Assembly (NCBI GenBank): GCA_022844165.1
Contig: JALHMH010000001.1
Location: 64,001-128,000, forward strand
Length of the DNA: 64,000 nucleotides
Direction: 5' to 3'
Source of the DNA: Lysobacterales bacterium
Lineage (GTDB): Bacteria > Pseudomonadota > Gammaproteobacteria > Xanthomonadales > SZUA-5
Made by a program: the position numbers and the translations under genes. Under the pieces are notes generated by a model, which worked only from the letters and a program-made list of their open reading frames with translations, made no database searches and was not told where the DNA came from. Of this stretch, positions 1 to 64,000 are shown piece after piece (the stretch's first letter is position 1; the number at the start of each line of letters is the position of its first letter).

Positions 1-2
1 AG

Positions 3-2576
3 GCGTCCGGCGGCGATGCCGAACTGAATTCCGCACTCAAGGATCTATTTGAGCTGGCGCAGGTGTCGGGACATCAAGCCGAAGACCTGGCGCCAGCTGC
101 GGCCGGTCTGCTCGCACAGATGGTTGCGCCGAACGACCCTGCCGTGGCGTGTCTATTGCAATTATTCGCCGGCATGCATCGCATCTTCGACGAGCACGAA
201 GCGCGCGCCGAACTGCGGGCACATATGGCGCGGACGCTGCTCGAGGGTTGGCAGACTCGCGCCGGATCGGAGTTGACCGCCCTGCATGCGGCGCTCAGTT
301 TCCTGCGCGCCAGCGCGCACTGGAAAAACAGTCAGCTCGCAAAGCTGATGATCGCCTTCGAGCCATCGCTGCGTTCGGTTTCGGCCGCGGTCAAAATTTC
401 CAGAGTGGCCGCTGAACTTGCCGATCAAGCCAGCGCTGCGGTCCTGCGCGACTATCCGCATTACGCCGAACGAATTGGCGAAAGCGGTTGCGCCGCGACG
501 CGCCGTGACAACTACTTTACCGTCTTGCGGCTGGCACAAGTTCTGGGTGGGGCCAACGCATCGCCCAAAGAAACGATGGTGTGGTGGTGGTTGAGCACGA
601 TCGGCGTCTATCTGCGCAATCGCGATCAGTCTGTGATGCAAGGCAACCTGCGCGCCATCGTGCACGCGCTGACGCCGCATTTAAGAGTCGAAGAACTGCT
701 GATCTGCAGCGATATCCTGACGGCCGTGTACCGGAAGGGATTGGCAATCGACATCCCGCGCGATCTGGGCGTCGGATCGGTGTTGAACTTTCGACAAATG
801 GCCGAGCGCGGCCCGTTATGGCGTAGCGCGTTCACCATGCGCCGTGCCGCATCGCCCCACCACGGCCTGCTCGGCGACTACTTGAAAACTTACGCCGCGG
901 CCGACACCGAAGGCGCGGCTGTGATCGATGTTTGGCGCAACTTCGCGGCACAGTGGCAGGCGCTGGGCGATCCGGCGATGGCCTGGTCGGAACTGTCGGC
1001 ACAGGTGTCCCAGGCGATCCGCGCCGTGGGCGCGAATCGGTTGCAGTCGGCTTGGGTTCGCGAGCTGCGAGTATTTGGCGCGATGCCCGAATGCGCCATG
1101 CACCATTTGTTGTTGGCGCAAGGCCTGGAGCGAGTGCAACTGGTGGCCTTTGGGTTGAACCTGGCGCCGCGCATCGCCGAGTTGTCTGCATTGATGGGAC
1201 GCTCAGCGCATGTTCTGCCGGAAACGCCAGAAGGTCGCGGCGAGTTGTTCGCGCACAAGGGCGAGCGTGACCTGGCGCTACTGCTGAATGTGTTGGCGGA
1301 GGCCTGCTGCAGTGGCGATCAAGGTCTCGCAACACTGAATGCTGGACGCTATCTGCTCGAGTGTATCCTGCCCTACGTTCCGTTCTCCGAACAGAGCTGG
1401 GCTTCGGTTTGGGCGGTTGCACTCGCGGAACTCCTGCCGACGTCGTGCGCACCGGTGTCGGCCGCGGCGCAGCGCTGTTTTGCGCTGCTCAATGCCCTCA
1501 CCCGCCAGGCGGATATGCTACGTGCGGTAGGGCAGGAGATTTTTGTCCCCACCTTGCCGGTGTTTTCCGACGATCCGGCACAGGAGGCAGAGTGGCGTGC
1601 GCTGGCCTCCGGGTTAATGGTGGCCGCTGCGGCTGCAGACGCTGGTCTGCCGGGGGAGGCGCTGGCGCAGAGTCTCGCGCTGGCGACTCCATTGTTTGCA
1701 GAGCAGGCAGTCACCTTGTGGCAGGAAGCCAAAGCGCCGCTTTGTGCGTTGCTTGGAAAATCGCTGTCGCCCAGTTTGCGCTCTGCGCTCGACGGCGTCT
1801 GCGCCGCGCTCGACCGCACGCTTGGCGCCGAACGGATTTTTCAAGGCGCTCCGGCGAGCTCGGCCCTGGATCTGGCATTGGCGCTACGCAGCGCCGACCC
1901 GTACTCGCTGGCGATCTGGCGCTGCGATCGCGTTACGCGGGTGCAGCGGGAAGGTCTGACCACACCGCTGCCGGGGGATCTGACCATGTCCCGCGCAAGC
2001 GGTTGGCAGTGCCCAGAAATGCTCGCCATTCGCCGCGCGATTTCCCACCTCAGCGAATGCACGGCGCTAGCGCCACAGAATGCTGCGCCGGGCCGGCAGG
2101 ACTTCCAGCTCGGGTTACAGCGCCTGGCCTGGTCTACCGCATTCCTGCGCGATGGTATGGGCAACGCACTGGCGCCATGGCTGACGAGCTCGTTGCTCGG
2201 CGGCGAGTGGTACGCACTCGATCTGCCGACGCTCGTGGCGTGGTCCGAGGCATGCATCGGTGAACTCGACGAGCGCTTCGGCGACGACTCGACGCTGGTC
2301 GCGCGGCTGCATGAGGCACTGGCCAGCCTTTGGCTGCCAACCGCTGCCACTCAAAGCGCTGCGGAGCTGCCGGTACGTCAGGGCAATGCACTTGAGCAAC
2401 GGAGTCTTGCCAGTTTTCTGCTGGGTCAGTCCGCACCCAATACACCAGAAGAATCAGCCCGCGGGATGGCGATCGTTCATGCCTCCGGTTGGTTTCAACG
2501 ACTCACCACCTCGCATCAAGCCAGGGTAACGTCGGCGCTGCGCGCAGGTCGCTACCGCGGGAGCCTGCCGGCATGA
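3..2576 (+). CDS. Large helical protein with repeated phycobiliprotein/globin-like segments (5'-truncated by window edge)
   Basis: The frame is open from position 3, with no stop before the GTG at 63. Segments RDYPHY..GCAATRRDNYFTVLRLAQ, HKGERDLALLLNVLAEA and GRQDFQLGLQRLAWS resemble the phycobiliprotein CxRDxxxxLRxxxY helix. The stop overlaps the next ATG (ATGA). Confidence 0.55.
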   Translation, partial: ASGGDAELNSALKDLFELAQVSGHQAEDLAPAAAGLLAQMVAPNDPAVACLLQLFAGMHRIFDEHEARAELRAHMARTLLEGWQTRAGSELTALHAALSFLRASAHWKNSQLAKLMIAFEPSLRSVSAAVKISRVAAELADQASAAVLRDYPHYAERIGESGCAATRRDNYFTVLRLAQVLGGANASPKETMVWWWLSTIGVYLRNRDQSVMQGNLRAIVHALTPHLRVEELLICSDILTAVYRKGLAIDIPRDLGVGSVLNFRQMAERGPLWRSAFTMRRAASPHHGLLGDYLKTYAAADTEGAAVIDVWRNFAAQWQALGDPAMAWSELSAQVSQAIRAVGANRLQSAWVRELRVFGAMPECAMHHLLLAQGLERVQLVAFGLNLAPRIAELSALMGRSAHVLPETPEGRGELFAHKGERDLALLLNVLAEACCSGDQGLATLNAGRYLLECILPYVPFSEQSWASVWAVALAELLPTSCAPVSAAAQRCFALLNALTRQADMLRAVGQEIFVPTLPVFSDDPAQEAEWRALASGLMVAAAAADAGLPGEALAQSLALATPLFAEQAVTLWQEAKAPLCALLGKSLSPSLRSALDGVCAALDRTLGAERIFQGAPASSALDLALALRSADPYSLAIWRCDRVTRVQREGLTTPLPGDLTMSRASGWQCPEMLAIRRAISHLSECTALAPQNAAPGRQDFQLGLQRLAWSTAFLRDGMGNALAPWLTSSLLGGEWYALDLPTLVAWSEACIGELDERFGDDSTLVARLHEALASLWLPTAATQSAAELPVRQGNALEQRSLASFLLGQSAPNTPEESARGMAIVHASGWFQRLTTSHQARVTSALRAGRYRGSLPA

Positions 2577-3046
2577 GACAGATCAAATTTCGCGCCGATC
2601 AATCCACGGTTTCGTTGCAAACCGACACCCGACTTCTCGATGCGCTCTTGGCGCATCAAGTGCCGGTGAAGATGGTCTGTGGTGGTCGCGGTTTGTGCGC
2701 TACCTGTCACGTGTACGTCACCGCCGGCGAAGCCAGCCTCACCCCTGCATCGCAGCGCGAACAGTTGGCTCTGAGCGTACTCACCGGCGCTCAGAGCAAC
2801 AGTCGGCTGTCGTGTCAGGCACGGGTGATCGGCGATGGTGTGGAAGTGGCGCTTCCCGATGGCATGTACGTCGAGTCGTTTACTGAACTGGAATCGTTGA
2901 TCGGGCAGCGCACGTCGATGCCGATCTTGCATCCGGTGACCGGCGAGACGCTGGTCGAGGCGAACAAAATCATCATTCGCTCTTCAATCATGCAACTGAA
3001 GGACGTCGATTTCAGTATCGGCGACGTCGGCACGTCCAGGGCATGA
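2573..3046 (+). CDS. 2Fe-2S ferredoxin with C-terminal extension
   Basis: CGGRGLCATC...RLSCQ cluster motif. ATG at 2573 overlaps the upstream TGA. The ~60 aa tail (LPDGMYVES..LIGQR..ILHPVTG..KIIIRS) resembles that of the cyanobacterial Slr0148-type ferredoxin. Confidence 0.9.
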   Translation: MRQIKFRADQSTVSLQTDTRLLDALLAHQVPVKMVCGGRGLCATCHVYVTAGEASLTPASQREQLALSVLTGAQSNSRLSCQARVIGDGVEVALPDGMYVESFTELESLIGQRTSMPILHPVTGETLVEANKIIIRSSIMQLKDVDFSIGDVGTSRA

Positions 3047-3090
3047 GCGCAGTTTTCGCAGGCAAATCCGATGACTTTGAGTAAAGACTA

Positions 3091-3750
3091 ATGGCTATCG
3101 ATCCAGTACTAGGCGGCGTCCAGGGTTTCCACAATTACTACACGCCCGACGAGTTTTTTCGCCACGATCCCACGGAGGGCTCGATTTATCTGCGCGATGG
3201 CCAGCGCGCGGCCAAGATTTCCGAGGCCTTCATCAACGGACTGCACACCGGAATCGAAGAGGAAGTCGGCAACAGCTCAGGACTGCTGATGTATCGGTGC
3301 GGTCAAGAGTGGGCGCTTGCCGACATGAAACGTTTCTCAGCGCGAATGCGCCAGGAGTTCGGTGGCGGAAAGCTCGACATCTGGCAGATGAACCCGGCTT
3401 TCGTTTGGGAGTGCTGGTGGTGGCCTTTGGCGATCGAAGGATACGGCGGATGGACCTTGGATCTGAGCTTTGCGGACAAGGACATTACGCTGATCGAAAT
3501 CCGCAACTCGGCCGTCGCCAAGTCCATGAAGATGGTCGGCCGCCCGGTCTGCCACATGTACGCGGGGTTGTTTGCCGGCGCCTTCAGCTTTTTTCACCGC
3601 AAGGAGCTGCAGAGCATTGAGGTGCAGTGTTACGCGATGGGCAACGACGTCTGCAAGTTCCTGGTCGGCGACGAGAAACGCGTCAACGCTGCAGAATTCT
3701 GGCGAGAAGAGGGTGCCAGCGCGCAAACCATTCGGGAAAATCTCGCCTGA
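3091..3750 (+). CDS. V4R (4-vinyl reductase) domain protein
   Basis: GYGGW helix-turn, PVCHMYAGLFAGAFS, EVQCYAMGNDVCKF with the C/E/C/C metal ligands typical of V4R. Confidence 0.9.
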   Translation: MAIDPVLGGVQGFHNYYTPDEFFRHDPTEGSIYLRDGQRAAKISEAFINGLHTGIEEEVGNSSGLLMYRCGQEWALADMKRFSARMRQEFGGGKLDIWQMNPAFVWECWWWPLAIEGYGGWTLDLSFADKDITLIEIRNSAVAKSMKMVGRPVCHMYAGLFAGAFSFFHRKELQSIEVQCYAMGNDVCKFLVGDEKRVNAAEFWREEGASAQTIRENLA

Positions 3751-3762
3751 GGCGGAACATCC

Positions 3763-5928
3763 ATGATGACAACTCCTAACAGTCAATTGCTTGAACTCGG
3801 CGCTTTCTTTCGCGAAGTTGTCGAAGGCATCGCCGATAGCCAGGCCGGGCGTCGCCCCCCACCTAAGGCCGAGATGCCGACTCTTGATGGCGCTGTGCTG
3901 CTCGACTCGATGCGGGCGATCGTTACCGAGGAACTGCAAGGACTGGCCAGGACGCAGCCACTGCTCGGAAGTGATGATGCCGCGCTACGCGAGGCCCAGG
4001 CCGTGGCCGCCGACAGCGCGCGCCGTATCGAAGAGCTTGAGCTTGCCCACCAGCAGCGCGAGTTGGCGCTGCGCCAGCAGTTGCACGAACGCTACGAGGA
4101 GCAACTGCAAGCCGAACGCAGTCGCCAGGCGCTGGTTGACGAGCGAGTCATCACGCTCGAAAACCGGTTGGATGTCAACGAGACCACCAGACAAAGTCTC
4201 GAATCCGAGCTTCGTGAGCGCAGCGATTTGCTGGCGGTGCTGCGTTCCGAGCTCAACCACATGCATGAGCAGGCGCAGCATCTGGAGCGCAACCATGCGC
4301 TACTGGTCGGCCAGATCGATGAACAAACCGAGCGCGATCGCCAGCGGCAGGCGGAGTTCGATGCTTGCCAGGCGCAACGGGACGAAGCGCTGCGGGCGTT
4401 TGCGCTGCAGGAAGACACCGTCGCTGTCTTGAATGCCGAGCTGGAACAGGCGCGCAACGATCGGCAATCTCAACAGACCAGCGCCAACAGCCTGCGGCTT
4501 GAGTTCGAAGCGAAATTCGAAGAGCGAGAATCGGAAGCGCTGCACATGCTGCTGGCCGCAGAGCAGCGCGCGCGTGAGGATCGTCAGACGTACATAGAAC
4601 AGATCCATCAGTTGACCGAAGCGCTCGATGCCGAGCAACTGCAAAATGCGCAACTCAAGGACGCGATTCTGGTGCTGGAGGCGCAGGCCGAAAACGCTTC
4701 AGACGTGCAGGCATTCGCAGCGGAATTCCAGGCCAAAGACCAACAGCAACAATCCGAACTGAGCGAATTGCGCGAGGCACTGAAGGCCGGGCAAGAGCTC
4801 GCCGAACAGCTTCAGAGCGAACTCGCGTCGGTGCAAACCGCTGCGGTTGCAGACGCAGAGAGGTTGGCGGAGCAACTGCGAGTACGAGAAGAAGAACTGC
4901 AAGTCAAGACCGCCGAATTGGATGGCGCACTGCTCGGCGAACACGCACGCACCGCTGAGTTGCAAGCCGAAATCGCGACACTGCGCGAAGCGCTCGATTC
5001 CGAATCAGCAGCGCGTGCCGCTGACCGAGCACTTCTCGAGGCGCAGCTCAGCACGGAACAAACGCTTACCGTGCAGCTGCAGGCCAACATCGCGCGCCTT
5101 GAGCAAGAGGCACAACACCGGCAGCAGGCCGACGATCGACGCTCGGAATTGACTCAGGCGTTGGATGCCGAGAGAGCGCAGACCGCTCGTCTGAAGACCG
5201 AGATCCTGCAGTTCGAAGCGCGCGTAGCAGCGGCTGCCGAAGCGAACACCAGAATGCTGGCCGCGGTGCAGGAGCTGAGCAGCAAACAATTGCTCGAACT
5301 TGGCAGCGCGCTGAAATCTGAGCAGACATTGACTGCGCAACTGTTGGCCGACATTCAGGCATTGGAAGCACGATCGAATGAGCAGGATCTGGCGCTGGCG
5401 CAAGCGCAAGCGGCTGCCGATGCCGATCGTCACGCACGGCTCGAAGCGCAAGCCGCAGCTCAGGCGCGGGAGCAGGCGCTGATCGAAGCACGCTCGCAGT
5501 TGCAAGCGCTCAACGACCAACAAGAGGCGTCCAGGAAGCGCGCGTCAGTGGGATTCCTGGCGGGGCTTGGAGAGACACCGCCGGTTGATGCATCGCCGAG
5601 CGCAGCGCAGGCTGCCATCGCCGCTGCACCTGTCGCCCCTGCTCCTGTGGCCGCTGCGGTACAAGCCGCTGTAGCACCGATGAGCGCTGTGGAGTTAGAG
5701 CGCGAACAGAAGCGACTGGCGATTCTGAGCCAAAGTACCGATGTGGCCACGGCCAAACTCTATTTCCAGATGCTGCCCTGGCAAGGACTCAAGACCTCTC
5801 GAATTTCTGTTGCCGCAAATGAAAGGGGCGACCCCAGTGGCACGCTCGCTGGTTTTGCTGTCGCCGCCGCTACCCAACAGGCAATCGATTCCAGTCTTTC
5901 AACTCAACCGACGAAGGCCAGACCATGA
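3763..5928 (+). CDS. Long coiled-coil protein, function unknown
   Basis: 721 aa E/Q/A/L/R-rich heptad sequence, an Ala/Pro linker and a short C-terminal YFQMLPWQG motif. Coupled to the next gene by an ATGA overlap. Confidence 0.75.
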   Translation: MMTTPNSQLLELGAFFREVVEGIADSQAGRRPPPKAEMPTLDGAVLLDSMRAIVTEELQGLARTQPLLGSDDAALREAQAVAADSARRIEELELAHQQRELALRQQLHERYEEQLQAERSRQALVDERVITLENRLDVNETTRQSLESELRERSDLLAVLRSELNHMHEQAQHLERNHALLVGQIDEQTERDRQRQAEFDACQAQRDEALRAFALQEDTVAVLNAELEQARNDRQSQQTSANSLRLEFEAKFEERESEALHMLLAAEQRAREDRQTYIEQIHQLTEALDAEQLQNAQLKDAILVLEAQAENASDVQAFAAEFQAKDQQQQSELSELREALKAGQELAEQLQSELASVQTAAVADAERLAEQLRVREEELQVKTAELDGALLGEHARTAELQAEIATLREALDSESAARAADRALLEAQLSTEQTLTVQLQANIARLEQEAQHRQQADDRRSELTQALDAERAQTARLKTEILQFEARVAAAAEANTRMLAAVQELSSKQLLELGSALKSEQTLTAQLLADIQALEARSNEQDLALAQAQAAADADRHARLEAQAAAQAREQALIEARSQLQALNDQQEASRKRASVGFLAGLGETPPVDASPSAAQAAIAAAPVAPAPVAAAVQAAVAPMSAVELEREQKRLAILSQSTDVATAKLYFQMLPWQGLKTSRISVAANERGDPSGTLAGFAVAAATQQAIDSSLSTQPTKARP

Positions 5929-6524
5929 GCACAGTCGCGGCAAATGTTCGTCCCCAGAGCCAGACGCTCAGAAAGCACGCGTTGCTCAAGGAACTCTTTC
6001 GGCGTGCGGAAGGCAGGCATTGGAGCGAAGAGGAACTTAGTCTCTACGCCAAGAGCGCCCCGGAATTCATGGAACGCGTACATGCCGCAAGGGCAATCGC
6101 TCGACATGAAACGGCGGTTGTCGAAAAGACCGTGACCGAAATATTCGCCAGCTACCCATTCACCAAGTACCACGCGTTGGCCGAAATCAAAGCGCCGCGC
6201 GACATCACACAGGTCAGTGTGTACGCCACGGCCGCCATGCTGATGAACGATCACGACTGGTTTCGAGATCGGGTGTTGTTGTGGCTCAAAACCATGCTGC
6301 AGGCATTCGTCTTCCCCAAGCGCGAAGCGGCCAGTCAGCGGACCTTATTCGGCAACCGGGCGGCCACCAACAATCCCGCCGAGAGCATGCCGCAGCGTAA
6401 ACAGGCCGTGTTCGAAACCTACGTTGTGCTCAAACGCAATTACCAGCAGGCGCTTGAGGCCGCGGACTACGCGCAATTTGAGCCTTACCTGCAACAGATC
6501 ATCGACACCCTGTCGGCGGACTAA
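5925..6524 (+). CDS. Allophycocyanin/phycobilisome-protein-like globin-fold protein lacking Cys
   Basis: AEGRHWSEEEL (cf. AxGRYLSxxEL), RVHAARAI, KAPRDITQVSVYATAAMLMND..FRDRVLLWLKTML (cf. CxRDxxxxLRYxxxAMLxxD). Confidence 0.8.
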   Translation: MSTVAANVRPQSQTLRKHALLKELFRRAEGRHWSEEELSLYAKSAPEFMERVHAARAIARHETAVVEKTVTEIFASYPFTKYHALAEIKAPRDITQVSVYATAAMLMNDHDWFRDRVLLWLKTMLQAFVFPKREAASQRTLFGNRAATNNPAESMPQRKQAVFETYVVLKRNYQQALEAADYAQFEPYLQQIIDTLSAD

Positions 6525-6530
6525 ACAACT

Positions 6531-7229
6531 ATGAGCGCGATGATGAATCAAGCACCAGTCTTGCCAGAAGCCGGCGGCACCGCGTTGACCGCCGGTACGT
6601 CCAGTGCGCGTTTTGCTTCCATGTTGGAGATCGATAGTCTGAACTTCGATTTGTACGAAGGCACGGTGGTCGACCCCAGCGATACCCGCAGCATCTTCCT
6701 GGCAACCGACATTTTGCGTGGCATCCACGCCGCTTTGTCCTATGAAGCTGGCCAGGCTTGGACAATCGTGCTCTATCGCTGCGGTTTTTTATGGGGACAA
6801 AAGACCCTGCGGCATTTCGTGCGCCAATCGCAAGGCGCCTTCGGCGCAAAGTTCGAGCAGATCAGCGTCGACGTTTTCTTGAGCAACCTGATCACTTTCA
6901 TGAACTTCAATGGCTGGGGTGTGCTCAGCATCGACATGCAGCGCGCGACGACGCATGGCGTGCTCCGCATGGAGTTGCGCAAGAGCATTTTCGCCGATGC
7001 CCTCGACCATCTCCGCGAACGCGTGGACTTCATGGTCGCTGGAATGCTGGCTGGCGTATTCAGCGACCTGTCGCGCGCCAGCCTGGCGTGCATTGAAGTA
7101 AGTTCTTCGCTGACCGGCGGCTCGAACTCTGTGTTCCTGTTGAGCGCCAGCGAGCGCATTGAAGCGCTGCGCCCGGCATTGGAAGGCGGCGCCGACGAAC
7201 GCGAGCTGATCGAGCTTCTGTGTGGCTGA
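6531..7229 (+). CDS. Second V4R domain protein (metal-ligand Cys largely lost)
   Basis: LYRCGFLWG, NGWGVLSID, DFMVAGMLAGVFS, CIEVSS..SVFLL. Similar to 3091..3750. Confidence 0.85.
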   Translation: MSAMMNQAPVLPEAGGTALTAGTSSARFASMLEIDSLNFDLYEGTVVDPSDTRSIFLATDILRGIHAALSYEAGQAWTIVLYRCGFLWGQKTLRHFVRQSQGAFGAKFEQISVDVFLSNLITFMNFNGWGVLSIDMQRATTHGVLRMELRKSIFADALDHLRERVDFMVAGMLAGVFSDLSRASLACIEVSSSLTGGSNSVFLLSASERIEALRPALEGGADERELIELLCG

Positions 7230-9162
7230 GTTCGACGCCATCCCGGAGCGATATGAGGTGCTCGGCGAATTGGCGACCGGGGCGCAAGGTGTTGTGTTGC
7301 GTGCTCGCGATCGACACAGCGGCAGTGCTGTGGCCATTAAGCAGTTTTCGATCGGTGCGCGCACCGCTTACCTGCGGGAATTGGCGGCATCGCTCGACAA
7401 TCGGCACGACAATCTGCTGACGCCGCTGGATACGTTCTACGGCGCGGACGGCGTCGGGTTCGTGGTTTACGAATTCCTGGAAGCAGGTACCTTGCGCCAG
7501 GCGATGACGCCTGGGAAACCGTTCGCCTCACTTCTAATCCTCCGTTGTGCGGAAGATCTGCTCAAGGCCTTGGTCAACTTGCACGATCGCAAGTTGATTC
7601 ACTGCGACATCAAACCAGAGAACATTTTCGTCCGGCACAATGCGCAAGGTCAGATGGAGTCGTTCTTGCTGGGTGATCTCGGATCGACCTGTTCTATACG
7701 CGAGGCTGAAGAGGGCGACTACCGCAGCGGGTCGCCCGCCTACACAGCGCCCGAGCGCTTCTATCAGAAGTTTCAGCCCAATAGTGATCTGTATAGCCTC
7801 GGCGTTCTGCTGTTCGAATTGGCCAGCGGTAACTTGCCCTTTATCGGAGGCCCAAAAGCCATGGCGCGCGCGCACCTGCAACAGCCCGTTCCGCTGAATC
7901 AAATCCAGTCTTCTCACCTGCGCACCTTGATCGGCGGGCTGATGGAAAAGGAACCATCGCGACGGATCGGCTCAGCAAAAAGAGCATTGCAAATGCTGAA
8001 CCCAGAGGACGCGGTACAGGGTCCATCGAATTTGCCCATTTCGAATGCTGACTTAAGAACACCAGTGAATAAGCCTACGCAAAAGCAAGCCAATATCGGC
8101 CGACGCCCTCCGATTGAAGTGGCGAGCACCATCATCGAGTCCGGTTTCGCCCGTTTGCACATCGCGAGCGTTGGCGATAAACCCTTGTTGCTGGTCGAGT
8201 CCAGTACCGATCTGGCAACCCTGGCTCTGGCGCCACAATCGCGCCCGCGCCTGTTCCCGAAATCGGGAAACGCACGACTGCTGGGTACGTCGGAGTTGCT
8301 TTACCAGGTCGAATCGTCGATCAACCTGTTGAACTTGAGCAGCGGCGCCAATCGCGTGCTGCACGACCGCTGTGTCGGCGCCATCGATTTTACCTGCGAC
8401 GGGCAACGGTTGCTCTGGCGGACGCGGCGCAGCGCGCATCGGATAGACCTGGAAACGCGTGCCGAGAGTTCGTTCTTGCTGGCGCACTATCTGCTGGATG
8501 CCCGCTCGCACTTGCTTCCGAGCGGCAGCTTCGCGGTCTCAACCGGGGCCATGAACAACCAGATTGCGCTTCGCAGCAGCGACGGCACAGCGAAGGCGGT
8601 GCACGAACTGGATGGTCCGGTCATCGAGATCGTCAACGATTTGGAGACTTTGCTGGCGCTGACGCTTAACGTCAATCAGGCGGACAGCCTGACGCTGTGG
8701 CGAATCTCCGAGTATTCCAAACCCCAACGTCTGGATGTCCCGACCGGCTCGCGCTTTTTTGCGACCACACCAGGTCACATATTCTGGCTCGACAATGGCA
8801 CCCAGATCGTACAGTGCGGCATAGGTCTTGCGCCGCGCGAGGTTTTCAGGGCGGGCGAGTCGATCGACGGCTTCGCGATCTCGCCGGATCATGCCTGGCT
8901 CGCGACCTGGAGCAATCTCGGTGACAACGTCTCACGAGTTCGGGTCTATTCCGCGGCGAATGCCAACGAGGCCGTGTCCCGGAGCGATGAGCGCAGTCAG
9001 CTTCGCGCACCGCCAGGCAAGGAATCCCTGCTCCGTTCGACAGAATCGATGCCACCGGCGGCGCAGGTGAGCGTCAAGAGAACGAGCAATCCGGTTGAAC
9101 ATTCGACTGGATCGACAAGAACCCGCTCCGTCAACGACTCCAGCGAGACGCACACGCCATGA
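7222..9162 (+). CDS. Hanks-type Ser/Thr protein kinase with C-terminal beta-propeller-like domain
   Basis: GAQGVV, VAIK, IHCDIKPEN, DLG, GSPAYTAPE, DLYSLG. The C-terminus is beta-rich and ends in FAISPDHAWLATW (WD40-like). Confidence 0.92.
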   Translation: MAEFDAIPERYEVLGELATGAQGVVLRARDRHSGSAVAIKQFSIGARTAYLRELAASLDNRHDNLLTPLDTFYGADGVGFVVYEFLEAGTLRQAMTPGKPFASLLILRCAEDLLKALVNLHDRKLIHCDIKPENIFVRHNAQGQMESFLLGDLGSTCSIREAEEGDYRSGSPAYTAPERFYQKFQPNSDLYSLGVLLFELASGNLPFIGGPKAMARAHLQQPVPLNQIQSSHLRTLIGGLMEKEPSRRIGSAKRALQMLNPEDAVQGPSNLPISNADLRTPVNKPTQKQANIGRRPPIEVASTIIESGFARLHIASVGDKPLLLVESSTDLATLALAPQSRPRLFPKSGNARLLGTSELLYQVESSINLLNLSSGANRVLHDRCVGAIDFTCDGQRLLWRTRRSAHRIDLETRAESSFLLAHYLLDARSHLLPSGSFAVSTGAMNNQIALRSSDGTAKAVHELDGPVIEIVNDLETLLALTLNVNQADSLTLWRISEYSKPQRLDVPTGSRFFATTPGHIFWLDNGTQIVQCGIGLAPREVFRAGESIDGFAISPDHAWLATWSNLGDNVSRVRVYSAANANEAVSRSDERSQLRAPPGKESLLRSTESMPPAAQVSVKRTSNPVEHSTGSTRTRSVNDSSETHTP

Positions 9163-9803
9163 CCAACCACACTGCGCCCGCCATCAATGGCGCCACGCCC
9201 TCCGTGCATTGCGTCTTTTACACTCACCCGTGGGCCATCGATGCGCTGCGGGTTGCCAAACTTGGCGAACTGGATCGGACGCTGCTCATCGAACTGGCGC
9301 GGCGCTCGCAACTGGCGAGCTTGATCAACACCCAACAACAGCTGCGGTCTGGCGTGAGCGGCATCCTGCGCGATCCCGGTGAACTCGACGGGCTGATCGT
9401 CACGACACCGCGGTTCCTGGTACCCGTGATCCTTGCGCCCAATCCTTGCGTGCCGGATGCAACACAAGCCTCGGCGATCGCTCTTTTGCCATCCGTGAAG
9501 TCGAGCTTCAATCGCTTCATCGTGTTTGTACATCTGTCAGAGGCAATGAACTTCCGCTACGCGTATCCGTATTGCGATCGTTTTTCGTTTCTCTGGGACG
9601 TCGCAGACCCTCCGATGTTCAAAATGGGCGATATCGGCGCGATGCTGCGCGATCTGGGTGTGCTCAGGCGCGAATCCTGGGGAGGATTTTACTTGTTCAA
9701 TCATCCACGGCGGCATGTGAGCAATCTGGACAGCCGGCTGAGCGAATTGCGAAAGGTGATGGGGCAGGCGAAAAAGCCCAGCGCTCTCGCCGCAACAGCC
9801 TAA
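9159..9803 (+). CDS. Hypothetical protein
   Basis: 214 aa ORF coupled to the kinase by an ATGA overlap. No family recognised. Confidence 0.6.
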   Translation: MTNHTAPAINGATPSVHCVFYTHPWAIDALRVAKLGELDRTLLIELARRSQLASLINTQQQLRSGVSGILRDPGELDGLIVTTPRFLVPVILAPNPCVPDATQASAIALLPSVKSSFNRFIVFVHLSEAMNFRYAYPYCDRFSFLWDVADPPMFKMGDIGAMLRDLGVLRRESWGGFYLFNHPRRHVSNLDSRLSELRKVMGQAKKPSALAATA

Positions 9804-9814
9804 GGCCCGCGAGC

Positions 9815-10300
9815 ATGTGGGACTTAAAACACGGCTTGGGAATTTCCGCACTTCCGACCCGGTCGTCGCTCAGGCTGTTTAAGACCCTGGGATTCACCGA
9901 TCTGGTCAACGTCTCCGGCAGCGCAACGGAAAACTTGTACCTGGCAGCCGATCTCGATGGTTTGGCCTTCAGCGACTATCCATTTGCCGATGTACTCTCG
10001 ACCGCTGGCGCGGTTACGGAAATCGTTGAGAAGCTTGGTCCGGCCGGGCTGTTGGAGTTTAAGAAGGCTGCAACTCAAACCGCCAGCTGTCTGCAGCAGC
10101 AGCGTCGCGTCATCGTGTTTTGCCACCTCGGCGTTGGGCGTTCACCGGCCGTCTCGACGATTGCTTTGATGCTCGGGCGGGGCTATTCGTTAGACGAAGC
10201 TGTTGATGTGATCGTGAAGTTGCGACCCGAGGCGGTTCTTAGCGACCCGGTCGTTGCATTTGTCCAACGGATGCATGCGGAACTCGTGAGTGCCGCATGA
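9815..10300 (+). CDS. Dual-specificity/tyrosine protein phosphatase (CX5R)
   Basis: VIVFCHLGVGRS active-site loop followed by LM..GYSLDEAV..IVKLRP. ATG at 9815 chosen just after the upstream stop. Confidence 0.88.
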   Translation: MWDLKHGLGISALPTRSSLRLFKTLGFTDLVNVSGSATENLYLAADLDGLAFSDYPFADVLSTAGAVTEIVEKLGPAGLLEFKKAATQTASCLQQQRRVIVFCHLGVGRSPAVSTIALMLGRGYSLDEAVDVIVKLRPEAVLSDPVVAFVQRMHAELVSAA

Positions 10301-10980
10301 CGCTCAATAGCGTACTTGAGCGCAGTACGGAGCTGGCCGTCGCTGCCGGCTTCAGGCGAAAGCCGCTCGATCCCGAACTGGCGCAGGCGGAAAAGCCTCT
10401 GCCCAGCGGCAACCTCAGCTGTAACGCGCAAAGCTGGGAGGCCGATGCCGCTGAGCTGCGCGTGGTGTCGATCGAATCGCCCAAGATCCAGGTGATTTCC
10501 TGTTTCGTCTATCCGCATTCGGCCATTGCGTTGCCGCTTTATGCCATGGAGTTGGTACAGCTCGGCGCAAAGCCCATCGTTGCGGTCATCGATGCGGTAG
10601 CGCCAGCGCACGACCCTGCGCAGGCCATCGCACAAAACTGGCTGGAGCAAGCGCATTGTGTGTATGCCGACCTCAAGAATGCCGACGATCCTCCACCGTG
10701 GTTTCAAGCGTGTCGCAGCGGTCTGGACTTTTTCATCCGCCCTGGTGACCAGACGGAATTGCGACGCGTCGGTTCCTTGCACGTCGAGCTGCTGGGGCGG
10801 TACTTGCACGCGATCCCCGATGCCTCGCAGAGGACGGTTGCCGCTGCCCACCGCTACGAAGAATTTTCGCGCCACTACAAAGATCATCATGCCGCGAATT
10901 CGCCGGGTTTACCGTTGATGCAGAAGTCCTTCGGCCCGCAGTGGACGGAGCGTTTCATGCAGCAGTGTTTCTTTCTTTAG
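10297..10980 (+). CDS. Ferredoxin-dependent bilin reductase family protein (PcyA/Peb/RCCR-like, divergent)
   Basis: IQVISCFVYP...LPLYAMELV...AVID, PPWF...S..FFIRP and C-terminal PG..LMQKSFGPQWTERFMQQCFF match the FDBR pattern (..FGxEWxxxYxxxxLF). Confidence 0.82.
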   Translation: MTLNSVLERSTELAVAAGFRRKPLDPELAQAEKPLPSGNLSCNAQSWEADAAELRVVSIESPKIQVISCFVYPHSAIALPLYAMELVQLGAKPIVAVIDAVAPAHDPAQAIAQNWLEQAHCVYADLKNADDPPPWFQACRSGLDFFIRPGDQTELRRVGSLHVELLGRYLHAIPDASQRTVAAAHRYEEFSRHYKDHHAANSPGLPLMQKSFGPQWTERFMQQCFFL

Positions 10981-10990
10981 AGCTAGTCCA

Positions 10991-12163
10991 ATGCATCGTT
11001 ATCGATATCTGATCATCGGCGGCGGGATGGCCGCAGATTCGGCGCTCAAGGGCATTCGCATGTCCGACCCCACGGCTCAAGTGGGGCTGGTGTCCGAAGA
11101 ACTGGACAAACCCTATAACCGCCCGCCGCTGTCGAAAAAGCTCTGGGATGGACTTCCATTGGAGGAAATCTGGCGCCCGAATCGCGGCTCCCAAGTCAAC
11201 TTGCATCTGGGCCGGCGTATCGTCGCGCTCGTCCCCTTGCGCAAGCAGGCGCGCGATCAGACCGGCGAGATCTACGCCTTTGAACAAGCACTGCTGGCCA
11301 TCGGCGGCAGCCCAAAGCGCATCTCAGGCGATGACGAATCCGTCATGTATTTCCGCACACTCGCCGATTACCGACGCCTGCGCGCGTTGTCGCGCGAGGC
11401 CGAACCGATCACGCTGGTTGGCGCCGGGCTGATCGGCACCGAACTTGCCGCGTGTCTGCGCAAGGCGGGTTCTTCGGTCGATCTTTATTGTGGAAAACGT
11501 GGTCTTGTTCGGTCGATTCTGCCCGAAGTCTTGTCTAATGAACTGGCGCGAAGCCTTGATGGGCATGGCGTTCGGCTGCACTTCTTGAGCGTCTCGAACA
11601 TCCAGAAGGCAAACGGCACCCAACAACTCAAGCTGAGCGACGGAAAAATGGTGACGGCCAAACGCGTCGTCGCCGGTCTGGGCCTGGTCGCGAACACGCA
11701 ACTGGCCAAAGATGCCGGCATCGTGTGTTCCAATGGCATCGACGTAGATGCCTCGCTCAGAACGTCGATACCTGGCATATATGCCGCCGGCGATTGCGTG
11801 AACTTCTGGTGCTCAACCCTGGGTCGGCGACTGAGTTCGCAGCATGAAGAACACGCCAATTTTTCGGGTATCGCTGCCGGTCGCGCGATGGCTGGAAAGA
11901 CGGTCGACTACTCGCCGTTGCCGTACTTTTACTCACGCGTTTTCGATCATGCATACGAGGGGATTGGCTGGGTCGATACGTCGCTCAAACACCATGTCGT
12001 GGCACCGCGAGGACCGATGGAGGCTACGGTTTATTATCTGCACGACAACCGCGTCGTCGGCGTGTTGTATTGGAATACGCGGGCCGATCTGGAGCGGGCC
12101 ACCGAGCTTATCGAGGCCAAACGTCCGTGCACGCCAGCCGAGCTGGTCGGTCAGATCCAGTGA
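10991..12163 (+). CDS. FAD-dependent NAD(P)H:ferredoxin reductase-like oxidoreductase
   Basis: IIGGGMAA, PYNRPPLSK, LVGAGLIGTE, TSIPGIYAAGD and PYFYS motifs. Confidence 0.9.
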   Translation: MHRYRYLIIGGGMAADSALKGIRMSDPTAQVGLVSEELDKPYNRPPLSKKLWDGLPLEEIWRPNRGSQVNLHLGRRIVALVPLRKQARDQTGEIYAFEQALLAIGGSPKRISGDDESVMYFRTLADYRRLRALSREAEPITLVGAGLIGTELAACLRKAGSSVDLYCGKRGLVRSILPEVLSNELARSLDGHGVRLHFLSVSNIQKANGTQQLKLSDGKMVTAKRVVAGLGLVANTQLAKDAGIVCSNGIDVDASLRTSIPGIYAAGDCVNFWCSTLGRRLSSQHEEHANFSGIAAGRAMAGKTVDYSPLPYFYSRVFDHAYEGIGWVDTSLKHHVVAPRGPMEATVYYLHDNRVVGVLYWNTRADLERATELIEAKRPCTPAELVGQIQ

Positions 12164-12208
12164 GGCGAAGTTCGACCATGCCGGTCGACCTGCGCCACCG
12201 CTCTGATA

Positions 12209-15200
12209 TCAGGCATGGGCAAACTGCCTTTCTTTTCCTTGTTGGCCAGCCAATTCTGCAAAGTGCGTCATCAACCCGCGGAGTCTCACTGCCTTCAATG
12301 GTTTGTACAGCAGGTGGTGCCCGTGCTTCTTGCAGCGTTCCCGCAGAGCGTCGCTGTGATCGGCCGTAATTAAAGCGCTACCGATTAAGGAACTGCCGAG
12401 CCGCAGTTGCAAAGTCCTGAGCAGTTCGATACCCAACTCATGGGGACCCAGCTGCTGATCGACCAACAGCACATCGGGCACGAATGTGGCAATCGTTGCC
12501 AGAGCCGCAGCGCCATCTTCGGCAGTCTCTACGTCTACGCCCCAACCACTCAACAACGCGCGCATCGATCGTAAAATGTCTGGATCGTCGTCGACGCAAA
12601 GTACCTTCATCGGCGTCGGCAAGCCATCGGCACTGGCAGCTGCCATCTCGTGGCCTGGCGATGCTTCTGTTTCTCGCCACTCGCCCAGCAAAGGCACAGC
12701 AACTCGAAAACAGGAGCCACGGCCCGGCTTCGACACGACAGTCAACGAATGGCCCAGCAGGCGGCATATCCGTTCGCAAATCGCCAAACCCAGACCGCTG
12801 CCGCGGTCGCCCCAGGGCGATCGCTGGTTCACACGGGAAAACTCTTCGAAGACCTTCGATTGGTGTATGGCATCAATGCCGATACCGGTGTCCCACACCT
12901 CGATCAGCAGCTCGCCGCGGCGTTTGCGTGTGCCCACGAGCACCCCGCCTTCAGCAGTGTATCGGAGCGCATTCGCCATCAGGTTCTGCACCACGCGACG
13001 CAATAGTCGGCGGTCGCTTTGCACCAGCCATTTACAGGGCGGAACCCGCAACTGAAGTTGCCGGGATGTCGCCAATGAGGACATTTGCGCGGCCAGGATC
13101 TCGAGCTGGGGATAGAGCGCAAAAGGCTCAATTTCGGTCACTAAAGCGCCAGAATCGAGTTTGGTCACTTCGACCAGCACATCGATGATCTCTTCTGCCG
13201 CGATCAGCGCCAGATCAATACGTTGGGCGGCTTCCCGCACATTGCTGCCAATCGCGGGCAGTTCGCTGAGCGCCGAGGCATAGATGCGTGCAGCGTTCAG
13301 CGGCTGCAACAAGTCGTGACTGGCTGCGGCAAAAAAGGTCGCCTTTCGATCCAGCGTGGCTTGCGCAGCGGGTTTGGAGATGGGCGCGGCAGCCATGCCA
13401 AGTTGGGCGGTATCCAAAATGGTCTTCACCAGATCCAAGGTGTGCCGCGTGGTTTGGCAGACAACGTCCAACGCCTCTCGCACTCGCGGCGTTTGCGCGA
13501 GTTTCAGCGCCATTTCGGTCTGGCCCAACATGATCGTCAGTGGCTCGTGCAATTCGCGACCTACCTGACCCAGCACTGTCGATTTCGCCTGCACAAGCGC
13601 TACAGATTCGCTCAGCGAATCTTCGAGCACACGGTTTTTCTGCTCCAGCCCTGCCCGAATTCGGCGCCGTTCGCTGATGTCGGTCAACACCGAGATCCAA
13701 TGCGTTCGCCTACCGAGTGCATCTTCGACCGAGGAAACGCGCACGTCCGCCCAGAACGTGCTGCCATCCTTGCGGTACAACAAAATTTCATCCTCGAACT
13801 TATCGCCGCTGGCGAGTTTTTCGCGAATATTGTCCATTGCGCCGGCACCGGATTCTGGGCCGAACAGAAAAGTGGGTACGGTGCCAATGACCTCGGCCAC
13901 ACGATAACCCGTCACGCGCTCGAAAGCCTCGCTCGCCATCAAGATGCGCCGTCCGACGCCCGGCGTGGGTTCGGCTTCACTGATCAGGATCATCACGTTG
14001 CTGTTTGCTGTGCTGCGATGCAGGAACTCAAGTTCGATGCGGGTTCGCTGCTCGCGACGGCCCTGAATCAGACTGCGCAGCGATTCCGCGAAACTCAGTT
14101 CATCGCTGGACCACGGATCGGCGGCAAGGCCGGCATCTCGGAAACGCGCGTTGCTCGCGAGCCGAAACCAAAGCAACCTGCTGTCCAGAGGGTCGCCCAC
14201 GTCTGCCAAAAGCAGTCCCGCAAAATCTGCCCCACCGCGTTCGGCTGTTGCGGGCCATCGCAGTGGCCTTGTGCCGGGCTGCGTTGCTGCGGGCAATCGA
14301 CCGATGACGCGCCGCAATTCGTTCTCTTGTGGGCATAGACCGATACACACACAACGCTTTTGGCTTAGCAGTGCAAAACCGTCTGCCTGCAGTGCGCTCA
14401 GCAACAGTTCGGCTTTGCCGTCCGCCGTCAAGTTCTCCAGGTCGCCGTCGTCGGTACATTTGGCAAACGCCTCCAGCGCGGCCTCGCGTTCGCCATTCCT
14501 TTTGCGGGCAACGCTGATCTGATATTGATCAATTCGATGGGCCACCTCCTTGCACATGCGCCAGAAAGCCAGGCGGGCCGGGCCGCTCAGCAATTTGGGC
14601 CGACGCAATTGCTGGCATTCGATGACGCCCCACAAAGTGCCGCGTACGACCAGCGAGCCGGTCGACAGCGCTGTGATACCCGTGCGCCGCAGTTGTTCCA
14701 ACGACGGGTCGACGCGCAAGCTGGACCCGCTGAGGTCGCCCGCGCCGAGTGTTGCGCCACGCAGCAGCGGCGATGCGGAGCAACTGAGATCGGCAAAATG
14801 CTCGATACCTGACTTGCGCAAGCGGTCCCTGAACTGCTTGCTGTATATCGATGCCGTGTCGCTCGAGTCCGGGATCGACTCAATCTTCGAGTGGCGCGCC
14901 TGCGCAATCACCGAGGCATCGCCGTGCACATCGAACCGACGCAACAGTACACGGTCGAAACACAGGGACTTTCGGATGACCTTGACAGCCTTCATCAAGA
15001 AAGCGTCCTGCTGATCGGACTGCGCCGATTCGGTGATAGACTCAAGCCCGGAAAAGAGGCGCTGCAACGATTGCGCAGAAGCCCGTCGACAGCGCTCCAG
15101 ATCCAGTATCGCCATGCCTGCCCGGACATGCAGCCAGCCGTAACAGGATCGGCCAGATTCGCGCAGAGTCAACACCAGATACGAATCCGGCGGCGCACGC

Positions 15201-15394
15201 CGACGCGAAACCGCGGCTTCGAGTCGGCGCCAGCTCCGCGGCGTGAAGAGCTGAGTCGCGGGCTGGCCGATCAGCGCCGCGCCGTCGTAGCCGAGTATTT
15301 CGGCTGTGGAGGTACTCGCTGCCTGAATGCGCAAGCTCTCGATATCGAGCACAAGCACCGCACCGTGCGGCTGAATTGCGTGAGCTGCGGGCAT
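12209..15394 (-). CDS. Bacteriophytochrome-like hybrid histidine kinase (PAS-GAF-PHY-like, PAS, HisKA, HATPase, REC)
   Basis: IQPHG, FDRVLL..F, LWGVIEC, LLWFR; PAS with YRKDGSTFW; SHDLLQPL H-box; NALRYT, DTGIGI, GLGLAI; receiver VDDD..D..KP. Confidence 0.88.
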   Translation of the reverse strand: MPAAHAIQPHGAVLVLDIESLRIQAASTSTAEILGYDGAALIGQPATQLFTPRSWRRLEAAVSRRRAPPDSYLVLTLRESGRSCYGWLHVRAGMAILDLERCRRASAQSLQRLFSGLESITESAQSDQQDAFLMKAVKVIRKSLCFDRVLLRRFDVHGDASVIAQARHSKIESIPDSSDTASIYSKQFRDRLRKSGIEHFADLSCSASPLLRGATLGAGDLSGSSLRVDPSLEQLRRTGITALSTGSLVVRGTLWGVIECQQLRRPKLLSGPARLAFWRMCKEVAHRIDQYQISVARKRNGEREAALEAFAKCTDDGDLENLTADGKAELLLSALQADGFALLSQKRCVCIGLCPQENELRRVIGRLPAATQPGTRPLRWPATAERGGADFAGLLLADVGDPLDSRLLWFRLASNARFRDAGLAADPWSSDELSFAESLRSLIQGRREQRTRIELEFLHRSTANSNVMILISEAEPTPGVGRRILMASEAFERVTGYRVAEVIGTVPTFLFGPESGAGAMDNIREKLASGDKFEDEILLYRKDGSTFWADVRVSSVEDALGRRTHWISVLTDISERRRIRAGLEQKNRVLEDSLSESVALVQAKSTVLGQVGRELHEPLTIMLGQTEMALKLAQTPRVREALDVVCQTTRHTLDLVKTILDTAQLGMAAAPISKPAAQATLDRKATFFAAASHDLLQPLNAARIYASALSELPAIGSNVREAAQRIDLALIAAEEIIDVLVEVTKLDSGALVTEIEPFALYPQLEILAAQMSSLATSRQLQLRVPPCKWLVQSDRRLLRRVVQNLMANALRYTAEGGVLVGTRKRRGELLIEVWDTGIGIDAIHQSKVFEEFSRVNQRSPWGDRGSGLGLAICERICRLLGHSLTVVSKPGRGSCFRVAVPLLGEWRETEASPGHEMAAASADGLPTPMKVLCVDDDPDILRSMRALLSGWGVDVETAEDGAAALATIATFVPDVLLVDQQLGPHELGIELLRTLQLRLGSSLIGSALITADHSDALRERCKKHGHHLLYKPLKAVRLRGLMTHFAELAGQQGKERQFAHA

Positions 15395-15425
15395 TTTTTA
15401 CATCCGAAGGATGAGGTTACGAAGA

Positions 15426-16127
15426 CTAACCGTCGCCAATCGACTGAGTGGCATCGAAGGTTTGCATCATCAACGCAACCTGCGTGCGATTGCGCGCGTC
15501 CAGTTTTTGCATGATCGACTTCATGTGCACCTTGACCGTCGCTTCGGTGATCTGAAGTTGTGCTGCGATCTGTTTATTCAACATCCCGGTTGCCAACATG
15601 CTGGCAATACGGAACTGTTGTGCGCTGAGCGCTCCAATCTGGCGTGCCGCCGACTGCTCTTTCGAGCTCAATTGTGGTACGAACCCCAACTCGCTCAGTG
15701 AAGCAGGAATGTAGCGCGAACCGGACAGCACCTGGCCGAGCGCCTTGGAAATTTCCCGCAACGGTGCGGATTTGGGAATGAAGCCCGCTGCGCCCAGCTG
15801 CAGAGCCCGGCGGATCGTCAGTGGCTCTTCCTGCGCCGAGATGACGGCAACGCTCAGGCCAGGCGACTTCGCGCGCACGTGGATCAGGCCCGACAAACCA
15901 TGCGAGCCGGGCATGTTCAAGTCGAGCAAAACCAGATCGACGTTTTGATCGCGATTGAGCAGATCCTGAAGGCAATCCAGCGTATCGGCCTCCAACACGG
16001 ACGCCGACGGGAAGTTGGCGCCTACACAAGAAACCATCGCGTGCCGGAACATCGGATGGTCGTCCGCAACGATAATCGTCCCGACTGCCTTGATGTCGAT
16101 CAGGTGGGGACTGAACAAACTAGACAT
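15426..16127 (-). CDS. NarL/LuxR family response regulator
   Basis: IVADDHPMFR, LLDLNMPG, GAAGFIPK and a LuxR HTH (NKQIA..L.ITEATVKVH). Start set at ATG 16127, which overlaps the heme oxygenase end. Confidence 0.93.
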   Translation of the reverse strand: MSSLFSPHLIDIKAVGTIIVADDHPMFRHAMVSCVGANFPSASVLEADTLDCLQDLLNRDQNVDLVLLDLNMPGSHGLSGLIHVRAKSPGLSVAVISAQEEPLTIRRALQLGAAGFIPKSAPLREISKALGQVLSGSRYIPASLSELGFVPQLSSKEQSAARQIGALSAQQFRIASMLATGMLNKQIAAQLQITEATVKVHMKSIMQKLDARNRTQVALMMQTFDATQSIGDG

Positions 16128-16848
16128 GCACGTGCTGCGCTGCGTGCGCAAATGGGCAGCCCAACGATCCTTGGCGTGCCGGGCGTGGCGCAGGCATGGC
16201 GACTTCGCCAAGCCATGCGCTCAGCGAGCCGAAGACGAAGCGCGCAACGTCGATCATGCGATTCTCATCGAGGTCGGTTGTGTTTTCGATCTGTTGAATG
16301 GTGCGTCTCCATACCTGCCCGTGCGCGCCGTCATAACAATCGAAGTATGTCACCGCGTTAGCGACAGTCTGACCCAGATGTTCGTTGAGCGCGCGGCGAA
16401 TCACTTGTCCGCCCAAGGTGGCGCCTTCGAACACATACACCACGCCGGCGCGCGTCGACTCATCGTGGCAATCCAGTTCGTCGAATACTGGCGAACTGGT
16501 ACTCCGGGGGAAGTCGCGCATACCGACGGCGGCGAGATCGGATTCAAGCTTCGGTGTGCGCTGGCAGGCGAGGTTGAAGACGGCATGTTGTGCCTGCGCC
16601 ATACGCAACTCCAGGGGTCCCACATAACCCAGCAGCCGCAGCAGCAACAGCCGATACTCATTCAGGCTGTAATCTGGCTCTAGCAGCCGGCGCATGCAGG
16701 GCACGGCCTCGATCATGTCGTGGGCCTGGCGTGTGTTTAGTCGCAAGCGCTGAATGCGCGATGTGGAGCGATCGCCATGCAGATCGCCCGATTCGCCGGA
16801 TAGCGACGCGGCTGGCAAAGTCGTTAGCAACACAGCTTTGGATCCCAT
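16120..16848 (-). CDS. bphO: Biliverdin-producing heme oxygenase
   Basis: LRLNTRQAH (proximal His) and YVFEGATLGGQVI distal helix. Co-oriented with a phytochrome-like kinase. Confidence 0.9.
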   Translation of the reverse strand: MGSKAVLLTTLPAASLSGESGDLHGDRSTSRIQRLRLNTRQAHDMIEAVPCMRRLLEPDYSLNEYRLLLLRLLGYVGPLELRMAQAQHAVFNLACQRTPKLESDLAAVGMRDFPRSTSSPVFDELDCHDESTRAGVVYVFEGATLGGQVIRRALNEHLGQTVANAVTYFDCYDGAHGQVWRRTIQQIENTTDLDENRMIDVARFVFGSLSAWLGEVAMPAPRPARQGSLGCPFAHAAQHVHV

Positions 16849-17057
16849 CGGCCTTGTTGGTCGACATAGTGGTGAAATGTGTGCTCACAGTCCCTACCAC
16901 TTTGGTTTTATTGCACGCAAGCCCCCTGCTGACCATGCTTAGGCGGCGTCCAGGGTTTCGAGTCGGACTTGGGTGCCGCTAGTGCAAGATGCGCCGTCTG
17001 GCGGGCAAGAGCGCTCTTACAACTCGGTTTGTTGCAACTAAATTTCGGAGATTCGCC
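16849..17057. promoter_or_regulatory. Divergent intergenic control region between bphO and gvpA
   Basis: Head-to-head genes. Contains the nested inverted repeat AGTGGT..TGTGTGCTCACA..ACCACT (~16868-16901), the perfect palindrome AAGAGCGCTCTT (17007-17018) and a GGAG RBS before gvpA. Confidence 0.55.
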
Positions 17058-17276
17058 ATGGCACAAGTTCAGAAATCGACCGACTCTTCAAGTCTGGCCG
17101 AAGTTGTTGATCGCATCCTCGACAAAGGTATCGTGATCGATGCGTTCGTCAAGGTTTCGTTGGTGGGTATTGAATTGCTCGCGATCGAAGCGCGCGTGGT
17201 GATCGCCTCGGTCGAAACGTACTTGAAGTACGCCGAAGCGATCGGCCTGACCGCCAGCGCCGCGCAACCGGCGTAA
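17058..17276 (+). CDS. gvpA: Major gas vesicle structural protein GvpA
   Basis: [55 protein letters not shown] is canonical. Confidence 0.99.
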
Positions 17277-17286
17277 CAGGGTACCC

Positions 17287-17326
17287 GTTCGCCGGAGGTC
17301 CGCCTCCGGTGAACTTCTTTTCCTTT
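17287..17326 (+). terminator. Stem-loop with U-rich tail after gvpA
   Basis: GTTCGCCGGAGG-TCCG-CCTCCGGTGAAC followed by TTCTTTTCCTTT. Confidence 0.7.
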
Positions 17327-17348
17327 CAACTGCGCAGGCGGCAAGACA

Positions 17349-17873
17349 ATGGACCAGCAGTTTCCTGGAGATATCGCGCCGCTGATGCGCGCATGCGCCG
17401 ATCTGGCGCGACGACGTGCCGACGATCTGGCGCGTGTCCGGACATCGGTAAGCCAGCTCAAGAACAATCTCGCGCGCACGCTGGTGCAGTTCGACCATGC
17501 GCGCAATGAGAGCGCGGCGCGAATTCAGGCGCTCCGCGCGCAGACGACGCAGTCGCTTGCCGATAACCGTCGTGAACGCAGCCAACAGCTTGCCGACTTC
17601 CGCGCGCGACTGGCAAAAGACCATGCTCGTACCACGGAGCAAACGCGCCAGGCCCTGGGCAGTTTTCGCGACGCGCTGCAAGCGGCGGTGAGTGACATCA
17701 AGAAACAAACTCAGGTTGCAAAGCGTGCGCGGTTCAAGACCGGTTCGTTCCGTCATGCGGCGGCACCGGCCAAGCCACCGAGCCGTCCGACATCTGTCGC
17801 AGACACGGCACCCATCGCGCGCAAGCGCAACCGGTCCGGCGCGAACGACTCGCGTAGTTTCCTCGACCTATGA
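17349..17873 (+). CDS. GvpC-like helical gas vesicle protein
   Basis: Lies between gvpA and gvpN. Amphipathic R/A/Q-rich helices with recurring L..F and a basic tail. Confidence 0.55.
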   Translation: MDQQFPGDIAPLMRACADLARRRADDLARVRTSVSQLKNNLARTLVQFDHARNESAARIQALRAQTTQSLADNRRERSQQLADFRARLAKDHARTTEQTRQALGSFRDALQAAVSDIKKQTQVAKRARFKTGSFRHAAAPAKPPSRPTSVADTAPIARKRNRSGANDSRSFLDL

Positions 17874-19075
17874 GCACCTTTGCAGGCGTGGACGAGTTGG
17901 ATCCCGCGGGGCAAGTCTCCGTCGAACCCAGCGCTGGTTTTGTATTGACGCCGGCGGTTTCGCTGATTGCGGATCGCGCGCTGGCGTATCTGCGTGCCGG
18001 GTATCCCGTCCACCTCTGCGGCCCAACCGGCACCGGCAAGACCACGCTGGCATTTCATGTTGCCAGCAAGTTAGAGCGCCCAATCGTTCTGCTGCACGGC
18101 GATCATCAATTGACCAGCGCTGATTTGGTCGGTTCGCCCTCTGGCACGCGCACTTCGCGCGTGGTCGACAACTACATCCGGTCGGTTGTTCGCACCGAGG
18201 AGGAGCGGCGCGAGTTGTGGGTCGACAATCGGCTCACGACGGCATGCCGCTACGGGCACACGCTCATCTACGACGAATTTAATCGCACGACCGCGGAAGC
18301 CAATAACCCGCTGCTTAGCGTCTTTTCCGAAGGCATTCTGAATTTGCCGAAGGCCAGCGACGGGCGCGAAAGCTATCTGCGCGTGCATCCAAAGTTCGCA
18401 GCAATATTGACGTCGAATCCCGAAGAGTACGCTGGCGTGTTTCGCACCCCAGACGCCTTGCTGGATCGCGTCATTACCATCGTGCTCGACTATTACGACG
18501 GCGAAACCGAGACCAGTATCGTGGCAGCGCGTACTGGCGTCGATTTCGACTTCGCGCATCAGATTGTCGCGATGGTGCGTGGCTTGCGCAACGCCGGTAG
18601 CAGTGCACATCGCCCAACCATTCGCGCCGCCATCACCATCGCCAAAGTACTCAAACAGTCAGGGCTCCCCATTTCCAGCGAACCGGTCGTACGCTCGATT
18701 TTTGCCGATGTGCTCGGCGCCGATCCTTTCAAGATCTTGTTGAGCTCGACGGCACCCGGTTCTACCGGAGCGGCGGCCGATTCCCCGGCGTCGGACGAGT
18801 TCAAACCAGCCGATCAAGATTTTGATGCGGCGCCGTCAGTCGTGGTCGCCCCTGATGAGCCTGGTACAAGCGCGATGCGGGCGGAAGAAGCCCCCGACAG
18901 TCCGATACTGGAAGTGTCTGGCGCAACGATGCCAGCGGAGCTGGCGCGGGCCATGCCAGCCGAACCGCTGGATGAGCGCGAACAGAAGCGCGCGGCCCGG
19001 CAGAGAAAACGTGGCGGCCAGCCGGCAGCTGCCTGGTTGAATGCGTTCGACGAACGCAGCCCACAAACTTCCTGA
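17870..19075 (+). CDS. gvpN: Gas vesicle AAA+ ATPase GvpN
   Basis: GYPVHLCGPTGTGKTT, WVDNRLTTAC, YDEFNR, SNPEEYAGV, DALLDR. Confidence 0.97.
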   Translation: MSTFAGVDELDPAGQVSVEPSAGFVLTPAVSLIADRALAYLRAGYPVHLCGPTGTGKTTLAFHVASKLERPIVLLHGDHQLTSADLVGSPSGTRTSRVVDNYIRSVVRTEEERRELWVDNRLTTACRYGHTLIYDEFNRTTAEANNPLLSVFSEGILNLPKASDGRESYLRVHPKFAAILTSNPEEYAGVFRTPDALLDRVITIVLDYYDGETETSIVAARTGVDFDFAHQIVAMVRGLRNAGSSAHRPTIRAAITIAKVLKQSGLPISSEPVVRSIFADVLGADPFKILLSSTAPGSTGAAADSPASDEFKPADQDFDAAPSVVVAPDEPGTSAMRAEEAPDSPILEVSGATMPAELARAMPAEPLDEREQKRAARQRKRGGQPAAAWLNAFDERSPQTS

Positions 19076-19086
19076 GCGCCGAAGCG

Positions 19087-19383
19087 ATGGCCAACTTTAA
19101 ACGCGTCAAGTCCACCATACCGAGCCGCACCTGGAGCGGGCGCAAGGTCCAGGTCAGCAACCACGCGACGTACTTGAAGTTGAGCTTCTTGTCGCAAGAG
19201 CGACGGCGTCGTCAGGTAGAGTTGAACAATCTTTCGGCACGCATCGAGTTATTGAAGAAGCGCATGGTGACGATCGATCAGGAGATCGAAAAGCTAAGCG
19301 CTCAAATCGTCTCGCCGGCGCAGAGCCATGTCACAGAAGCCGATCCCGAACCGCAGCAGCGCGGTATATCGATCAAGTATTGA
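19087..19383 (+). CDS. Small coiled-coil gas vesicle accessory protein (GvpV-like)
   Basis: Directly after gvpN. YLKL..L..ERRR..EL coiled coil, ends ISIKY. Confidence 0.55.
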   Translation: MANFKRVKSTIPSRTWSGRKVQVSNHATYLKLSFLSQERRRRQVELNNLSARIELLKKRMVTIDQEIEKLSAQIVSPAQSHVTEADPEPQQRGISIKY

Positions 19384-19389
19384 GCAATC

Positions 19390-19662
19390 ATGAAAATGAG
19401 CAAGTCCCCCGTTCTGCAAATCCACGAGCAAATCAAGGGCAACCTGATCGAAATGCTCGGTGCTCGTGAATTCCGCGTCGTCGGCATGCAAAAGCTGGAT
19501 GCCGGTTGGTCGGCTGATGTCGAGGTGTACGTGCGCAATCCGCAACTGAGCATCTCGAACGACGCCGGTAGCAAGGATATGCTGACGCGCTGCCGCTACC
19601 GGGTAGACTTCGATGCGGATTTGCAGATGAGCGGCTTCACCGAGACTGAATTCGACTCATGA
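19390..19662 (+). CDS. GvpO/GvpR-like gas vesicle protein
   Basis: VVGMQKLDAGWSADVEV...YRVDFDADLQMSGF resembles the GvpO GWxxxVEV...YxVxLD pattern. Confidence 0.65.
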   Translation: MKMSKSPVLQIHEQIKGNLIEMLGAREFRVVGMQKLDAGWSADVEVYVRNPQLSISNDAGSKDMLTRCRYRVDFDADLQMSGFTETEFDS

Positions 19663-20390
19663 GCCTGCTCCTGTATGGCATTACCAAGGCCGAGGTTTCG
19701 CTCCCTGGCGAACTCGCTGGCGTATCCGATGCGCCGGTGAGACCGATAGTCGTCGGTCCCGTGTCGATGTGGGCTTCGGATTACGATGGTGTAGAAGTGT
19801 CTCCGCGGCGCAAAAATCTGGCCGGTTTCCAAGGGGTTGTGAACCATATTTCGGCGCAGCACGATATGTTGCCGGCTGCATTCGGCATGCTCGCCGCCGA
19901 TGAGGACGAAGTGACCGCACTGCTGAGCCGGCATCGTGCCGTGCTGCTTTCGGAGCTCGATCGCGTCGCCGGTGCTTGCGAGTACGCCTTCCGCTTACGC
20001 TTTGTCGGCGAAAATTTGTTCGCCGATTTTGTCGAGCGCTTCGCTGAAATCCGAGCGTTGCGCGATCGCGTGTTCGAGGGCGGCAAGGCACCAACGCAAA
20101 ATGAGCGCATCCAGCTCGGCCAGAGTTTCGAGAAGCGCCTGCAGAGCGAGCGTGCGCGCATTCTGGAGTTGATGGTCAAGTGCTTCGAACCCAGCATCCG
20201 AGAATGGATGGAATTGAACTTCGAAAACGAACAAGTGCTTTGCAACGTCGCGTTGCTGGTCGATCGTGGTCAGGTCGCCGCGCTCGATGCGGCAGTCGAA
20301 GGTTTCGCTGCACGGTTCGACGACTTCCATCTGGTGGAGCTGTTGGGCCCCTGGCCGCCTTACAGTTTCGCCGAACTGCGTTTGGATTAG
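19659..20390 (+). CDS. gvpF: GvpF/GvpL family gas vesicle protein
   Basis: LLYGI, MLPAAFG, NVALLVDR, GPWPPYSF. Confidence 0.92.
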   Translation: MSLLLYGITKAEVSLPGELAGVSDAPVRPIVVGPVSMWASDYDGVEVSPRRKNLAGFQGVVNHISAQHDMLPAAFGMLAADEDEVTALLSRHRAVLLSELDRVAGACEYAFRLRFVGENLFADFVERFAEIRALRDRVFEGGKAPTQNERIQLGQSFEKRLQSERARILELMVKCFEPSIREWMELNFENEQVLCNVALLVDRGQVAALDAAVEGFAARFDDFHLVELLGPWPPYSFAELRLD

Positions 20391-20394
20391 TGAG

Positions 20395-20604
20395 ATGTTT
20401 GGCACTGGCTTGTTGATGGGCGTGATGCGCGAGATCGACAAGGCCGTGCAGGGTGAACTCGATAGCGAGCAAGAGGGCATCTTACGGAAACTGCGCCAGT
20501 TGCACCGAGCGATCGAACTCAAAGAAATCGATGAAGATACGTTCGAGGAGCGGGAGACGCAGCTCCTGGAGCGGCTGGAAACCATCAAACGGATGCGGCG
20601 CTGA
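20395..20604 (+). CDS. gvpG: Gas vesicle protein GvpG
   Basis: EIDEDTFEERETQLLERL motif, directly after gvpF. Confidence 0.88.
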   Translation: MFGTGLLMGVMREIDKAVQGELDSEQEGILRKLRQLHRAIELKEIDEDTFEERETQLLERLETIKRMRR

Positions 20605-20625
20605 CCCAATGAGTCGTTCGAACTG

Positions 20626-20865
20626 ATGCAGCGCCATGACGCCAACGAGTTGTACCTTTCGGACCTGCTTGATCGTCTGCTGGACACCGGTGTCGTGCTG
20701 CGTGGGCACATCACGATCAGCGTTGCCGACATTGAGCTGGTGTACCTCGACATCAGTGTGGTGCTGGCGTCCGTCGAGCGCGCGTTGAAGTGGCAACACG
20801 CCGAATCGTTGGCAGATCGGCAGATACCTGGGGTGCGCAATGTCGATCGAACCGTCCTCCATTGA
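20626..20865 (+). CDS. GvpA/GvpJ-family protein (GvpS-like)
   Basis: LSDLLDRLLDTGVVLRGHITISVADIELVYL. Confidence 0.88.
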   Translation: MQRHDANELYLSDLLDRLLDTGVVLRGHITISVADIELVYLDISVVLASVERALKWQHAESLADRQIPGVRNVDRTVLH

Positions 20866-21157
20866 ACAGGGCCTGGCGGCCCTGCTGAGCCGCCAGAGCC
20901 GCGTCGACCTGGCCGACCCCGCCGCTGGCGTGAATGGCCTGGCGCAGCTGGTGCTTACGTTGATCAAGGTGATCCACGAGTTGCTCGAAAAACAAGCGCT
21001 GCGGCGCTTCGAGGCCGGTTCTTTGACCGATGAGGAAGCCGAAAAACTGGGCAGCGTGCTGATGGCGCAGGCCCGCGAACTGAAAGCCTTGTGCGTACAC
21101 TTCGGCCTCGACGAGCGCGACCTCACGCTCGATCTTGGCCCGCTGGGAAAACTCTAA
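20840..21157 (+). CDS. gvpK: Gas vesicle protein GvpK
   Basis: GLAQLVLTLI..LLEKQALRR.E.GSL...E.LG..LM...DL.LDLGPLGKL. Confidence 0.95.
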   Translation: MSIEPSSIEQGLAALLSRQSRVDLADPAAGVNGLAQLVLTLIKVIHELLEKQALRRFEAGSLTDEEAEKLGSVLMAQARELKALCVHFGLDERDLTLDLGPLGKL

Positions 21158-21165
21158 GGATGCAT

Positions 21166-21501
21166 ATGTCACGCGACGAGCCACGCAACATGGTGCACTC
21201 GACCCACAGCACCAATCTGGCCGATCTGCTGGAACGATTGCTCGACAAAGGCGTGGTGATCAGCGGCGATATTCGCATCAAGTTGGTGGATATCGAATTG
21301 TTGACGATCCAGATTCGTCTGGTGATCTGCTCGGTCGATCGTGCGGTGGAGATGGGCATGGACTGGTGGCGGCACAACCAGTATTTCCAGAAGGGTACCG
21401 ATGCCGATCCGGCGCAACTGGAACGCATCGCCGATCGCCTGGATTCGCTTGAACGCCGCCTCTCGGCGCTACCTGTTGAGGTCCCTGATCGCCATGAGTG
21501 A
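21166..21501 (+). CDS. gvpJ: Gas vesicle protein GvpJ
   Basis: NLADLLERLLDKGVVISGDI..IELLTIQIRLVICSVDRA.EMGMDWW. AAGGA RBS before ATG 21166. Confidence 0.9.
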   Translation: MSRDEPRNMVHSTHSTNLADLLERLLDKGVVISGDIRIKLVDIELLTIQIRLVICSVDRAVEMGMDWWRHNQYFQKGTDADPAQLERIADRLDSLERRLSALPVEVPDRHE

Positions 21502-21997
21502 CAAGAATCTTTTTGCCGATTTGCTTCGTGGTTTGGGTGGTGCGCTTGAAAGTCTGGGTGAGGCGATCAACAAACAAACCGACGGCAAGCCGCGTGTTGA
21601 AGTGAAGCGCAGCGTCAAAATGCGCTCGGCGGATGGCAGTAGCGGTAATCCGCTGGACGATCTAAAAGATCTTGCCAATCGGCTCAAAGAAAACACCAGC
21701 CCGCCGATACCAAGATCGCGAACCTTGAAACTTGAGGTGCACGAAGAAGATAACCAGGTATTCGTGGTCATCCAGCAGGCCGGTTTGCAAGCGGACAATT
21801 TGCAGATCGCGATCGACGGAGACATGCTTGAGTTGCGGGCAGAACAACCCGAAGGCCGTTACCATGGCGAGGCGCTGTTGCCTTGCGCCGTCAAGAAAAG
21901 TTCGCAAACGCTGACCGATCGTGCCGGACTGCTCGAGCTGCGCTGGCAGAAACTACGTCTCACGCGAACTCGCGCGGCACCGAAGCGCTCACCCTGA
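21494..21997 (+). CDS. Hsp20/alpha-crystallin-like protein (GvpH-like)
   Basis: EVHEEDNQVFVV...IAIDGDMLELRAE..RYHGEALLP...GLLELR alpha-crystallin pattern. Confidence 0.8.
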   Translation: MSDKNLFADLLRGLGGALESLGEAINKQTDGKPRVEVKRSVKMRSADGSSGNPLDDLKDLANRLKENTSPPIPRSRTLKLEVHEEDNQVFVVIQQAGLQADNLQIAIDGDMLELRAEQPEGRYHGEALLPCAVKKSSQTLTDRAGLLELRWQKLRLTRTRAAPKRSP

Positions 21998-21998
21998 T

Positions 21999-24071
21999 AT
22001 GGCCAATCCGACAACGACCCTGATCATCCGCGAGGCGCGCCCGCAGGATGTCGGAAGGCAAATCGCGCGCATCGATCCGGCCGATATTCAACGCCTTGGA
22101 CTTCAAGTCGGCGGATTCGCGACGCTGCAACAAGGCGCCCACAGCACGGTGCTGCGCGTCATGCCTGCCTTCCCCGGCGAGCGTGGCAAGCGACAGGTGC
22201 AGATCGACCCGGCAACCCGGCAATTGTTGCAGGCAAGTCTGGGTCAAGAAGCTCTGTTGACGACGGTGGAATGCCCGCCGGCCAAAGAAGTCTGGCTGCG
22301 CGTGGATGATGGCTTGCCATTGTCGAGCAGCGCACAGGACTTTCTCGCCGAGTGGGTAGACGGTCTTGCGCTCAATGTCGGTGCGCTGCTGAAGCCTGAG
22401 GTTGGCGGACAGATTCGGCGGATCGTGGTTGAGCGCCTGCGCCCGGACGGGCCGTGCGTGGCGCTGCCGGAGACGCAACTGAAAATTGAGGTTCCCCAGG
22501 CGCGTGCAGCGCGTAAAGAGGTCACGCTGTTCGACGACATTGGGGGCCTGGAACGGGAAATCGAGAGCCTGCGGCAAATCGTTGAGCTGCCACTGAAGTC
22601 GCCTCAGGTGTTTGCCAAACTCGGCATTGCAGCTCCCCGTGGCGTGCTGTTGTACGGGCCGCCAGGCACCGGGAAAACGCTGATCGCGCGCGCCGTTGCC
22701 AGTGAGAGCCGAGCGAATTTTATCGCCATCAGCGCGCCGGAAATCGTCCATAAATTTTATGGCGAAAGCGAGGCCAAACTGCGCGAGTTGTTCGATCGAG
22801 CCCGCAAGCAGGCACCGGCAATCGTGTTCATCGACGAGATCGACGCGATCGCCGCGCGTCGCGATCAGGTGCAGGGCGAAGTCGAGAAACGCATCGTTGC
22901 GCAGTTGTTGACGCTGCTCGATGGCCTCGATGGTCGCGGCCAGATCATTGTGATCGGTGCCACCAATTTGCCGCAGGTTCTCGACCCGGCTTTGCGCCGG
23001 CCGGGGCGTTTTGATCGCGAATTGCTGATCAGTTTGCCCAGCGAATCGGCGCGGCGCTCGATTCTGGGCGTGCATACCCGCGGTATGCCGCTGGCCGCGG
23101 ACGTCAACCTTGATGAGCTGAGCCGTGAAACGCGTGGTTACAGCGGCGCAGATCTCAAGGCGCTGTGCCAGGAAGCCGGCATGCGTGTCGCAACGGCCGC
23201 AGCACGAGAGCCGGCAACCGAATTGGTCCTGCGCCAGGCCAACTTCGAAGCGGCGCTGCTGGATGTCGTACCGACATCCATGCGACAAGTCGATATCGAA
23301 GTACCAAACACGCCGCTCGAAGCGATTGGTGGCTTGCAGGAGGCCAAGCGGCTGCTCTGCGAGAACATTCTTTGGCCGATCGAAACGCCAGAGTTGTATC
23401 GCCATTTCAAGGTCAATCCGGCACGTGGTCTTGTGCTTCACGGCCCGCCGGGCACCGGCAAGACCCTGCTGGCACGCGCGATTGCCAGCGCCGCCAAGGC
23501 GAATTTCCTGGCAGTCTCTGGCCCTTCGTTGTTGTCGCGTTATGTCGGCGACTCGGAGCGCGCCGTGCGCGAATTGTTCGCGCGTGCCCGCCAGGCCACG
23601 CCGTCGATCATTTTTTTCGATGAATTCGATTCACTTGCACCAGCACGAGGCCGCAACGGCAGCAGCGAAGTCAGCGAACGAGTCGTTGCGCAACTTCTCA
23701 CGGAAATCGACGGGCTGACGCCGCGAGCACCGGTATGGCTGCTTGCCGCCACCAATCGCGTGGATTTGATCGACCCGGCGCTGCTGCGCCCGGGCCGCTT
23801 CGACGCCCTGGTGCCGGTCACCCTGCCCAGCCGCGACGACTGTCTCGCGATCTTGCGTGTAGCGCTGCGCGATCGGCCGCTGCAAGCCAACCTTGATCTT
23901 GAGTCACTTGCACCGTTTTGTGTCGGCCTTAGCGGGGCAGAAATCGTCGCTCGCGTCGACGACGCTGCTCTGCGCGCCATTCGCCGGACGCGCGAATCGC
24001 CAGGTGTGGAGGCATGTCTGGAGGAGCAGGATTTGAGCGCGACTTTCGGGCGCACTCCCAAAGCCGACTGA
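21999..24071 (+). CDS. CDC48/VCP-type double AAA ATPase
   Basis: N-domain DVGRQIARID; two GPPGTGKT Walker A; FIDEID and FFDEFD Walker B; LRRPGRFD and LLRPGRFD. Confidence 0.93.
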   Translation: MANPTTTLIIREARPQDVGRQIARIDPADIQRLGLQVGGFATLQQGAHSTVLRVMPAFPGERGKRQVQIDPATRQLLQASLGQEALLTTVECPPAKEVWLRVDDGLPLSSSAQDFLAEWVDGLALNVGALLKPEVGGQIRRIVVERLRPDGPCVALPETQLKIEVPQARAARKEVTLFDDIGGLEREIESLRQIVELPLKSPQVFAKLGIAAPRGVLLYGPPGTGKTLIARAVASESRANFIAISAPEIVHKFYGESEAKLRELFDRARKQAPAIVFIDEIDAIAARRDQVQGEVEKRIVAQLLTLLDGLDGRGQIIVIGATNLPQVLDPALRRPGRFDRELLISLPSESARRSILGVHTRGMPLAADVNLDELSRETRGYSGADLKALCQEAGMRVATAAAREPATELVLRQANFEAALLDVVPTSMRQVDIEVPNTPLEAIGGLQEAKRLLCENILWPIETPELYRHFKVNPARGLVLHGPPGTGKTLLARAIASAAKANFLAVSGPSLLSRYVGDSERAVRELFARARQATPSIIFFDEFDSLAPARGRNGSSEVSERVVAQLLTEIDGLTPRAPVWLLAATNRVDLIDPALLRPGRFDALVPVTLPSRDDCLAILRVALRDRPLQANLDLESLAPFCVGLSGAEIVARVDDAALRAIRRTRESPGVEACLEEQDLSATFGRTPKAD

Positions 24072-24143
24072 TTGGCATCGTCTCGACGACGTATCAGAGC
24101 TTAGGTGCCGGCGGCGAGCCAGATCTGCTTGCCAAGTTGACTC

Positions 24144-24974
24144 TCAGTCCTTATTGCGCCCGTGGAACAGCTCGTCGATTTCGCGGCGCACCTGTGCTTC
24201 GATGCGTGCGCGATCCTTGAACGACAGTTCATTCTTCGTCGATTCGAACAGGTAGGTGTCGAGGTCGAACTCTTTCACGTGCATCTTGGTGTGGAAGATG
24301 TTTTCCTGGTACACGTTGACATCGAACATCTCGTAGCGGTTCTTGATCGGTCGCGACAAAAAGTCCTGGATCGAATTGATGCGGTGATCGATGTAATGCT
24401 TGCGGCCGCGCACGTCGCGCGTCGCGCCGCGCACGCGATAGTCCATGATCACGATGTCCGACTCGAAGCTGTCGATCAAGTAATTCAACGCCTTCAGCGG
24501 CGAAATAACGCCACATGTGGCAACGTCGATATCGGCACGGAAGGTACTGATGCCATTGAACGGATGGCTTTCAGGGTAGGTATGCACGGTGATGTGGCTC
24601 TTGTCCAGGTGCGCAACCACACTGGCCTCTGAGCCTTCCATCTCGTCGCTCTCGCGCATCGCATCTTTGAGCATCTCGCGGCCGACATCCGCGCGGTCGA
24701 TGACCGGCTGTTCGGAAATCAGAATCGTGACGCTCGCGCCTTGCGGATCGTAGTCTTGACGCGCAACATTCAAGATGTTTGCGCCGATGATGTCGGCGAC
24801 TTCCGTGAGGATTTCCGTCAATCGCTCGGCGTTGTACGCCTCGTCGATGTACTCGATGTAGCGGTTGCGCTGCTCCTCGGTGACCGCATAGCAGATGTCG
24901 TAAATGTTAAAGCTCAGCGCTTTGGTGAGATTGTTGAAACCCTGGAGTTTCAGGCGCGGCAACGGTTTGACCAT
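24144..24974 (-). CDS. speD: S-adenosylmethionine decarboxylase
   Basis: [31 protein letters not shown] (self-cleavage site), [11 protein letters not shown]. Confidence 0.97.
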
Positions 24975-25203
24975 GGCTGGCTCTCTTAGTGGCAAGTGGG
25001 CGGCTCGTACCCGCCGATGACGGCGGAGTACGTGGCACGCGTATTCAGGCAAACGTGGGCTCGATGGGATCAGGCTCGCGTTGCGCAACCGGCGCCCGCT
25101 TCCTGCGCCTTTCGACGGGCGCGGATTATGTGCTAATCATGTTTACGTCGATAGCGCTTCTGGTTTTGCTATGTTTCGCACGGGTTCAGCCAAGGAACGC
25201 GCA

Positions 25204-25929
25204 ATGGCAACGGCAGCAATGAAAATCGAGAAGCCGATTCTGCGCTACTCGCTGCAAGCAAGTTTACGGAAGTTGGCGGCCAGCAAGCCGCTGGCGCCAG
25301 AGCCGGTTCACATCGAACGTTTTTTGCAGTTGTGCCATCGGCGTCGCTATCCGTCGAAGGCGCCAATCATTCGTCCGGGGGACGTCGCAAACACGCTGTA
25401 CTACATCATCGACGGGTCGCTGGCCGTGATGAGCGAGGACGAAGAGGGCCGCGAGCTGATTCTGGCGTACGTTAACGAGGGCGATTTCATCGGCGAGATG
25501 GGTTTGTTTATGGAGCCCGAGAAGCGCGAAGTGCTGGTGCGAACTCGAACGCCCTGTGAGCTGGCGGAGATCAGTTACGAGCGATTGTTCCAGTTGTTCG
25601 ACGGTCCGCTCAAAGAAGAGTGTCCGCGCATTTTGTTCTCGATTGCAGCTCAGCTTACGAAGCGCCTGCTCTTGACCTCACGTAAAGTGTCTCGGTTGGC
25701 CTTCATGGATGTCACCAGTCGCGTTGGGCGTACGCTCGTCGACTTGTGTGACGAGCCCGATGCCATGACGCACCCGAAAGGCACGCAAATCCGGATCTCC
25801 CGGCAGGAGATTTCGCGCATCGTCGGTTGTTCGCGAGAGATGGTTGGTCGCGTTCTCAAACAGTTGGAAGAAGACGGCAAGATCAGTGTCAGCGGCAAGA
25901 CCATTGTCGTTTTCGGAACGCGCGGATGA
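25204..25929 (+). CDS. clp: CRP-family global regulator (Clp)
   Basis: cNMP domain GDFIGEMGLF and HTH SRQEISRIVGCSREMVGRVLK. Divergent from speD, as in Xanthomonadales. Confidence 0.95.
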   Translation: MATAAMKIEKPILRYSLQASLRKLAASKPLAPEPVHIERFLQLCHRRRYPSKAPIIRPGDVANTLYYIIDGSLAVMSEDEEGRELILAYVNEGDFIGEMGLFMEPEKREVLVRTRTPCELAEISYERLFQLFDGPLKEECPRILFSIAAQLTKRLLLTSRKVSRLAFMDVTSRVGRTLVDLCDEPDAMTHPKGTQIRISRQEISRIVGCSREMVGRVLKQLEEDGKISVSGKTIVVFGTRG

Positions 25930-27032
25930 AGTGGGGCGCCGCAATCGCGCTGCTATTGCTCGTGGTGGTCGGCGTCTCGTTGTGGCGGATGGAAATGCCG
26001 GAGACCTTGGAGCCTGCGGGTCCGGCATCGCTGTCGGCGACCTCTACTGCAGAGCGTGCTGCCGGCGAGTCTGCGCCGGCTGAGCAACCCTCGTCTCTGC
26101 AATCCGTGGTCAGCATCGACTCGCAACCTGCCGGTCATTCGAACGCATTGATGCAGCCCGGCGCATCGCCACCGCCGCCTTTGGGTATCGCGCTTAAAGA
26201 CAGCATTGAGGCGCTTGTTGATCGTATGCGTGCAGGCGACCGTGACGCGACCACGCGGCTGTTGAGCGAATTGACCGATTGTCTTGGTTATCGCAACGCC
26301 AATCGCCAGGTTGATATGGCTCTCGCCATGGAGGAGATGAGTCGCGAGCGGCGTCGTGGCGTTGAGTTCTTGCAGCAAATGATGAATCGAGCCGCCGATA
26401 CGATCGCCGAACTCGACGCACAGTGCCAGGATTTGCCGGACGATTACGACGGTGCGCTGTTGTTCGAAGTGCAGCGTCGGGCCGCGGAGATGGGTGATCT
26501 GGCGGGGCAGCTGGCTTTTCTTGTTGCTCCATCGCTCGATTTGAATCGTGGCATCGAACAACGCGAGCGACTGGAGGTTTTTGCGGAACTTGCGCCGCAC
26601 ATCGCTCAGCGCGCGCTTGAACACGCCAGTGGCCAGGCCGCATTTGCGCTGATGAGTGGTTACGACAACCAACCTGAGCTGTGGCGCAATCGGCGTGGCG
26701 CCCAGAATCGCCCGGAAAACGCTGCGATGCAGCGGGCATTCGCGGCCAGCATGCCCAAGAGTCCGTTGCAGCAGGCGTTGGGCAGCGATGACGCCAGAGC
26801 TTATCAGTACGCGCTGCTGTGCAAACGCGTTTGCAATTTCGTCGATGTCGATATCGCGACGACGACCGCTGCGCGCCTGGAAGGCGGCTTGAGCAGCGAT
26901 GCGCGCACGCTGGCGCGCAACAATGCCGATGAACTATTCGACCGCTATTTCGCAGCGAAACCCAGACCCGACGATATCGATCTGCAAGCGCTGCGCATGG
27001 CGACGTCCGGATTCATCTTTCGACCCAGGTAG
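25926..27032 (+). CDS. Hypothetical membrane-anchored helical protein
   Basis: N-terminal hydrophobic segment, ATGA overlap with clp. Confidence 0.65.
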   Translation: MKWGAAIALLLLVVVGVSLWRMEMPETLEPAGPASLSATSTAERAAGESAPAEQPSSLQSVVSIDSQPAGHSNALMQPGASPPPPLGIALKDSIEALVDRMRAGDRDATTRLLSELTDCLGYRNANRQVDMALAMEEMSRERRRGVEFLQQMMNRAADTIAELDAQCQDLPDDYDGALLFEVQRRAAEMGDLAGQLAFLVAPSLDLNRGIEQRERLEVFAELAPHIAQRALEHASGQAAFALMSGYDNQPELWRNRRGAQNRPENAAMQRAFAASMPKSPLQQALGSDDARAYQYALLCKRVCNFVDVDIATTTAARLEGGLSSDARTLARNNADELFDRYFAAKPRPDDIDLQALRMATSGFIFRPR

Positions 27033-27038
27033 ATGGGG

Positions 27039-28058
27039 CTATCGCCGCGCGAATCGGTAGTGCCCGACCAACCATTGCTCGCCACCGGCATAACCGAAAA
27101 GTTCGGCGCAGGCCAGATAGAACATCCGCCAGCGTTGCAACCATACGGCGGCATTTTTTTCTCCGTAGGTTGCCTTGAACTGCGCGAGGATCGAGTCGCG
27201 GTGTTTGTCCATGTTCTGTAACCAGTGTTCGCTGGTTTGTTGATAATGCCGGCCGTTCACTCTCCATTGCTCTTCAAGCCGCACATCGCGTTGGAAATAC
27301 AGCAGCGTATCGGCAGCCGGCATCAAGCCTCCGGTAAAGAAGTACCGCCCCATCCAGTTGTCCTCGCCTTGCGTCTCGAATGGATACATGAGCTCGCGGT
27401 GGCAGAAGATGTGTACGAAGAGTTTTCCACCGGGCTTGAGCCACGAGGCGATTCGGCCGAGCAGCACCTCGTAATTGCGCATGTGTTCGAACATCTCGAT
27501 TGAGACACAGCGATCGAAGGTATTCGGATCGAGTTTCAGCTCGTTCACATCGCAGGTGATGACGCGGACATTGCTCAGGCCCCGTTCGTTGAGCCGCGCT
27601 TCGATGTGCTCGCGCTGCGGGCGTGAGTTCGAAACGGCTGTGATTTGCGAATTCGGGAAATGTTCGGCCATCCACAAGGTCAACGAGCCCCAGCCGCATC
27701 CAAGCTCCAGAATTTGCTGGCCGTCGGACAATTCCGCCCTCTCGTTATAGAGCGCCAACATTGCCTCTTCGGCCTCGTCCAGCGTTTCTGCGCCGTTTCG
27801 ATAAAAGCAGCTCGAATACTTGAGGCGTTTGCCGAGACAGGCCTGAAAAAAGTCCGGAGGCAATTCGTAGTGTTGTTCGTTGGCAGCGTGCGTCTCGATG
27901 GCAATCGGACTGGCGCGTAAAGCCGCTGTGCGCTCCCGAAACCGTCCGTACCAATCGCCCGCATACTCGCCTCTCAGGCGCGTGGCATTCAGCCGGCGAA
28001 TGCCCACACGGGTCAACGTGTCGGGTATCCAGCCGCGTTCACAAAGATCGATCAGCAT
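27039..28058 (-). CDS. SAM-dependent methyltransferase (cyclopropane fatty acid synthase-like)
   Basis: ANEQHYE, LKYSSC, ILELGCGWG, SIEMFEHM. Confidence 0.92.
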   Translation of the reverse strand: MLIDLCERGWIPDTLTRVGIRRLNATRLRGEYAGDWYGRFRERTAALRASPIAIETHAANEQHYELPPDFFQACLGKRLKYSSCFYRNGAETLDEAEEAMLALYNERAELSDGQQILELGCGWGSLTLWMAEHFPNSQITAVSNSRPQREHIEARLNERGLSNVRVITCDVNELKLDPNTFDRCVSIEMFEHMRNYEVLLGRIASWLKPGGKLFVHIFCHRELMYPFETQGEDNWMGRYFFTGGLMPAADTLLYFQRDVRLEEQWRVNGRHYQQTSEHWLQNMDKHRDSILAQFKATYGEKNAAVWLQRWRMFYLACAELFGYAGGEQWLVGHYRFARR

Positions 28059-28219
28059 CCTGAGTCCCTAAGTTCAAAGTCGCGTTCCTGGTTGGCCGTC
28101 AGACTGCATGGCCGGGCATCAAGAATTTGTAGTTCCTGAGAGCAACGCCGCGATGGGCGATGCCATAGGCCTCGAATGCATCGAGACTTATGCAAGTCAG
28201 TGCGCTTTTCAACACCACA

Positions 28220-29869
28220 CTAGAGCTTTTTGCCGTCGATCCACGTCTCGCGCACGCTCAGGCCGAGCAGGCCACGACCCTTGAGCATGAATGGATCGGT
28301 ATTCACCACGATAAAGTCGGCGCGTTTGCCGGGTTCCAGACTGCCGACTTCGTTTTCCATGAATGCAGCATAGGCCGCGCCCAAGGTAAATCCCGCAAGC
28401 GCCTGAACGAAGGTCATACGTTCGTCGGCGCGCCACCCGCCGGGTGGTTCGCCGGCAGCGTCTTGTCGGGTCACGGCCGCATAGAGTCCGAGTTTCGGAT
28501 CGACCGATTCAACCGGGAAGTCGCTGCCCAGCGCCATCGTCGCGCCGTCCTGCAGCAGGGTCTTCCAGGCATAGGCACCGCGCAATCGATCGGGACCGAC
28601 GCGCGCCAGTGCCCAAGGCATATCGCTGGTTGCATGCGTTGGTTGCATTGACGCGATCACGCCCAGGCGCTTGAAGCGCTTCAGGTCGGCAACATCGACC
28701 ACTTGTGCGTGTTCGACCCGAGGTCGCAGGCGCTCCCGTTGTTCGGCGCTCAGTGCCGCAAATGCATCGAGCACGAGGCGATTGGCGCGATCGCCGATCG
28801 CATGCACGGCCGGTTGGACCTTGCAGGTTGCGGCGCGAGCGATCAGCGACTTGAGGCGATCTTCCGTTTCGATCAATAACCCGCGATTGCCCGGATCGTC
28901 GCTGTAGGCATCTTGCAGCGCTGCACCGCGGCTGCCGAGCGCGCCGTCGGCGTAGAGCTTGACCGCACGCATTGCCAGGCGCCCTGATTCATGTTGATAC
29001 GGTCCTTTTTTGCATAGCTGCGCAAAGGCCGCCTGATCGCCATCGGCCATCGCGTAGATGCGAATCGGCAGTTGCTGACCATTCGCGAACTCGCGCATCA
29101 GCTGAAGATCGTCGAGCGCTACGCCAGCGTCGTGTACACCCGTCAGTCCCAGACTGGCGGCGCGTTCCAGCGCCAGCGTCAGCGCGTTTCGTCGCTGCTC
29201 TTTATTCGGCTTGGGGATCACCTTGTCGACATACGCCATCGCGCTATCGATCAAGATACCGGTTGCCCTGCCCGTACTGTCGCGTACCACCTTGCCACCT
29301 TGCGGGTCGGGGGTTCGGTCGGTAATGCCTGCGGCTCGTAACGCGGCGCTGTTCGCCCACCCGGCATGGCCATCAATGCGTTCAAGCCACACGGGACGAT
29401 CGGAGAAGGTGGCGTCGAGCACTGCCGCATCGGGAAAGCTGGCCTCGGCCCAGTCGTTCTGATCCCAGCCACGCCCGGTTATCCAGCCCTTTGTGCCCAT
29501 CGAACGCGCATGCGCGCGCACCCGCTCAAGCACTTCATCGCGGCTGCGCGTGCCCACCAGGTCAGCCTGTAGCAGCGAATACCCAAGGCTCATCAGATGG
29601 CCATGCGCATCGATCAAGCCGGGTAGAACGGTGCCATCGATGACCTTCTCTACATAGTTGCTGCCGCGTTCATCGAGTTTGGCGCGAACCGCCGCATGTG
29701 TGCCAGTCAGGATCACTCTGCCCTGCGGATCGATGCCCATCGCGTTCACCGCGGGTGCGTCGGCCCGCGGGTAAATGCGCGCGATGACCAGCGTGTCGGC
29801 GCGAGTTGCTTGAGCGGCATGGGAGAAGCCGGCGACGAGCGCCAGCAGTACAGCAACCAAACGGATCAT
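28220..29869 (-). CDS. Exported metal-dependent amidohydrolase (YtcJ-like)
   Basis: Signal peptide, PGLIDAHGH, KLYADGALGSRGA, HAIGD, EHAQ, GSDFP. Confidence 0.92.
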   Translation of the reverse strand: MIRLVAVLLALVAGFSHAAQATRADTLVIARIYPRADAPAVNAMGIDPQGRVILTGTHAAVRAKLDERGSNYVEKVIDGTVLPGLIDAHGHLMSLGYSLLQADLVGTRSRDEVLERVRAHARSMGTKGWITGRGWDQNDWAEASFPDAAVLDATFSDRPVWLERIDGHAGWANSAALRAAGITDRTPDPQGGKVVRDSTGRATGILIDSAMAYVDKVIPKPNKEQRRNALTLALERAASLGLTGVHDAGVALDDLQLMREFANGQQLPIRIYAMADGDQAAFAQLCKKGPYQHESGRLAMRAVKLYADGALGSRGAALQDAYSDDPGNRGLLIETEDRLKSLIARAATCKVQPAVHAIGDRANRLVLDAFAALSAEQRERLRPRVEHAQVVDVADLKRFKRLGVIASMQPTHATSDMPWALARVGPDRLRGAYAWKTLLQDGATMALGSDFPVESVDPKLGLYAAVTRQDAAGEPPGGWRADERMTFVQALAGFTLGAAYAAFMENEVGSLEPGKRADFIVVNTDPFMLKGRGLLGLSVRETWIDGKKL

Positions 29870-29955
29870 GGAATTGCCCCGGCAGCGATGCGTATGGACA
29901 GCGAACCGACATCAGAGCCGCTATCCTGCCAGGAATCCTCGCAATTGGAACGACC

Positions 29956-30873
29956 ATGAATCCATCCGTCCGCGAACGCATTGAGAACTTGCTGGGGCAA
30001 AACCGTGTCGTGTTGTTCATGAAGGGCACGCGCAATGCACCCCGTTGTGGATTTTCGGCCACCGTCGCCGGCCATTTGAACGAATTGCTCGATGAATACC
30101 AGACGGTGGACGTGTTGGCCGATGAAGACATCCGTCAGGGCATCAAGGACTATGGCAACTGGCCGACCATTCCGCAGCTGTACGTCGACAAAGAATTGAT
30201 CGGAGGCTCCGATATCGTGTCCGGGATGTACAACTCTGGCGAATTGCACGAGCTGCTCGGTAAGCCCAGGCCCGATCGCACGCCGCCCGACATTGAGATC
30301 ACAGCTTCAGCCGCCGAGGCGATTCGCAATGGAATGGCGGATGAACCCGGTATGGCGCTACATGTGGCGATTGATGGTCGCTGGCAAACGCAATTCATGC
30401 TCAAGCCGGCTGTCGGTCATGAAATCCGGGCGCGCAGCAGCGATATCGATGTGCTCATGGATCTGGCATCGGCGCAACGCGCACGAGGCATGAAGATCGA
30501 CTGGGTCGACAATGCGCGAGGCAGTGGTCTGGCGGTGACACTACCGCTCGCGCCAGCTGGGGTAAAGCCGCTCACCGTTGAACAACTAAAGGAGCGACTT
30601 TCACAAGGCAATATCAGTGTCATTGATGTGCGACCAACCGCAGACCGCGCGCGGGCGCCGTTTCCATCTGCGCGCCCACTCGACGCGGCCAGTCAACGCG
30701 AAATCGAAGGCTGGCCAAAGGAGCAACCCATCGCCTTTTTGTGCCACTTCGGCAACTCTTCCCGCCAGGCAGCAGAGCACTTCAGGGGCTTAGGGTTCAC
30801 GCAGGTGTACAACGTCGAAGGCGGTATCGATGCCTGGTCGCAGCGCATTGATTCTGGTGTGCCGCGGTATTGA
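29956..30873 (+). CDS. grxD: Monothiol glutaredoxin fused to HesB-like and rhodanese domains
   Basis: CGFS, WPTIPQL, GGSD; C-terminal DVR...FLCHFG..S...YNVEGGIDAW. Confidence 0.92.
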   Translation: MNPSVRERIENLLGQNRVVLFMKGTRNAPRCGFSATVAGHLNELLDEYQTVDVLADEDIRQGIKDYGNWPTIPQLYVDKELIGGSDIVSGMYNSGELHELLGKPRPDRTPPDIEITASAAEAIRNGMADEPGMALHVAIDGRWQTQFMLKPAVGHEIRARSSDIDVLMDLASAQRARGMKIDWVDNARGSGLAVTLPLAPAGVKPLTVEQLKERLSQGNISVIDVRPTADRARAPFPSARPLDAASQREIEGWPKEQPIAFLCHFGNSSRQAAEHFRGLGFTQVYNVEGGIDAWSQRIDSGVPRY

Positions 30874-31008
30874 CGTGGTTGCAGGCTGCCAGTGCAGTCC
30901 GCATTTGGCAGCGCATGCACACTTTTGGGGCTCGATGCACGAGCGAACCATCCCTGGTTCGCAGGCTGATTCTGGAAACAGCCTGCGGATGCCCGGCATT
31001 CGCTTCCT

Positions 31009-31494
31009 TTAGAACGGGATATCGTCTTCGAAGTCATCCGGCGGGGGCGCTTCGCGACGCGGTTCCGGTCGCGGCGCAGCGCTTCGCTCCTGGCTCGGCG
31101 CGGCGCGCGGCGCGGCCGGTGCGCTGCGGCGTTCGCCACTCATACCGCCTTCGCCGCCTGAGCCACCCAATAGTTGCATCTCGTTGGCGACGATATCGTA
31201 GGCGATACGTTCAACGCCTTCTTTATCGGTGTATTTGTCGCTACGGATGCTGCCCTCAATGTACACCTGCCTACCTTTCTTGAGGTACTCGCCGGCAATT
31301 TCCGCCAGGCGGCCGAAGAATTTCACGCGGTGCCATTCGGTGCGCTCTTGATTCTCACCGGTTTGTTTATCCTTCCAGCTTTCGCTGGTTGCCACACTGA
31401 TGGAAGTGATTGCTCCGCCGTTGGCTGTATATCGGGTTTCCGGGTCTTTGCCGCAATTGCCTACCAAAATGACTTTGTTGATGCCGCGTGCCAT
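31009..31494 (-). CDS. ssb: Single-stranded DNA-binding protein
   Basis: [19 protein letters not shown]-terminal DDIPF. Confidence 0.98.
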
Positions 31495-31619
31495 CGCGAT
31501 CTCCTGAAGTTGCGAAAGTGGCGCAACGATAGCAGCAGCCGGCCCGGCCCGAGGATCAGCGTAACGCGCATGTTGATGTAGGACTTTTCTGACAAGCGGG
31601 CGCTGGCATACTGGCGAAC

Positions 31620-32630
31620 ATGAGTCTGATCGAATTGCCTCCCATATCCGCGCCACGGGTCGATATCGGCGCTGTCCAACGCTTGTGCGCGGCCGATATG
31701 CTGCAGGTCGACGCCGTCATCCGTGGCGAATTGACTTCGGATGTAGCGTTGATCAATCAGATCGGCGAGCACATCGTACGTGCCGGCGGTAAACGCCTGC
31801 GCCCGTTGCTGGTTGTGCTGACATGCCGAGCTTGCGGTGGGAACGATATCGCCACCGCGGCACGGCTCGCCGCCGTCGTCGAGTTCATACACACAGCCAC
31901 GTTGTTGCACGACGATGTGGTCGACGAGTCCGAACTGCGTCGCGGACGAAAAACGGCCAACGCGCTATGGGGAAATGCGGCGAGCGTGCTGGTGGGCGAT
32001 TTTTTGTACTCCCGCGCGTTTCAGATGATGGTCAGTGTCGACCAGATGGCCGTCATGCGCTTGTTGGCCGATACCACCAACACGATCGCCGCTGGTGAGG
32101 TGCTGCAATTGTTGCAGATGGGCAATCCCGATCTTTCGCAGAGCCAATACTACGAAGTGATCCAACGCAAGACCGCGATTCTGTTTGCCGCAGCTTGTCA
32201 ACTGGGCGCCCTGGCGGCGGGCGCGGACGAAACGTCGCAGCAGGCCATGTATCAATACGGTATGGCGCTCGGTATGGCATTCCAGGTGGCGGACGATGTG
32301 CTCGACTACACCGGCGAGGTCGGTGTGATCGGCAAAAACGTGGGCGAGGACCTGGCAGAAGGGAAAACCACGCTGCCATTGATCCTGGCGCAGGCGCGCG
32401 GTTCAGCGGAAGACGTCGAGGCGATTCGGGCGGCTATCGCGAATGCCGACCGGAGCGCCTTAGGCACAATCCTCCAGGTGATCCGCTCGACGGATGCAAT
32501 CGATGCCAGCCTTGCCTGTGCAGCACAGTTTTCCGCCGCCGCAATTGCGGCGCTGCCCGTGCTCGCGACCTCGCCTAGCAGTGCGGCACTACTGGAACTG
32601 GCTCGCTATTCGGCGCAGCGCGTTCGGTGA
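31620..32630 (+). CDS. ispB: Octaprenyl-diphosphate synthase
   Basis: [31 protein letters not shown]. Confidence 0.95.
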
Positions 32631-32650
32631 ACGCGCAGGCCGGCGGTGCC

Positions 32651-33097
32651 TCATTCTGCTTTGTACTTGTCGTGGCAGGCTTTGCACGCATCGCCAACGA
32701 CGGCGAACTGGGCTTTGATCGCTGCTTCGTCGCCGGCCCTTGCTGTGGTTGCGAGTTTTGCTGATGCCTGCTCAAAGGTTTTCATCTTCGCAGTAAAATC
32801 CGCGAAGTCAGCCCAGATGTCTTTTTTGGCCGACGTCTCTGCGCCGCTGTCCGAGCCTGCCGGGAAACCTTCCAACAACTGCGGCGCCACTGACGCCACG
32901 CGTTCGGCACGTTTTGCGAACTCTTTGGCATCGAACGGAATGCGCCCGCGGACCATGCCATTGAGCGGCATCCAATTCCACAGAATCACTGAGAACTGCG
33001 ACTGGCGGTAGTGAATCGCATCTTCGGGATTCACTTGCGCCGCAGCCGAATTGGCGACACCCATCAACAAGGCAATCAAGGCACAACGCATGCGCAT
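32651..33097 (-). CDS. Cytochrome c' / c556 (class II)
   Basis: Signal peptide and C-terminal CKACH heme motif. Confidence 0.92.
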   Translation of the reverse strand: MRMRCALIALLMGVANSAAAQVNPEDAIHYRQSQFSVILWNWMPLNGMVRGRIPFDAKEFAKRAERVASVAPQLLEGFPAGSDSGAETSAKKDIWADFADFTAKMKTFEQASAKLATTARAGDEAAIKAQFAVVGDACKACHDKYKAE

Positions 33098-33262
33098 AAG
33101 GCAACTCCCAGGAGGCTGTAGGTGAAGTCTAGTGTGGTGCGCCGGAAGTTTCACGCCCCTTTATTTCTGGGGCTGCAAAAACCAAAGCCGCTTCAGAGAA
33201 TTTCACTCAAATGACAAGGTCCGGCTCTGTCAAGGACACCAACAGGGGGCGTTCTCGCCGAT

Positions 33263-34324
33263 TCATCCCTGACCCAGCCTGAACGTGAGCGTTTTGCGCC
33301 CTCGTGCCGCCGTGGGTGCTCCATTGATGGTCTTCGGTTTGAATCGCCAACGCATGGCGGCGCGCATCGCCTCGCGATCGAAAACGCCTGGCGGTTCGCT
33401 GCGCACGACGACGATATCTGACAATGAGCCATCAGTGCCGATCGTGAATTCGAGGTCGACCAAGCCCTCAATGCGTCGGCGCGTGGCGGCAGGCGGATAG
33501 GTGGGTCGCGCATCGGCGATTTGGACCGGCTCTACCACCACCGAGCTGCTCGGGCGCGGGGCAGGGCTGGTCATTGGCTGCTGCGCTGCCGCGTCAGAAT
33601 CGGCTCGGGTGGTCGCCGCCGGTGGGTCCGGCTGCGCAGCGACTGAGCGCGTCGTGCGCGAAGTCGGCGCTACTGGTTCTACAACGGCGGGCGCTTCGAC
33701 CGACGCAGTCGCAGCGGGTTGGGCGCGTTGGGATGCATCGATCGTTGTTGCCGCTGGCGCCTCGTTCGCCACCAACGGTGCTTGCGGCTGTTCTTCGATC
33801 GCAGTTGGCGCCGACGCACTGGCGCGCGCCTCGGCCAGCGAGCGGCGCATATCCGTCAGACGCAGTTCGCTGACATCCATACGCTGAAGTAGTTGAATTT
33901 CGCGCTCTGCCTCAGCCCAGTCGCCGGCCGCGATTGTCGCCCTGACTTCAGCCACTGCTGGGGACAACAGCTCCAGCAGCGCCTGGCGTGCCGCAACTGA
34001 GGTCGTCGGCTCTGCGGCCGCGCGTAAGTAGTATTCGATCGCATTGTCGCCCGCAGGTGCCAGCAGACGACGTTCGCTTAACGCATCGCCCGCACGTTTC
34101 AGCCAGTCTTTGCCCAGGACGCCGTCACCGCTGCCGACGATCGGTGAGCCTGCCGCTGGCAAGTCCGTCTTTTGTGCCGCGGGTGCTCCAGATGGCCGCA
34201 GTTGCCAGAACAAGAGCACCGCAACCACAAGCAGTATCGTCACGATCGCTGCCGGAACCAGCACTGCACGCAGATTCTCCAGTGCGGTGCGTTGATTCGC
34301 CTGCTGGCGATCGGAAGTCAACAT
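33263..34324 (-). CDS. TonB family energy transducer
   Basis: TM anchor, Pro/Ala linker, YPPAA..RRIEG.V.LEFTI..DG...FDREA..A..RWRFKP. Confidence 0.88.
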   Translation of the reverse strand: MLTSDRQQANQRTALENLRAVLVPAAIVTILLVVAVLLFWQLRPSGAPAAQKTDLPAAGSPIVGSGDGVLGKDWLKRAGDALSERRLLAPAGDNAIEYYLRAAAEPTTSVAARQALLELLSPAVAEVRATIAAGDWAEAEREIQLLQRMDVSELRLTDMRRSLAEARASASAPTAIEEQPQAPLVANEAPAATTIDASQRAQPAATASVEAPAVVEPVAPTSRTTRSVAAQPDPPAATTRADSDAAAQQPMTSPAPRPSSSVVVEPVQIADARPTYPPAATRRRIEGLVDLEFTIGTDGSLSDIVVVRSEPPGVFDREAMRAAMRWRFKPKTINGAPTAARGRKTLTFRLGQG

Positions 34325-34566
34325 AGGGCGGAATCCTCAGACTCGTCCAGACAGCGTGCGGCACGATCATTGCGCTACGTTTGCAAACGTGTCACAGATT
34401 GCAGATGTCCTTCATCGATGGCATGGAACCTTCAACGCTGTCACGTGTAGACTTCGGCCGCGTGAACTGACGTCCACGACAGCGACGAATCACCGCGAGC
34501 GATGCTCGCGGGCCGGGAGCCAACTCCTCGGCTCCAGCGATGCAGAGCATTTGGCGAAAGAAAAAC

Positions 34567-34654
34567 GGAAGGGTGGCCGAGTGGTTTAAGGCACCGGTCT
34601 TGAAAACCGGCGATGGGTAACCATCCGTGGGTTCGAATCCCACCTCTTCCGCCA
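34567..34654 (+). tRNA. tRNA-Ser (TGA)
   Basis: GGAAGGG/CTCTTCC acceptor stem, CCGGT-CTTGAAA-ACCGG anticodon arm, long variable arm, GTTCGAATC, GCCA end. Confidence 0.98.
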
Positions 34655-34659
34655 TCAAC

Positions 34660-34698
34660 AAAGCCCAAGCCCTGTGAAAGCTCGGGCTTTTTGGTTTT
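34660..34698 (+). terminator. Intrinsic terminator after tRNA-Ser
   Basis: AAAGCCCAAGC...GCTCGGGCTTT followed by a T-tract. Confidence 0.7.
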
Positions 34699-34737
34699 CA
34701 CCATCGGCGCTTGCCATCCTTTTGGCCATACATTGCG

Positions 34738-35475
34738 ATGCTCCCCATCCGTTTCATCAATCTCGATCGCGACCATCAGCGCTGCCAGCGCATGCAAGCC
34801 GAGCTTCAGCGCGCGCAGTTGGACGGCGAGCGCTTCCCTGGTGTCTTGTGGACGGATGTGCCGACGGGCCAGCAGACGGCGCTCTACAGCGACGCCTTGA
34901 ACGATCAACAGTACTATAAGCCCTTGGTCAACGGCGAAAAGGGTTGCTACGCCAGCCATATCGAAATCTGGCGTTGGTTGCTCGGCTCGCCAAATGAAGC
35001 CGTCGTCATTCTAGAGGACGACGTGCGTCTTCAGCTCGGTTTTGCTGAGGTGATCAAGGCCATCGCCGAGCTGCACTCGGCCTGGGAGATGATCAAGCTG
35101 ATCGGTCGTCCGGCTGTGGGCAGGGCAGAAAAGCTGCGCGCCCAGGAACCTCTCTGCCCGGGTTTTGCGCTGGTACGCTACCGGCGGATACCGAGTCTCA
35201 CGGCGGGTTATGTCGTGAATCGAAAGGGCGCGTCCAAGCTGCTGGCAACTCGAGTGCCATTTGGCCGCCCGGTCGATGTCGACCTGCGTCACTGGTGGGA
35301 ATGCGAGCAGCTGATCGTACGCGGCGTTAGCCCGGCGCCGATCGCGCTGGACGACACCAGTGCCCAGAGCAGTATCGGTGCCAAGTTCGGAGAGCGGGGG
35401 CTGCGGCAGAAGTGGCGCAAGGCACGCTTTCTCCTGGCATATAGCCTGACCAATGCCTGGCGCCGCGAACCATGA
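34738..35475 (+). CDS. Glycosyltransferase family 25
   Basis: FINLDR, GEKGCYASH..W, ILEDD, AGYVV..GA..LL, PVD. Confidence 0.92.
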   Translation: MLPIRFINLDRDHQRCQRMQAELQRAQLDGERFPGVLWTDVPTGQQTALYSDALNDQQYYKPLVNGEKGCYASHIEIWRWLLGSPNEAVVILEDDVRLQLGFAEVIKAIAELHSAWEMIKLIGRPAVGRAEKLRAQEPLCPGFALVRYRRIPSLTAGYVVNRKGASKLLATRVPFGRPVDVDLRHWWECEQLIVRGVSPAPIALDDTSAQSSIGAKFGERGLRQKWRKARFLLAYSLTNAWRREP

Positions 35476-35640
35476 GTTCCCGGTTGGAACGACCGCTGGT
35501 ACGGGAAGTTGACTGGGTCAAAGTGCGCAGCCTCTGGCAGCAACTGTTCGGCCTGGGTCGCCCACGGCGGCGCTGGCCGGAACAAAACGACATGATCGCC
35601 CTGCGAACGTTTTAGGTCCGGGCCAGGCTCGCTGCCGCTG

Positions 35641-36177
35641 CTACCAGCCCATCGCGACGCGATAGTGACGCAGCTCGGCGATGGATTCGCGGATGTCTTC
35701 GAGCGCCAGATGGGCGCCTTTCTTGATCACGCCGGCTGCGATGTCTGGTTTCCACCGTTTGGCCAGTTCCTTTACCGTGCTGACATCCAGATTTCGATAG
35801 TGGAAGTAGCGTTCGAGTGCCGGCATGCCGCGGTAAAGAAACCGCCGATCCTGGCAGATCGAATTGCCGCACATCGGCGAGGTGCGCTCGGGAACCCATT
35901 CGCGCAGGAACTCGATGGTCAGTGTTTCGGCAAACGCAGTGTCGGCGTTCGATGCGAGCGCGCGCTCCCACAGGCCGCTCTGACCGTGGTGCTTGCGATT
36001 CCAGTCGTCCATGGCTTGCAGGCGCTCCAGCGACATCTGAATCGCCAATACCGGGCCCACGGCCAATTCGTTGAGATCTTTGTCAGTCACGATGGTGGCG
36101 ATCTCCAGGATTTGATCCTGGTCCGGGTCCAGGCCCGTCATTTCGAGGTCGATCCAAATCAAGCGGGTTGCATCCAT
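35641..36177 (-). CDS. orn: Oligoribonuclease
   Basis: [44 protein letters not shown]. Confidence 0.97.
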
Positions 36178-36315
36178 GGGGTTGCCTGCGATTTTGTGAG
36201 GGTGGAGCTTACCCGCCATGCGAAACCTTGTGAATCGACCCGCTCTGGGCATTTGGCCTTGTTATGCTTAGGAGCTCTAAGCCGCAGAGTGAGCGGCGAC
36301 GTTGGCTACCGCGCA

Positions 36316-38043
36316 ATGCCCGATACAGCTTACGAACATTTGAGTGCTGCGTTACCGCGCCGCGAACGTGCGGGGCGCGATTCGTTTCCCGCCACCAGCA
36401 AAGCCGTTCGGGCCTGGATCGATGCGCTGCCGCTGGCCAACAGCGGCGCCACTGCGCGATTGCTTTACAACGGACTCAAAGAACTCAATCAGTTGGAGGT
36501 CGATCCGGGTCAGCGTTTTGAGATCTTGGAGCAGATGCGCCACCCGGTGGCTGTGGTGATCACCAGCATGGAACGCCACGTGCTCGGTCAGCCGCTGCCG
36601 CTGCCGAACCAGAAGCGACAGATCGGCGCGGTCATGCGCGATTTTCATCGCGAGCTGGCTGTTGGTTACGCCGAGTGCGTGGTCGACATCTGCGCGCCAC
36701 GCGGCAATGTGCCATTTCTGCGCGGCAAAGCAGCCGCGGCAGCATTGTTGCGCGCGATCACGCATGCGGCGCAGCTGCTGAGCAAGTGTTACATCTCCTA
36801 CAGCGAAGTGCCGAGCGCCACTTGGGCGTTGTTGCACCGCCTGGCTGCCTTCGGGTTCGATGTGCAGTTAATGGATAAGAGTCAAAGCGATGGTCAATTC
36901 GCTGGCGTTACGCTCAGCGGCGAAACCATGTACATCCAGGCGCTACTGTCCTTTATTGGCAATCCTTACCGGCTGACGCAGAAGGAGATTGTTGATGTCG
37001 AAGCTGCTGCGCGCATATGGGCGGGTCAGGTCCGTATCGATCAGCTGGGATCGGGCGGGAGTTTCGTGATCGATCCGAGATCGGATTCGCCGCCGATGTC
37101 GCCCCGTGCGGAGCCGCAATCGCCATTCTGGCGATTGGATACCTCGCAGCTCGTGCTCAGCTTGAAGAGCCAGATGCAAGTGCGCCCAGGGATCGATGCG
37201 CCGGTGTCTGTCCGTGGGCGATTGGGACATGGGCCGGACATCGCTGCCGATGTTGTCGATAAACTGATCACCGCCTGGAGTTTTTCCGGCGAACGTTCCC
37301 ATCCGCGGTTGCAAGCCAACCACCGGATGGAGGCCTGCATCGGCCTGCATGCCGTGCACTATCTGGCTGCTCAGAAGCTCGACTTTAAGGAGTTCGCGGC
37401 CGAATTGTCGGGCGGCGTTGCGCTGTCCGATCGGGAGCGCTCGGCGGCATGGGCACAGACCAGCTCCGAATCGCAGATTCCGCTGCCAGCCCGGGTGCGC
37501 GTCATCGACCAGAGCCTGGGCGGATATCGTGTCATTTGGGAGAACGCCGAAGGCCTTAAGGCCAAGGTGGGCGAACTCGTGGTACTGGCGGCGATCAGCG
37601 ATGACGACGACGAGCGCGATTGGCTGGTGGGCGTGCTGCGCTGGCTGAAGGGTGGATCGACCGAAAGCCTTGAGGCGGGTATCCAGCTGCTCAGTCGGCG
37701 CGTCGAGCCGGCGGCGGTGCGTGCCACAGGCGAAGCTAATTCTAGCCGGGTCATTCTGCGCGCGTTGTTGCTGGCGCCCTTGGCGATCGAAGGCGATCAG
37801 AGCTCAACCTTGTTGGTGCCTTCGATCATGGATGCCGCTGCCGGGCTTGAGCTGTTGCGCCTGCAAGATCCGCTGGGCATTGAGGAGCGCCGCGTTCTGG
37901 AGCCGTTGGAGAATCTCGAGCTGCTGGAAAATACCGGTGCTTTTAAACAGTTCCGTTTTGGCAAACATGCCGCTACGCCGGTGCTGGGTGCGCCAGAGGC
38001 ACCGCCTGCGTCGGAACTGGACGAAATATGGTCGTCAGTGTAG
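36316..38043 (+). CDS. FimW-like / PilZ-type putative c-di-GMP receptor
   Basis: [14 protein letters not shown] and R..PR...DQSLGGY (RxxxR / DxSxxG-like) motifs. Confidence 0.6.
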
Positions 38044-39275
38044 ACGCATACGGCGCGTTGTCGCGCCGGTCCAGTGAAGCGGTGCGAATCGGCAAAGTCC
38101 TGGTCGGCGGTTCGGCGCCGGTCGTGGTCCAATCAATGACCAATACGGACACGGCCGATATCGACAGCACCGTCAAACAAGTTGCTGAACTATGGCGCGC
38201 GGGTTCGGAGCTGGTGCGACTCACCGTCAACAACGAAGATGCAGCCGCGGCCGTGCCGCTGATCCGCGACAAACTCGCGCAGCGTGCGATCGACGTGCCG
38301 CTGATCGGCGATTTTCACTACAACGGTCACACGCTGCTGACGCGCCATCCGGCGTGCGCCGAAGCGCTGGGGAAGTACCGCATCAACCCAGGCAATGTCG
38401 GCTTTGGCGCCAAGCGCGATGTGCAGTTTGCGACCATCGTCGAAAAGGCGATCGAATATCGCAAGCCAGTGCGCATCGGCGCCAACTGGGGCAGCCTGGA
38501 TCAAGCGCTGCTGACGAAAATGATGGATGAAAACGCGGCCAGCGAGGCGCCATCCGACACAGCGACGGTGGCACGCGAGGCCTTGATCTATTCGGCGCTG
38601 CACAGCGCGGAACGTGCCCGCGAAATTGGTTTGGGCGCTGATCAGATCATCATCTCGTGCAAAGTCAGCGGCGTGCAGGAGTTGATTGCCGTGTACCGCG
38701 CACTGGCGCAACGCTGTACCTATCCGCTACACCTGGGTCTGACCGAAGCCGGTATGGGCAGCAAGGGCATTGTCGCGTCCACAGCGGCGCTCGCAGTGCT
38801 GCTGCAGGAGGGCATCGGCGACACCATTCGCATTTCGCTGACGCCAGAGCCCGGCGAGTCGCGCACGCGCGAGGTGATCGTCGCGCAAGAATTGCTGCAA
38901 ACGATGGGTCTGCGTGCATTTACGCCGATGGTGACGGCGTGTCCCGGCTGCGGGCGCACCACCAGCACCTTCTTCCAGGAACTGGCCAAGACCGTTCAAG
39001 ACCATGTGCGCGAGCGCATGCCCGAATGGCGGCTGCGCTACGACGGCGTCGAGAATCTCACGCTGGCGGTGATGGGTTGTGTCGTCAACGGCCCGGGCGA
39101 AAGCAAATACGCCAATATCGGTATCAGCCTGCCCGGCACGGGCGAGGCGCCCAGCGCGCCGGTGTTTGTCGATGGCGTCAAAGTGGCGACGCTACGCGGC
39201 GAGCGCATCAGCGAGGAGTTCGTCGCGATGATCGAAAACTACGTGCAGCAACATTACCAGCCGATCGGAGGGTAG
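38028..39275 (+). CDS. ispG: HMBPP synthase
   Basis: [49 protein letters not shown]. Confidence 0.97.
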
Positions 39276-39277
39276 GG

Positions 39278-39808
39278 TTGAACGCACTGACGTTTCGCTT
39301 CGCCGAAGCCAGCGACGTTTCGGCGCTTGTGCAACTGGTCGAGTCGGCCTATCGCGGTGATGCATCACGTCAAGGTTGGACGACAGAAGCCGATCTGCTC
39401 GGTGGTCAACGCATCGATGCGGAAAGTCTGAATGCAACGCTGGCGAAACCCGACTCGCTCGTGGTCGTCGTCGAGCGCGATCAGACGATGCTCGGTTGCG
39501 CGCATATCGAGCGCCAGGGGACGGGCGCGTACTTCGGCATGTTTGCAGTTGTGCCGACGTTGCAAGGAGGCGGCGTCGGCGCGGCCGTTCTGGCGCACTG
39601 CGAAGGCTTCGCGCGTCAGCAATGGCAATGCGATGCCATGCGCATGAGCGTGATCTGGACACGCAAAGAATTGATCGCCTGGTATGTGCGCCGCGGTTAC
39701 GCCAGCACCGGCGAGCGCAAGCCATTTCCCTATGGCGATCCGCGTTTCGGCGAACCCCGGCGGGACGATCTGTATTTCGAGGTTTATGCAAAGGCGCTGA
39801 GCGAATGA
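39278..39808 (+). CDS. GNAT family N-acetyltransferase
   Basis: AYRG...GWTTEA, FAV.P.LQGGGVG, WY.RRGY. TTG start. Confidence 0.88.
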   Translation: MNALTFRFAEASDVSALVQLVESAYRGDASRQGWTTEADLLGGQRIDAESLNATLAKPDSLVVVVERDQTMLGCAHIERQGTGAYFGMFAVVPTLQGGGVGAAVLAHCEGFARQQWQCDAMRMSVIWTRKELIAWYVRRGYASTGERKPFPYGDPRFGEPRRDDLYFEVYAKALSE

Positions 39809-40767
39809 AGCACGTGATCTGGTTGCTGCTGGCAATGCTCTGCACGAATGTTGCGAGTGCAGTCGACTTGCAGCCGCCGCTGTTAGCGATGAGCAGTGGG
39901 CAAGTGCAGGTCGCCGCCGGCGATATCGTCGGCATCGACCGGGACGCGGGAAAAATCCGGTTTGCGGTCAAAGAGACCTTGCGTGGCGATGCGGACGGCG
40001 AGATCGCACTGCTGGTCGATCCCGGTCCACTGAAAACCTTGTCGGTCGACCGCGGTTACCTGGTGTTTTTCAGTGACCTGACCAAAGGCGCCAAGCCCCG
40101 CACTCTGGTCCGCAATCGCGAGCGCGCGCATGTCCTGTCCTTTGAGGGTGTGAGCCTGGCGCTGTTTCGCGACAACGCGGCGCAGCGTGAGCTCCTGTTG
40201 TCCAATCCTTTGGAACTGGCCGCGAAACCGGGCTATCGCGATCGCGTGCTCGCCGGTCTGAACAGCGGCGATGCGCAAATGGCCGACCTCTGGTCGGGTG
40301 AGTTAGCGCTGCGCGCCGATCGTCTGTCGCCTTATTCGCCGGCTGAAATCGAGAGAATTCGCGACTTTATCGCGTCGCCGACTGCGCCGCCCGCCGGCCG
40401 CGCGCGTCTGCTGCTGCTTGCGCATGATCGACAGCCGGTCCTAGGGGAGGAATGGTTCAGCGCGTCGGCGGCGGCGTTACTCGCCCATTTGCCGCTGGAA
40501 ACACTGCATGAGCCAGGTTTTCAGCAGTTGGCGTTTGCGGCATTGACAGTGGTCGGCGGTCGGCCTGATACAGTAGCGCCCGAAGTACTGGAACGATGGG
40601 TCGGGGCCCCACCAGTATTTGCCGAACTGGCGGTTGCGCTGGTCGGGCGTCAGGGTCGGGATCGCGCCGCTGTGATAACACGGGTATTGGAACAGGTGCA
40701 TTTGCGTAGCGACACACGCACCTATTTGGAAGCCGAGCTTCGCCGCGCAAATGCGGCAGCGAATTAG
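39805..40767 (+). CDS. Hypothetical exported protein
   Basis: Signal peptide, ATGA overlap with the GNAT gene, helical C-terminus. Confidence 0.65.
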   Translation: MKHVIWLLLAMLCTNVASAVDLQPPLLAMSSGQVQVAAGDIVGIDRDAGKIRFAVKETLRGDADGEIALLVDPGPLKTLSVDRGYLVFFSDLTKGAKPRTLVRNRERAHVLSFEGVSLALFRDNAAQRELLLSNPLELAAKPGYRDRVLAGLNSGDAQMADLWSGELALRADRLSPYSPAEIERIRDFIASPTAPPAGRARLLLLAHDRQPVLGEEWFSASAAALLAHLPLETLHEPGFQQLAFAALTVVGGRPDTVAPEVLERWVGAPPVFAELAVALVGRQGRDRAAVITRVLEQVHLRSDTRTYLEAELRRANAAAN

Positions 40768-40776
40768 GGGAAACTT

Positions 40777-43656
40777 ATGTGGCGATTTGGGGTGATGGCG
40801 ACGTTGTTCAGTGCAGCGGCGCTGGCTGGACCGGCGGTTAAGAATGAGGGTAACCTCGAAGTCACGGTGGCACGAGAAGTGCACCGGGATGTGTCGCGTC
40901 CGATGCGCGATATCGTGGCCGAAATGGGCCCGACGCGCCAGACCGACCCAAGCGACAACATCGTGCCGAATCAGATTCTCGATTTCGCCGATTTGCATCC
41001 AGTTCGCGAAGATGGTGAGTTCACGAGCGCTCAGCGCGCACCCTCGGGCGATCCAATGCCGGCGACCTCCGTGCAGTTCAATGCGCTGCGCATTGGCCTG
41101 GGTGGTGGCGGGGTGCCGCCCGATACCACCGGTGAAGTCGGACCCAATCACTATTTCCAGTGGGTCAACACCTCATGGGCCCTGTTTTCCAAGACGGATG
41201 GCTCGCTCCTGAGCGGACCCACGCCCGGCAATTCGTTTTTCGCCGGTTTCGGTGGCCTGTGCCAGAGCACCAATCGCGGCGATCCGCTGGTGCTGTTCGA
41301 CGATATCGCACAGCGCTGGATTGTCAGCCAGTTTGCTTTCACCGCCATCGCCACGGCGCCGTGGCTGCAGTGTGTCGCGGTGTCGACGTCAGCCGATCCG
41401 CTTGGCACCTATAACCGCTATGCCTTCTCCTATCCGTCATTCAATGACTACGGCAAGATGGGCGTGTGGGTCAGCAATGATGGCTCGCAAAATGCCTATG
41501 TGTTTACGATGCATGAGTTCAACACGGCGTCGAGCTTTGTCGGTGCGTCGTTTGCACTGGTGGAGCGCGATCGCATGTTGAATGGGCAGTCGGCGCAGTT
41601 TATCCGCGTCGGCGGTATTTCGGCATTTGGTGCGATTCCGTTTCATCTGGAGGGCGTCAATCCAATGCCAGCCGGCGCCTGCCCGATGTTTGTGCACTTC
41701 CAATCCAATGGCAGCGGCTATCGAATTTGGGATATGTGCGTAGATTGGGCGGCCGGGACAACCAGCTTCGTCAACGCGCCGACGCTGCTGGCTTCGAACC
41801 CGTTTACGCTTGGTCTGGCAGGCATCCCGCAGCTGAGTGCCACACAGCGGCTCGATGACTTCGGCGGCAACACCATGTACCTGGCGGCTTTGCGATCCTT
41901 CGGTCCGAACGGTCCTCGTGAGGCGCGCGGCGTGATCCACCACGCGGTTGATGTGGGCGCCGATCAGGCAGGTGCGCGATGGATCGAGTTCGGGTTCACC
42001 TCTTCGGCCACTCAGGGATCGGGCGATGCGCTGTTCAGCAGCGGCTTTGAGGATGTGACACCCAGCCCGGCAGCGGCGACCGCGCTGAACAAGCGCATCG
42101 TCGATCAAGGCACCTATGCGCCGGACACCACAAGCCGCTGGATGGGCGGCGTCAACATCGACGCCAACGGCAATCTCGCGATGGGTTACAACGCATCGAG
42201 CAGCGCGGTCAATCCTGAAGTTCGGTACACCGGGCGGCTGCGAACGGATTCGGCCGGCACGATGCGCGACGAAGTGACCTGCACGCCAGCGAATACCGGC
42301 GCACAGACCGGAACTTTCAGTGGGCGCGCGCGTTGGGGCGACTACGCAACGATGTCGGTGGATCCTTCGAATCAATGCACCTTCTGGTTCACCAACGAGT
42401 TCTATGCAACAACATCCTTCAGCACTTGGAATACGCGTGTTTGCGCGTTTACGTTCCCAAGTTGTGGTCAACCTGATTTCGTTTTGGAGGTTGGGGACGT
42501 CGCCGCCTGCGGCACCGGCGCCAACGCAGCAACCTCCACCGTTCGGGTTGGTGCGCTCGGTGGTTTCAGTGGCAGCGTAGCGCTTTCCGCCGGAACCCTG
42601 CCTGGCGGCGTCACCGCATCGTTCGCGCCGACGAGCATCGGCGCAGGCGCAACCGCAACCGCGTCGCTCAATGGCGCGAACGCGCTGGCGCCGGGTAGTT
42701 ATCCGTTCACCCTGAACGGCGCTTCCGCTCCGCTGAATCGCACGGGTCAAGGGAACATTGTCGTTTCGGCTGATTCGCCAGCGGCACCTGCTCTGACCGC
42801 GCCAGCCGATGCCACGACAACGTTCGCCATACGCCCCACCTTTACCTGGGCGGCCAGCGCGGGCGCGCTGAGTTACATCGTAGACGTTGCGACCGACGCG
42901 GCGTTCAACAACATCGTGTTCAGCGGCACGACCACCACGACATCGCTGACGAGTTCTGTCGCGCTGACGTCTGGCACCACCTATCGCTGGCGCGTACGCA
43001 GTCGCAACAGCTGCGGCGACGTGACGTCGGCCGTCCGTCAGTTCACCGTCGGCACGCCCGGTGCATGCCCTGCCGGCACCACGCTCACGAGCGCCTTCAG
43101 CGACGATGTACAAGGCGATACCGTGGCTTGGGTCACCGCGTCGGTCTCTGGCGATGCAGGCACGGCATGGTCAAAACGTATTCCGCCTGCCAATACTGGC
43201 TTGCCAACGCGCGCATGGTATGCGGGAAATTCCGGTACCACCGCCGATCAGCGCTTGACCTCGCCGACGATCAATCTGCCGCCCGCAGCACAACGGCCGA
43301 TCTTCCTGAGCTTCGATGCGTATCACCAATATGAGGTCGATGGCAGCACCGATTGCTGGGATGGCGGACATGTCGAAATCAGCGTCAACGGCGGCGCATT
43401 TACGCCGCTCGGCAATGCACGCAATCTGACCGATCCTTACCTCGGTACGCTATCGACCGGTAATCCTGCGCAGGGAACCGAGGCCTGGTGTCGACAACCC
43501 GTCGCTGCTACGGCCATCCGCACGCGCTTCCTGCTCGACGAATTCGCCGGGCAAGCCGTGCAACTGCGCTTCCGCTCGACGGCCGACAGCAATACCGTTG
43601 GCGATGTACCCAACGGGTGGGGCATCGACAATATCGCCGTCGAAGGTTGCCAATAA
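40777..43656 (+). CDS. Large secreted beta-rich protein with FN3-like and C-terminal beta-sandwich domains
   Basis: Signal peptide, PPDTTGEVGPNHY, RWGDY, FN3-like TYRWRVRSRN.CG, C-terminal LRFR...D...GWGIDNI. Confidence 0.75.
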   Translation: MWRFGVMATLFSAAALAGPAVKNEGNLEVTVAREVHRDVSRPMRDIVAEMGPTRQTDPSDNIVPNQILDFADLHPVREDGEFTSAQRAPSGDPMPATSVQFNALRIGLGGGGVPPDTTGEVGPNHYFQWVNTSWALFSKTDGSLLSGPTPGNSFFAGFGGLCQSTNRGDPLVLFDDIAQRWIVSQFAFTAIATAPWLQCVAVSTSADPLGTYNRYAFSYPSFNDYGKMGVWVSNDGSQNAYVFTMHEFNTASSFVGASFALVERDRMLNGQSAQFIRVGGISAFGAIPFHLEGVNPMPAGACPMFVHFQSNGSGYRIWDMCVDWAAGTTSFVNAPTLLASNPFTLGLAGIPQLSATQRLDDFGGNTMYLAALRSFGPNGPREARGVIHHAVDVGADQAGARWIEFGFTSSATQGSGDALFSSGFEDVTPSPAAATALNKRIVDQGTYAPDTTSRWMGGVNIDANGNLAMGYNASSSAVNPEVRYTGRLRTDSAGTMRDEVTCTPANTGAQTGTFSGRARWGDYATMSVDPSNQCTFWFTNEFYATTSFSTWNTRVCAFTFPSCGQPDFVLEVGDVAACGTGANAATSTVRVGALGGFSGSVALSAGTLPGGVTASFAPTSIGAGATATASLNGANALAPGSYPFTLNGASAPLNRTGQGNIVVSADSPAAPALTAPADATTTFAIRPTFTWAASAGALSYIVDVATDAAFNNIVFSGTTTTTSLTSSVALTSGTTYRWRVRSRNSCGDVTSAVRQFTVGTPGACPAGTTLTSAFSDDVQGDTVAWVTASVSGDAGTAWSKRIPPANTGLPTRAWYAGNSGTTADQRLTSPTINLPPAAQRPIFLSFDAYHQYEVDGSTDCWDGGHVEISVNGGAFTPLGNARNLTDPYLGTLSTGNPAQGTEAWCRQPVAATAIRTRFLLDEFAGQAVQLRFRSTADSNTVGDVPNGWGIDNIAVEGCQ

Positions 43657-43667
43657 CCAACAAAGAC

Positions 43668-43691
43668 GGGGCGGGCCTCCGGGTCCGCCCC
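43668..43691. terminator. GC-rich hairpin after secreted protein gene
   Basis: GGGGCGGGCC-TCCG-GGTCCGCCCC. Confidence 0.5.
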
Positions 43692-43984
43692 GCATCCACT
43701 CCTGGTTTGTAAAGCCCAAGTACGTCGCGCAATTCGATAGCGAGTAGCGATCCATACGATCGGCGTAATTGGCTCAAGCGATCGGCTTGCCAAACACGGT
43801 CAGTCGGATCGAGCAGCACGGCTTTGTCGGCTGATGCGTAGGCGCCGGTATCGGTCACAACTACGTTCCCGGCCGCTATGACCAGATGCAGGCGTACGAT
43901 CCAGCCTCTCGCTCATAGCGGCACCGCGGCGCGTGCGCCTCGCGCGGGGCTATCATCGGGTTGACTTTCGATCGACTGGTGACC

Positions 43985-45787
43985 ATGCGCGCCCTTTACT
44001 CACTTGCCTTCGCCTTACTGATGTCGAATCCGGTCGTAGCAAGCGAGTCGACAAAGGAGGTCGAGGAAGATTCCAAAGTCCCAATGGCGTTTGTCGAGGC
44101 ACTGACCTCAAGCAACGAGCAATCGATGGATGCCAGGCTGGCGCAATGGGTCGACAGCGCGGACGACGCGGCGCTGCGGCAGTTGGTACCTGAGGGAGAC
44201 GCGCAGGAGTCCGCGTTGTTCCAGGCGTTGACATGGGTTCTTGTGACGGCAGACGGCTCGCCTCCAACGCAAGCGTCGCTGACGATCGATGACGTGTTCG
44301 CGCGAATTCCCGAAGTGGCGCAAAGCGGGCCGTGGCTCGCCCTGGCGGCGCAAGCGCAGCTTTTGAACGGCCAAATGGATCGGGCACTCGCGAGTGCAAG
44401 AGCGGCTCTTGCTGCTGGCGGGACGCTGTGCACCGATCGTTGCTCGGATCTGGTCGAAGTGTGGCTGAAAACTGGCACCGTTCCGGCCATTGGTGAATGG
44501 CCGAGAATGTCGGTTCCGACAGTTTACAACCCGATGCAGGCGCAGTGCGAATCAGCCAGCGGCGGCGATCCGTTCGAGGCTGCGGTAGTTCGCGGCAATC
44601 TCGGCGTTGACGGCGAGTTGGCGCTGCGATTGCGCCGACAGTGGTCCGCCGCACTGAACGGCTGCGTCGACCATAGCGACTACCAACTCGATGAACTGGT
44701 CAAAGAGCGCTTTCCAGCGATGATGGCGCAACGCTCCTATACGGACGCGCTGCGGTCGTTGTCGAGTGATCTGCCGGCGTCGATTCAATTTCTTGGAGTC
44801 GATCTGCCGCTGCCAGCGAGCGAGTGCGATTTCTCGGGCAATGCCGATTGCGGAACCACCAAGGCACTGAGTCGCGAAACCGCCACAGCGTTGACACAAG
44901 TGCTGCGCAGTTTCTTGACGAACGGTGGCACTTGCCCTGAACCACTTAGTGAGACCGATTCGAAGAAACGCGAAGCGCTCGAAGCGCAGCTGGAAAAGGC
45001 ACTTAAGGCGCTCGATGCGCGCCCCGCGATGGAGCGCTTGAAGGGCACCCAGGCCATCCTCGGCGACGCACGCTTCAGATCGCTCTGGTCGCGACACGTT
45101 CAGTACGCCGTGGTCTGGCGCTTGCAAGCAGCGATGCCTGGCCCAACGGCTGCGCTCGCGTTGGACATCACCCAGGCGTGGAACGACAAGCTGGCCGTGG
45201 AAGTCCGCGAATCGACGTCGATCAAAGATCTCTTGGCCACACTTCTGGTGCGCAACGGCAAGGCCAATCTGGCGCTCGCGGAATTGGAATCGGCGCAACT
45301 GCGTAGCGCCGATGCAAGCCGGGCACTGACCATCAGTCGGCTGCGCGCCGCGGCTGCCGGCGCAGCCGTTCCGCTGCCCGAAACCCAGATCGCCAGGCCT
45401 TGGACGCTAGAGCCGTACGGAAATGAGTATCCGTTTCGCAACGAGATCAGCGATGCCGACATCGCATTTGTCGCTGGCGGCATGCGCGCTTACGCGCGCC
45501 ACGCGTTGGCCCAGTATTGGGCGCAAGCTCTGAGTTCTTCAGAACCACACAAGCCGCTGATCGCCATATTGGAGGAAGCCTATGGCAGCGAAGCGCTTCT
45601 CGATATGGGCGCAAAGGCAGTCGACAGCGCGGTACTGGATGGCGACGCGCATCTGGTATTCGATGGGGTTCACCTGCCGCTGCCGAATGCGTATATCGAA
45701 TGCGATGAAGAGGAGTGCTCAGATGAGCAAACCTGGACGAAAGCGAAAACCGAGCAGGCGATGCGCAGAGCGGGTATGTTGCAGTGA
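43985..45787 (+). CDS. Hypothetical exported protein with two similar TPR-like halves
   Basis: Signal peptide. Repeated F.GV.LPLP...EC motif (FLGVDLPLPASEC / FDGVHLPLPNAYIEC). Confidence 0.65.
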   Translation: MRALYSLAFALLMSNPVVASESTKEVEEDSKVPMAFVEALTSSNEQSMDARLAQWVDSADDAALRQLVPEGDAQESALFQALTWVLVTADGSPPTQASLTIDDVFARIPEVAQSGPWLALAAQAQLLNGQMDRALASARAALAAGGTLCTDRCSDLVEVWLKTGTVPAIGEWPRMSVPTVYNPMQAQCESASGGDPFEAAVVRGNLGVDGELALRLRRQWSAALNGCVDHSDYQLDELVKERFPAMMAQRSYTDALRSLSSDLPASIQFLGVDLPLPASECDFSGNADCGTTKALSRETATALTQVLRSFLTNGGTCPEPLSETDSKKREALEAQLEKALKALDARPAMERLKGTQAILGDARFRSLWSRHVQYAVVWRLQAAMPGPTAALALDITQAWNDKLAVEVRESTSIKDLLATLLVRNGKANLALAELESAQLRSADASRALTISRLRAAAAGAAVPLPETQIARPWTLEPYGNEYPFRNEISDADIAFVAGGMRAYARHALAQYWAQALSSSEPHKPLIAILEEAYGSEALLDMGAKAVDSAVLDGDAHLVFDGVHLPLPNAYIECDEEECSDEQTWTKAKTEQAMRRAGMLQ

Positions 45788-45798
45788 GGAACGGATAG

Positions 45799-46047
45799 TT
45801 GGATCGTCGTCGTCGACAATTGCTGCTGGCGACAGGGGCACTGGCAGCCTGCAGCCAGCCGCGCAATCGCGACATCCTGATCCACGATGTCAGCCAGATC
45901 GAAGCCTTCAAGGTAGCGTCCGTCGTCCGACCCACCAGCAGCGCTGAGATCGCAGCGCGATTGCGCGAATGGCGCGGCCCAGTCTCGATTGGTGGCGGTC
46001 GTTTCAGCATGGGCGGACAGGAAGTGCGTTTCTCGGCAACGCGCTAG
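45799..46047 (+). pseudogene. N-terminal remnant of an exported FAD-binding oxidoreductase
   Basis: RRR signal with LAAC, then DVSQ...VVRP.S..EI...VSIGGGRFSMGGQ (start of a FAD-binding-4 domain), then an abrupt stop at 82 aa. Confidence 0.7.
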
Positions 46048-46079
46048 AGACAGCCAAAATCTGCCATTGATGGCGCAGA

Positions 46080-46330
46080 ACGCAGCACCGACGACTAGAC
46101 CACGCGCCGCCGATGTCCGAAAACGCGTCGTTGTTCGTAGTCGGCGCGCCACCGGTGCCCCGAAACGCGTCATCGACGTCCGCCAATGCGCCATCCACCT
46201 CGCTCGCCGGCGTCATCGATCCCGCGAAACGCGGCATCGGTGGCGCGAACCGAGATACGGCTGACCCAATTCGCGCCATCGCCGCCGCGAAACACGCCAG
46301 CGGCGACTCGCAAACCGCCGTCGTTTCTGG
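46080..46330. repeat. Degenerate ~21-nt periodic repeat with internal inverted repeat
   Basis: AAAC(G/A)CG cores at 46121, 46163, 46227 and 46290, and AAACCGC at 46312. IR CGCGCCACCGGTGCC / GGCATCGGTGGCGCG. Confidence 0.45.
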
Positions 46331-46495
46331 AGCTTTCCATCCGCGGTGCCGCTGAATTTGCGCATTTCCCGACGAACGGTCGTTTCCTGTCTCACGATAT
46401 GAGACGGGCGAGCGTTCAAATGTCACCCGTGCCGAGTTGGCACGCCTCTTCGGCGATGGCGCCGGGGAGTACTGAAGATGACATGGAGAAATACA

Positions 46496-46966
46496 ATGCA
46501 GAACTTCGCTACCTTGAACCTGAGCCAAGAGCAATTCGCCCTGATCGATCAGGCGTTGACGCAACTGGAAGAGCAGATGTCCAGCTTGCAGGCCTTCACC
46601 CCCGCCGACAAGGCGCGGATGGTGAAACTCGGAGACCGCTCCGAGGCCTTCTGTCGCCAATCGCTGCAGATGCTCGCGGACAACCCGCAAATCATCCCAC
46701 CCAACATCGATGTCGCCGATGCGGTGAACGATTTGCAGTCCCGCGATCGGCTGCTGCCTCGCTTGGGTCGCCTGGAACGCCTGCTGCAACGCGGCAACGA
46801 CACCGCAATGGCCTTAGGTGGCGATGCGATGAGCGTTGCGATGCAAGGTTACGGCCTGCTCAAACTCGTTGGCCGTAGCGAAGGCCTGGATGTGCTGAGA
46901 CGCGATCTCGGCAACCGCTTCAGCAAGTCCCGGCGAGCGGGAGCGGAGGAGAAGAAAGCCGCGTAG
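46496..46966 (+). CDS. Hypothetical helical protein
   Basis: GGAG RBS, KLGDRSEAFCRQ motif, followed by a terminator. Confidence 0.75.
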   Translation: MQNFATLNLSQEQFALIDQALTQLEEQMSSLQAFTPADKARMVKLGDRSEAFCRQSLQMLADNPQIIPPNIDVADAVNDLQSRDRLLPRLGRLERLLQRGNDTAMALGGDAMSVAMQGYGLLKLVGRSEGLDVLRRDLGNRFSKSRRAGAEEKKAA

Positions 46967-46988
46967 CGAATCCGCTAACGCAACAACC

Positions 46989-47015
46989 AAAAAACCGCCG
47001 CAAGGCGGTTTTTTT
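46989..47015 (+). terminator. Intrinsic (bidirectional) terminator
   Basis: AAAAAACCGCC-GCAA-GGCGGTTTTTT. Confidence 0.9.
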
Positions 47016-47244
47016 GTGGGCGAAGACAGGAGGGTGCCGACACGAATCATCGGTGAATGACCCGAGAGCGCGGGCGCCATCAATGGCGCTCCTGCAGTAT
47101 CAGGGCTGCGTAGTGGCGCGATTCATCGCGCCCGGCGTCCGTGAGGTCGAACCAGTTGCTGGACAATTCGTTCTGCTTCGATAACAGTCTCCCGGATCAC
47201 GACCGGCTCACAGCAAACCGTCTCGGTCCGATAACTTTCCGAAG

Positions 47245-48846
47245 ATGACCCTAAATATGAAAAAAGCCGCACAAGGCCGCAAGAACAATTTCGTAGGTGT
47301 GAGCACAGAGAGCTTGGTTCGAGGCCAGTTCCAACTTTGGGAATGGAGTTCGAATAAACCCGAGCCGGACGAAGGTGTTGACCTCGTCGTTCAGACGACT
47401 GCTCCAGACTCTGCACCCGGTGCAGTGATTGCAGCACAGATAAAATCGATGCGTGCCAAGAAGGCTTCTGTCACGCTGGAACACGCAGCGGCGTGTCGAT
47501 TGCGCGACCAGCCGCTCCCGGCTTTCCTGTTTGCTTACGATCGGCACGCAAACCAGATTTATTGGGTATACCTCGAGCCCTTGTTTCGAACTAATCAGCA
47601 GTTCTTGAAAGGCAACCCGTTGCGTGTGCAGTTGGACGAAGCATCCAGATTCGCTCATCTCGCGCAAACGTGCCCGGAAAAGCTCTGGGATGCCTTGAAC
47701 GAAGCAAAAGCCCGTGGAGCCTTGAAGCTAGCACCCCGGCTCAGCGGACATGCTTCGGAATTGGAAACGTACTATGCGGAAGTCGATCCTCGTCTTCGTG
47801 TGAAGGCTACGCTGACGGAGCGTGGGGAGAGGTATGCGATTTACGCGAAGGACGAACCGGTCCCTCTGACGTTTCACATCAAAACCTCCAAACCTACGGG
47901 AGTTCGGATTCGCGATCTTTTCGAATGGGGAGGCAGCCTCGATCTCCCAGGCTCATTGACTATGGAGGGTTCAAGAGTCGTCGAAGATATCTTTGGTCCT
48001 GGAGCGGTAGGGCAGCTAACTATCCTGGCGTCGCCGATCTGGACTGGCCGCGGGATTGTCAATATCGGTTCTGAACAAGCGCTACTTCTGTCAGTGAGTC
48101 ACCACCAGGGGAAGGCCGGTGCCGAATGGATTTTCGCAACCGACGGGGACCTTCTGGTCTGTCGCTGCAGATTCACGTTCGGCATGGTCAACGACGAGCC
48201 CATGACCGCCAACATCACGATTGATTTCGACAAGATCCTCGCGGGCTCTGCCGATGATCTTTACAAGTTACGTGGCATCAGCGCGCTGTTGCACTCCAGA
48301 GAAAAAGGGTTATCCCCTCAACTGATGCTACTTCAGCATCCGACCATTCGCCGAAGCATCACGCTACCATCGCAATCTATTGCCGACGCTGCGTTTCGAA
48401 GCCATCTTCGAACGATAGAGGCCTTAGAGTCGCTGTCTTGGGTCGCGGACTTCTGTTCGATCAAACTCGATCGAGAACCACTCGGTGATCTGGAGTTCGA
48501 AGAGATTGAAAGCTGGCTTGCTGCATCAGCGTTGGTGCGCGGTGAGCGTCTCGCGCTGGATCGTGCGACCGCGCGCTTTGAGTTCGATCTCTCGGCGGAC
48601 GAACTAGCCGTCAAGTTTCATTCGGGGTGGGCTCTCGTCCTTCAAACGGCGTGGCTGGTTCGACTTCGAGGTCGAGTGATTGCCGAGATACCGATACGGA
48701 TGGATTTCATCAACTACGATTTCAACATCGATTCCACCGAGCAAGGATCCGCAGCTATCGCACGGCCGCGAGGTGATTCCTCGGCGCGGTATATGTCCAT
48801 TTGGTCTGACAGTCCACCGCTGAGTGCAGCTCTACAAACCGACTAA
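47245..48846 (+). CDS. DUF4365-like PD-(D/E)XK nuclease domain protein
   Basis: N-terminal PDEGVDLVV...AAQIKS, LPAFLF..D...IYW. Visibly lower GC than its flanks. Confidence 0.7.
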   Translation: MTLNMKKAAQGRKNNFVGVSTESLVRGQFQLWEWSSNKPEPDEGVDLVVQTTAPDSAPGAVIAAQIKSMRAKKASVTLEHAAACRLRDQPLPAFLFAYDRHANQIYWVYLEPLFRTNQQFLKGNPLRVQLDEASRFAHLAQTCPEKLWDALNEAKARGALKLAPRLSGHASELETYYAEVDPRLRVKATLTERGERYAIYAKDEPVPLTFHIKTSKPTGVRIRDLFEWGGSLDLPGSLTMEGSRVVEDIFGPGAVGQLTILASPIWTGRGIVNIGSEQALLLSVSHHQGKAGAEWIFATDGDLLVCRCRFTFGMVNDEPMTANITIDFDKILAGSADDLYKLRGISALLHSREKGLSPQLMLLQHPTIRRSITLPSQSIADAAFRSHLRTIEALESLSWVADFCSIKLDREPLGDLEFEEIESWLAASALVRGERLALDRATARFEFDLSADELAVKFHSGWALVLQTAWLVRLRGRVIAEIPIRMDFINYDFNIDSTEQGSAAIARPRGDSSARYMSIWSDSPPLSAALQTD

Positions 48847-48937
48847 AGATGCTTTTGGTCATCGGTCGACACCGCGAAACGCATGTGCAACGGATTGGCC
48901 TAAAAAGTCGCGAATCACAGCTGGATTCTTGCCCAAA

Positions 48938-50655
48938 ATGAAACCCCTAGACGCACTCCATCGAGCTGCCGACCTCGGAGATCTCGAAACTGTCGTCGCG
49001 CTAGCGCACGGTGAAGCACTAAATCGCTTCGACGCTGCCGGCCTGACGCCGCTGATGATCGCGGCGAGTAGTGCGCAATCGGGTCCGGAGATCTTGCAGG
49101 CGCTGATCGATGCGGGTGCCAAGGTGAACATCGGCGCGCAGCGCGAATACGACCGCGGCCGCACGCCGCTGTCGTTTGCGTTGGCGGCTTGCGATGTTCG
49201 CAAGGCGCGATTGCTGCTGGATGCGGGTGCGGACATTCATGTCTCGCGCAATGGCGGCTCGGTGCTGATTGACGCTGCGTATGGCGCAACGTGGCGAACG
49301 CAGGAGGAGCTGCTGCCGTTACTGGCCTTGCTCATCGAGCGGGGCGCGAAGCTGGATGTGGTCACTCAATATGGCGAATCCGCCTTGTCGGTCCTGTCGA
49401 ACATCGGCCACTTCGAAGGCGTGCGTTGTTTGCTGGCGGCCGGCGCGCGTCCGACGCCGCTGAAATGGTCGGCGCTGCATCGGGCCATCGCGCTGGGCAC
49501 ATTGGCGGACGTCAACGCGGCCCTGGACGCAGGCGAAGATGCGGAAGGACGGGACGGCAGCGCACGCCGTTGCTGCTGGCAATTCAAACAGGCGATCAGC
49601 ACAAGGTTGAGCTGTTGCTGCTGCATGGTGTGGCGCGCAACGCCCGTGGACGTTGTGGCAAGCCGGCGGTGTTCTATGCCATCGAAATGCAAAACGTCGC
49701 GATGTTGTCTTGGCTGGTCGAGCAAGGCTTCTCATTGCTGGACTCGGATAAACACGGCAAATCGGCGTTGGCTCGCGCGTGCGAGAGCGGCTGCTTCGAA
49801 GCGGTGCGAGCGCTGCTCGATGCCGGGCACGATCCCGATCAACATCAGGACCATCTCAACGCACTGTACCGCTGTCGTGAGGTGACGACGGCACGGGCGT
49901 TGCTCGACGCTGGCGCGGACCCGAACATCCTGCAGTTCGAGATTCGGCGTGCGCTGGTGGGTCTGCCCGCCGAACCCTGTTTCCGCCAGCTCAATGTGAC
50001 GTCCGAGGCGTTCTGGCACGGCGCGCAACGGCGCTTCGGTGTGAGCAATCCTGAGCGCATGGACGATCCATTCTGGATGGCCATGGTGCGATCCGGGATC
50101 AGTGCCTGGCTGGCGCGAACGCAGTTCAGCGACAAACCGTCGTCCATTGAGCATCCGGTGTGGTGCGCGGAGCGATTCGGTCAGTCCATCAGTTTTCTGC
50201 CCGACGGGCGAATCATCCAGGTCGCGGGCGAACACGAGGATGGCTATGACCCGGACTTCTGCATCTACAACGATGTGTTTGTGCACTACCCGGATGGTCG
50301 CATCGAGATCTATGGCTATCCAGATGCGGTTTTTCCGCCGACCGATTTCCACACGGCCACGCTCGTGGGCGACACGATCTACCTTATCGGCTCGCTCGGC
50401 TACAGGCACCATCGCGTTCCCGGCGTAACGCAGGTTTTCGCACTCGACACGCGCACGCTGCGCATCACCCGATTGGAAACCAGCGGCGACTCTCCAGGAT
50501 CGATCTACAGGCACCGCGCAGTGCGGACGCCGACCGGGCGCATCCGCGTATTCGGTGGTCGCATCGAGCATGGCGATGATGTGCAAAGCGACAACGACGC
50601 AATGTTCGAGCTGGATCTGGCCCGATGGGTTTGGATTCGCCTCAGGGACGAGTGA
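48938..50655 (+). pseudogene. Ankyrin-repeat protein with kelch-like C-terminus, frameshifted near 49555
   Basis: Ankyrin repeats (GLTPLMIAA, GRTPL..A) run to EGRD in one frame and resume as QRTPLLLA in another. C-terminus has GEHEDGYDPDF.IYND and DFHTATLV. Confidence 0.75.
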
Positions 50656-50688
50656 GGGACCGCGAGGCCGTAGCGGGCGTTCGCCGGC

Positions 50689-51258
50689 TCAAGGCGTCAT
50701 TCGCGCCAACAAGCGTTCGAACTCGCCCATCGCGTGCGAATCGTCTTTGGCGGCCAGTAACGGCGCGACAGCGGTGCGGACGGCGTTGAGGTCGAGGCCG
50801 TCCGGGCCGTATCGACGCAAGACCATCTCGACATCGCGCCAGTCGATCGGGCGACCGGCGAAGATCTTCATCGTCAGCAAATCTTCGGCCGAACAGGTTC
50901 GCAACAAAACGCCTGGCGCGAATTCGAACGACGATGAACGGGCGATCATGTCCGCCTCGAAGGGCAACGCGGTGAGCGTGGCGTCGATACCGACACCAGC
51001 TGCCGTGCTGAGCAGCAGCACGCGATAGCGCTCGGCGAAAGCGCGCGCGTCGCCGCGCCGCGCCGGAAAGGCCGCGAGCAAGACGTCGATAACATGCGCT
51101 TCGTTGCCCAGACCGGTGAGCACGGCGACATCGACATCGCGCGTGACGCGAGGTTCGGCATGGCGTTGTGCGGCAAAGCCACCGATGAAGCAAAAACCGA
51201 TGCCGGCTTCTTCCAGCACTCGCTGCACCGCTATCGCCGCATCGATCAGGACGTTCAT
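50689..51258 (-). CDS. Nucleotidyltransferase (AbiEii/DUF6036-like)
   Basis: IGGFAA...PRVTRDVD, AEDLLTMK..AGRPID..D. Confidence 0.8.
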   Translation of the reverse strand: MNVLIDAAIAVQRVLEEAGIGFCFIGGFAAQRHAEPRVTRDVDVAVLTGLGNEAHVIDVLLAAFPARRGDARAFAERYRVLLLSTAAGVGIDATLTALPFEADMIARSSSFEFAPGVLLRTCSAEDLLTMKIFAGRPIDWRDVEMVLRRYGPDGLDLNAVRTAVAPLLAAKDDSHAMGEFERLLARMTP

Positions 51259-51575
51259 CGCAGCTTGGCGAAAATGCGCTGCATTTCAACCAGGCCCGAG
51301 CTGTCCGACAGCGGCTTTAAGAACACGGCGGAGTCGATCATGCTGGACAGTTGCGCCATCGCCACCGGCAGCGGCGTGGAGCGCAGTTCCTCATCGCGTA
51401 TCGCTTCGAGGATCGGCGAGACCTCGCGCCAGGCGGTAACAAAGGTTTCGAGTTCTTTGGTCATTGGCTTAGCGATCCGTAACGCGGCGGCATACTCGTG
51501 TTTGATCGGACTTTGTTCCTCAAACGCCAGGTACTCGGCAACCGACATCGAAGGCTGAACTTCGGGCATCGGCAA
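51255..51575 (-). CDS. Small partner of the nucleotidyltransferase, in frame with a Uma2-like N-terminal remnant
   Basis: ATGA overlap with the NTase. MSVAEYLAFEEQSPIKHEY resembles a Uma2/DUF820 N-terminus. Alternative start at 51464. Confidence 0.55.
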   Translation of the reverse strand: MPMPEVQPSMSVAEYLAFEEQSPIKHEYAAALRIAKPMTKELETFVTAWREVSPILEAIRDEELRSTPLPVAMAQLSSMIDSAVFLKPLSDSSGLVEMQRIFAKLR

Positions 51576-51626
51576 ACCCTCTCTCGGACTGCGCCCGGAT
51601 GATAGCCAATACCCACGCGAGCGATC

Positions 51627-52025
51627 TCAAGCAAGCGCGCGAAGATCGACAGCATCCGCTGGAAACGACTTCAGCAGTTTCGCGTCTGCCGTAACCAATT
51701 TGACGCGTAGGCGCTTGGCGAGCGCGACGAACTCGCAATCGTAGGCGGAGTGTCCGCTTTGCGATGCAAGGTTCAGGACCTCAAAAGAATCTACGTCGTA
51801 CTCACGGTCCGCCAGTTGTTCTTCTGCTTCGCGCTGAATCTGAAACGCTTGTTCGAACGACAGCAAGTTCGTGCGTATGTGGAGCGCGTGGATGTTGCGG
51901 AACTCGCTGCGCCATAGATGCGGGACGATCCAATCCGAATCAGTGCTCAACAGTCTCTCGGCGCGTTCGGTGAAGTCGCCCGGAAGAAATAGACAGGCGA
52001 TGACGTTGGTATCGACGACGATCAT
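51627..52025 (-). CDS. vapC: PIN-domain toxin
   Basis: MIVVDTNV, SEF.N, SAYDCEFVALA, LVTAD. Confidence 0.93.
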   Translation of the reverse strand: MIVVDTNVIACLFLPGDFTERAERLLSTDSDWIVPHLWRSEFRNIHALHIRTNLLSFEQAFQIQREAEEQLADREYDVDSFEVLNLASQSGHSAYDCEFVALAKRLRVKLVTADAKLLKSFPADAVDLRALA

Positions 52026-52267
52026 CGTCTGCCTTGGCGTTTAAACTTGTCGATGCGTTCCGCCGCGTACAGTTCCACCGGCAACGACTCTCGGAGCGCG
52101 CGCGCGCGCGCAATCCGGTCGGCCGCCGTCGGCTTTCGTGGCAACAACGCCGCTTCGAGCAAAGCGATTGCCTCACTATTCAAACTGCGGCGCTGTAATT
52201 CGGCCGTGGCCTTCAGGCGCTCGTACACATCGTCCGGTATGCCTTTCAGCGTCAACGTTGTGGGCAT
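52022..52267 (-). CDS. Ribbon-helix-helix antitoxin (FitA/Arc-like)
   Basis: TLTLKGIPDDVYERLK..AE..RRSLNSE. Overlaps the toxin start. Confidence 0.9.
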   Translation of the reverse strand: MPTTLTLKGIPDDVYERLKATAELQRRSLNSEAIALLEAALLPRKPTAADRIARARALRESLPVELYAAERIDKFKRQGRR

Positions 52268-52647
52268 GAATGACCTCGTTCATAATGGAACCATTATGGT
52301 TGCCTTGGTTTTAGGGATCAATCGGAGGTTGCGTATTCCACGCATGCCGGTCACCAAGCCATGCCGGTTGGGTGCAAAAGGTGTTTCACTGCCCTTTGAA
52401 TTACATCGTCGCGGCAATGTTCTTTTAGCTGTTTTGATCTCCTTTGTCTGGAACGTTTGAACGCCGTTCGCGCACAGCAAAATCGCGTAAGCATCGGCGG
52501 ACGGCTGTCCATGACCACAGTCTCGATTCCCGGTTTGCCTGTCGTTCCGTACGCCTGTGCCGCCATTTCTTCGACGTATGGTGGCATCTGGCAAACAGCG
52601 CGTACTTCAGCGAATACTTGATGCAACGATTGCTGAAGGAGATGGCT

Positions 52648-52953
52648 GTGCCCGGATTCATCGTGTTCATGTACAACGACGTCGTCACTCGAGAGTTGGC
52701 AAATGACGATCAAAGGTGGGGCGACTATCTCGCCCGGCTGAAGGCAACAGGACGCTTCGGCGGAGGTAGCTCAATCGGTCAAGGCTGGAAGTTCAAGAAG
52801 GGCTCGCGGCCATCGCCGTCCGAACTCGGCATTGATGGATTTATGCGTGTCGAAGCTAAGGACGAGGAAGAGGCGAGGGAGGTTCTACAAGGCAATCCGA
52901 ATGACGAAGCTGGCGGAACCGTTGAGATCCGAGTACTTTTAGAAGACGCATAG
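52648..52953 (+). CDS. YciI/YCII-related protein
   Basis: AAGGAG RBS, WGDYL..L, GFMRVEAKD.EEA...NP...GGTVEIR. Confidence 0.7.
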   Translation: MPGFIVFMYNDVVTRELANDDQRWGDYLARLKATGRFGGGSSIGQGWKFKKGSRPSPSELGIDGFMRVEAKDEEEAREVLQGNPNDEAGGTVEIRVLLEDA

Positions 52954-53080
52954 CCCATTCTCGACTGGCCTCACGGGCGCAAAATGTGTGCATCACAACC
53001 TTTGATCCGTTTTGCGACCCTGGGCACCCAGATCGCCAGGTAGGCGAGATACCCTCAGGCAACCCGAAGCCTATCTGACA

Positions 53081-53644
53081 ATGACACCGACGTTTTTCGA
53101 AACTGCCGCAGATTTTCGTGTCTGGCTTGAGGCGAATCACGGCACCGCCGTCGAACTGATCGTAGGCTTCCGCAAAATCGGAACCGGACAACCCAGCATG
53201 ACATGGCCCGCGTCCGTCGACGAAGCTCTGTGCTTCGGCTGGATTGATGGCGTGCGCAAGCGGATTGACGACAGTTCGTACCAGGTTCGTTTCACCCCCC
53301 GAAAGAAGGGCTCGATCTGGAGCGTTGTCAACGTTCGGAAGGTTGAGGCCCTGCTCGCGAACGGTCGCATGTGTCCGTCCGGGATTGCGGCTTACGAAGC
53401 GAGAACAGAGCGCAAAACGGGGGTTTATGCGTTTGAAAGGCAGGCACCTGCCGAGCTGGAAGACTCAGAGTTGCGAGTCTTCACGCAAAACACTGGCGCT
53501 TGGAAATACTTCGAATCCTGCCCACCGAGCTACCGGAGAGTCATGCTTCATTGGGTGGTCAGTGCCCGACTGACCCAAACCCGAGCGCGCCGTTTGTCCC
53601 AGCTCATCGAGGCGTGTGCAGAGCAAAGACGCATTCTCAAGTAG
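53081..53644 (+). CDS. YdeI/OmpD-associated family protein
   Basis: FRVWLEANH, EALCFGWIDG, RFTPRK..S.WS..N. Confidence 0.9.
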   Translation: MTPTFFETAADFRVWLEANHGTAVELIVGFRKIGTGQPSMTWPASVDEALCFGWIDGVRKRIDDSSYQVRFTPRKKGSIWSVVNVRKVEALLANGRMCPSGIAAYEARTERKTGVYAFERQAPAELEDSELRVFTQNTGAWKYFESCPPSYRRVMLHWVVSARLTQTRARRLSQLIEACAEQRRILK

Positions 53645-53840
53645 CACGTTGAGGGCATGCGCTGACGGCTTTCGAATTGCGCCCCTGAGCGCTTGTATCA
53701 GCGCGGCTTGGATCATCGTCCGTACTCCGACAGATGGGCGCAACTTGCAGAGCGACCGGCAGGTCCTGGCCTCGCTTGCGAGGCGATACGCATCGCATTC
53801 ATGCAGAATGCAGAGCCTACCTGCGCCAGGCCGCCGAACG

Positions 53841-54239
53841 ATGACATTACCGATCACTGCACTCTACTCCGGCCTATGCGGCATCCTTGTACTGGTGCTT
53901 GCGTATCGTGTCGTGGCGATGCGGCGGCGATTGCGCGTTGGCATTGGCGATGGCAACAACAGCGACTTGGCACGCCGAATTCGCATTCATGCCAATGCCA
54001 TCGAACACATCCCACTGGTGTTGATATTGCTTGCCTTGGCGGAGGGTCTGGCGGTCCCTGCACTCGTGCTGCACGTGTGTGGCGGCATTCTTGTGCTGGC
54101 GCGTGTGATGCACGCAGTCGGCATGACGCACTCGGCTGGCCATAGCCCGGGCCGATTCTGGGGCGTTTTGTTCACCTGGCTTGTGCTGGTGACTCTGGCA
54201 CTGTCGAATATCGTCTTTGCGTTGTTGCGAGGTCTGTGA
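53841..54239 (+). CDS. MAPEG family membrane protein
   Basis: GIGDG, RIHANAIEHIP, ARVMHA.G. Confidence 0.9.
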   Translation: MTLPITALYSGLCGILVLVLAYRVVAMRRRLRVGIGDGNNSDLARRIRIHANAIEHIPLVLILLALAEGLAVPALVLHVCGGILVLARVMHAVGMTHSAGHSPGRFWGVLFTWLVLVTLALSNIVFALLRGL

Positions 54240-54685
54240 TGCGAACTGCCATTTCGTTGTGCTTGTTGCTGCTCTTGACGGCATGTTCTGGCGCGCCGAA
54301 GCGGGTCATCGGGCCGCCTCTGATCAGCGTGCAGGAGGTCGAACAACGCGGCGATCGATTTGTGGCGCGCGTACGAATCGACAGCCCTTCGAGCGACCCG
54401 ATCACGGTGACGCAGTTCGATTTTGAGTTCAGGCCCGGCGGCAGCGCGGGCGTGCGCGGCAGCCAGTCCTTGAATCTGACCCTGCCACCCGTCGCGGGCG
54501 ATGTCGTCGTCATTGATCTGGCTGCTGTTAACGAACTGCCCGACTTAGCCGCACTTTCGGGGGGAGACTCCATGCGCTACGTGTTAGAAGGCGAACTTAC
54601 GGTCGACCGGTTGCGCCGTAAGTTCCCGGTGAAATACCAAGGCCGACTTCGCCCAACACCGGGCAAACCTGGTTCTTATCGCTGA
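54236..54685 (+). CDS. Lipoprotein, LEA-2-like
   Basis: Lipobox LTAC, beta-rich, YVLEG. Confidence 0.65.
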   Translation: MMRTAISLCLLLLLTACSGAPKRVIGPPLISVQEVEQRGDRFVARVRIDSPSSDPITVTQFDFEFRPGGSAGVRGSQSLNLTLPPVAGDVVVIDLAAVNELPDLAALSGGDSMRYVLEGELTVDRLRRKFPVKYQGRLRPTPGKPGSYR

Positions 54686-54715
54686 TCGTCAACGCCTGAC
54701 TTTGAGGAATCCCAA

Positions 54716-56509
54716 ATGAAATACACTGCTCCATTAGCCGATATGCGCTTTGCGCTTTACGATGTGCTGAATGCGCCTGCCGTCTGGAACAGCCTTCCTG
54801 GCGGCGAAGATCACACGCGGGATCTGGTCGATGCGGTGTTGGATGAGGGCGCAAAATTTTGCGAACAGGTGCTGATCGAAACGAATCAAATCGGCGACGA
54901 AGAAGGCTGCCATTTCGACAAGGACAGCAAAGCCGTTACCACACCCCAGGCATTTAGGGATGCGTACAACCGATTCGTCGAAGGTGGCTGGACGGGTCTT
55001 TGTGGCGATCCAAAGTATGGCGGGCAAGGCATGCCCGAAAGCGTCGGCTATGTTTTTAAGGAAATGATCGAGTCGTGCAATGTCGCGTGGGGTACCTATC
55101 CCTTGTTGTCGGCTGGCGCCGTTGATGCGCTGGTGCACCATGGCGAAGAGTGGCAACGCGAGATTTTCATTCCGCGCATCTTGTCGGGCGAATGGACCGG
55201 AACCATGTGTCTGACCGAACCGCATTGCGGCTCCGATCTGGGATTGCTGCGCACGCGTGCCGAACCGCTGGGCGCCGATGCGTATGCGATCAGTGGCACC
55301 AAGATCTTTATCACCGCTGGCGAGCACGATATGAGCCAGAACATCGTGCATCTGGTTTTGGCGCGGCTTCCCGACGCGCCCGCGGGCACCAAGGGCATCA
55401 GCATGTTCATCGTGCCCAAGTTCAAGGTCGAACGCGACGGCTCCGTGGGCGAACGTAACAGCGTTGCCGCAGGCAATATCGAGCATAAGATGGGACTCAA
55501 AGGCTCGGCGACCTGCGTGATGAATTTCGACGGCGCCGTGGGTTACCTGATTGGCCAGCCCAATCGCGGCTTGAACGCGATGTTTACCATGATGAATACC
55601 GCGCGGCTGGGTGTTGGTGTGCAAGGGCTGGGACTGATCGAAGTGTCGCATCAGAATGCGCTGGCGTATGCCAAAGACCGCTTGCAGATGCGCTCCCTGT
55701 CGGGCGCTAAACGGCCCGACAAGCCGGCCGATCCGATCATCGTGCACCCCGATGTGCGGCGTATGTTGATGACTCAGAAAGCCATCGCCGAGGCCGGTCG
55801 GGCGCTGTGTTTCTATTCGGCGCTACAGGTCGATCTGGTTGCCAGGGCCGAAGATGCGCAAGCGCGTAAACGCGCCGACGATGTGCTGTCGTTCTTGACC
55901 CCGATCAGTAAAGCCATGCTGACCGAGCTGGCCATCGAGTGCACAAGTCACGGCATCCAGGTGCTTGGCGGACATGGTTATGTGCGCGAGTGGGGGCTCG
56001 AGCAATTGATGCGCGATGCGCGCATCACCACCATCTACGAAGGCACAACGCAAATCCAGGCGCTGGATTTGCTCGGCCGAAAAATCATGGGGCAACAGGC
56101 GGCGGGTCTGCGCCACTTCCTGGCCGATGTCTCAGCGTTCTGTGCAACTCACCATGACCACCCGCAAGCGGGCACCTATGTGCGCCGTGTCGGCGAATTG
56201 GCCAGCGAGTGGGAGGCACTGACCCAGGAAATCGGCAAGCGGGCAGCACAAAACGCGGACGAAATCGGCGCCGCAGCTGTCGACTACTTGTACTACTCAG
56301 GCTACGTGACATTTGCATACTTCATGGCGCTCGAGGCCGAAGCCGTCGCACGGCCGAGCTTTGCGGGCACGGCGGAATTCCGCGATGCAAAATTGGCGAC
56401 GGTGCGTTTTTACTTCGAACGCATTCTGCCGCGGACCTTGTTGCACGCAGCCGGTGTTCGTGCCAGCGCGGAATCGCTCACCAGCGGCGTTGAAGCTGCG
56501 CTGGCCTGA
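54716..56509 (+). CDS. Acyl-CoA dehydrogenase
   Basis: GTMCLTEPHCGSD, GTKIFIT, EHKMG, QVLGGHGY, IYEGT..IQA. Confidence 0.95.
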   Translation: MKYTAPLADMRFALYDVLNAPAVWNSLPGGEDHTRDLVDAVLDEGAKFCEQVLIETNQIGDEEGCHFDKDSKAVTTPQAFRDAYNRFVEGGWTGLCGDPKYGGQGMPESVGYVFKEMIESCNVAWGTYPLLSAGAVDALVHHGEEWQREIFIPRILSGEWTGTMCLTEPHCGSDLGLLRTRAEPLGADAYAISGTKIFITAGEHDMSQNIVHLVLARLPDAPAGTKGISMFIVPKFKVERDGSVGERNSVAAGNIEHKMGLKGSATCVMNFDGAVGYLIGQPNRGLNAMFTMMNTARLGVGVQGLGLIEVSHQNALAYAKDRLQMRSLSGAKRPDKPADPIIVHPDVRRMLMTQKAIAEAGRALCFYSALQVDLVARAEDAQARKRADDVLSFLTPISKAMLTELAIECTSHGIQVLGGHGYVREWGLEQLMRDARITTIYEGTTQIQALDLLGRKIMGQQAAGLRHFLADVSAFCATHHDHPQAGTYVRRVGELASEWEALTQEIGKRAAQNADEIGAAAVDYLYYSGYVTFAYFMALEAEAVARPSFAGTAEFRDAKLATVRFYFERILPRTLLHAAGVRASAESLTSGVEAALA

Positions 56510-57458
56510 ACTTGTGCCATTCGCACTGCTCTGCAGACCAGGATTCGAATCCGATCTGATCGCCGAGCTGGGCGCAGCGTCCAGCCCGCAACCCGGGCTG
56601 GTGTTGTGCGAACACTTGCCGCCGTTTCGCGATCTTGTCTTCGCACGCGATGCAATGGAAATCTCGCGCGAGTTGCCGTCGTTGGATGCCCGGGATCGCG
56701 TCACGCCGATTCGTGGCGCACTCGCAGCACTGGCGCCACTCGCATCGGTCGTCGTACTGCATCCTGATGCCGACAGCACGCGACCGCTGGCGCCGTTGGC
56801 AAAGGCCTTGCAGACGCGTCTGCAAGACTTGCAACAACCCGCCGGTGCACGCGGCGTGGTTTGGCTCACAGCGAGCACCTCGGCACTGGTTGGAATTGCG
56901 CGCGGTGGCGTTTTCCCTGGCGGCATACCGCGCTTGAAGTTTCCGCCCGCAGCGCCGTCGCGTTCGACGCTCAAACTCGACGAAGCTATCCACGTGTTGC
57001 TCTCAGTTCAAGACCGCGAACGGCTGTTCAGACCGGGCATGACCGCCGTCGACCTGGGTGCGGCCCCGGGCGGATGGACTTTTCAGTTGGTACAACGTGG
57101 GCTAAACGTGGTCGCTGTCGACAACGGGCGAATCGATGCGCGCCTGTTAGCGAGCGGAAAAGTGGAGCACCGGCGCGAGGATGGTTTTCGCTTTCGAGCG
57201 AAGAAGCCCGTGGATTGGCTGGTGTGCGATATGGTCGAACAACCCTCGCGTGTCGTCGCGCTGATGGTCGAGTGGCTGAGCCAGGGACGCTGTCGGGGCG
57301 CGATTTTTAACCTGAAACTGCCAATGAAGAAGCGTCACGCTGCCTGGATCGAGGCGCGCAAAGAACTGCTGACGCTCAGCAAACGCGGCATGCGGATAAC
57401 GGCGAAGCAGTTGTATCACGATCGCGAAGAAATTACGGTCGCCGTACTGCCGCGATAA
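56490..57458 (+). CDS. rlmM: 23S rRNA C2498 2'-O-methyltransferase
   Basis: CRPGFE, APSRSTLKL.EA, VDLGAAPGGWT, CDMVEQP, FNLKLPMK, QLYHDREE. Exact start uncertain. Confidence 0.93.
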   Translation: MKLRWPELVPFALLCRPGFESDLIAELGAASSPQPGLVLCEHLPPFRDLVFARDAMEISRELPSLDARDRVTPIRGALAALAPLASVVVLHPDADSTRPLAPLAKALQTRLQDLQQPAGARGVVWLTASTSALVGIARGGVFPGGIPRLKFPPAAPSRSTLKLDEAIHVLLSVQDRERLFRPGMTAVDLGAAPGGWTFQLVQRGLNVVAVDNGRIDARLLASGKVEHRREDGFRFRAKKPVDWLVCDMVEQPSRVVALMVEWLSQGRCRGAIFNLKLPMKKRHAAWIEARKELLTLSKRGMRITAKQLYHDREEITVAVLPR

Positions 57459-57539
57459 GCTTGAAGAGCTGGATACTTAAGAAGCTGGACCGATGCCACC
57501 AATGTCGTTTGGTTCGGCCGTGCCCTGAGGGCTTCCGCA

Positions 57540-59804
57540 TCAAAACCGCCAGCGTAAATCCGCGCCGAACTGTCGGGCCTCGCCACGATTGTCTTGAAGA
57601 AGCCCGAGGAAGTTGATCAAGTCGAAGCGAATGTGGCTGTAAGACTCGTCTGTCAGATTCTTAACCCACACCGCCGCGGTCCATGGTCCATGTTCGTAAG
57701 CCACTCTGGCATTCAATAGACCAAAGCCTTCCTGGCTGGCGAAATCGTTCTGATTTTGGTCGGAATAGAACTTGGACTGGTAATTGCCATTCAATTGCAG
57801 CAGCCACTCGCCTGGGCCCGATGGAACACGATAGTCGACGTGCGCATTGGCATTCCATTCGGACGTCAACGGCAGACGATTGCCGCGCACGGTTCTGCCT
57901 TGCGCGTCGACGAAGGCATCCAGCGCCGCTTTCGGCAACCAGCCGATGCCGAATCGCAGATCGAGCGTGCTGGCGGCCTGCCACAGCACTTCGATTTCCG
58001 CCCCATGGATTCGCGATTGACCCACATTGTCGAGCAATTGCAGCGGCGGTGCGCCTGGGCGTACGGACGGCGTATTCATGAAGACTTGCTGGTCCTGATA
58101 GTCATAAACGAAAGCCGCGGCTTGCACGCGAGCCCGGCGGTCATGGGTGTACCACAATCCGCCGACTTCAAAAGCGTTGAGCGTTTCGCTGCCATACTCG
58201 TTGCGCTCGGCTTCTTCGGCCGAAAACGCGATAGCGCCGTTGTAGCCGCCACTCTTGAATCCCCGCGACAAGCTGGCCCAGGCACGGGTGCGATCGGAAA
58301 CGGCGTGGTGCAGGGCGAATTTTCCGGACACATTGTGATCGCCGACTTCGCCATTGAAGTCCCATGCCGGGATGGTGGTGCCAATCTGGTCGTTCACTGC
58401 CGTTGCGATGTTCACCCGCCCGAGCGCCCGCCAGTCGACGCTCTCCCGCGTGTAACGCAGCCCGGCGCTGACTGTTGTGCGCTCGTCGAGCGCAACATCG
58501 AGATTCGCAAAACCGGCCTGCGAACGCGTGTCGATTCGATTGTCGTAATCGAACCGTGCGGCGCTACCGAACAGCGCGGGGTCCGCACGGAAGTCGCGAA
58601 AAAGATCGATAAAGAAATCCTGCGTCAGCGGCTCTGCCAGGTAATACGCGCCCACGATCCAGTATGCCGGCCCGCTTTCGTGGTGATATCGGAGCTCTTG
58701 CGTCCACAGATCGCCCGCCACCTGCAACGAACCCTCGACGCGCCGAGCCGGGCTGGCGTCGGCGTTGTAGTGGTGCAGTCGCTCCAGCGCGTTGAAGCCA
58801 GTGACCGAAACCAGATAGCTACGATCGCTGAGCGGCCAGGTCAAACTCAGATTCGCGCCGCCACTTTCGCGGCGGTGTGGAAACCCGGCGAAGTCATTGC
58901 TGTTGGCGGACACGTCCTGAAAATGATTGGTGCCGACATTGAAGCCGAACAGATCCGTGCACGCTGTGGTGCCTGCCTGAGCTGGGGTACACAATTGCGG
59001 TGGCGCTCCGTCGACGCCGAGCGTCCGGATAACACCGATGTGGCGTACGGGTTTGGAAACGCCCTCCCATTGTTCGCCATGCGCCTTGAAATAAACCTCT
59101 ACCTCGTCGCGTTCCAGCAGCAACGACAAACGCGCTTCGGTTTGCCGCATGCCGGGTTCCGGCGCGAGCGGAAACAGGTTGTTGACGGTGTAGTCGTAGC
59201 GCCGCTGATCGAAGGCGGCACGCAACGCAAGGCCCTCAGACAAGGGCAAATTCAGAGCGCCACCAAGCCGATACGCATGATCGCTGCCAAGGCCCGCATC
59301 GACATAGCCCTCGCGATCCATCGCTGGGCGACGCGTCGTCACTAAAATGGCGCCCGCGGTCGTGTTTCGCCCAAACAGAGTACCTTGCGGACCACGCAAG
59401 ACTTCGACGGATTCGACATCATACAAATTGACCAGATGACGATTCCCGGTTCCGCCACCGACGCCGTCGACATAGATACCAACCGGCGAGGTCGTAGAGG
59501 TGTTGTAGTCCAGATTGCCGACGCCGCGAATGGTGATCGCCGGCGCCGTTCCTTCGGCCGTATTCTGAGTGACCTTGACATTCGCCGCCTGACCGCCCAA
59601 CTGCGATGTGTCTTTGATGCCTTGATCGTCCAGGGCCAGACCGTCGATCCATTGCATCGACAACGGCACCTCATCGAGCGACTGCGTACGCTTCTGCGCA
59701 CGAACTTCCACCGCGTCCAACGCCACGCTGGCGTCCGCGGAAGTGGCTTGCGGCGCCCATACCACGATGGCAGCTGCGCAAAACGGTGCCCGATAGGAAG
59801 TCAT
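57540..59804 (-). CDS. TonB-dependent receptor
   Basis: Plug motif VEVLRGPQGTLFGRNTTAGAI, GFKSGGYN, KNLTD, C-terminal WRF. Confidence 0.95.
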   Translation of the reverse strand: MTSYRAPFCAAAIVVWAPQATSADASVALDAVEVRAQKRTQSLDEVPLSMQWIDGLALDDQGIKDTSQLGGQAANVKVTQNTAEGTAPAITIRGVGNLDYNTSTTSPVGIYVDGVGGGTGNRHLVNLYDVESVEVLRGPQGTLFGRNTTAGAILVTTRRPAMDREGYVDAGLGSDHAYRLGGALNLPLSEGLALRAAFDQRRYDYTVNNLFPLAPEPGMRQTEARLSLLLERDEVEVYFKAHGEQWEGVSKPVRHIGVIRTLGVDGAPPQLCTPAQAGTTACTDLFGFNVGTNHFQDVSANSNDFAGFPHRRESGGANLSLTWPLSDRSYLVSVTGFNALERLHHYNADASPARRVEGSLQVAGDLWTQELRYHHESGPAYWIVGAYYLAEPLTQDFFIDLFRDFRADPALFGSAARFDYDNRIDTRSQAGFANLDVALDERTTVSAGLRYTRESVDWRALGRVNIATAVNDQIGTTIPAWDFNGEVGDHNVSGKFALHHAVSDRTRAWASLSRGFKSGGYNGAIAFSAEEAERNEYGSETLNAFEVGGLWYTHDRRARVQAAAFVYDYQDQQVFMNTPSVRPGAPPLQLLDNVGQSRIHGAEIEVLWQAASTLDLRFGIGWLPKAALDAFVDAQGRTVRGNRLPLTSEWNANAHVDYRVPSGPGEWLLQLNGNYQSKFYSDQNQNDFASQEGFGLLNARVAYEHGPWTAAVWVKNLTDESYSHIRFDLINFLGLLQDNRGEARQFGADLRWRF

Positions 59805-60042
59805 TCGTAGTGACGATCAGCAAAGCAGGGCGAAGCATGCCATGGCAAGTTCGCATCGCGCGCCGCCGTGATCACTTGTTACCAAATGTCTCGCTACGCG
59901 GCCAGACCGATCAATCGTTCCGAGACCGAAACGCCGCCACTTTCTCTCGTGATCCGAAGCAGTGGAGGGTAGCGACGCCCAAAAAGGTGCGGGCGCACTC
60001 GGGTTGCGTACAATCTGCGCCCAGGTTGTCGGGAGGAAGTAC

Positions 60043-63000
60043 GTGCGCGCGACTGGGTTCGACCTGGAAGAGGTGATCTATGCTGCGGGCGAAACGGTCG
60101 TTGCCAAGGCAACGCACGAAGGCGCGCGCGTGGTCTTGAAGTTCCACGATAATCCGCGGCCAGCGCCTGAGCTGCTGGCCCGATGGCGCCATGAGTACGC
60201 AACGCTGACGACCATCCGTTCGCCGCTGGTTGTTCGTGCGCTGGCGCTGAAGGAAAGCGAACGCGGCCTGGTACTGGTTCTCGAGAACTTCGAGTCGATT
60301 AATCTTGCGCAGCTGATTGCGCGAGATCAGCTGGATCTGGCCGATCGTTTGTCCCTGGCCATCAGCCTTGCACGCGGCATCGGTGCAGTGCACGAACACC
60401 AGTTCATCCACGGCGATATCGCACCGAAGAATGTGCTGGTGAATCCGGCCTCGCTGGATCTGAAGATCTGCGACTTTGGCCTGGCGTCACGCATCGATGT
60501 CCAGCCTCGCCGCAGCGACGGCACGATGATGGTCGGTACGCTCGAGTACATGTCGCCGGAACAAACCGGCCGGACCAATCTTGATGTCGACTACCGCAGC
60601 GACTTCTATTCCCTCGGCGCCACACTATACGAGCTGTTTGCCGGCCGAGTTCCGTTCCTGGCGCAGGACCCGATGAGCCTGTTGCACGCGCAACTGGCAA
60701 GCCTTCCCGTTCCATTGCATGAGCTCGATACGACGATCCCGGAGCCACTGTCGGCTATCGTACAGAAGCTTCTGGCCAAACATCCGGATGATCGTTACCA
60801 GAGTAGTTTTGGGCTCATCCAGGATCTCGAAACGTGCGCCGAAAGCTGGCGCAAATCCGGGCGAATCGAACGTTTCTCGCTGGCCAGGCACGACGTTCCA
60901 GAACATTTTTGCATCGCGCAAAAACTCTACGGGCGACAAGACGAGTGCGCCCGCGTGCTGTCTGCGTTCAAACGCGCCGTCGCCAATGCCAGCGTTGAGT
61001 TCTTGCTGATCGGCGGTTATTCGGGCATCGGCAAGACGGCACTGGTCAATGAACTCCACCGGCCGGTGCTGTCGCGTCGCGGCTATCTGTTGCGCGGCAA
61101 ATGCGATCAATACAATCACAACCAACCGTACATCGCATTGCGCCAGGCTTTTGGCCAAATGCTGCAAACGCTCCTGCAAGAGGGGGCCGAGCGCCGCCAA
61201 TTTTGGAAAGTGCGGCTCACGGATGCGCTCGGCGCCAATCTGGCTGCGATTTCCGACATCGTTCCTGAACTGTCCCAGCTTGTTGGCAAACCGCTGCCAT
61301 TGCCGCCGTTACCCGCCGCAGAGAGCGAGCAGCGTTTCCACATCGCATTCGCGCAATTCGTTTTGGCGCTCTCGCCGCGCTCGCACCCGCTGTTGCTGTT
61401 TCTCGACGACCTGCAATGGGCCGATGTACCAACGCTGCGTTTACTTGAGCACCTTGCACGTTCCGATGGCGAACAGAGCGTGCTTCTGGTTGGCGCGTAT
61501 CGCGACAACGAAGTCAACGCGGGAGATCCGCTCGATATCACGCTTCGGGCGATCGAAAGAACGATGCGTATCGACCGCCTTCACCTTGGGGCCTTGACCT
61601 CTGGCGACGTCCGACAGCTCATCGCCGACACGCTGCACTCAACACCAGAATCGGTCGCCGAGCTGAGCGATCTGTGTGTTGAGAAAACGCGCGGCAACCC
61701 TTTTTTCCTAAGTCAGTTTTTGCGCAGCCTCTACGAACTCGGCGATATCTGCTACGACCGCGGAAAAGGCGCCTGGAATTGGAATCTGCCGCGCATTCGC
61801 CAACGCGGCATGACCGACAACGTGGTAGACCTGCTGCTGACCAAGCTGGGTTCCCTACCCGACGAAACGCAAGATCTGCTGGCGCGTGCGGCCCACCTGG
61901 GCAGCCGCTTCGATCAACGCGATCTGATGGCGATTGGACAATGCGATGCCCCAACGGTCGCCGAACGCCTGTGGCCGGCGCTTCAGGCAGGGCTGGTGAT
62001 GCCGCTCAACGACGACTACAAGTATGCGCAGAGCCCGGAGCGGCTCCAGGATGCGCGGTATCGCTTTTTGCACGACCGCGTTCAACAGGCGGCACATGAG
62101 CTGGTCTCCGAAGATAAGCGCGCTGAGCTGCGTCTGCATTGCGGCAGATCACTGCTGGCGACCAGCAACGAACTTGAACTTGAAGCACGCCTGTTTGTCA
62201 TTCTCGAGTCGCTCAATGACGCGATCGAGCTCATCGTCGACGGCGCAGAGCGTCGGCAGCTCTTGGAACTGAACCTGCGCGGCGGAATTCGCGCCAAAGC
62301 GTCATCGGCCTTCGCTGCGGCATTCACCATGTTGAGTCACGCCGCTCGTTTGTTGCCCACGGACGCTTGGCAATCCATGCCAGAGACAGCCTTGCAAGTG
62401 CACCGTCACCGCGCAGAAGCAGAGTATCTGAGTGGCGATTTCGATCGTGCCGAAGAACGGCTGGCGGCACTCATCGCGCAAGCCCCAGGTGTGGCTGCAA
62501 AAGTCACCTTATGCCTGACGCAAGTCGAACAGATGCACATCCGCGGCCACTTCTCGGCGGCATTCGATGTGTTGTGCGATGCACTGGCGCTCCTGGGCCA
62601 TGATTTTCCACGTACCGAAGAGGCTGCGGGCGCGTGTTTCACGACGGAATTCATCGCTATCGATGCTCGCCTCGAAAACCTCACCGAAGCAGATCTCGTT
62701 GCGCGACCAGAAATGACCGATAGCGAGCGGCTGCTGGAGATGCAGCTGTACTTCGGGCTTGCCTATGCAACCTATCAGATCAATCGTGGGCTGAGTTATG
62801 TGCTTGGTGCCTGTCGCATGGTGCGGACCACACTGGATCACGGCAACTGCGACCTGAGTTCCATCGCCTACGTGACTTATGAAACCGCGATGGCAGCGAT
62901 GGGCAAGCCGTATCCCGCCGTGTTTGCCATGGGCAAACTCGCGCGGCGGTTGGCTGAGTTGCGCGACAACCCGTATTTTCGGCTGTCGGTTTATCAATAT

Positions 63001-64000
63001 TTCGCAGCGTTCTATCAACACTGGTGCGACCCGCTACGAGATACGCTTGCGCATCTTGAACTGGGTCTGGATATGGGACGCGCCGGCATCAATCCGCTGG
63101 CGGCCGGGTATTGCGCGTTGCTGCGTCCGGTGAATGCGTTTATCGCAGGTCAATCGCTGGAAGACGTCGAAATGGAGGCCCAACAAGGTCTCGCTTTCTT
63201 GCAGCGTAGCCGCCAGCCGGCAACCGAAGTCATGTTGCGTTGCGCAGTCCTGCAACCCATCGCTGCGATGCGCGGCCGTTCGGTTGCCATCCAGAGTTTC
63301 GACACCGCCGATGTTCGCATCGGGACGTTGCTCGCCGATGACTTGACGACGCCATCGATCGGTCTTGCTTTCTACGCTTTTGCGATGACGCGTCACGCAT
63401 ACATCTTCGATCTGCCAAACGAGTGGCGTAGCGCTTCGGTTCGCCTGGCAATGATCGGGGCGCTCTTACCGGACAGTCCGGCGTTGGTAGAAGCCAGTTT
63501 TTTCAGAGCACTTGGCTTGCTGAGGTTCGATGCCGGCAATGACGGTGCGCTCGAAGAGGTCGAGGCCTTGCTTGGAAAGTTCGAATCCTGGGCGACCCAC
63601 TGCCCGGCGAACTTCGAGCACAAGGCGCTGATGATCCGGGGCGAACTGATGCGCGTGCATGGCGATGCACAAGGCGCGATGGATGTCTTTGCGCGCGCCA
63701 TCGACGCTGCTGGCGAATCTGGCTTTGCCCACATGGAAGCGCTCAGCAACGAGTTGTACGCCCTTTATTGGCAAGCCAACCAACAGCGCCAACTGGCCGG
63801 TAATTTCATTCGCGAGGCCTACTATCACTATCAACGCTGGGGCGCGTCGGCCAAGTGCAGGCAGATCGAAGCCCGCTGGCCGCACATGCTGTTTAGAGCC
63901 GTCGAGTTGCGCCGTTTTTCCGCAGGCTCGACCGGGAGCTATGGCGCAATTTCGTCGTCTGTTGGCACACTGGATCTGCATTCGCTGCTCAAGGCCAGTC
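60043..64000 (+). CDS. Ser/Thr kinase-AAA ATPase-TPR multidomain sensor (3'-truncated; probably continues into GAF and an output domain)
   Basis: Absent from the ORF track because it has no stop in the window. GGGAGG RBS then GTG 60043; IHGDIAPKN, DFGLA, GTLEYMSPEQTGR, GYSGIGKT, LFLDDLQWAD, GNPFF; ends LDLHSLLKAS. Confidence 0.9.
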   Translation, partial: MRATGFDLEEVIYAAGETVVAKATHEGARVVLKFHDNPRPAPELLARWRHEYATLTTIRSPLVVRALALKESERGLVLVLENFESINLAQLIARDQLDLADRLSLAISLARGIGAVHEHQFIHGDIAPKNVLVNPASLDLKICDFGLASRIDVQPRRSDGTMMVGTLEYMSPEQTGRTNLDVDYRSDFYSLGATLYELFAGRVPFLAQDPMSLLHAQLASLPVPLHELDTTIPEPLSAIVQKLLAKHPDDRYQSSFGLIQDLETCAESWRKSGRIERFSLARHDVPEHFCIAQKLYGRQDECARVLSAFKRAVANASVEFLLIGGYSGIGKTALVNELHRPVLSRRGYLLRGKCDQYNHNQPYIALRQAFGQMLQTLLQEGAERRQFWKVRLTDALGANLAAISDIVPELSQLVGKPLPLPPLPAAESEQRFHIAFAQFVLALSPRSHPLLLFLDDLQWADVPTLRLLEHLARSDGEQSVLLVGAYRDNEVNAGDPLDITLRAIERTMRIDRLHLGALTSGDVRQLIADTLHSTPESVAELSDLCVEKTRGNPFFLSQFLRSLYELGDICYDRGKGAWNWNLPRIRQRGMTDNVVDLLLTKLGSLPDETQDLLARAAHLGSRFDQRDLMAIGQCDAPTVAERLWPALQAGLVMPLNDDYKYAQSPERLQDARYRFLHDRVQQAAHELVSEDKRAELRLHCGRSLLATSNELELEARLFVILESLNDAIELIVDGAERRQLLELNLRGGIRAKASSAFAAAFTMLSHAARLLPTDAWQSMPETALQVHRHRAEAEYLSGDFDRAEERLAALIAQAPGVAAKVTLCLTQVEQMHIRGHFSAAFDVLCDALALLGHDFPRTEEAAGACFTTEFIAIDARLENLTEADLVARPEMTDSERLLEMQLYFGLAYATYQINRGLSYVLGACRMVRTTLDHGNCDLSSIAYVTYETAMAAMGKPYPAVFAMGKLARRLAELRDNPYFRLSVYQYFAAFYQHWCDPLRDTLAHLELGLDMGRAGINPLAAGYCALLRPVNAFIAGQSLEDVEMEAQQGLAFLQRSRQPATEVMLRCAVLQPIAAMRGRSVAIQSFDTADVRIGTLLADDLTTPSIGLAFYAFAMTRHAYIFDLPNEWRSASVRLAMIGALLPDSPALVEASFFRALGLLRFDAGNDGALEEVEALLGKFESWATHCPANFEHKALMIRGELMRVHGDAQGAMDVFARAIDAAGESGFAHMEALSNELYALYWQANQQRQLAGNFIREAYYHYQRWGASAKCRQIEARWPHMLFRAVELRRFSAGSTGSYGAISSSVGTLDLHSLLKAS

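Follow-up and report, generated by a model that had tools for sequence, protein, structure and literature searches.

A giant protein with apparent tandem phycobiliprotein-like modules in a putative bilin operon of a Lysobacterales bacterium

The core-membrane linker of the phycobilisome, ApcE (LCM), carries a single phycobiliprotein domain ahead of its linker (REP) domains, and some invertebrate haemoglobins, such as the nine-domain chain of Artemia, are concatenated globins of eukaryotes that bind heme and carry oxygen. The alpha and beta subunits of phycobiliproteins (PF00502) are about 160-185 aa long, are built from a globin core with an N-terminal helix pair, hold bilin via Cys, and assemble non-covalently. 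According to the part of the report by Rockwell, Martin and Lagarias (2023; PMC10151467) considered here, phycobiliproteins are thought to have descended from bilin-binding globins of heterotrophic bacteria. That part describes the BBAGs of pre-1 and pre-3 pre-PcyA clusters as globins with a phycobiliprotein-related fold, one or two per cluster and duplicated as separate genes, which are encoded in non-photosynthetic hosts together with a heme oxygenase, a pre-PcyA-type reductase, an Fe-S protein and two V4R proteins; only some of them carry the CxRD motif, and bilin binding in E. coli is described for BBAGs of this origin. Photoglobins, which are grouped here with photocobilin globin domains (PMC8717448; PDB 8j2w, 8j2y), are fusions with B12-binding domains and have no N-terminal helix pair.

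How does the protein treated here compare with these systems? The window, a stretch of 64,000 nt from a Lysobacterales bacterium (GCA_022844165.1, JALHMH010000001.1, positions 64,001-128,000, forward strand), opens inside its gene. The ORF had been expected to run past the window start, and retrieval of the upstream sequence indeed gave a full ORF of 1282 aa (L002:14728-18576) whose start lies 1272 nt ahead of window position 1 (G000:C1:62728). The giant shares with phycobiliprotein subunits the globin core and the N-terminal helix pair, and an Arg-Asp pair is kept in its modules D4 and D6 (Table 1), but its domains are fused and do without the Cys. With BBAGs it has in common the fold, the non-photosynthetic host and the kinds of genes in its company, whereas it is one chain of four related modules plus spacers, stays under the PF00502 cut-off, and shows weak profile similarity to the BBAG of its own operon (E 0.009-0.36 by hhalign: 0.36, 0.009 and 0.012 for the giant or its slices). 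Unlike ApcE, it has several globin modules, no Pfam family besides PF00502 at E <= 0.1, and a non-cyanobacterial host. Neither feature of the photoglobins applies to it, and Artemia-type haemoglobins resemble it in placing many globin folds in one polypeptide but are unrelated to bilin clusters. Nor does it show the arrangement that marks RsbR-type (stressosome) proteins, in which an N-terminal globin precedes a STAS domain. A literature search that excluded supplements, among which the cluster and globin-tree figures of PMC10151467 may show such proteins, found no paper describing the tandem architecture. Chained forms of these building blocks of cyanobacterial antennae seem to be undescribed.

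The giant gene is the third of a conserved co-directional operon and has ATGA start/stop overlaps with both neighbouring genes. The order begins with a PAS-GGDEF-EAL protein, a 751-aa tandem globin with two invariant KCxRD sites, the giant, a 2Fe-2S ferredoxin, a V4R protein and a long protein of no family, and goes on with a BBAG, a second V4R protein, a Ser/Thr kinase, a phosphatase-like protein, a bilin reductase and a ferredoxin reductase; this order is kept in 9/9 of the related loci, within the reach of their contigs. The heme oxygenase, FDBR, Fe-S protein, two V4R proteins and one or two globins that characterise pre-1-type clusters are all found in window 2573-16848. Judged from its predicted genes, the operon represents a pre-PcyA (pre-1-type) bilin cluster in extended form, adjoining gas-vesicle genes; this type of cluster, not the giant itself, is already published (PMC10151467, in the part considered here). 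The family match of the reductase spans 10360-10974 (+). Minus-strand frames at 10183-10890 and 17088-17756 were rejected as genes, because family searches put the reductase and the gas-vesicle gene on the plus strand, and a 221-aa minus-strand frame was rejected as a bilin reductase for having no similarity.

Table 1. Features of the giant protein and of its gene neighbourhood (window positions, unless given as aa of the 1282-aa protein).
Feature	Position	Strand	Remarks
Tandem-globin ORF, window part	3..2576	+	last 857 codons and stop; 5'-open; aa 426 = window 3-5
D1, related globin module	aa 122-244, upstream of window		profile comparison only; RD lost
D4, phycobiliprotein-like globin with N-terminal helix pair	192..767	+	aa 489-680; globin core about aa 536-675
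T-R-R-D, degenerate CxRD of D4	498..509	+	aa 591-594; column of relatives' CxRD
D5, helical module	801..1085	+	aa 692-786; phycobiliprotein chains align from D5 into D6 (model 2 residues 1-237)
D6, second globin/phycobiliprotein-like domain	1086..1553	+	aa 787-942
G-E-R-D, degenerate CxRD of D6	1260..1271	+	aa 845-848; column of relatives' CxRD
D7, helical spacer	1563..2012	+	aa 946-1095; no detected relation to globin modules
G-R-Q-D, third motif	2091..2102	+	aa 1122-1125; begins conserved helix; not CxRD equivalent
D8, remnant of further globin module	2172..2555	+	aa 1149-1276; profile comparison only; relatives' CxRD helix deleted
2Fe-2S ferredoxin-type protein	2573..3046	+	PF00111 E 2.3e-11; ATG overlaps giant's stop (ATGA)
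V4R protein A	3091..3750	+	PF02830 E 3.2e-17
721-aa protein, no Pfam family	3763..5928	+	composition looks coiled-coil; position conserved
BBAG-like single-domain globin, 199 aa	5925..6524	+	PF00502 E 5.8e-10; KAPRD replaces KCxRD (alignment A3)
V4R-like protein B	6531..7229	+	PF02830 E 0.052; E 0.0021 in L007 orthologue
Ser/Thr protein kinase	7222..9162	+	PF00069 E 4.8e-34
Dual-specificity-phosphatase-like protein	9446..10300	+	PF00782 32.9 bits, just under cut-off 33.5
Ferredoxin-dependent bilin reductase	10297..10980	+	PF05996 61.2 bits; pre-PcyA-like by gene context
Ferredoxin-reductase-like flavoprotein	10991..12163	+	PF07992 E 6.5e-44
Bacteriophytochrome hybrid histidine kinase	12209..15394	-	PAS_2, GAF, PHY, HisKA, HATPase_c, Response_reg
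Heme oxygenase	16120..16848	-	PF01126 E 4.6e-11
Gas-vesicle protein gene	17091-17207	+	family search

Two models, of aa 83-1282 (model 1; pLDDT 88.3, pTM 0.65) and of aa 690-1282 (model 2; pLDDT 92.2, pTM 0.93), consist of helices throughout. When model 1 was compared with 48,161 chains (VIA-wide search), phycobiliprotein or phycobilisome chains made up 8 of the best 12 matches, and at least 35 of the best 50 were named phycobiliprotein, phycobilisome, globin, haemoglobin or myoglobin; all matches of these kinds fell on model residues 407-593. For model 2, phycoerythrin, ApcE and allophycocyanin took ranks 1, 3 and 5, and chains of phycobiliprotein, phycobilisome or globin kinds accounted for at least 31 of the best 50. 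The best structural matches are among light-harvesting phycobiliproteins (8or7_A, 8imk_G, 1b8d_A), and a helix pair stands N-terminal to the globin-like core, as in the phycobiliprotein/BBAG superfamily, although the core superposes on heme globins and RsbR-type globins at 2.5-2.7 A rmsd and on phycobiliproteins at 3.3-5.7 A. Foldseek against the PDB returned 0 matches at E <= 0.001 for either model, so that the structure check proposed earlier came out positive for globin-fold chains on two domains in the VIA-wide search and empty in the other. An ESM Atlas feature search with aa 765-945 gave a best score of 0.76, under the lead level. By profile-profile comparison the four modules D1, D4, D6 and D8 are mutually related: hhalign gave a probability of 95.7 (E 8.6e-9) for D1-D6, 70.6 for D4-D6, and 77.3 (E 2e-5) for D4-D8, where a gap spans the E-helix, and D4 matched the two KCxRD domains of the 751-aa protein with probabilities of 93 and 85. 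The same comparison found no relation of D2, D3, D5 and D7 to the globin modules (best, D6-D7 at 11.6). The concatenated globin/phycobiliprotein architecture of the original prediction is thus upheld both by the models, two domains of which best match phycobiliproteins, and by the four related modules, and we regard a tandem phycobiliprotein-like architecture as very likely.

The three RD-type strings that had drawn attention to this ORF are all found in the translation where they had been placed (window 486-539, for instance, translates to GCAATRRDNYFTVLRLAQ), but they turned out not to be equivalent. In a 39-sequence family alignment (the larger one has 43 sequences), the CxRD of relatives aligns exactly on T591 in 10/39 and on G845 in 12/39 sequences, while none of the relatives has CxRD in the column of GRQD, which moreover reads R-Q-D; a third family CxRD site, present in 7 relatives, corresponds to a gap after about aa 1239. 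TRRD and GERD are both located in long helices of the domains whose models best match phycobiliproteins. T591, R593, D594 and N595 are invariant in 10/10 close homologues (32-68% identity), and R847 with D848 is retained in 9/10, down to 32% identity. On these alignments the first two motifs are more than chance. It is to be noted that RD dipeptides alone are weak evidence: the window part has 6 where 2.5 are expected, a number that 3.4% of 2000 shuffles attained. The absence of a canonical CxRD holds for the whole giant (P0001; 0 counted), which excludes covalent bilin attachment at the canonical site. As for the Cys noticed three residues upstream of the usual position, C588 does exist, but it is kept in only 6/8 close homologues.

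How far does this family extend? It comprises 110 clusters at 50% identity, with proteins of 1100-2100 aa. The count of CxRD, which stands in aligned columns, is 180 where 5.5 would be expected, with at least two per protein in 51/110 and up to six sites per chain in distant members. The giant itself scores 14.0-16.9 bits with PF00502 (E 0.014-0.051, aa 533-589 only), under the gathering cut-off of 22.2 bits, and no other family appears when its full length is scanned with Pfam at E <= 0.1; five of ten close homologues likewise match below the cut-off (best E 0.0036). Above it are 14/26 scanned distant members and smaller matching proteins, among them P0098, whose matching region (aa 623-682) maps to D4 with a probability of 99.5. 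NCBIfam has no family for the giant, and none of the models in the Pfam and NCBIfam libraries that were searched covers its family. Against PDB sequences, an 8-sequence whole-protein profile gave 4 matches at E 1.5-2.5, no phycobiliprotein among them, and neither alignment A1 nor P0046 picked up a relative in the genome contigs.

Could the giant be a generic helical-repeat scaffold of HEAT/ARM type, with RD motifs and globin-like matches that arose by chance? Foldseek ranks long helical-repeat or membrane proteins first for both models, HEAT_GCN1_C matches the giant weakly in Pfam (E 0.69), and the enrichment of RD dipeptides is mild. Those matches, however, have E >= 0.024, TM <= 0.16 and rmsd > 20 A, while in the Foldseek-independent search globin-fold chains fill the lists for two distinct domains, CxRD stands in aligned columns far above expectation across the family, and distant members pass the PF00502 cut-off, so that this explanation is already disfavoured and we give it hardly any credence. 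It is also very improbable that the giant is a heme-binding multi-globin serving as gas/redox sensor or carrier in the manner of globin-coupled sensors. At the sequence level it does not have the proximal F-helix His of such proteins: no His occurs at aa 579-645, where the F-helix of D4 is expected, and the only His invariant in 10/10 homologues are 247, 490, 711 and 712, none of them in the D4 or D6 core. In the relatives, moreover, the E-helix site is occupied by the bilin motif CxRD, and the heme oxygenase and bilin reductase of the operon degrade heme to bilins.

A more serious alternative, though a rather doubtful one, is a pseudo-phycobiliprotein that has lost pigment binding and whose sole task is to organise or anchor the pigment-binding members of the operon, namely the 751-aa tandem globin and the BBAG, much as linkers do to some extent in the phycobilisome. 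CxRD is missing not only from the giant but also from the three representative clusters that resemble it most (P0026, P0027, P0029); D1 has no RD and D8 no E-helix; the adjoining 751-aa protein keeps its two invariant KCxRD sites; and the giant and the 751-aa protein, at 28-55% identity across the related loci, evolve faster than the ferredoxin and V4R-A (78-94%). Empty pockets are nevertheless hard to reconcile with the conservation of T591, R593, D594, N595 and of R847/D848 noted above, and the operon's own BBAG is likewise without Cys (KAPRD). A complex prediction of giant aa 490-1282 with the BBAG scored 0.01, which weighs neither for nor against binding.

The fold, the repeats within the chain, the operon and the homology between the RD helices and CxRD sites are observed, and the scaffold and bilin role is what we infer. 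The best explanation, in which our confidence is evenly balanced, is that the giant is a soluble, all-helical 'poly-globin' of a pre-1-type operon, in which four phycobiliprotein/BBAG-type modules (D1, D4, D6 and the remnant D8), with the other helical modules between them, would form a non-enzymatic scaffold. Bilins would be made by the heme oxygenase and reductase of the cluster, and the D4 and D6 pockets, with Arg-Asp kept and Thr or Gly in place of Cys, may hold them without a thioether bond. That the giant itself binds bilin is plausible, though we would not quite count on it, and such binding is probably non-covalent. The giant, the Cys-bearing 751-aa protein and the BBAG would then build a multi-chromophore assembly, which the kinase, phosphatase and c-di-GMP genes may read out.

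A bolder idea, which we consider improbable, is that the giants are single-chain multi-bilin arrays of heterotrophs, counterparts of a fused phycobiliprotein oligomer with up to six sites in relatives, in which the Cys-less giant would be an ApcE-like organiser of the 751-aa globin, and that the assembly might sense light or redox state and steer c-di-GMP, phosphorylation and gas-vesicle buoyancy. If so, ordered bilin-globin arrays would have arisen outside photosynthesis, before or beside the phycobilisome. About 110 clusters of proteins with repeated CxRD globins, in the same gene clusters, would give a concrete object for the function and origin of globin arrays. How many bilins does one chain carry, does energy pass between them, and do the Cys-less members act as scaffolds? 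The family lets one ask these questions, and buoyancy is a phenotype to look at, as suggested by the conserved association with genes for a kinase, a phosphatase-like protein, a c-di-GMP enzyme and gas vesicles.

The giant protein at the start of the window (P0001) is, as the original prediction had it, a concatenation of phycobiliprotein-like globins: two of its domains have this fold, and four of its modules are related to one another. Its 5′-open frame had been noticed to run past the start of the window (G000:C1:64001-128000), and the upstream DNA, L002, completes it; the three strings quoted from it were found in their places. The ATG of the giant overlaps the stop of the upstream 751-aa ORF by four bases, and its own stop likewise shares four bases with the start codon of the ferredoxin gene, at window 2573. 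From the ATGA overlap, the 751-aa protein and the giant are predicted to be translationally coupled.

Features of the bilin cluster and positions of CxRD, the bilin-attachment motif, in a 39-member alignment of giant homologues
Feature	Position	Strand	Remark
GvpL/F	L002:9935-10702	-	upstream of bilin cluster
751-aa protein	L002:12476-14731 = G000:C1:60476-62731	+	directly upstream of window
Giant, complete frame	L002:14728-18576		1282 aa
Giant, part in window	window 3..2576	+	857 aa
721-aa protein	window 3763-5928	+	between V4R-A and BBAG
Single-domain BBAG	window 5925-6524	+	KAPRD
Ser/Thr kinase and dual-specificity-phosphatase-like gene	window 7222-10300	+	
Bacteriophytochrome hybrid histidine kinase, LuxR-type response regulator, heme oxygenase	window 12209-16848	-	convergent to operon
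PF00741 gas-vesicle protein (GvpA/J-type) genes	window 17091-17207, 20656-20769, 21214-21330		
GvpN-like AAA_5 ATPase and CDC48-type double AAA ATPase	window 17870-19075, 21921-24071		downstream of bilin cluster
M-x-W-W-W	P0001 aa 617-621 (window 576-590)		after TRRD helix of module D4
CxRD column 1	on T591 of P0001		10 sequences
CxRD column 2	on G845 of P0001		12 sequences
CxRD column 3	gap of P0001 after about aa 1239		7 sequences
CxRD column 4	near aa 470 of P0001		1 sequence

In Pfam, only PF00502 (Phycobilisome) was hit, below threshold (14-16.9 bits over aa 533-589; cut-off 22.2); no NCBIfam family matched, and a profile of eight giant homologues matched no phycobiliprotein among PDB sequences. 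Judged by these searches alone, P0001 would be an orphan. A word-based search gave seven homologues of 1225-1312 aa (49-68% identity). Sampling of other genomes gave a homologue in 2 of 58 from the genus, family and order (43% and 35% identity) and in none of 400 from the phylum. When a three-sequence HMMER profile (aa 151-1282) was run against 1.84 billion representatives, 110 clusters were found at E ≤ 0.001, 45 of them at E ≤ 1e-30, mostly of 1150-2100 aa. The same search matched proteins of ~760-800 aa (E 5.7e-20 to 5.4e-14), whose C-terminal ~130 residues fall on profile positions 388-520 (P0001 aa 538-670) and whose N-terminal domain is PF00502 (E 1e-18 to 7e-10).

It had been claimed that the giant has RD-helix motifs without the canonical CxRD, and indeed P0001 has none. 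The 110 family representatives contain 180 CxRD in all, where shuffles give an expectation of 5.5; two or more occur in 51 of them and none in 38. In the MAFFT alignment of 39 full-length members, all CxRD are confined to four columns (Table). Since those of relatives fall on T591 and G845, TRRD (aa 591-594) and GERD (845-848) are degenerate chromophore sites, and both helices descend from CxRD sites. The third proposed motif, GRQD (1122-1125), is neither RD nor aligned with CxRD. The Cys noticed upstream of the first is C588, present in six of eight close homologues. T591, R593, D594 and N595 are invariant in ten of ten, while R847 and D848 are kept in nine. The M-x-W-W-W motif is also invariant in all ten, and we know of no phycobiliprotein counterpart. 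Distant members P0062 (2139 aa), P0098 (1423 aa), P0079 and P0092 carry five to six CxRD, often paired ~112-125 residues apart; in the P0098 group two domain types, CQRDxxW and KCxRD, alternate.

The suggested check, AlphaFold and Foldseek for globin domains, was run with AlphaFold2 models from a 43-sequence alignment. Model 1 (aa 83-1282; pLDDT 88.3, pTM 0.65) and model 2 (aa 690-1282; 92.2 and 0.93) are helical throughout. Foldseek matched nothing useful with either, whereas VIA-align, run against 48,161 representative chains, gave phycobiliprotein and globin chains on two domains. The best rows of model 1 were far-red allophycocyanin (8or7_A; 13.1, 141/158), a phycobilisome chain (8imk_G; 12.4), phycoerythrin (1b8d_A; 11.8), DosC globin (4zva_A; 11.1), the ApcE bilin-binding domain (4xxi_A; 11.1) and photocobilin (8j2w_B; 10.6), all on model residues 407-593 (P0001 aa 489-675). 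Model 2 excludes that domain, and its best rows, 1b8d_A (10.2, 152/164), a globin-coupled sensor globin (4uiq_A; 9.8), 4xxi_A (9.7, 143/147), 8j2w_B (9.2) and 8or7_A (9.1), map to residues 1-245 (aa 690-934).

Internal repetition was examined by hhalign on slices of the 39-sequence alignment. D1 (aa 122-244) matches D6 (787-909) with probability 95.7 (E 8.6e-9), D4 matches D6 with 70.6 (E 3.9e-5), TRRD and GERD being in register, and D4 matches D8 (1149-1276), which lacks the E-helix, with 77.3 (E 2e-5); no relation of D2, D3, D5 or D7 to these globin modules was detected in this comparison. D4 is further related to both KCxRD domains of the 751-aa protein (93 and 85). In the P0098-type subfamily (11 sequences), five CxRD-centred segments are interrelated with probabilities up to 98.1, and the counterparts of D4 and D6 are those around CxRD 657 and 917, respectively (99.5 and 99.2).

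By its sequence, the 751-aa protein is a tandem bilin biosynthesis-associated globin (BBAG) with canonical chromophore sites: KCxRD/RCxRD motifs at aa 233-237 and 667-671 are invariant, as is a third motif, ERDL (114-117), and its orthologues pass the PF00502 cut-off at two separate places (E 8e-7 and 1e-11). In this genome it alone keeps the attachment Cys; at the matching site of the single-domain BBAG, KAPRD stands in place of the KCxRD found in 4 of 18 homologues (P0018, P0020, P0023, P0024).

The giant's gene is part of a conserved operon that includes genes of bilin synthesis. Genes for GvpL/F, PAS-GGDEF-EAL and the 751-aa protein precede the window, and the order GGDEF-EAL, 751-aa protein, giant, ferredoxin, V4R-A, long protein, BBAG, V4R-B, kinase, phosphatase-like protein, reductase, ferredoxin reductase is the same in two related genomes and seven metagenome contigs as far as each reaches, though some contigs are near-identical to one another, so that the loci do not amount to nine independent observations. 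At the core of the giant's cluster is the pre-PcyA cluster, in which HO and an Fe-S protein are accompanied by two V4R proteins and either one or two globins (Rockwell et al., 2023; PMC10151467). Multi-globin proteins are not mentioned in the main text of that paper as searched by terms, and literature searches found no description of them. The giant, which lacks the attachment Cys, belongs to a sizeable family within a published cluster type; the family is apparently undescribed in the searchable literature.

The favoured reading is that the giant is a non-enzymatic scaffold. An Arg-Asp pair contacts the bilin in phycobiliproteins (PMC10151467), and D4 and D6 keep this pair without the Cys, so that any bilin would be held non-covalently. 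In the rival reading, the pockets would be empty and the giant would serve only to organise the BBAG and the 751-aa protein, which bears the Cys. The giant is unlikely to bind heme, since the F-helix region has no His and the operon degrades heme. By gene context alone, a sensory output is suggested by the kinase, phosphatase-like and GGDEF-EAL genes together with the gas-vesicle neighbourhood.

The cluster is embedded among gas-vesicle genes; GvpL/F lies upstream in all four loci extending that far, and GvpL/F and an AAA ATPase also flank the operon in loci L006, L007, L013 and L015. The 721-aa protein is Glu/Gln/Ala/Leu-rich, matches no Pfam family and has orthologues of 760 to 1127 aa (29-53% identity over short stretches only); it is not in the published core cluster as described in PMC10151467. 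The kinase and phosphatase-like genes, conserved in all loci reaching them, are reminiscent of slr0152 (SpkG), which adjoins the cyanobacterial version of the cluster (PMC10151467). Since a bacteriophytochrome is present beside the globin system, the organism also has a conventional biliverdin photoreceptor.

Follow-up and report, generated by a model that had tools for sequence, protein, structure and literature searches.

Why does a non-photosynthetic, Xanthomonas-like water bacterium carry genes for bilin synthesis and bilin-binding globins beside a full gas-vesicle (gvp) cluster, and do the two act together? We analyzed a 64,000-nt window of Lysobacterales bacterium GCA_022844165.1 (contig JALHMH010000001.1, positions 64,001–128,000) and give all coordinates as window positions, except those prefixed C1, the genome contig carrying the window. 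G000 is the present genome, whereas other G numbers denote further genomes and L numbers the loci or contigs compared. The genes lie on an island of about 30 kb (about 57.9–88.07 kb of C1; Table 1), in which three modules are joined: an extended pre-1 pre-PcyA/BBAG operon, an operon of heme oxygenase (HO), a LuxR-type regulator and a histidine kinase, and the gvp cluster. A start at base 3 of the window is rejected, since the genome contig shows about 6 kb more upstream, with further genes; the window part ends at 24071. Every gene class named in the initial annotation (HO, bilin reductase, ferredoxin and its reductase, phycobiliprotein-like proteins, V4R proteins, kinase–phosphatase pair, phytochrome-like system and gvp) is present.

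Table 1. Features of the island, with window positions unless marked C1.
Feature	Position	Strand	Evidence or remark
Second gvpF/L gene	C1:57935-58702		Upstream of window
PAS-GGDEF-EAL gene			Upstream of window, in the island's first ~6 kb
717-aa two-domain phycobiliprotein-like gene			Upstream of window, in the island's first ~6 kb
C-terminal 857 aa of 1282-aa giant all-helical protein	3..2576	+	5'-open ORF; gene starts C1:62728, upstream of window
2Fe-2S ferredoxin, 'Fe-S protein' of pre-PcyA clusters	2573..3046	+	Fer2 3.5e-11; ORF opens 2489, start 2573 is a reading
V4R protein (first)	3091..3750	+	V4R 3.2e-17
721-aa Gln/Glu/Ala-rich coiled-coil protein	3763..5928	+	Translation, composition; no Pfam family
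Small phycobiliprotein-like globin, BBAG-1 type	5925..6524	+	PF00502 5.8e-10
Second V4R-like protein	6531..7229	+	26% identity to first V4R, tblastn E = 6e-13; place kept in clusters
Ser/Thr protein kinase with 390-aa C-terminal region	7222..9162	+	Pkinase 4.8e-34
Conserved 214-aa protein (p214), MinD/ParA/NifH-like predicted fold	9159..9803	+	AlphaFold2 pLDDT 86
Dual-specificity-type protein phosphatase	9815..10300	+	DSPc 6.3e-8; ORF 9446-10300, start uncertain
Ferredoxin-dependent bilin reductase (FDBR), pre-1 pre-PcyA signature	10297..10980	+	Fe_bilin_red PF05996 9.7e-17
FAD/NAD(P)H ferredoxin reductase-type flavoprotein	10991..12163	+	Pyr_redox_2 6.5e-44, Reductase_C
Hybrid histidine kinase, degenerate phytochrome module	12209..15394	-	PAS_2-GAF-PHY-PAS-HisKA-HATPase-REC
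REC-LuxR/GerE response regulator	15426..16127	-	Response_reg 3.7e-18, GerE 3.6e-18; ORF opens 16211
Heme oxygenase (HO)	16120..16848	-	PF01126 4.7e-11
19-nt element in HO-gvpA divergent spacer	16894..16912	+	Common to G018, same relative place
gvpA, 72 aa	17058..17276	+	Gas_vesicle 3.7e-16; ORF opens 16989; MAQVQK start common to G018, G011
174-aa helical protein, gvpC position	17349..17873	+	No family above cut-off
gvpN-type AAA+ ATPase	17870..19075	+	AAA_5 3.2e-15; 60-68% identity in relatives' gvp clusters
Two small conserved gvp-cluster genes, 98 + 90 aa	19087..19662	+	No family; same place in G018, G011, G126, L070
gvpF/L	19659..20390	+	GvpL_GvpF 6e-47
gvpG, gvpA-family (J/S-like), gvpK, second gvpA-family (J-like)	20266..21501	+	Overlapping ORFs, starts uncertain
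Hsp20-like protein, GvpH-like position	21341..21997	+	NCBIfam Hsp20 4.4e-9, far under cut-off; kept in relatives
CDC48-type double AAA+ ATPase, island's last gene	21921..24071	+	AAA 4.2e-90, CDC48_N 7e-15, TIGR01243 4.7e-210

At the right border, similarity to a same-genus genome (G001) begins at 24.07–24.14 kb, and the island was not found in that genome, as would be expected of accessory DNA. An island of this size, reaching beyond the window start and with no counterpart found in the same-genus genome, is new. Its juxtaposition with Xanthomonas-like core genes might be an assembly chimera, a reading to which the 59 contigs of the genome and the low depth of the runs containing the stretch lend some weight. 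We find it scarcely credible, as GC content stays even on both sides of the border (0.57–0.63), a contig of 470 nt from a public run, which may be the source sample, spans 23898–24367 and bridges the border with 0 differences, three further assemblies from the host's order carry the same island, and the assembly, 99.97% complete, has a contamination estimate of 0.02. A read joint from 18048 to 25074 is seen in 3 runs, with just 21 letters on its shorter side; such joints often stem from other organisms or repeats.

The core of the first module belongs to a known family of clusters. Rockwell, Martin & Lagarias 2023 (PMC10151467) describe a pre-1 pre-PcyA/BBAG cluster of HO, Fe-S protein, two V4R proteins, one or two globins and a pre-1 FDBR, with beta- and gamma-proteobacteria among its hosts, and leave its function unassigned. 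Judged by gene content and signature residues, the core of the present operon is this cluster: the core genes, the Glu at the position of PcyA Asp105 and the non-photosynthetic gamma-proteobacterial host all agree. The FDBR scores 61.8 bits against a PF05996 cut-off of 31, and its profile matches PcyA structures at 4e-17. Glu85 aligns to Asp105 of PcyA (2D1E) and is kept in all 17 relatives aligned, Glu60 aligns to Glu76, and Ser68 aligns to His88. In the pre-1 signature as described by Frascogna et al. 2026 (bioRxiv 10.64898/2026.05.08.723791), Glu replaces Asp105 and His88 is absent, most often in favor of Thr or Asn, whereas here Ser takes its place. The taxa of the FDBR relatives (Opitutales, Thiotrichales, Betaproteobacteria and Chloracidobacterium) fit the pre-1 range given in PMC10151467. 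By analogy with a characterized pre-1 enzyme, which converts biliverdin to 3E-phytochromobilin, the FDBR would reduce biliverdin, probably to a phytochromobilin isomer. Little activity was seen in the first pre-1 enzyme to be tested (bioRxiv 10.64898/2026.05.08.723791).

The remaining steps of bilin synthesis are encoded alongside. Orthologues of the ferredoxin in G018, G011 and G126 are 70–79% identical, and the ferredoxin reductase gene comes after that of the FDBR in close relatives as well, on 13 loci or contigs, a number in which several contigs count twice. The HO is the sole match of its query in the genome (tblastn), and HO, FDBR, phytochrome module, small globin and both giant proteins have one genome match each, inside the island. 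A self-contained bilin pathway, as first proposed for this locus, fits these findings, with HO, FDBR, ferredoxin and reductase all present and the bilin-related genes in single copy within the island.

The small globin, whose gene lies between the two V4R genes, is a BBAG-1 homologue by family and place in the cluster, and is the only PF00502 match in the genome. It contains no Cys at all: APRD replaces the CXRD motif that holds the attachment Cys of 10 of the 13 orthologues, the 3 with Ala being those from the host's order. According to PMC10151467, this Cys is present in 'some' BBAG-1, and the BBAG-1 tested bound bilin poorly (section 9). The 1282-aa protein has a phycobiliprotein-like domain at about residues 520–680 (window about 285–765). 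The part in the window has no Pfam or NCBIfam match at E<=0.01, and its own Pfam match has E = 0.051; the profile of its family (34 sequences) finds CpcA, the phycocyanin alpha chain, at E = 3.6e-5 and dozens more phycobiliproteins, with the CXRD site in register. Thr occupies the position of the CXRD Cys, which is retained in 12 of the 34 members, and a search of 1.84e9 proteins yields 81 representatives of the family. Of the two phycobiliprotein-like proteins initially annotated, the small one stands on its own match and the giant one on that of its family.

The 717-aa protein, upstream of the window, keeps two CXRD cysteines. In its family, 7 of 9 members match PF00502 (best 2e-5; 1 of 9 above the cut-off), and the top 4 solved-structure matches of the family profile are phycobiliproteins, with both CXRD sites in register, at E 0.13–0.62; a fold search with the whole model gave 0 matches at E<=0.001. 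We note that each line of evidence for these globin domains is weak by itself. The idea that such proteins are antenna-derived and were repurposed as sensors reverses the direction of the published phylogeny, which places the origin of phycobiliproteins within older bilin-binding globins. The coiled-coil protein has weak orthologues, in the host's order only, and its coding sequence accounts for an AT skew of 0.23 over that segment.

The first V4R protein is the product of the operon's most conserved gene (77–94% identity in relatives), whereas the second, also counted as V4R in the initial annotation, has no Pfam match and is tied to the family through its resemblance to the first. The Ser/Thr kinase gene adjoins the FDBR gene in 14 of 23 loci from genomes and in 14 of 23 from metagenomes, and a family HMM of p214 matches 14 of the 23 genome loci. 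The p214 model aligns with MinD, FlhG and ParA at E about 1e-4 and TM about 0.5 (Foldseek), and its sequence has no GKT-type P-loop. The phosphatase, with orthologues in the clusters, reaches 32.9 bits, just under the 33.5-bit DSPc cut-off. In the PAS-GGDEF-EAL protein the GGDEF site is degenerate (SAGEF), and the EAL and DDFGTG motifs are intact.

The kinase recalls SpkG of Synechocystis, which we take to be slr0152. A reference title listed in PMC10151467 ties SpkG to phosphorylation of ferredoxin 5, a parallel, by description, to the kinase and 2Fe-2S ferredoxin here. Like the present operon, Synechocystis slr0144-slr0152 has Fe-S, V4R and globin genes and is said in PMC10151467 to descend from pre-PcyA clusters; there slr0150-slr0152 are adjacent to the cluster, such genes being often absent in cyanobacteria. 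Unlike the present operon, it includes neither FDBR nor HO and is implicated in photosystem assembly and repair. The main text of PMC10151467 names neither kinase, phosphatase, MinD-fold protein, giant phycobiliprotein-like proteins and GGDEF-EAL protein nor gas vesicles as part of the cluster, although its figures or supplements may show them unlabeled: 'gas vesicle', 'phosphatase', 'GGDEF' and 'multidomain' occur 0 times there, and 'kinase' only in a reference title. The conserved operon exceeds this main-text version by the giant phycobiliprotein-like proteins, the Ser/Thr kinase and the MinD-fold protein, which is new.

Could these proteins form a pigmented structure instead of a sensor? 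Proteins of the MinD/ParA fold class place structures within the cell. The three phycobiliprotein-like proteins, of which two are very large, might together with the 721-aa coiled-coil protein build a screening pigment or some primitive antenna-like array, whose assembly or placement would then fall to the kinase, the phosphatase and the MinD-fold protein, and published BBAGs were photoinert (PMC10151467, section 9). We consider such an assembly very unlikely: the same section gives low fluorescence yields of 3–7%, p214 has the P-loop-less sequence noted above, and signaling genes (kinase, phosphatase, EAL, histidine kinase) dominate the neighborhood. No reaction-centre genes were found that an antenna could feed, and, as anticipated in the initial annotation, neither Photo_RC nor PsaA/B was found in the genome.

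The second module places a phytochrome-type kinase two genes from HO, which lies upstream on the same strand; the LuxR regulator, if its start is at 16127, overlaps the HO stop by 8 nt. The kinase has a recognizable PAS_2-GAF-PHY module (1.6e-16, 2.2e-4 and 2.2e-8, respectively), and its best solved-structure match is Xanthomonas BphP, at 2.4e-24. The DIP motif and two conserved His, which we take to be the bilin-pocket residues of bacteriophytochromes, were compared in alignments to Xanthomonas BphP and to the kinase of L065. IYS stands for DIP, Ser or a gap for the first His, and CQQ for CHH/CHN, so that the equivalents of His260 and His290 are both lost. An N-terminal Cys is missing, as is any Cys next to the His260 position; the reading frame is closed by a stop two codons ahead of the Met, and the N-terminus falls 12 residues short of the Cys-bearing end of the L065 relative. 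Cys, DIP and His residues are all present in the L065 kinase, a canonical bacteriophytochrome, and the corresponding kinases of G018 and G011 have no PAS_2, GAF or PHY domain whatever. The absence of chromophore residues from the G000 phytochrome, like that of the attachment Cys from its small globin, is new.

Like bphO-bphP operons (Xanthomonas campestris BphP, PDB 5akp), this module combines HO and a PAS_2-GAF-PHY histidine kinase; the loss of the N-terminal Cys, of DIP and of both His sets it apart. A precedent for the whole island is Bradyrhizobium sp. ORS278, where a horizontally acquired island carries the bacteriophytochrome BRADO1262, phycocyanobilin synthesis and gas-vesicle genes (PMC3899966). 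Both join a bilin reductase pathway, a phytochrome-type kinase and gvp genes on proteobacterial accessory DNA. With the pre-1/BBAG cluster and this island reported, the initial statement that no such system had been described does not hold. In contrast to the present host, ORS278 is photosynthetic, its reductase makes phycocyanobilin, and the passage on it in PMC3899966 mentions no globin/V4R/Fe-S operon; alpha-proteobacterial PcyA falls in the AX clade, with a stereotyped context unlike that of pre-PcyA clusters (PMC10151467). An island of the ORS278 type would pair a phycocyanobilin-forming PcyA with a phytochrome binding its product, whereas the present one has the pre-1 signature and a degenerate phytochrome pocket.

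In the third module, GvpA, GvpN, GvpF/L, GvpG, a J-type protein and GvpK all score above their Pfam cut-offs (in the overlapping ORFs: GvpG 8.1e-9, Gas_vesicle 7.5e-15, GvpK 6.5e-28, Gas_vesicle 3.8e-17). The 174-aa helical protein is kept after gvpA in G018, G011, L065 and L070, and its position suggests a candidate GvpC. The CDC48-type gene lies downstream of the gvp genes in G018, G011 and G126 as well. In G000 and G018, gvpA and HO are transcribed divergently, as are gvpA and LuxR in G126; G011 has the order HO-LuxR-HK-gvpA. The 19-nt element in the spacer lies about 165–175 bp upstream of gvpA in both G000 and G018; it has 1 match in the window against 0.02 expected, and 1 among 64 loci (L038, 870-888).

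Is the linkage of operon and gvp more than co-residence? Among 39 relatives searched, the 3 FDBR-positive genomes (G000, G018 and G011, of three genera) all have a full gvp cluster beside the operon, and in G126, from another family of the order, gvpA through CDC48 adjoins the LuxR, GGDEF-EAL, giant-protein, Fe-S, V4R and globin genes. Two of 23 metagenome loci (L065 and L070, FDBR 59–62% identical) repeat the G000 order FDBR-FdR-phytochrome-LuxR-HO-gvpA. Gene order varies among G000, G018 and G011, and the adjacency of operon and gvp is retained; this linkage, kept through rearrangement in 4 genomes from 2 families of the host's order and on 2 metagenome contigs, is new. The island is about as diverged as a core protein, with identities to relatives of 46% for FDBR, 60–65% for GvpN and 57–60% for CDC48 vs 70–72% for SerRS. 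Across 149 genomes of the order, once contigs were read, a full gvp cluster occurs in 3 (G000, G018 and G126), the operon beside all; the other gvp matches are gvpA plus gvpF/L pairs (G005, G013) or lie under the cut-off (G133).

The co-occurrence that the initial annotation set as a check is found in relatives within the host's order. None of 23 genome loci has gvp within ±10 kb, 1 of 21 pre-1 genomes outside the order has any PF00741 (gvp) match, there on other contigs, and 21 of 23 metagenome loci, many of them short, lack gvp in the sequence examined. The linkage is lineage-specific and confined to one order, and, the gvp-linked genomes being kin, they are not independent cases. The gvp cluster and the bilin/globin operon may be independent modules that travel in one island, with gvp regulated otherwise and the operon acting as in bacteria without gas vesicles. 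The scarcity of gvp in pre-1 genomes outside the order speaks for this, as do the retention of FeS-V4R-globin-V4R-kinase-p214-FDBR in Verrucomicrobiota, Betaproteobacteria and others without gvp, the failure to find the island in the same-genus genome, and L068, a close kin of L065 whose operon is kept but continues, past the reductase, with KfrA, amidase and CHAD genes in place of phytochrome, HO and gvp. We hold independent modules to be somewhat unlikely, because the adjacency outlasts at least two rearrangements and family-level divergence, the operon lies beside every full gvp cluster of the 149 genomes sampled, and the genome's only HO is divergent from gvpA.

Synteny suggests a bilin-based sensory module wired to buoyancy, to which we give an even chance. 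The confinement of the gvp link to one order, the degenerate phytochrome module of G000, its Cys-less small globin, the photoinert published BBAGs and the little activity of the first pre-1 enzyme speak against it. The + strand module comprises, in order, PAS-GGDEF(degenerate)-EAL, the 717-aa and 1282-aa proteins, ferredoxin, the first V4R, coiled-coil protein, globin, the second V4R-like protein, kinase, MinD-fold protein, phosphatase, FDBR and ferredoxin reductase; the - strand operon HO, LuxR-type response regulator and hybrid histidine kinase; and the third module the gvp cluster, divergent from HO. The sequences show gene identities, borders, linkage, copy number and residue states, from which we infer each biochemical and regulatory step that follows. 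HO would make biliverdin, consuming O2, and electrons would pass from NAD(P)H through the reductase and ferredoxin to the FDBR, which would reduce it. The bilin would be held by globin-type proteins, in this lineage probably the 717-aa protein with its two CXRD cysteines, whose state may reflect light or the supply of bilin, O2 or reducing power. The signal may then pass via the kinase/phosphatase pair, c-di-GMP hydrolysis and the histidine kinase–LuxR pair to the gvpA promoter region and buoyancy; control of flotation by a bilin signal, put forward in the initial annotation, is read purely from the genes.

PcyA is held to have evolved from the pre-PcyA/BBAG cluster, whose globins are sister to phycobiliproteins. 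A bolder proposal, which we regard as unlikely, is that the cluster is a multi-protein bilin sensor, composed of giant multi-globin proteins, small globin, V4R proteins and ferredoxin, whose signal a dedicated Ser/Thr kinase and phosphatase would read, with flotation as its output in Xanthomonas-like water bacteria. If true, this would be the first function assigned to the pre-PcyA/BBAG cluster, and gvp genes beside the bilin/globin cluster in a bacterium of this kind offer a testable idea of the cluster's role.

At its core, the island belongs to a class of gene clusters that is already on record. Pre-1 and pre-3 pre-PcyA reductases were described from non-photosynthetic bacteria by Rockwell, Martin and Lagarias (PMC10151467), and the accessible text of that paper lists as cluster content heme oxygenase (HO), an Fe-S protein, two V4R proteins (clades A and B) and one or two phycobiliprotein-like globins, the bilin biosynthesis-associated globins (BBAGs). 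[quoted passage not shown] One pre-1 enzyme is reported to convert biliverdin to 3E-phytochromobilin, and the signature of pre-1 enzymes is Glu at PcyA Asp105 and mostly Thr or Asn at His88 (bioRxiv 10.64898/2026.05.08.723791, also Protein Sci.; accessible portion). [quoted passage not shown] It has relatives in Opitutales and other Verrucomicrobiota, Thiotrichales, Thiomargarita, Agitococcus, Betaproteobacteria, Competibacterales and Chloracidobacterium, as well as in two metagenome-assembled genomes of the host's order. We therefore consider it a putative pre-1 enzyme, an assignment made by signature and genomic context.

The initial annotation had proposed a candidate bilin-sensing buoyancy island at window positions 3–24071. 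Each gene class that it named is present, as judged from the ORF listing and Pfam/NCBIfam scans (table below). Its statement that no system of this composition had been described is wrong for the core, which is the published pre-PcyA cluster, and is further countered by the bilin-synthesis/phytochrome/gas-vesicle island on record for Bradyrhizobium ORS278 (PMC3899966, accessible text). The term "gas vesicle" is absent from the accessible texts of both PMC10151467 and 10.64898/2026.05.08.723791, although figures and supplements may differ. A literature search returned no report joining gas vesicles, gvpA and Xanthomonadales, and among titles and abstract openings on gas vesicles, heme oxygenase and bilin nothing appeared relevant; the SpkG passages of 10.1101/2021.08.27.457892 added nothing.

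Features of the island, its surroundings and related loci (C1, host contig, of which the window is bases 64001–128000; L028, stretch of C1 upstream of the window; L038 and L039, loci of G018, which shares the host's family but not its genus; L045 and L046, loci of two genomes from a genus of that family other than the host's)
Feature	Sequence	Position	Strand	Remarks
PAS-GGDEF-EAL gene	L028	10743–12578		operon head; = C1:58743–60578
3' part of large ORF (giant)	window	3–2576	+	
2Fe-2S ferredoxin, V4R protein, 721-aa coiled-coil protein	window	after ORF 3–2576	+	
Phycobiliprotein-like small globin	window	5925–6524	+	PF00502, 5.8e-10
Second V4R-like protein	window		+	no Pfam match; 26% identity to first V4R (6e-13)
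Ser/Thr kinase	window	7222–9162	+	~390 C-terminal residues without family match
Conserved 214-aa protein	window	9159–9803	+	follows kinase
DSPc-type phosphatase	window		+	32.9 bits against a cut-off of 33.5
FDBR, then ferredoxin-reductase-type flavoprotein	window		+	
HO, REC-LuxR regulator, PAS_2-GAF-PHY-PAS-HisKA-HATPase-REC kinase	window		-	
19-nt element	window	16894–16912		
19-nt element	L038	870–888		
gvp cluster: gvpA, helical 174-aa protein, gvpN, two small genes, gvpF/L, gvpG, gvpA-family gene, gvpK, another gvpA-family gene, Hsp20-like gene	window	true gvpA start 17058		divergent from HO
CDC48-type double AAA+ ATPase	window	21921–24071		ends gvp cluster in all four carrier genomes of the order
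AdoMet-decarboxylase-like gene, Crp-family regulator, cyclopropane-fatty-acid-synthase-type methyltransferase	window	24144–28058		right of island; common to same-genus genome, 76–83% DNA identity
GAF histidine kinase, then hybrid kinase	L039	10638–12011 and 13507–15237		after reductase
gvpA-like and gvpF/L-like genes, adjacent	L045	11422–12500		
gvpA-like and gvpF/L-like genes, adjacent	L046	10087–11184		

The conserved gene set of the cluster is larger than the published main text states. We counted neighbours at 23 genome-contig loci (by tblastn and family HMMs) and 23 metagenome loci (by tblastn): the Ser/Thr kinase adjoins the FDBR at 14 of the 23 in each set, and the 214-aa protein at 14/23 genome-contig loci. 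In addition, a member of the family of the giant, a 1282-aa phycobiliprotein-like protein, lies directly upstream of the Fe-S gene at 10 of these 23 loci, across phyla; Verrucomicrobiota and Competibacterales are among the carriers. The accessible main text of PMC10151467 contains no "phosphatase", "GGDEF" or "multidomain", and has "kinase" in one reference title only, although its figures and supplements may show such genes unlabelled. The 214-aa protein has a predicted MinD/ParA/NifH-like fold (pLDDT 86, E ~1e-4, TM ~0.5) and a sequence without a GKT-type P-loop, and may be a pseudo-ATPase. The PAS-GGDEF-EAL protein carries SAGEF at the cyclase site (GEDEF in G018) with EAL and DDFGTG intact, and is probably a phosphodiesterase only.

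Reading C1 upstream shows that ORF 3–2576 is the end of the giant, and that 5' of its gene lie those for a 717-aa protein and the PAS-GGDEF-EAL protein. The giant's family is rare (81 representatives among 1.84 billion proteins, most of them 1100–2100 aa long). Against solved structures, a profile built from 34 of its sequences finds phycocyanin alpha chains (3.6e-5) and dozens more phycobiliproteins, over phycobiliprotein residues 4–107 and with the family consensus in register with the chromophore Cys-x-Arg-Asp (CXRD) site; a 5-sequence profile left phycobiliproteins unmatched, significance being reached only with the 34 sequences. The chromophore-site cysteine is present in 12/34 members and is Thr in the window's protein. 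An ESM Atlas comparison of giant residues 495–940 was uninformative (best score 0.82). A structural, pigment-array role of the giant globins is an alternative that we consider unlikely.

The 717-aa protein, seen only in relatives from the host's order, is a paralogue of the giant, whose HMM matches the copy in G011 (a genome of the host's family, of a different genus) at 1.4e-13. PF00502 is matched by seven of nine members of its family at one consistent place (best 2e-5; one of the nine above the cut-off), and the four best hits of its profile among solved structures are phycobiliproteins aligned on both CXRD sites (E 0.13–0.62), where the cysteine is kept in 8/9 and 9/9 members. A whole-model Foldseek search (pLDDT 69) gave no matches at E<=0.001, its hits being generic helical repeats. 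In the small globin, the CXRD cysteine position is occupied by Ala in the three genomes from the host's order and by Cys in the 10 others; with hhalign on small alignments it is related weakly to the 717-aa family at the CXRD region (41.6% probability), and not detectably to the 1282-aa family or the 214-aa protein. Loss of the small-globin cysteine and the two CXRD sites of the lineage-specific 717-aa paralogue suggest the latter as a candidate for covalent bilin attachment.

A second gvpF/L gene (PF06386, 3.2e-26) lies upstream of the bilin operon on the opposite strand, so that gvp genes stand on both sides of it. DNA similarity to a same-genus genome, G001, extends on the left to ~C1:57.0 kb (plus one gene that is 30 kb off in G001) and resumes on the right at window 24143 with 83% identity; FDBR and PF06386 were searched for in G001 and neither was found, and the island is therefore ~30 kb of accessory DNA. 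In G001 the flanks are on different contigs and the empty site is not reconstructable. The GC content is even across the island, and no tRNA genes were found at its borders. The genome (4.68 Mb in 59 contigs) is rated 99.97% complete with a contamination of 0.02. An assembly artefact is very improbable; one public run, possibly the source sample, yields a 470-nt contig that spans 23898–24367 with 0 differences, so that the right junction is no obvious misjoin. We note that window 14000–30000 is present at low depth in four drinking-water metagenome runs of one study, and to a small share in a lake-water run; no RNA run was among those listed, and gaps in contig cover within these runs carry no weight.

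The proposed co-occurrence with gas vesicles holds in the host's order and in two metagenome contigs, but is not general elsewhere. Within ±10 kb of the reductase, gvp genes were found at 0/23 genome-contig loci; reading whole contigs revealed the linkage in G018 and G011, which with the host are the three FDBR-positive genomes among 39 relatives searched. The order is HO, gvpA to CDC48, second gvpF/L, GGDEF-EAL, 717-aa protein, giant, Fe-S to FDBR, reductase, kinase, LuxR and HO in G018, and HO-LuxR-kinase-gvpA to CDC48, second gvpF/L, GGDEF-EAL, 717-aa protein, giant and Fe-S to FDBR in G011. Of 149 genomes sampled from the order, six matched PF06386: the host, G018, G126 (of another family), two genomes with a gvpA and gvpF/L pair only, and one match below the cut-off. 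In G126, gvpA to CDC48 stands beside LuxR, GGDEF-EAL, giant, Fe-S, V4R and the globin start at the contig edge. Two metagenome contigs with reductases 59–62% identical show the host's gene order through gvpG. At the two minimal-pair loci (L045, L046), tblastn detected nothing of the gvp set beyond the pair itself. The minimal pairs of genomes G005 and G013 likewise have a related GGDEF-EAL gene next to them.

Between the host and G018/G011, identity is 46% for FDBR, 60–65% for GvpN and 57–60% for CDC48, comparable to the 70–72% of seryl-tRNA synthetase, which argues for an old linkage rather than a recent shared transfer. On these identities and gene orders, the linkage of gvp genes and bilin operon is evidently old and kept through rearrangement. 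The main rival reading is that the two merely travel together, which we regard as possible but less likely. Against a general linkage, the linked genomes are kin and so not independent; a GvpA-family gene occurs in only one of 21 pre-1 genomes outside the order, on other contigs; 21/23 metagenome loci are without gvp in the DNA examined; and in L068, a closely related metagenome contig, unrelated genes follow the reductase.

HO, FDBR, phytochrome module and PF00502 match each occur a single time in the host's genome, always within the island, and homologues of Photo_RC and PsaA/B were not found there. The phytochrome module is degenerate, with a stop two codons before Met, no Cys-bearing N-terminus, IYS in place of DIP and both conserved His residues missing; its counterpart of the same architecture and position in metagenome contig L065 keeps the N-terminal Cys, DIP and both His. 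The kinases beside LuxR and HO in G018 and G011 are without any phytochrome domains, and therefore what is conserved beside gvpA is HO, a LuxR-type regulator and a hybrid kinase, not a phytochrome. The first 200 residues of the hybrid kinases of G018 and G011 have no family match and may form an unrecognised sensor domain. In the host, the LuxR gene (with the start chosen here) and the HO stop share an 8-nt overlap. A 19-nt element with one degenerate position, containing an ACCA-N3-TGGT inverted repeat, has a single copy in the window (chance expectation 0.02) and another in G018. Both copies lie ~165–175 bp upstream of gvpA, within otherwise unalignable HO-gvpA DNA; none was found in G011 or G126. 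A rhodopsin search (PF01036) was uninformative, there being no signal in any control genome.

The most likely reading, to which we give about even chances, is that buoyancy is coupled through the island to a bilin-based sensory apparatus, with every functional step read from the identity of the genes and their synteny. The bilin would be made by HO and the pre-1 reductase, supplied by the ferredoxin and reductase that the island itself encodes; the globin-type proteins would hold it; and the signal would reach gvp by way of the kinase and phosphatase, the EAL protein and the kinase-LuxR pair. The cue could be light, or the supply of O2, heme or redox equivalents; HO requires O2. The interpretation of the initial annotation is partly supported, and its novelty was overstated.

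In sum, a lineage that repeatedly keeps the cluster beside one easily scored output, gas vesicles, offers a concrete experiment on BBAG function, and reconstitutions of the cluster should add the giant phycobiliprotein-like proteins, the kinase and the MinD-fold protein. The value lies in an assayable output for a cluster of acknowledged open function, together with an enlarged set of conserved genes.

Follow-up and report, generated by a model that had tools for sequence, protein, structure and literature searches.

A ferredoxin-dependent bilin reductase of probable pre-1 type encoded in a globin and V4R gene cluster of a Lysobacterales bacterium

The reductase gene and its genomic surroundings

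The window investigated in this study, a stretch of 64,000 nucleotides from the genome of a Lysobacterales bacterium (assembly GCA_022844165.1, contig JALHMH010000001.1, positions 64,001 to 128,000), contains the features listed in Table 1. Among them is an open reading frame encoding a protein of 227 residues, which was recovered with exactly the boundaries given in the original prediction. Its start overlaps with the stop codon of the phosphatase reading frame located 5' of it and a gap of 10 nucleotides separates its own stop from the start of the next gene.

Table 1. Genes and codons of the cluster, numbered from the first letter of the window (FDBR, ferredoxin-dependent bilin reductase)
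Feature	Positions	Strand	Basis or remark
Protein without known family, reading frame continuing beyond the 5' end of the window (857 aa or more); first conserved cluster gene	3..2576	+	No Pfam or NCBIfam match
2Fe-2S ferredoxin, presumed electron donor of the FDBR	2489..3046	+	Pfam Fer2, E 3.5e-11
V4R protein A	3091..3750	+	Pfam V4R, E 3.2e-17
721-aa protein, conserved at its ends only, possibly a coiled coil	3763..5928	+	No Pfam or NCBIfam match
BBAG-type globin, a paralogue of phycobiliproteins and presumed acceptor of the bilin	5925..6524	+	Pfam Phycobilisome, E 5.8e-10
V4R protein B, divergent paralogue of V4R A	6531..7229	+	No Pfam match; BLASTP to V4R A
Ser/Thr protein kinase with long C-terminal extension	7222..9162	+	Pfam Pkinase, E 4.8e-34
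214-aa protein between kinase and phosphatase	9159..9803	+	No Pfam or NCBIfam match
Dual-specificity-type protein phosphatase, 161 aa from ATG 9815	9815..10300	+	Pfam DSPc; inside ORF 9446-10300
FDBR, probably pre-PcyA of pre-1 type	10297..10980	+	227 aa, ATG start
Ser68 codon	10498-10500	+	FDBR ORF
Glu85 codon	10549-10551	+	FDBR ORF
Ser202 codon	10900-10902	+	FDBR ORF
FAD-dependent ferredoxin-NAD(P)+ reductase-like protein	10991..12163	+	Pfam Pyr_redox_2, E 6.5e-44; Reductase_C, E 9e-4
Phytochrome-like hybrid histidine kinase	12209..15394	-	Pfam PAS2-GAF-PHY-PAS-HisKA-HATPase-receiver
LuxR-type response regulator, likely start ATG 16127	15426..16127	-	Pfam Response_reg, GerE; inside ORF 15426-16211
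Heme oxygenase, biliverdin source	16120..16848	-	PF01126, E 1.7e-10, above cut-off

The arrangement of these genes was compared with ten loci from other genomes, which were obtained in a scan of contigs with one peptide pattern, and with six loci from metagenomes. Six of the ten genome loci (from two phyla) keep the gene order, as do all the metagenome loci up to the ends of their contigs. At the 5' border, the protein without known family is encoded upstream of the ferredoxin gene in the loci L002, L003, L014, L017 and L018 (36-52% identity, tblastn). The ferredoxin itself, which also matches the NCBIfam model fdx_isc (E 1.9e-14) without reaching the cut-off of this model, is present with 56-79% identity in six of the ten genome loci and in three of the six metagenome loci, which are all the contigs that reach it. 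Conservation within the cluster is highest for V4R A, with 63-94% identity in related loci. Its paralogue V4R B, which shares 26% of identical residues with it over 194 positions (BLASTP, E 2e-17), is conserved 3' of the globin gene. The globin is 34-71% identical in related loci and it contains no cysteine, the sequence APRD being found at the place of CXRD, the motif for bilin attachment described in PMC10151467. For the 721-residue protein, weak Atlas leads point to crescentin-like coiled coils (0.90-0.91, with low recognition) and the loci L002, L003, L014 and L016-L018 contain partial tblastn matches in the corresponding position. The kinase occupies the same place in seven of the ten genome and four of the six metagenome loci. 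The same numbers were obtained with tblastn for the 214-residue protein following it, for which Atlas points weakly to P-loop proteins of the BcsQ/ParA kind (0.92, with 146-152 features in common). The match of the phosphatase to the DSPc family (E 6.3e-08, 32.9 bits) is slightly below the cut-off of 33.5, and its relatives align only from about residue 124 of the longer reading frame onwards.

Downstream of the reductase, the FAD-dependent protein comes closest, among the NCBIfam models, to those for dioxygenase subunits that act as ferredoxin-NAD+ reductases (HcaD, 2e-51, under the cut-off). This protein, which is encoded directly 3' of the FDBR in L002, L003, L014, L015, L017, L018 and L019, would reduce the ferredoxin of the cluster. 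On the opposite strand, the phytochrome-like kinase has the BphP of Xanthomonas campestris as its top solved relative (E 3e-27). Compared to BphP, the N-terminal segment with the cysteine is missing, the DIP motif reads IYS and the histidines are replaced by Ser and Gln, all at positions which we take to be the conserved bilin-binding sites of bacteriophytochromes. In the neighboring regulator, the response-regulator and GerE domains were each found with an E-value of about 4e-18, and its relatives align from residue 36-46. Finally, the heme oxygenase, which is 40-54% identical in L002, L014 and L019, provides the sole match to PF01126 in the 4.68-Mb genome (at 80213-80752 of the contig, corresponding to 16213-16752 of the window), whose completeness is 99.97%.

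Family, fold and active-site residues

The product of the reading frame is a ferredoxin-dependent bilin reductase and a chance match can be ruled out. The Pfam family PF05996 (Fe_bilin_red) matches residues 22-226 with nearly its entire profile (positions 17-227 of 228, E 9.7e-17, 61.8 bits compared to a gathering cut-off of 31), and PcyA from Synechocystis (2d1e, E 4.2e-12) is the top match by sequence in the PDB (phmmer). An AlphaFold2 model of high confidence (mean pLDDT 94.6, pTM 0.91) is folded into an alpha/beta/alpha sandwich like PcyA, PebA, PebS and HY2, with Foldseek TM-scores of 0.82-0.84 to PcyA chains (E about 1e-13, about 21% identity), 0.87 to GtPebB and 0.83 to HY2 from tomato. 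Profile and structure searches, which could have refuted the FDBR fold, have thus confirmed the original prediction of a divergent enzyme on the FDBR scaffold. By the NCBIfam models, the protein is not a PcyA, PebA or PebB. The best-scoring of these, the PcyA equivalog NF002760, reaches 44.5 bits compared to a cut-off of 206; the model of PebA reaches 36.9 (cut-off 263) and those of PebB 20.7, 19.2 and 15.7 bits (cut-offs 327, 283 and 303). A search for longer fused forms of the reductase at E <= 0.001 yielded none, which is weak evidence; a single fusion of a kinase to an FDBR was seen in an earlier search for homologues.

The residues at the catalytically relevant positions of PcyA are replaced in the window protein. 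In the phmmer alignment, the segment I-L-H88-C of PcyA is paired with V-I-S68-C and C-D105-I-V with M-E85-L-V, which places Ser68 at the position of His88 and Glu85 at the position of Asp105, whereas Ser202 resides at the position of Asp220 of PcyA and Asp256 of HY2 from Arabidopsis. The same equivalences were obtained with MAFFT and with hhalign in comparison to a profile of phage PcyA (hhalign probability 97%), and the motifs ISC and ELVQ (the latter residues 85-88) were thus correctly located from the start. Glu85 is among the 35 columns that are invariant across 26 homologues with identities down to 32%, and both Glu85 and Ser202 are conserved in all 26. In a MAFFT alignment of 182 sequences, a glutamate is found at the Asp105 position in 172; the remaining ten contain Gln (6), Asn (1) or Asp (3), with two of the latter being the PcyA and PebS anchors. 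At the position of His88, Ser is found in 37 of the 182 sequences, whereas the distribution among the 172 Glu-containing rows is 97 Asn, 36 Ser and 29 Thr. The serine is scattered over the family, with at least eight changes being forced by the starred branches of a FastTree phylogeny of all 182 rows.

A second acidic residue, Glu60, is invariant along with Ser68, both among the 12 nearest homologues and throughout the starred clade of 24 rows that contains the window protein. It was considered as equivalent of Glu76 of PcyA, with which it is aligned by phmmer, MAFFT and hhalign, and this reading is weakened by the registers of the hairpins in two predicted structures. In the PcyA model (strands 50-59 and 64-72), Glu56 is located directly opposite His67, whereas in the model of the window protein (strands 52-60 and 64-73) it is Val56 or Val57 that faces Ser68, with Glu60 being at the tip. 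In Table 2 of PMC13446030, the Glu76-equivalent residue precedes the His88-equivalent by 11 residues in pre-1 proteins and PebS, a spacing that would define Val57 rather than Glu60 as the counterpart.

Relationship to pre-1 proteins and known clusters

The described properties place the window protein, with high confidence, into the pre-1 lineage of pre-PcyA, a group of FDBRs from heterotrophic, non-photosynthetic bacteria described in 2023 (Rockwell; PMC10151467). The view that FDBRs are mainly found in oxygenic phototrophs and phages, from which the original prediction had started, is thus out of date. According to PMC10151467 and PMC13446030, pre-1 proteins typically carry Glu at the Asp105 position, where pre-2 and pre-3 retain Asp; they lack the histidine at His88, which is most often replaced by Thr or Asn, contain Ser at the position of Asp256 of HY2 and do not conserve the equivalent of Glu76. 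Glu85, Ser68 and Ser202 conform to this pattern, with Ser68 being neither of the two commonest residues at its position. In the same papers, a heme oxygenase and an Fe-S protein are combined with a BBAG globin and two V4R proteins in the pre-1 clusters. In the window, the ferredoxin, V4R A, the globin, V4R B and the heme oxygenase are all encoded within 17 kb, and its bacterium shares with the carriers of these clusters that it is not a cyanobacterium.

Named members of pre-1 in these sources are MCC5789364 from a metagenome-assembled genome of Opitutales, POZ53557 from Methylovulum psychrotolerans and PTQ89276 from Agitococcus lubricus, the last of which is identified as pre-1 in the Methods of PMC10151467. 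A homologue in the genome of A. lubricus DSM 5822 (locus L008), which is identical to protein P0064 of our set, shares the Ser/Glu/Ser signature of the window protein at 36% sequence identity. In an IQ-TREE quick analysis of 53 rows hand-picked from the 182, with PebS as outgroup, both proteins are part of a clade of 37 rows with an SH-aLRT support of 100, outside of which are PebS and PcyA, whose five rows form their own clade (SH-aLRT 98). The FastTree phylogeny of all 182 rows agrees with this placement and positions the window protein in a separate clade, the 24 rows with invariant Ser68 and Glu60 mentioned above, with the Agitococcus protein outside. The support for the Glu-containing group as a whole with respect to PcyA is just 83-85 in both trees, where long outgroup branches were flagged. 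Of the phylogeny that the original prediction had recommended, the comparison with PcyA and PebS was carried out, extended by the Agitococcus protein; the trees were calculated without rows for PebA, PebB, PcyX, HY2 and RCCR and without named members of pre-2 and of pre-3, so the separation from pre-2 and pre-3 is based on the Glu/Asp signature and the gene context and not on topology. Methylovulum and the pre-2 of Myxococcales are not among the ten loci of the scan with one peptide pattern. None of the 147 other representative homologues matched an FDBR model of NCBIfam at E <= 1e-40, and since the best 150 representatives do not include a canonical PcyA, the outgroups were taken from phage records. 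A tblastn search against phages yielded three weak matches to PcyA (E 0.8) and chance matches to polymerases of Bacillus phages.

The content of the cluster exceeds that of the described pre-1 clusters by the genes for a kinase, a phosphatase and a ferredoxin reductase, a difference that refers to the main texts of PMC10151467 and PMC13446030, where the terms 'phosphatase', 'FNR', 'NADPH' and 'ferredoxin reductase' do not occur and 'kinase' appears in a reference title only. A combination of globin, two V4R proteins, ferredoxin and Ser/Thr kinase in one operon is also found in slr0144-slr0152 of Synechocystis, which encodes a BBAG, a V4R pair, Fd5 and, as last gene, the kinase SpkG but, unlike the window, neither an FDBR nor a heme oxygenase. 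PMC10151467 derives this cyanobacterial cluster from pre-PcyA clusters, and a review states in the part concerned that the loss of SpkG abolishes the phosphorylation of Fd5. The conserved kinase and phosphatase of the window might be linked to the SpkG-Fd5 pair.

Proposed product and its alternatives

MCC5789364, the sole pre-1 enzyme that was assayed in vitro, converts biliverdin to 3(E)-phytochromobilin in a two-electron reduction, and its mutant E91Q generates the 3(Z) isomer (Frascogna 2026, PMC13446030). As this is the product of the one assayed member, we expect with moderate confidence that the window protein would also generate 3(E)-phytochromobilin. Substrate, product and the role of the glutamate are inferred from the literature on this single homologue, which contains Asn instead of Ser at the His88 position, and its authors caution that one enzyme per clade may not generalise (PMC13446030). 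In the proposed pathway, the heme oxygenase would open heme to biliverdin IXalpha and the FAD-dependent reductase would use NAD(P)H to supply electrons to the 2Fe-2S ferredoxin, which in turn would hand them one by one to the FDBR. The latter would reduce the A-ring diene of biliverdin by two electrons. This would yield phytochromobilin, most probably as its 3(E) isomer, and Glu85 would take the central acidic position that is held by Asp105 in PcyA (2D1E). Despite the common biliverdin-binding sandwich fold, the enzyme would thus differ from PcyA in carrying out a two-electron instead of a four-electron reduction that leaves the D-ring vinyl group intact. The bilin might finally be passed to the globin and perhaps also to the V4R proteins, a step that is the weakest part of the scheme in light of a BBAG without cysteine and a phytochrome-like kinase without bilin-binding residues. 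We consider it likely that this account, a pre-1 reductase in a pathway from heme via biliverdin and phytochromobilin to the globin, is correct as a whole. The non-standard bilin of the original prediction is in line with a family that makes a bilin other than phycocyanobilin, whereas its novelty is not, given that pre-1 was described in 2023 and assayed in 2026. Nor do the residues indicate new chemistry, since Glu and Ser at the two positions are typical for pre-1 and the serine is shared by the published protein of Agitococcus.

Unlikely, in our view, is a different regiospecificity or a further reduction in the Ser68 subclade, leading for example to phycoerythrobilin, 18(1),18(2)-dihydrobiliverdin or phycocyanobilin. 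Such a change would be ascribed to the His88 position in combination with the clade-specific Glu60 under Glu76, the proton donor in the D-ring vinyl reduction of PcyA. It would be consistent with the invariance of both residues in the clade, with the pairing of Glu60 and Glu76 in three sequence methods, with the caution of the authors concerning generalisation and with the observation that in an algal HY2 the replacement of Asn by Asp at the His88 equivalent alone has switched the product from PCB to PEB (PMC13446030). However, many scattered members of the family have Ser at this position, a residue that resembles in its chemistry the Thr and Asn found there in other pre-1 enzymes, the hairpin registers and the spacing in Table 2 both argue for a valine at the place of Glu76, and His88 and Asp105, which are both required in PcyA, are missing. 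Slightly less probable still is a more elaborate scenario, where the product of the Ser68/Glu60 clade would not be 3(E)-phytochromobilin but another bilin (for example by an additional reduction at the D-ring or at the 15,16 bond with Glu60 as second proton donor), which would be handed over non-covalently to the Cys-less globin and the degenerate phytochrome-like kinase. The conserved kinase and phosphatase would then switch the whole module through its own ferredoxin, in the way proposed for SpkG and Fd5 in Synechocystis.

Similarly doubtful is the view that reductase activity is poor or absent and that the protein would mainly bind or deliver a bilin within the globin/V4R module. The first pre-1 protein tried in vivo, POZ53557, has shown almost no chromophorylation although its cognate heme oxygenase was active, conservation in close relatives is lower for the FDBR than for any other protein of the cluster (59-62% identity compared to 68-94% for globin, V4R A and FAD-dependent reductase), and the glutamate is missing in the ten family sequences described above, two of which are anchors. 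Conversely, the invariant columns of the homologues include Glu85, MCC5789364 is active in vitro, and with the ferredoxin and, directly 3' of the FDBR, the ferredoxin reductase being encoded in the same operon, a non-redox role makes little sense. By far the least probable is that the protein belongs to the canonical PcyA, PebA or PebB enzymes or is of RCCR type and acts on a chlorophyll catabolite. While both the nearest solved structure and the top NCBIfam model are those of PcyA, all scores are far under their cut-offs and Ser and Glu replace His88 and Asp105. A resemblance to RCCR is not supported by the comparison of whole proteins: the TM-scores of RCCR chains (0.63-0.67) are below those of PcyA, and the 16 sequence matches from the PDB at E <= 1 include no RCCR chain. 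A literature search on a Glu of RCCR at the Asp105-equivalent position returned nothing relevant. Genes of chlorophyll pathways were not seen among the cluster genes examined.

Collectively, the window FDBR is a further member of pre-1 in the usual cluster of this family, whose general picture is unchanged. It adds a Ser-type enzyme, where the in vitro characterised pre-1 is so far of the Asn-type only, together with its presumed cognate electron donors, in a complete contiguous cluster comprising heme oxygenase, FDBR, ferredoxin, ferredoxin reductase, BBAG, two V4R proteins, kinase, phosphatase and phytochrome-like kinase. It has been proposed that phycocyanobilin synthesis and phycobiliproteins descend from pre-PcyA enzymes and the globins and V4R proteins associated with them, and well-assembled clusters from near-complete genomes help to define the content of this ancestral module.

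Family, fold and placement of the bilin reductase

The bilin reductase gene of the window (10297–10980) adds a member to the pre-1 lineage of pre-PcyA proteins and is located in a complete conserved gene cluster. Its product of 227 residues aligns with almost the full length of the Pfam Fe_bilin_red profile (E 9.7e-17, 61.8 bits against a cut-off of 31), and a phmmer search against all PDB sequences returned 16 matches at E <= 1, the best nine of which are Synechocystis PcyA and its variants (E 2.5e-12 to 2.2e-11). An AlphaFold2 model obtained from 26 homologues (mean pLDDT 94.6) was matched by Foldseek to PcyA (TM 0.82–0.84, E about 1e-13), followed by GtPebB, HY2 and PebA, with RCCR clearly below PcyA (TM 0.63–0.67). 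The profile and structure searches, which had been named beforehand as a test, both place the protein in the fold of ferredoxin-dependent bilin reductases (FDBRs). NCBI curated equivalog models reject it as canonical PcyA (44.5 bits against 206), as PebA (36.9 bits against 263) and as PebB.

The phmmer alignment pairs I-L-His88-C of PcyA with V-I-Ser68-C, C-Asp105-I-V with M-Glu85-L-V and Asp220 with Ser202, and the same equivalences emerged from MAFFT (182 sequences) and from hhalign with a profile of phage PcyA (probability 97%). These alignments at His88 and Asp105 show that the motifs ISC and ELVQ, flagged in the original prediction, are real and were correctly placed. FDBRs are present in non-photosynthetic bacteria (Rockwell, Martin and Lagarias, 2023; PMC10151467), and pre-1 proteins carry a Glu where PcyA has Asp105, most often Thr or Asn at the position of His88, typically Ser at the position of HY2-Asp256 and no conserved counterpart of PcyA Glu76 (Frascogna et al., 2026; PMC13446030). 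Glu85 and Ser202 of the window protein are typical of this pattern, whereas Ser68 departs from the commonest Thr or Asn. The same Ser/Glu/Ser signature is found in a protein of Agitococcus lubricus named as pre-1 (PTQ89276; PMC10151467), which we equate by organism with the protein encoded in strain DSM 5822 (I-I-S-C-F and A-M-E-F-V, identical to representative P0064). The latter locus is one of ten recovered by scanning the motif of a homologue alignment (A1) over one genome per species.

The alignment in which the residue pattern was counted combined the window protein with the 150 best cluster representatives, with cluster members and word-search hits, with proteins from nine genome loci, and with one phage PcyA and PebS, leaving out fragments below 185 and proteins above 340 residues. 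The position of Asp105 is Glu in 172 of its 182 rows, which are not independent since near-copies are included, and of these 172, 97 carry Asn, 36 Ser and 29 Thr at the position of His88. In a FastTree phylogeny of all rows, the starred branches force at least eight changes of the Ser state, which is therefore a recurrent variant rather than a singular departure. The window protein resides in a 24-row clade (support 99) where Ser68, Glu85, Ser202 and Glu60 are fixed in every row, and whose neighbours are Thr-type proteins from a Xanthomonas-labelled and a Lysobacterales MAG. An IQ-TREE quick search (LG+C20 PMSF; 53 rows, hand-picked across the FastTree clades plus five phage-type PcyA proteins), in which long outgroup branches were flagged, united the window and Agitococcus proteins in one 37-row clade (SH-aLRT 100), with the PcyA rows as separate clade (98) and PebS as outgroup; support for the branch uniting all Glu-type rows was only 83–85 over the two trees. 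Since the trees are without named pre-2, pre-3, PcyX, PebA, PebB, HY2 or RCCR sequences, the exclusion from pre-2 and pre-3 is based on Asp105, which both retain (PMC10151467) and which is present in 1 of 180 non-anchor rows, and on gene context, which in pre-2 differs as a three-gene arrangement (PMC10151467).

Glu60 is variable outside the clade of the window protein, and three sequence methods (phmmer, MAFFT and hhalign) align it with Glu76 of PcyA. The latter residue is required for reduction of the D-ring vinyl group. In a model of phage PcyA, prepared for comparison of strand registers, Glu56 and His67 directly face each other on the two arms of the hairpin (strands 50–59 and 64–72). The strand limits in the window model (52–60 and 64–73) therefore place Val56 or Val57 across from Ser68, with Glu60 at the hairpin tip, and the spacing of 11 residues in pre-1 and PebS (Table 2 of PMC13446030) likewise points to Val57. 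In light of these registers and this spacing, the equivalence of Glu60 and Glu76 is probably an alignment artefact.

The gene cluster and its conservation

Features of the window cluster and of the adjacent region
Feature	Position	Strand	Evidence or arrangement
Protein without family, at least 857 aa	3–2576	+	No Pfam/NCBIfam match; first in order
2Fe-2S ferredoxin	2489–3046	+	Fer2 E 3.5e-11
V4R A	after ferredoxin	+	V4R E 3.2e-17
721-aa protein without family	3763–5928	+	No Pfam/NCBIfam match
BBAG globin	5925–6524	+	Pfam Phycobilisome E 5.8e-10
V4R B	after globin	+	No Pfam match; 26% identical to V4R A, E 2e-17
Ser/Thr kinase, 214-aa protein without assigned family, DSPc-type phosphatase (in that order)	7222–10300	+	
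FDBR	10297–10980	+	After phosphatase
FAD-dependent ferredoxin-reductase-like protein	10991–12163	+	Directly after FDBR
Heme oxygenase, LuxR-type response regulator, phytochrome-like hybrid kinase	12209–16848 (hybrid kinase 12209–15394)	-	Operon converging on + strand genes
GvpN-like AAA+ protein	17870–19075		Translation read by eye
GvpL/F-like protein	19659–20390		Translation read by eye
Two-domain CDC48-like AAA ATPase	21921–24071		Translation read by eye

Genes of the pre-1 and pre-3 lineages are described as clustered with those for a heme oxygenase, an Fe-S protein, a pair of V4R proteins and one or two BBAGs, which are globins of the phycobiliprotein family (PMC10151467). By its gene content, the window cluster therefore shows the published pre-1 context, and its heme oxygenase is the sole PF01126 match in the 4.68-Mb genome. 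When 14 cluster proteins were run by tblastn against related loci, the order ferredoxin, V4R A, globin, V4R B, kinase, (214-aa protein) and FDBR was found to be kept in six of the ten genome loci, two from gammaproteobacterial MAGs and four from Verrucomicrobiota. The Agitococcus locus, which begins 2 kb upstream of the FDBR, contains within this reach the C-terminal part of the kinase together with the 214-aa protein, the phosphatase and the FDBR; in the short locus L010 the FDBR is accompanied by no more than a weak match to the 214-aa protein, and two Thiomargarita loci show the FDBR match alone. In one Thiomargarita MAG (L011, 8116–8791) this match is broken into two segments that overlap but lie in different frames (residues 4–120 and 103–226), which suggests a frameshift or assembly error. 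In six metagenome loci with FDBRs of 59–62% identity, the complete gene order is repeated as far as each contig extends, including the first protein of the cluster and the FAD reductase, and two of the six also contain the phytochrome-like kinase, the regulator and the heme oxygenase. Both long proteins without family are conserved members of the gammaproteobacterial cluster version; in the 721-aa protein only the ends are conserved, with weak coiled-coil-like Atlas leads. Judged by eye from their translations, the ORFs just past the heme oxygenase (17870–24071) resemble gas-vesicle genes.

In pre-1 clusters from both Pseudomonadota and Verrucomicrobiota (loci L002–L005, L007–L010, L014 and L016–L018), the kinase and the 214-aa protein are retained in the interval separating V4R B from the FDBR, where gammaproteobacterial loci also have the phosphatase. 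The main texts of PMC10151467 and PMC13446030 hold no mention of these three proteins, although supplementary figures may cover part. Compared with these main texts, it is new that kinase, 214-aa protein, phosphatase and ferredoxin reductase accompany pre-1 clusters, with two phyla represented. In Synechocystis, SpkG is encoded by the last gene of the slr0144-0152 operon and its loss abolishes the phosphorylation of ferredoxin-5 (review), an arrangement that the window kinase parallels in gene context. In one representative (P0183, 1068 aa), protein kinase domains (Pkinase E 5e-92, two stretches) are fused to a C-terminal Fe_bilin_red domain (residues 859–1067, E 4.4e-17). This fusion is a possible clue to kinase and reductase acting together, although as a single sequence it could be a gene-calling artefact.

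Proposed pathway, product and distribution

The analysis shows the family and fold of the protein, its pattern of residues, its phylogenetic placement and its gene context; the pathway is inferred. In it, the heme oxygenase would supply biliverdin IXalpha and the FDBR would reduce its A-ring diene by two electrons to yield phytochromobilin. Electrons from NAD(P)H would travel through the FAD reductase and then the 2Fe-2S ferredoxin, a chain that a heterotroph needs since it is without photosystem I for ferredoxin reduction. This pair is conserved in gammaproteobacterial and metagenome loci; within the stretch covered of the Verrucomicrobial loci, the FAD reductase was not found by tblastn. A single pre-1 enzyme, MCC5789364 (Asn74, Glu91, Ser202), has been assayed in vitro; it produces 3(E)-phytochromobilin and its E91Q variant the 3(Z) isomer (PMC13446030). 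As the window protein retains the Glu and the Ser, we lean towards 3(E)-phytochromobilin as its product by analogy, while heeding the caution of the authors that their assays covered a single enzyme from each clade (PMC13446030) and the report of an earlier pre-1 candidate that was almost inactive in vivo (PMC10151467). The proposal of a non-standard bilin was right in spirit, but it had already been published for the pre-1 family (PMC10151467, PMC13446030).

The globin of the window contains K-A-P-R-D at the site of the bilin-attachment motif CXRD (PMC10151467) and no Cys in the entire protein. APRD is common to the window and loci L002, L003, L014 and L016; the Cys is kept in the four Verrucomicrobial loci and in the close metagenome locus L017. 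In the phytochrome-like kinase, five residues precede the IQPHG motif, with only 31 nt between its ATG and the stop of the upstream gene, so that the N-terminal Cys segment is absent. In the alignment to BphP of Xanthomonas campestris, DIP is replaced by IYS, the His that follows the SP motif by Ser and the later His by Gln; like the N-terminal Cys, the replaced residues are taken here to be canonical. In a relative of 38% identity encoded in L014 and L019, the N-terminal Cys is kept. Judged from its sequence, the phytochrome-like kinase of the window may depart from the canonical mode of bilin binding. With a Cys-less globin and a degenerate phytochrome-like kinase, what becomes of the bilin in this organism is the part of the pathway with the lowest certainty.

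Only 246 of 1.84 billion cluster representatives match the window protein at E <= 0.001. Among 58 further genomes from the genus, family and order of the source organism, two have a homologue (both 46% identical); none was found in the one same-genus genome, which is 99% complete. The cluster is an accessory trait of patchy distribution. The Ser-type subclade of pre-1 is new with respect to the main texts of PMC10151467 and PMC13446030, where the product is known from the Asn-type MCC5789364 alone, and the ferredoxin reductase and ferredoxin could constitute a self-contained electron supply for an FDBR in a non-phototroph.
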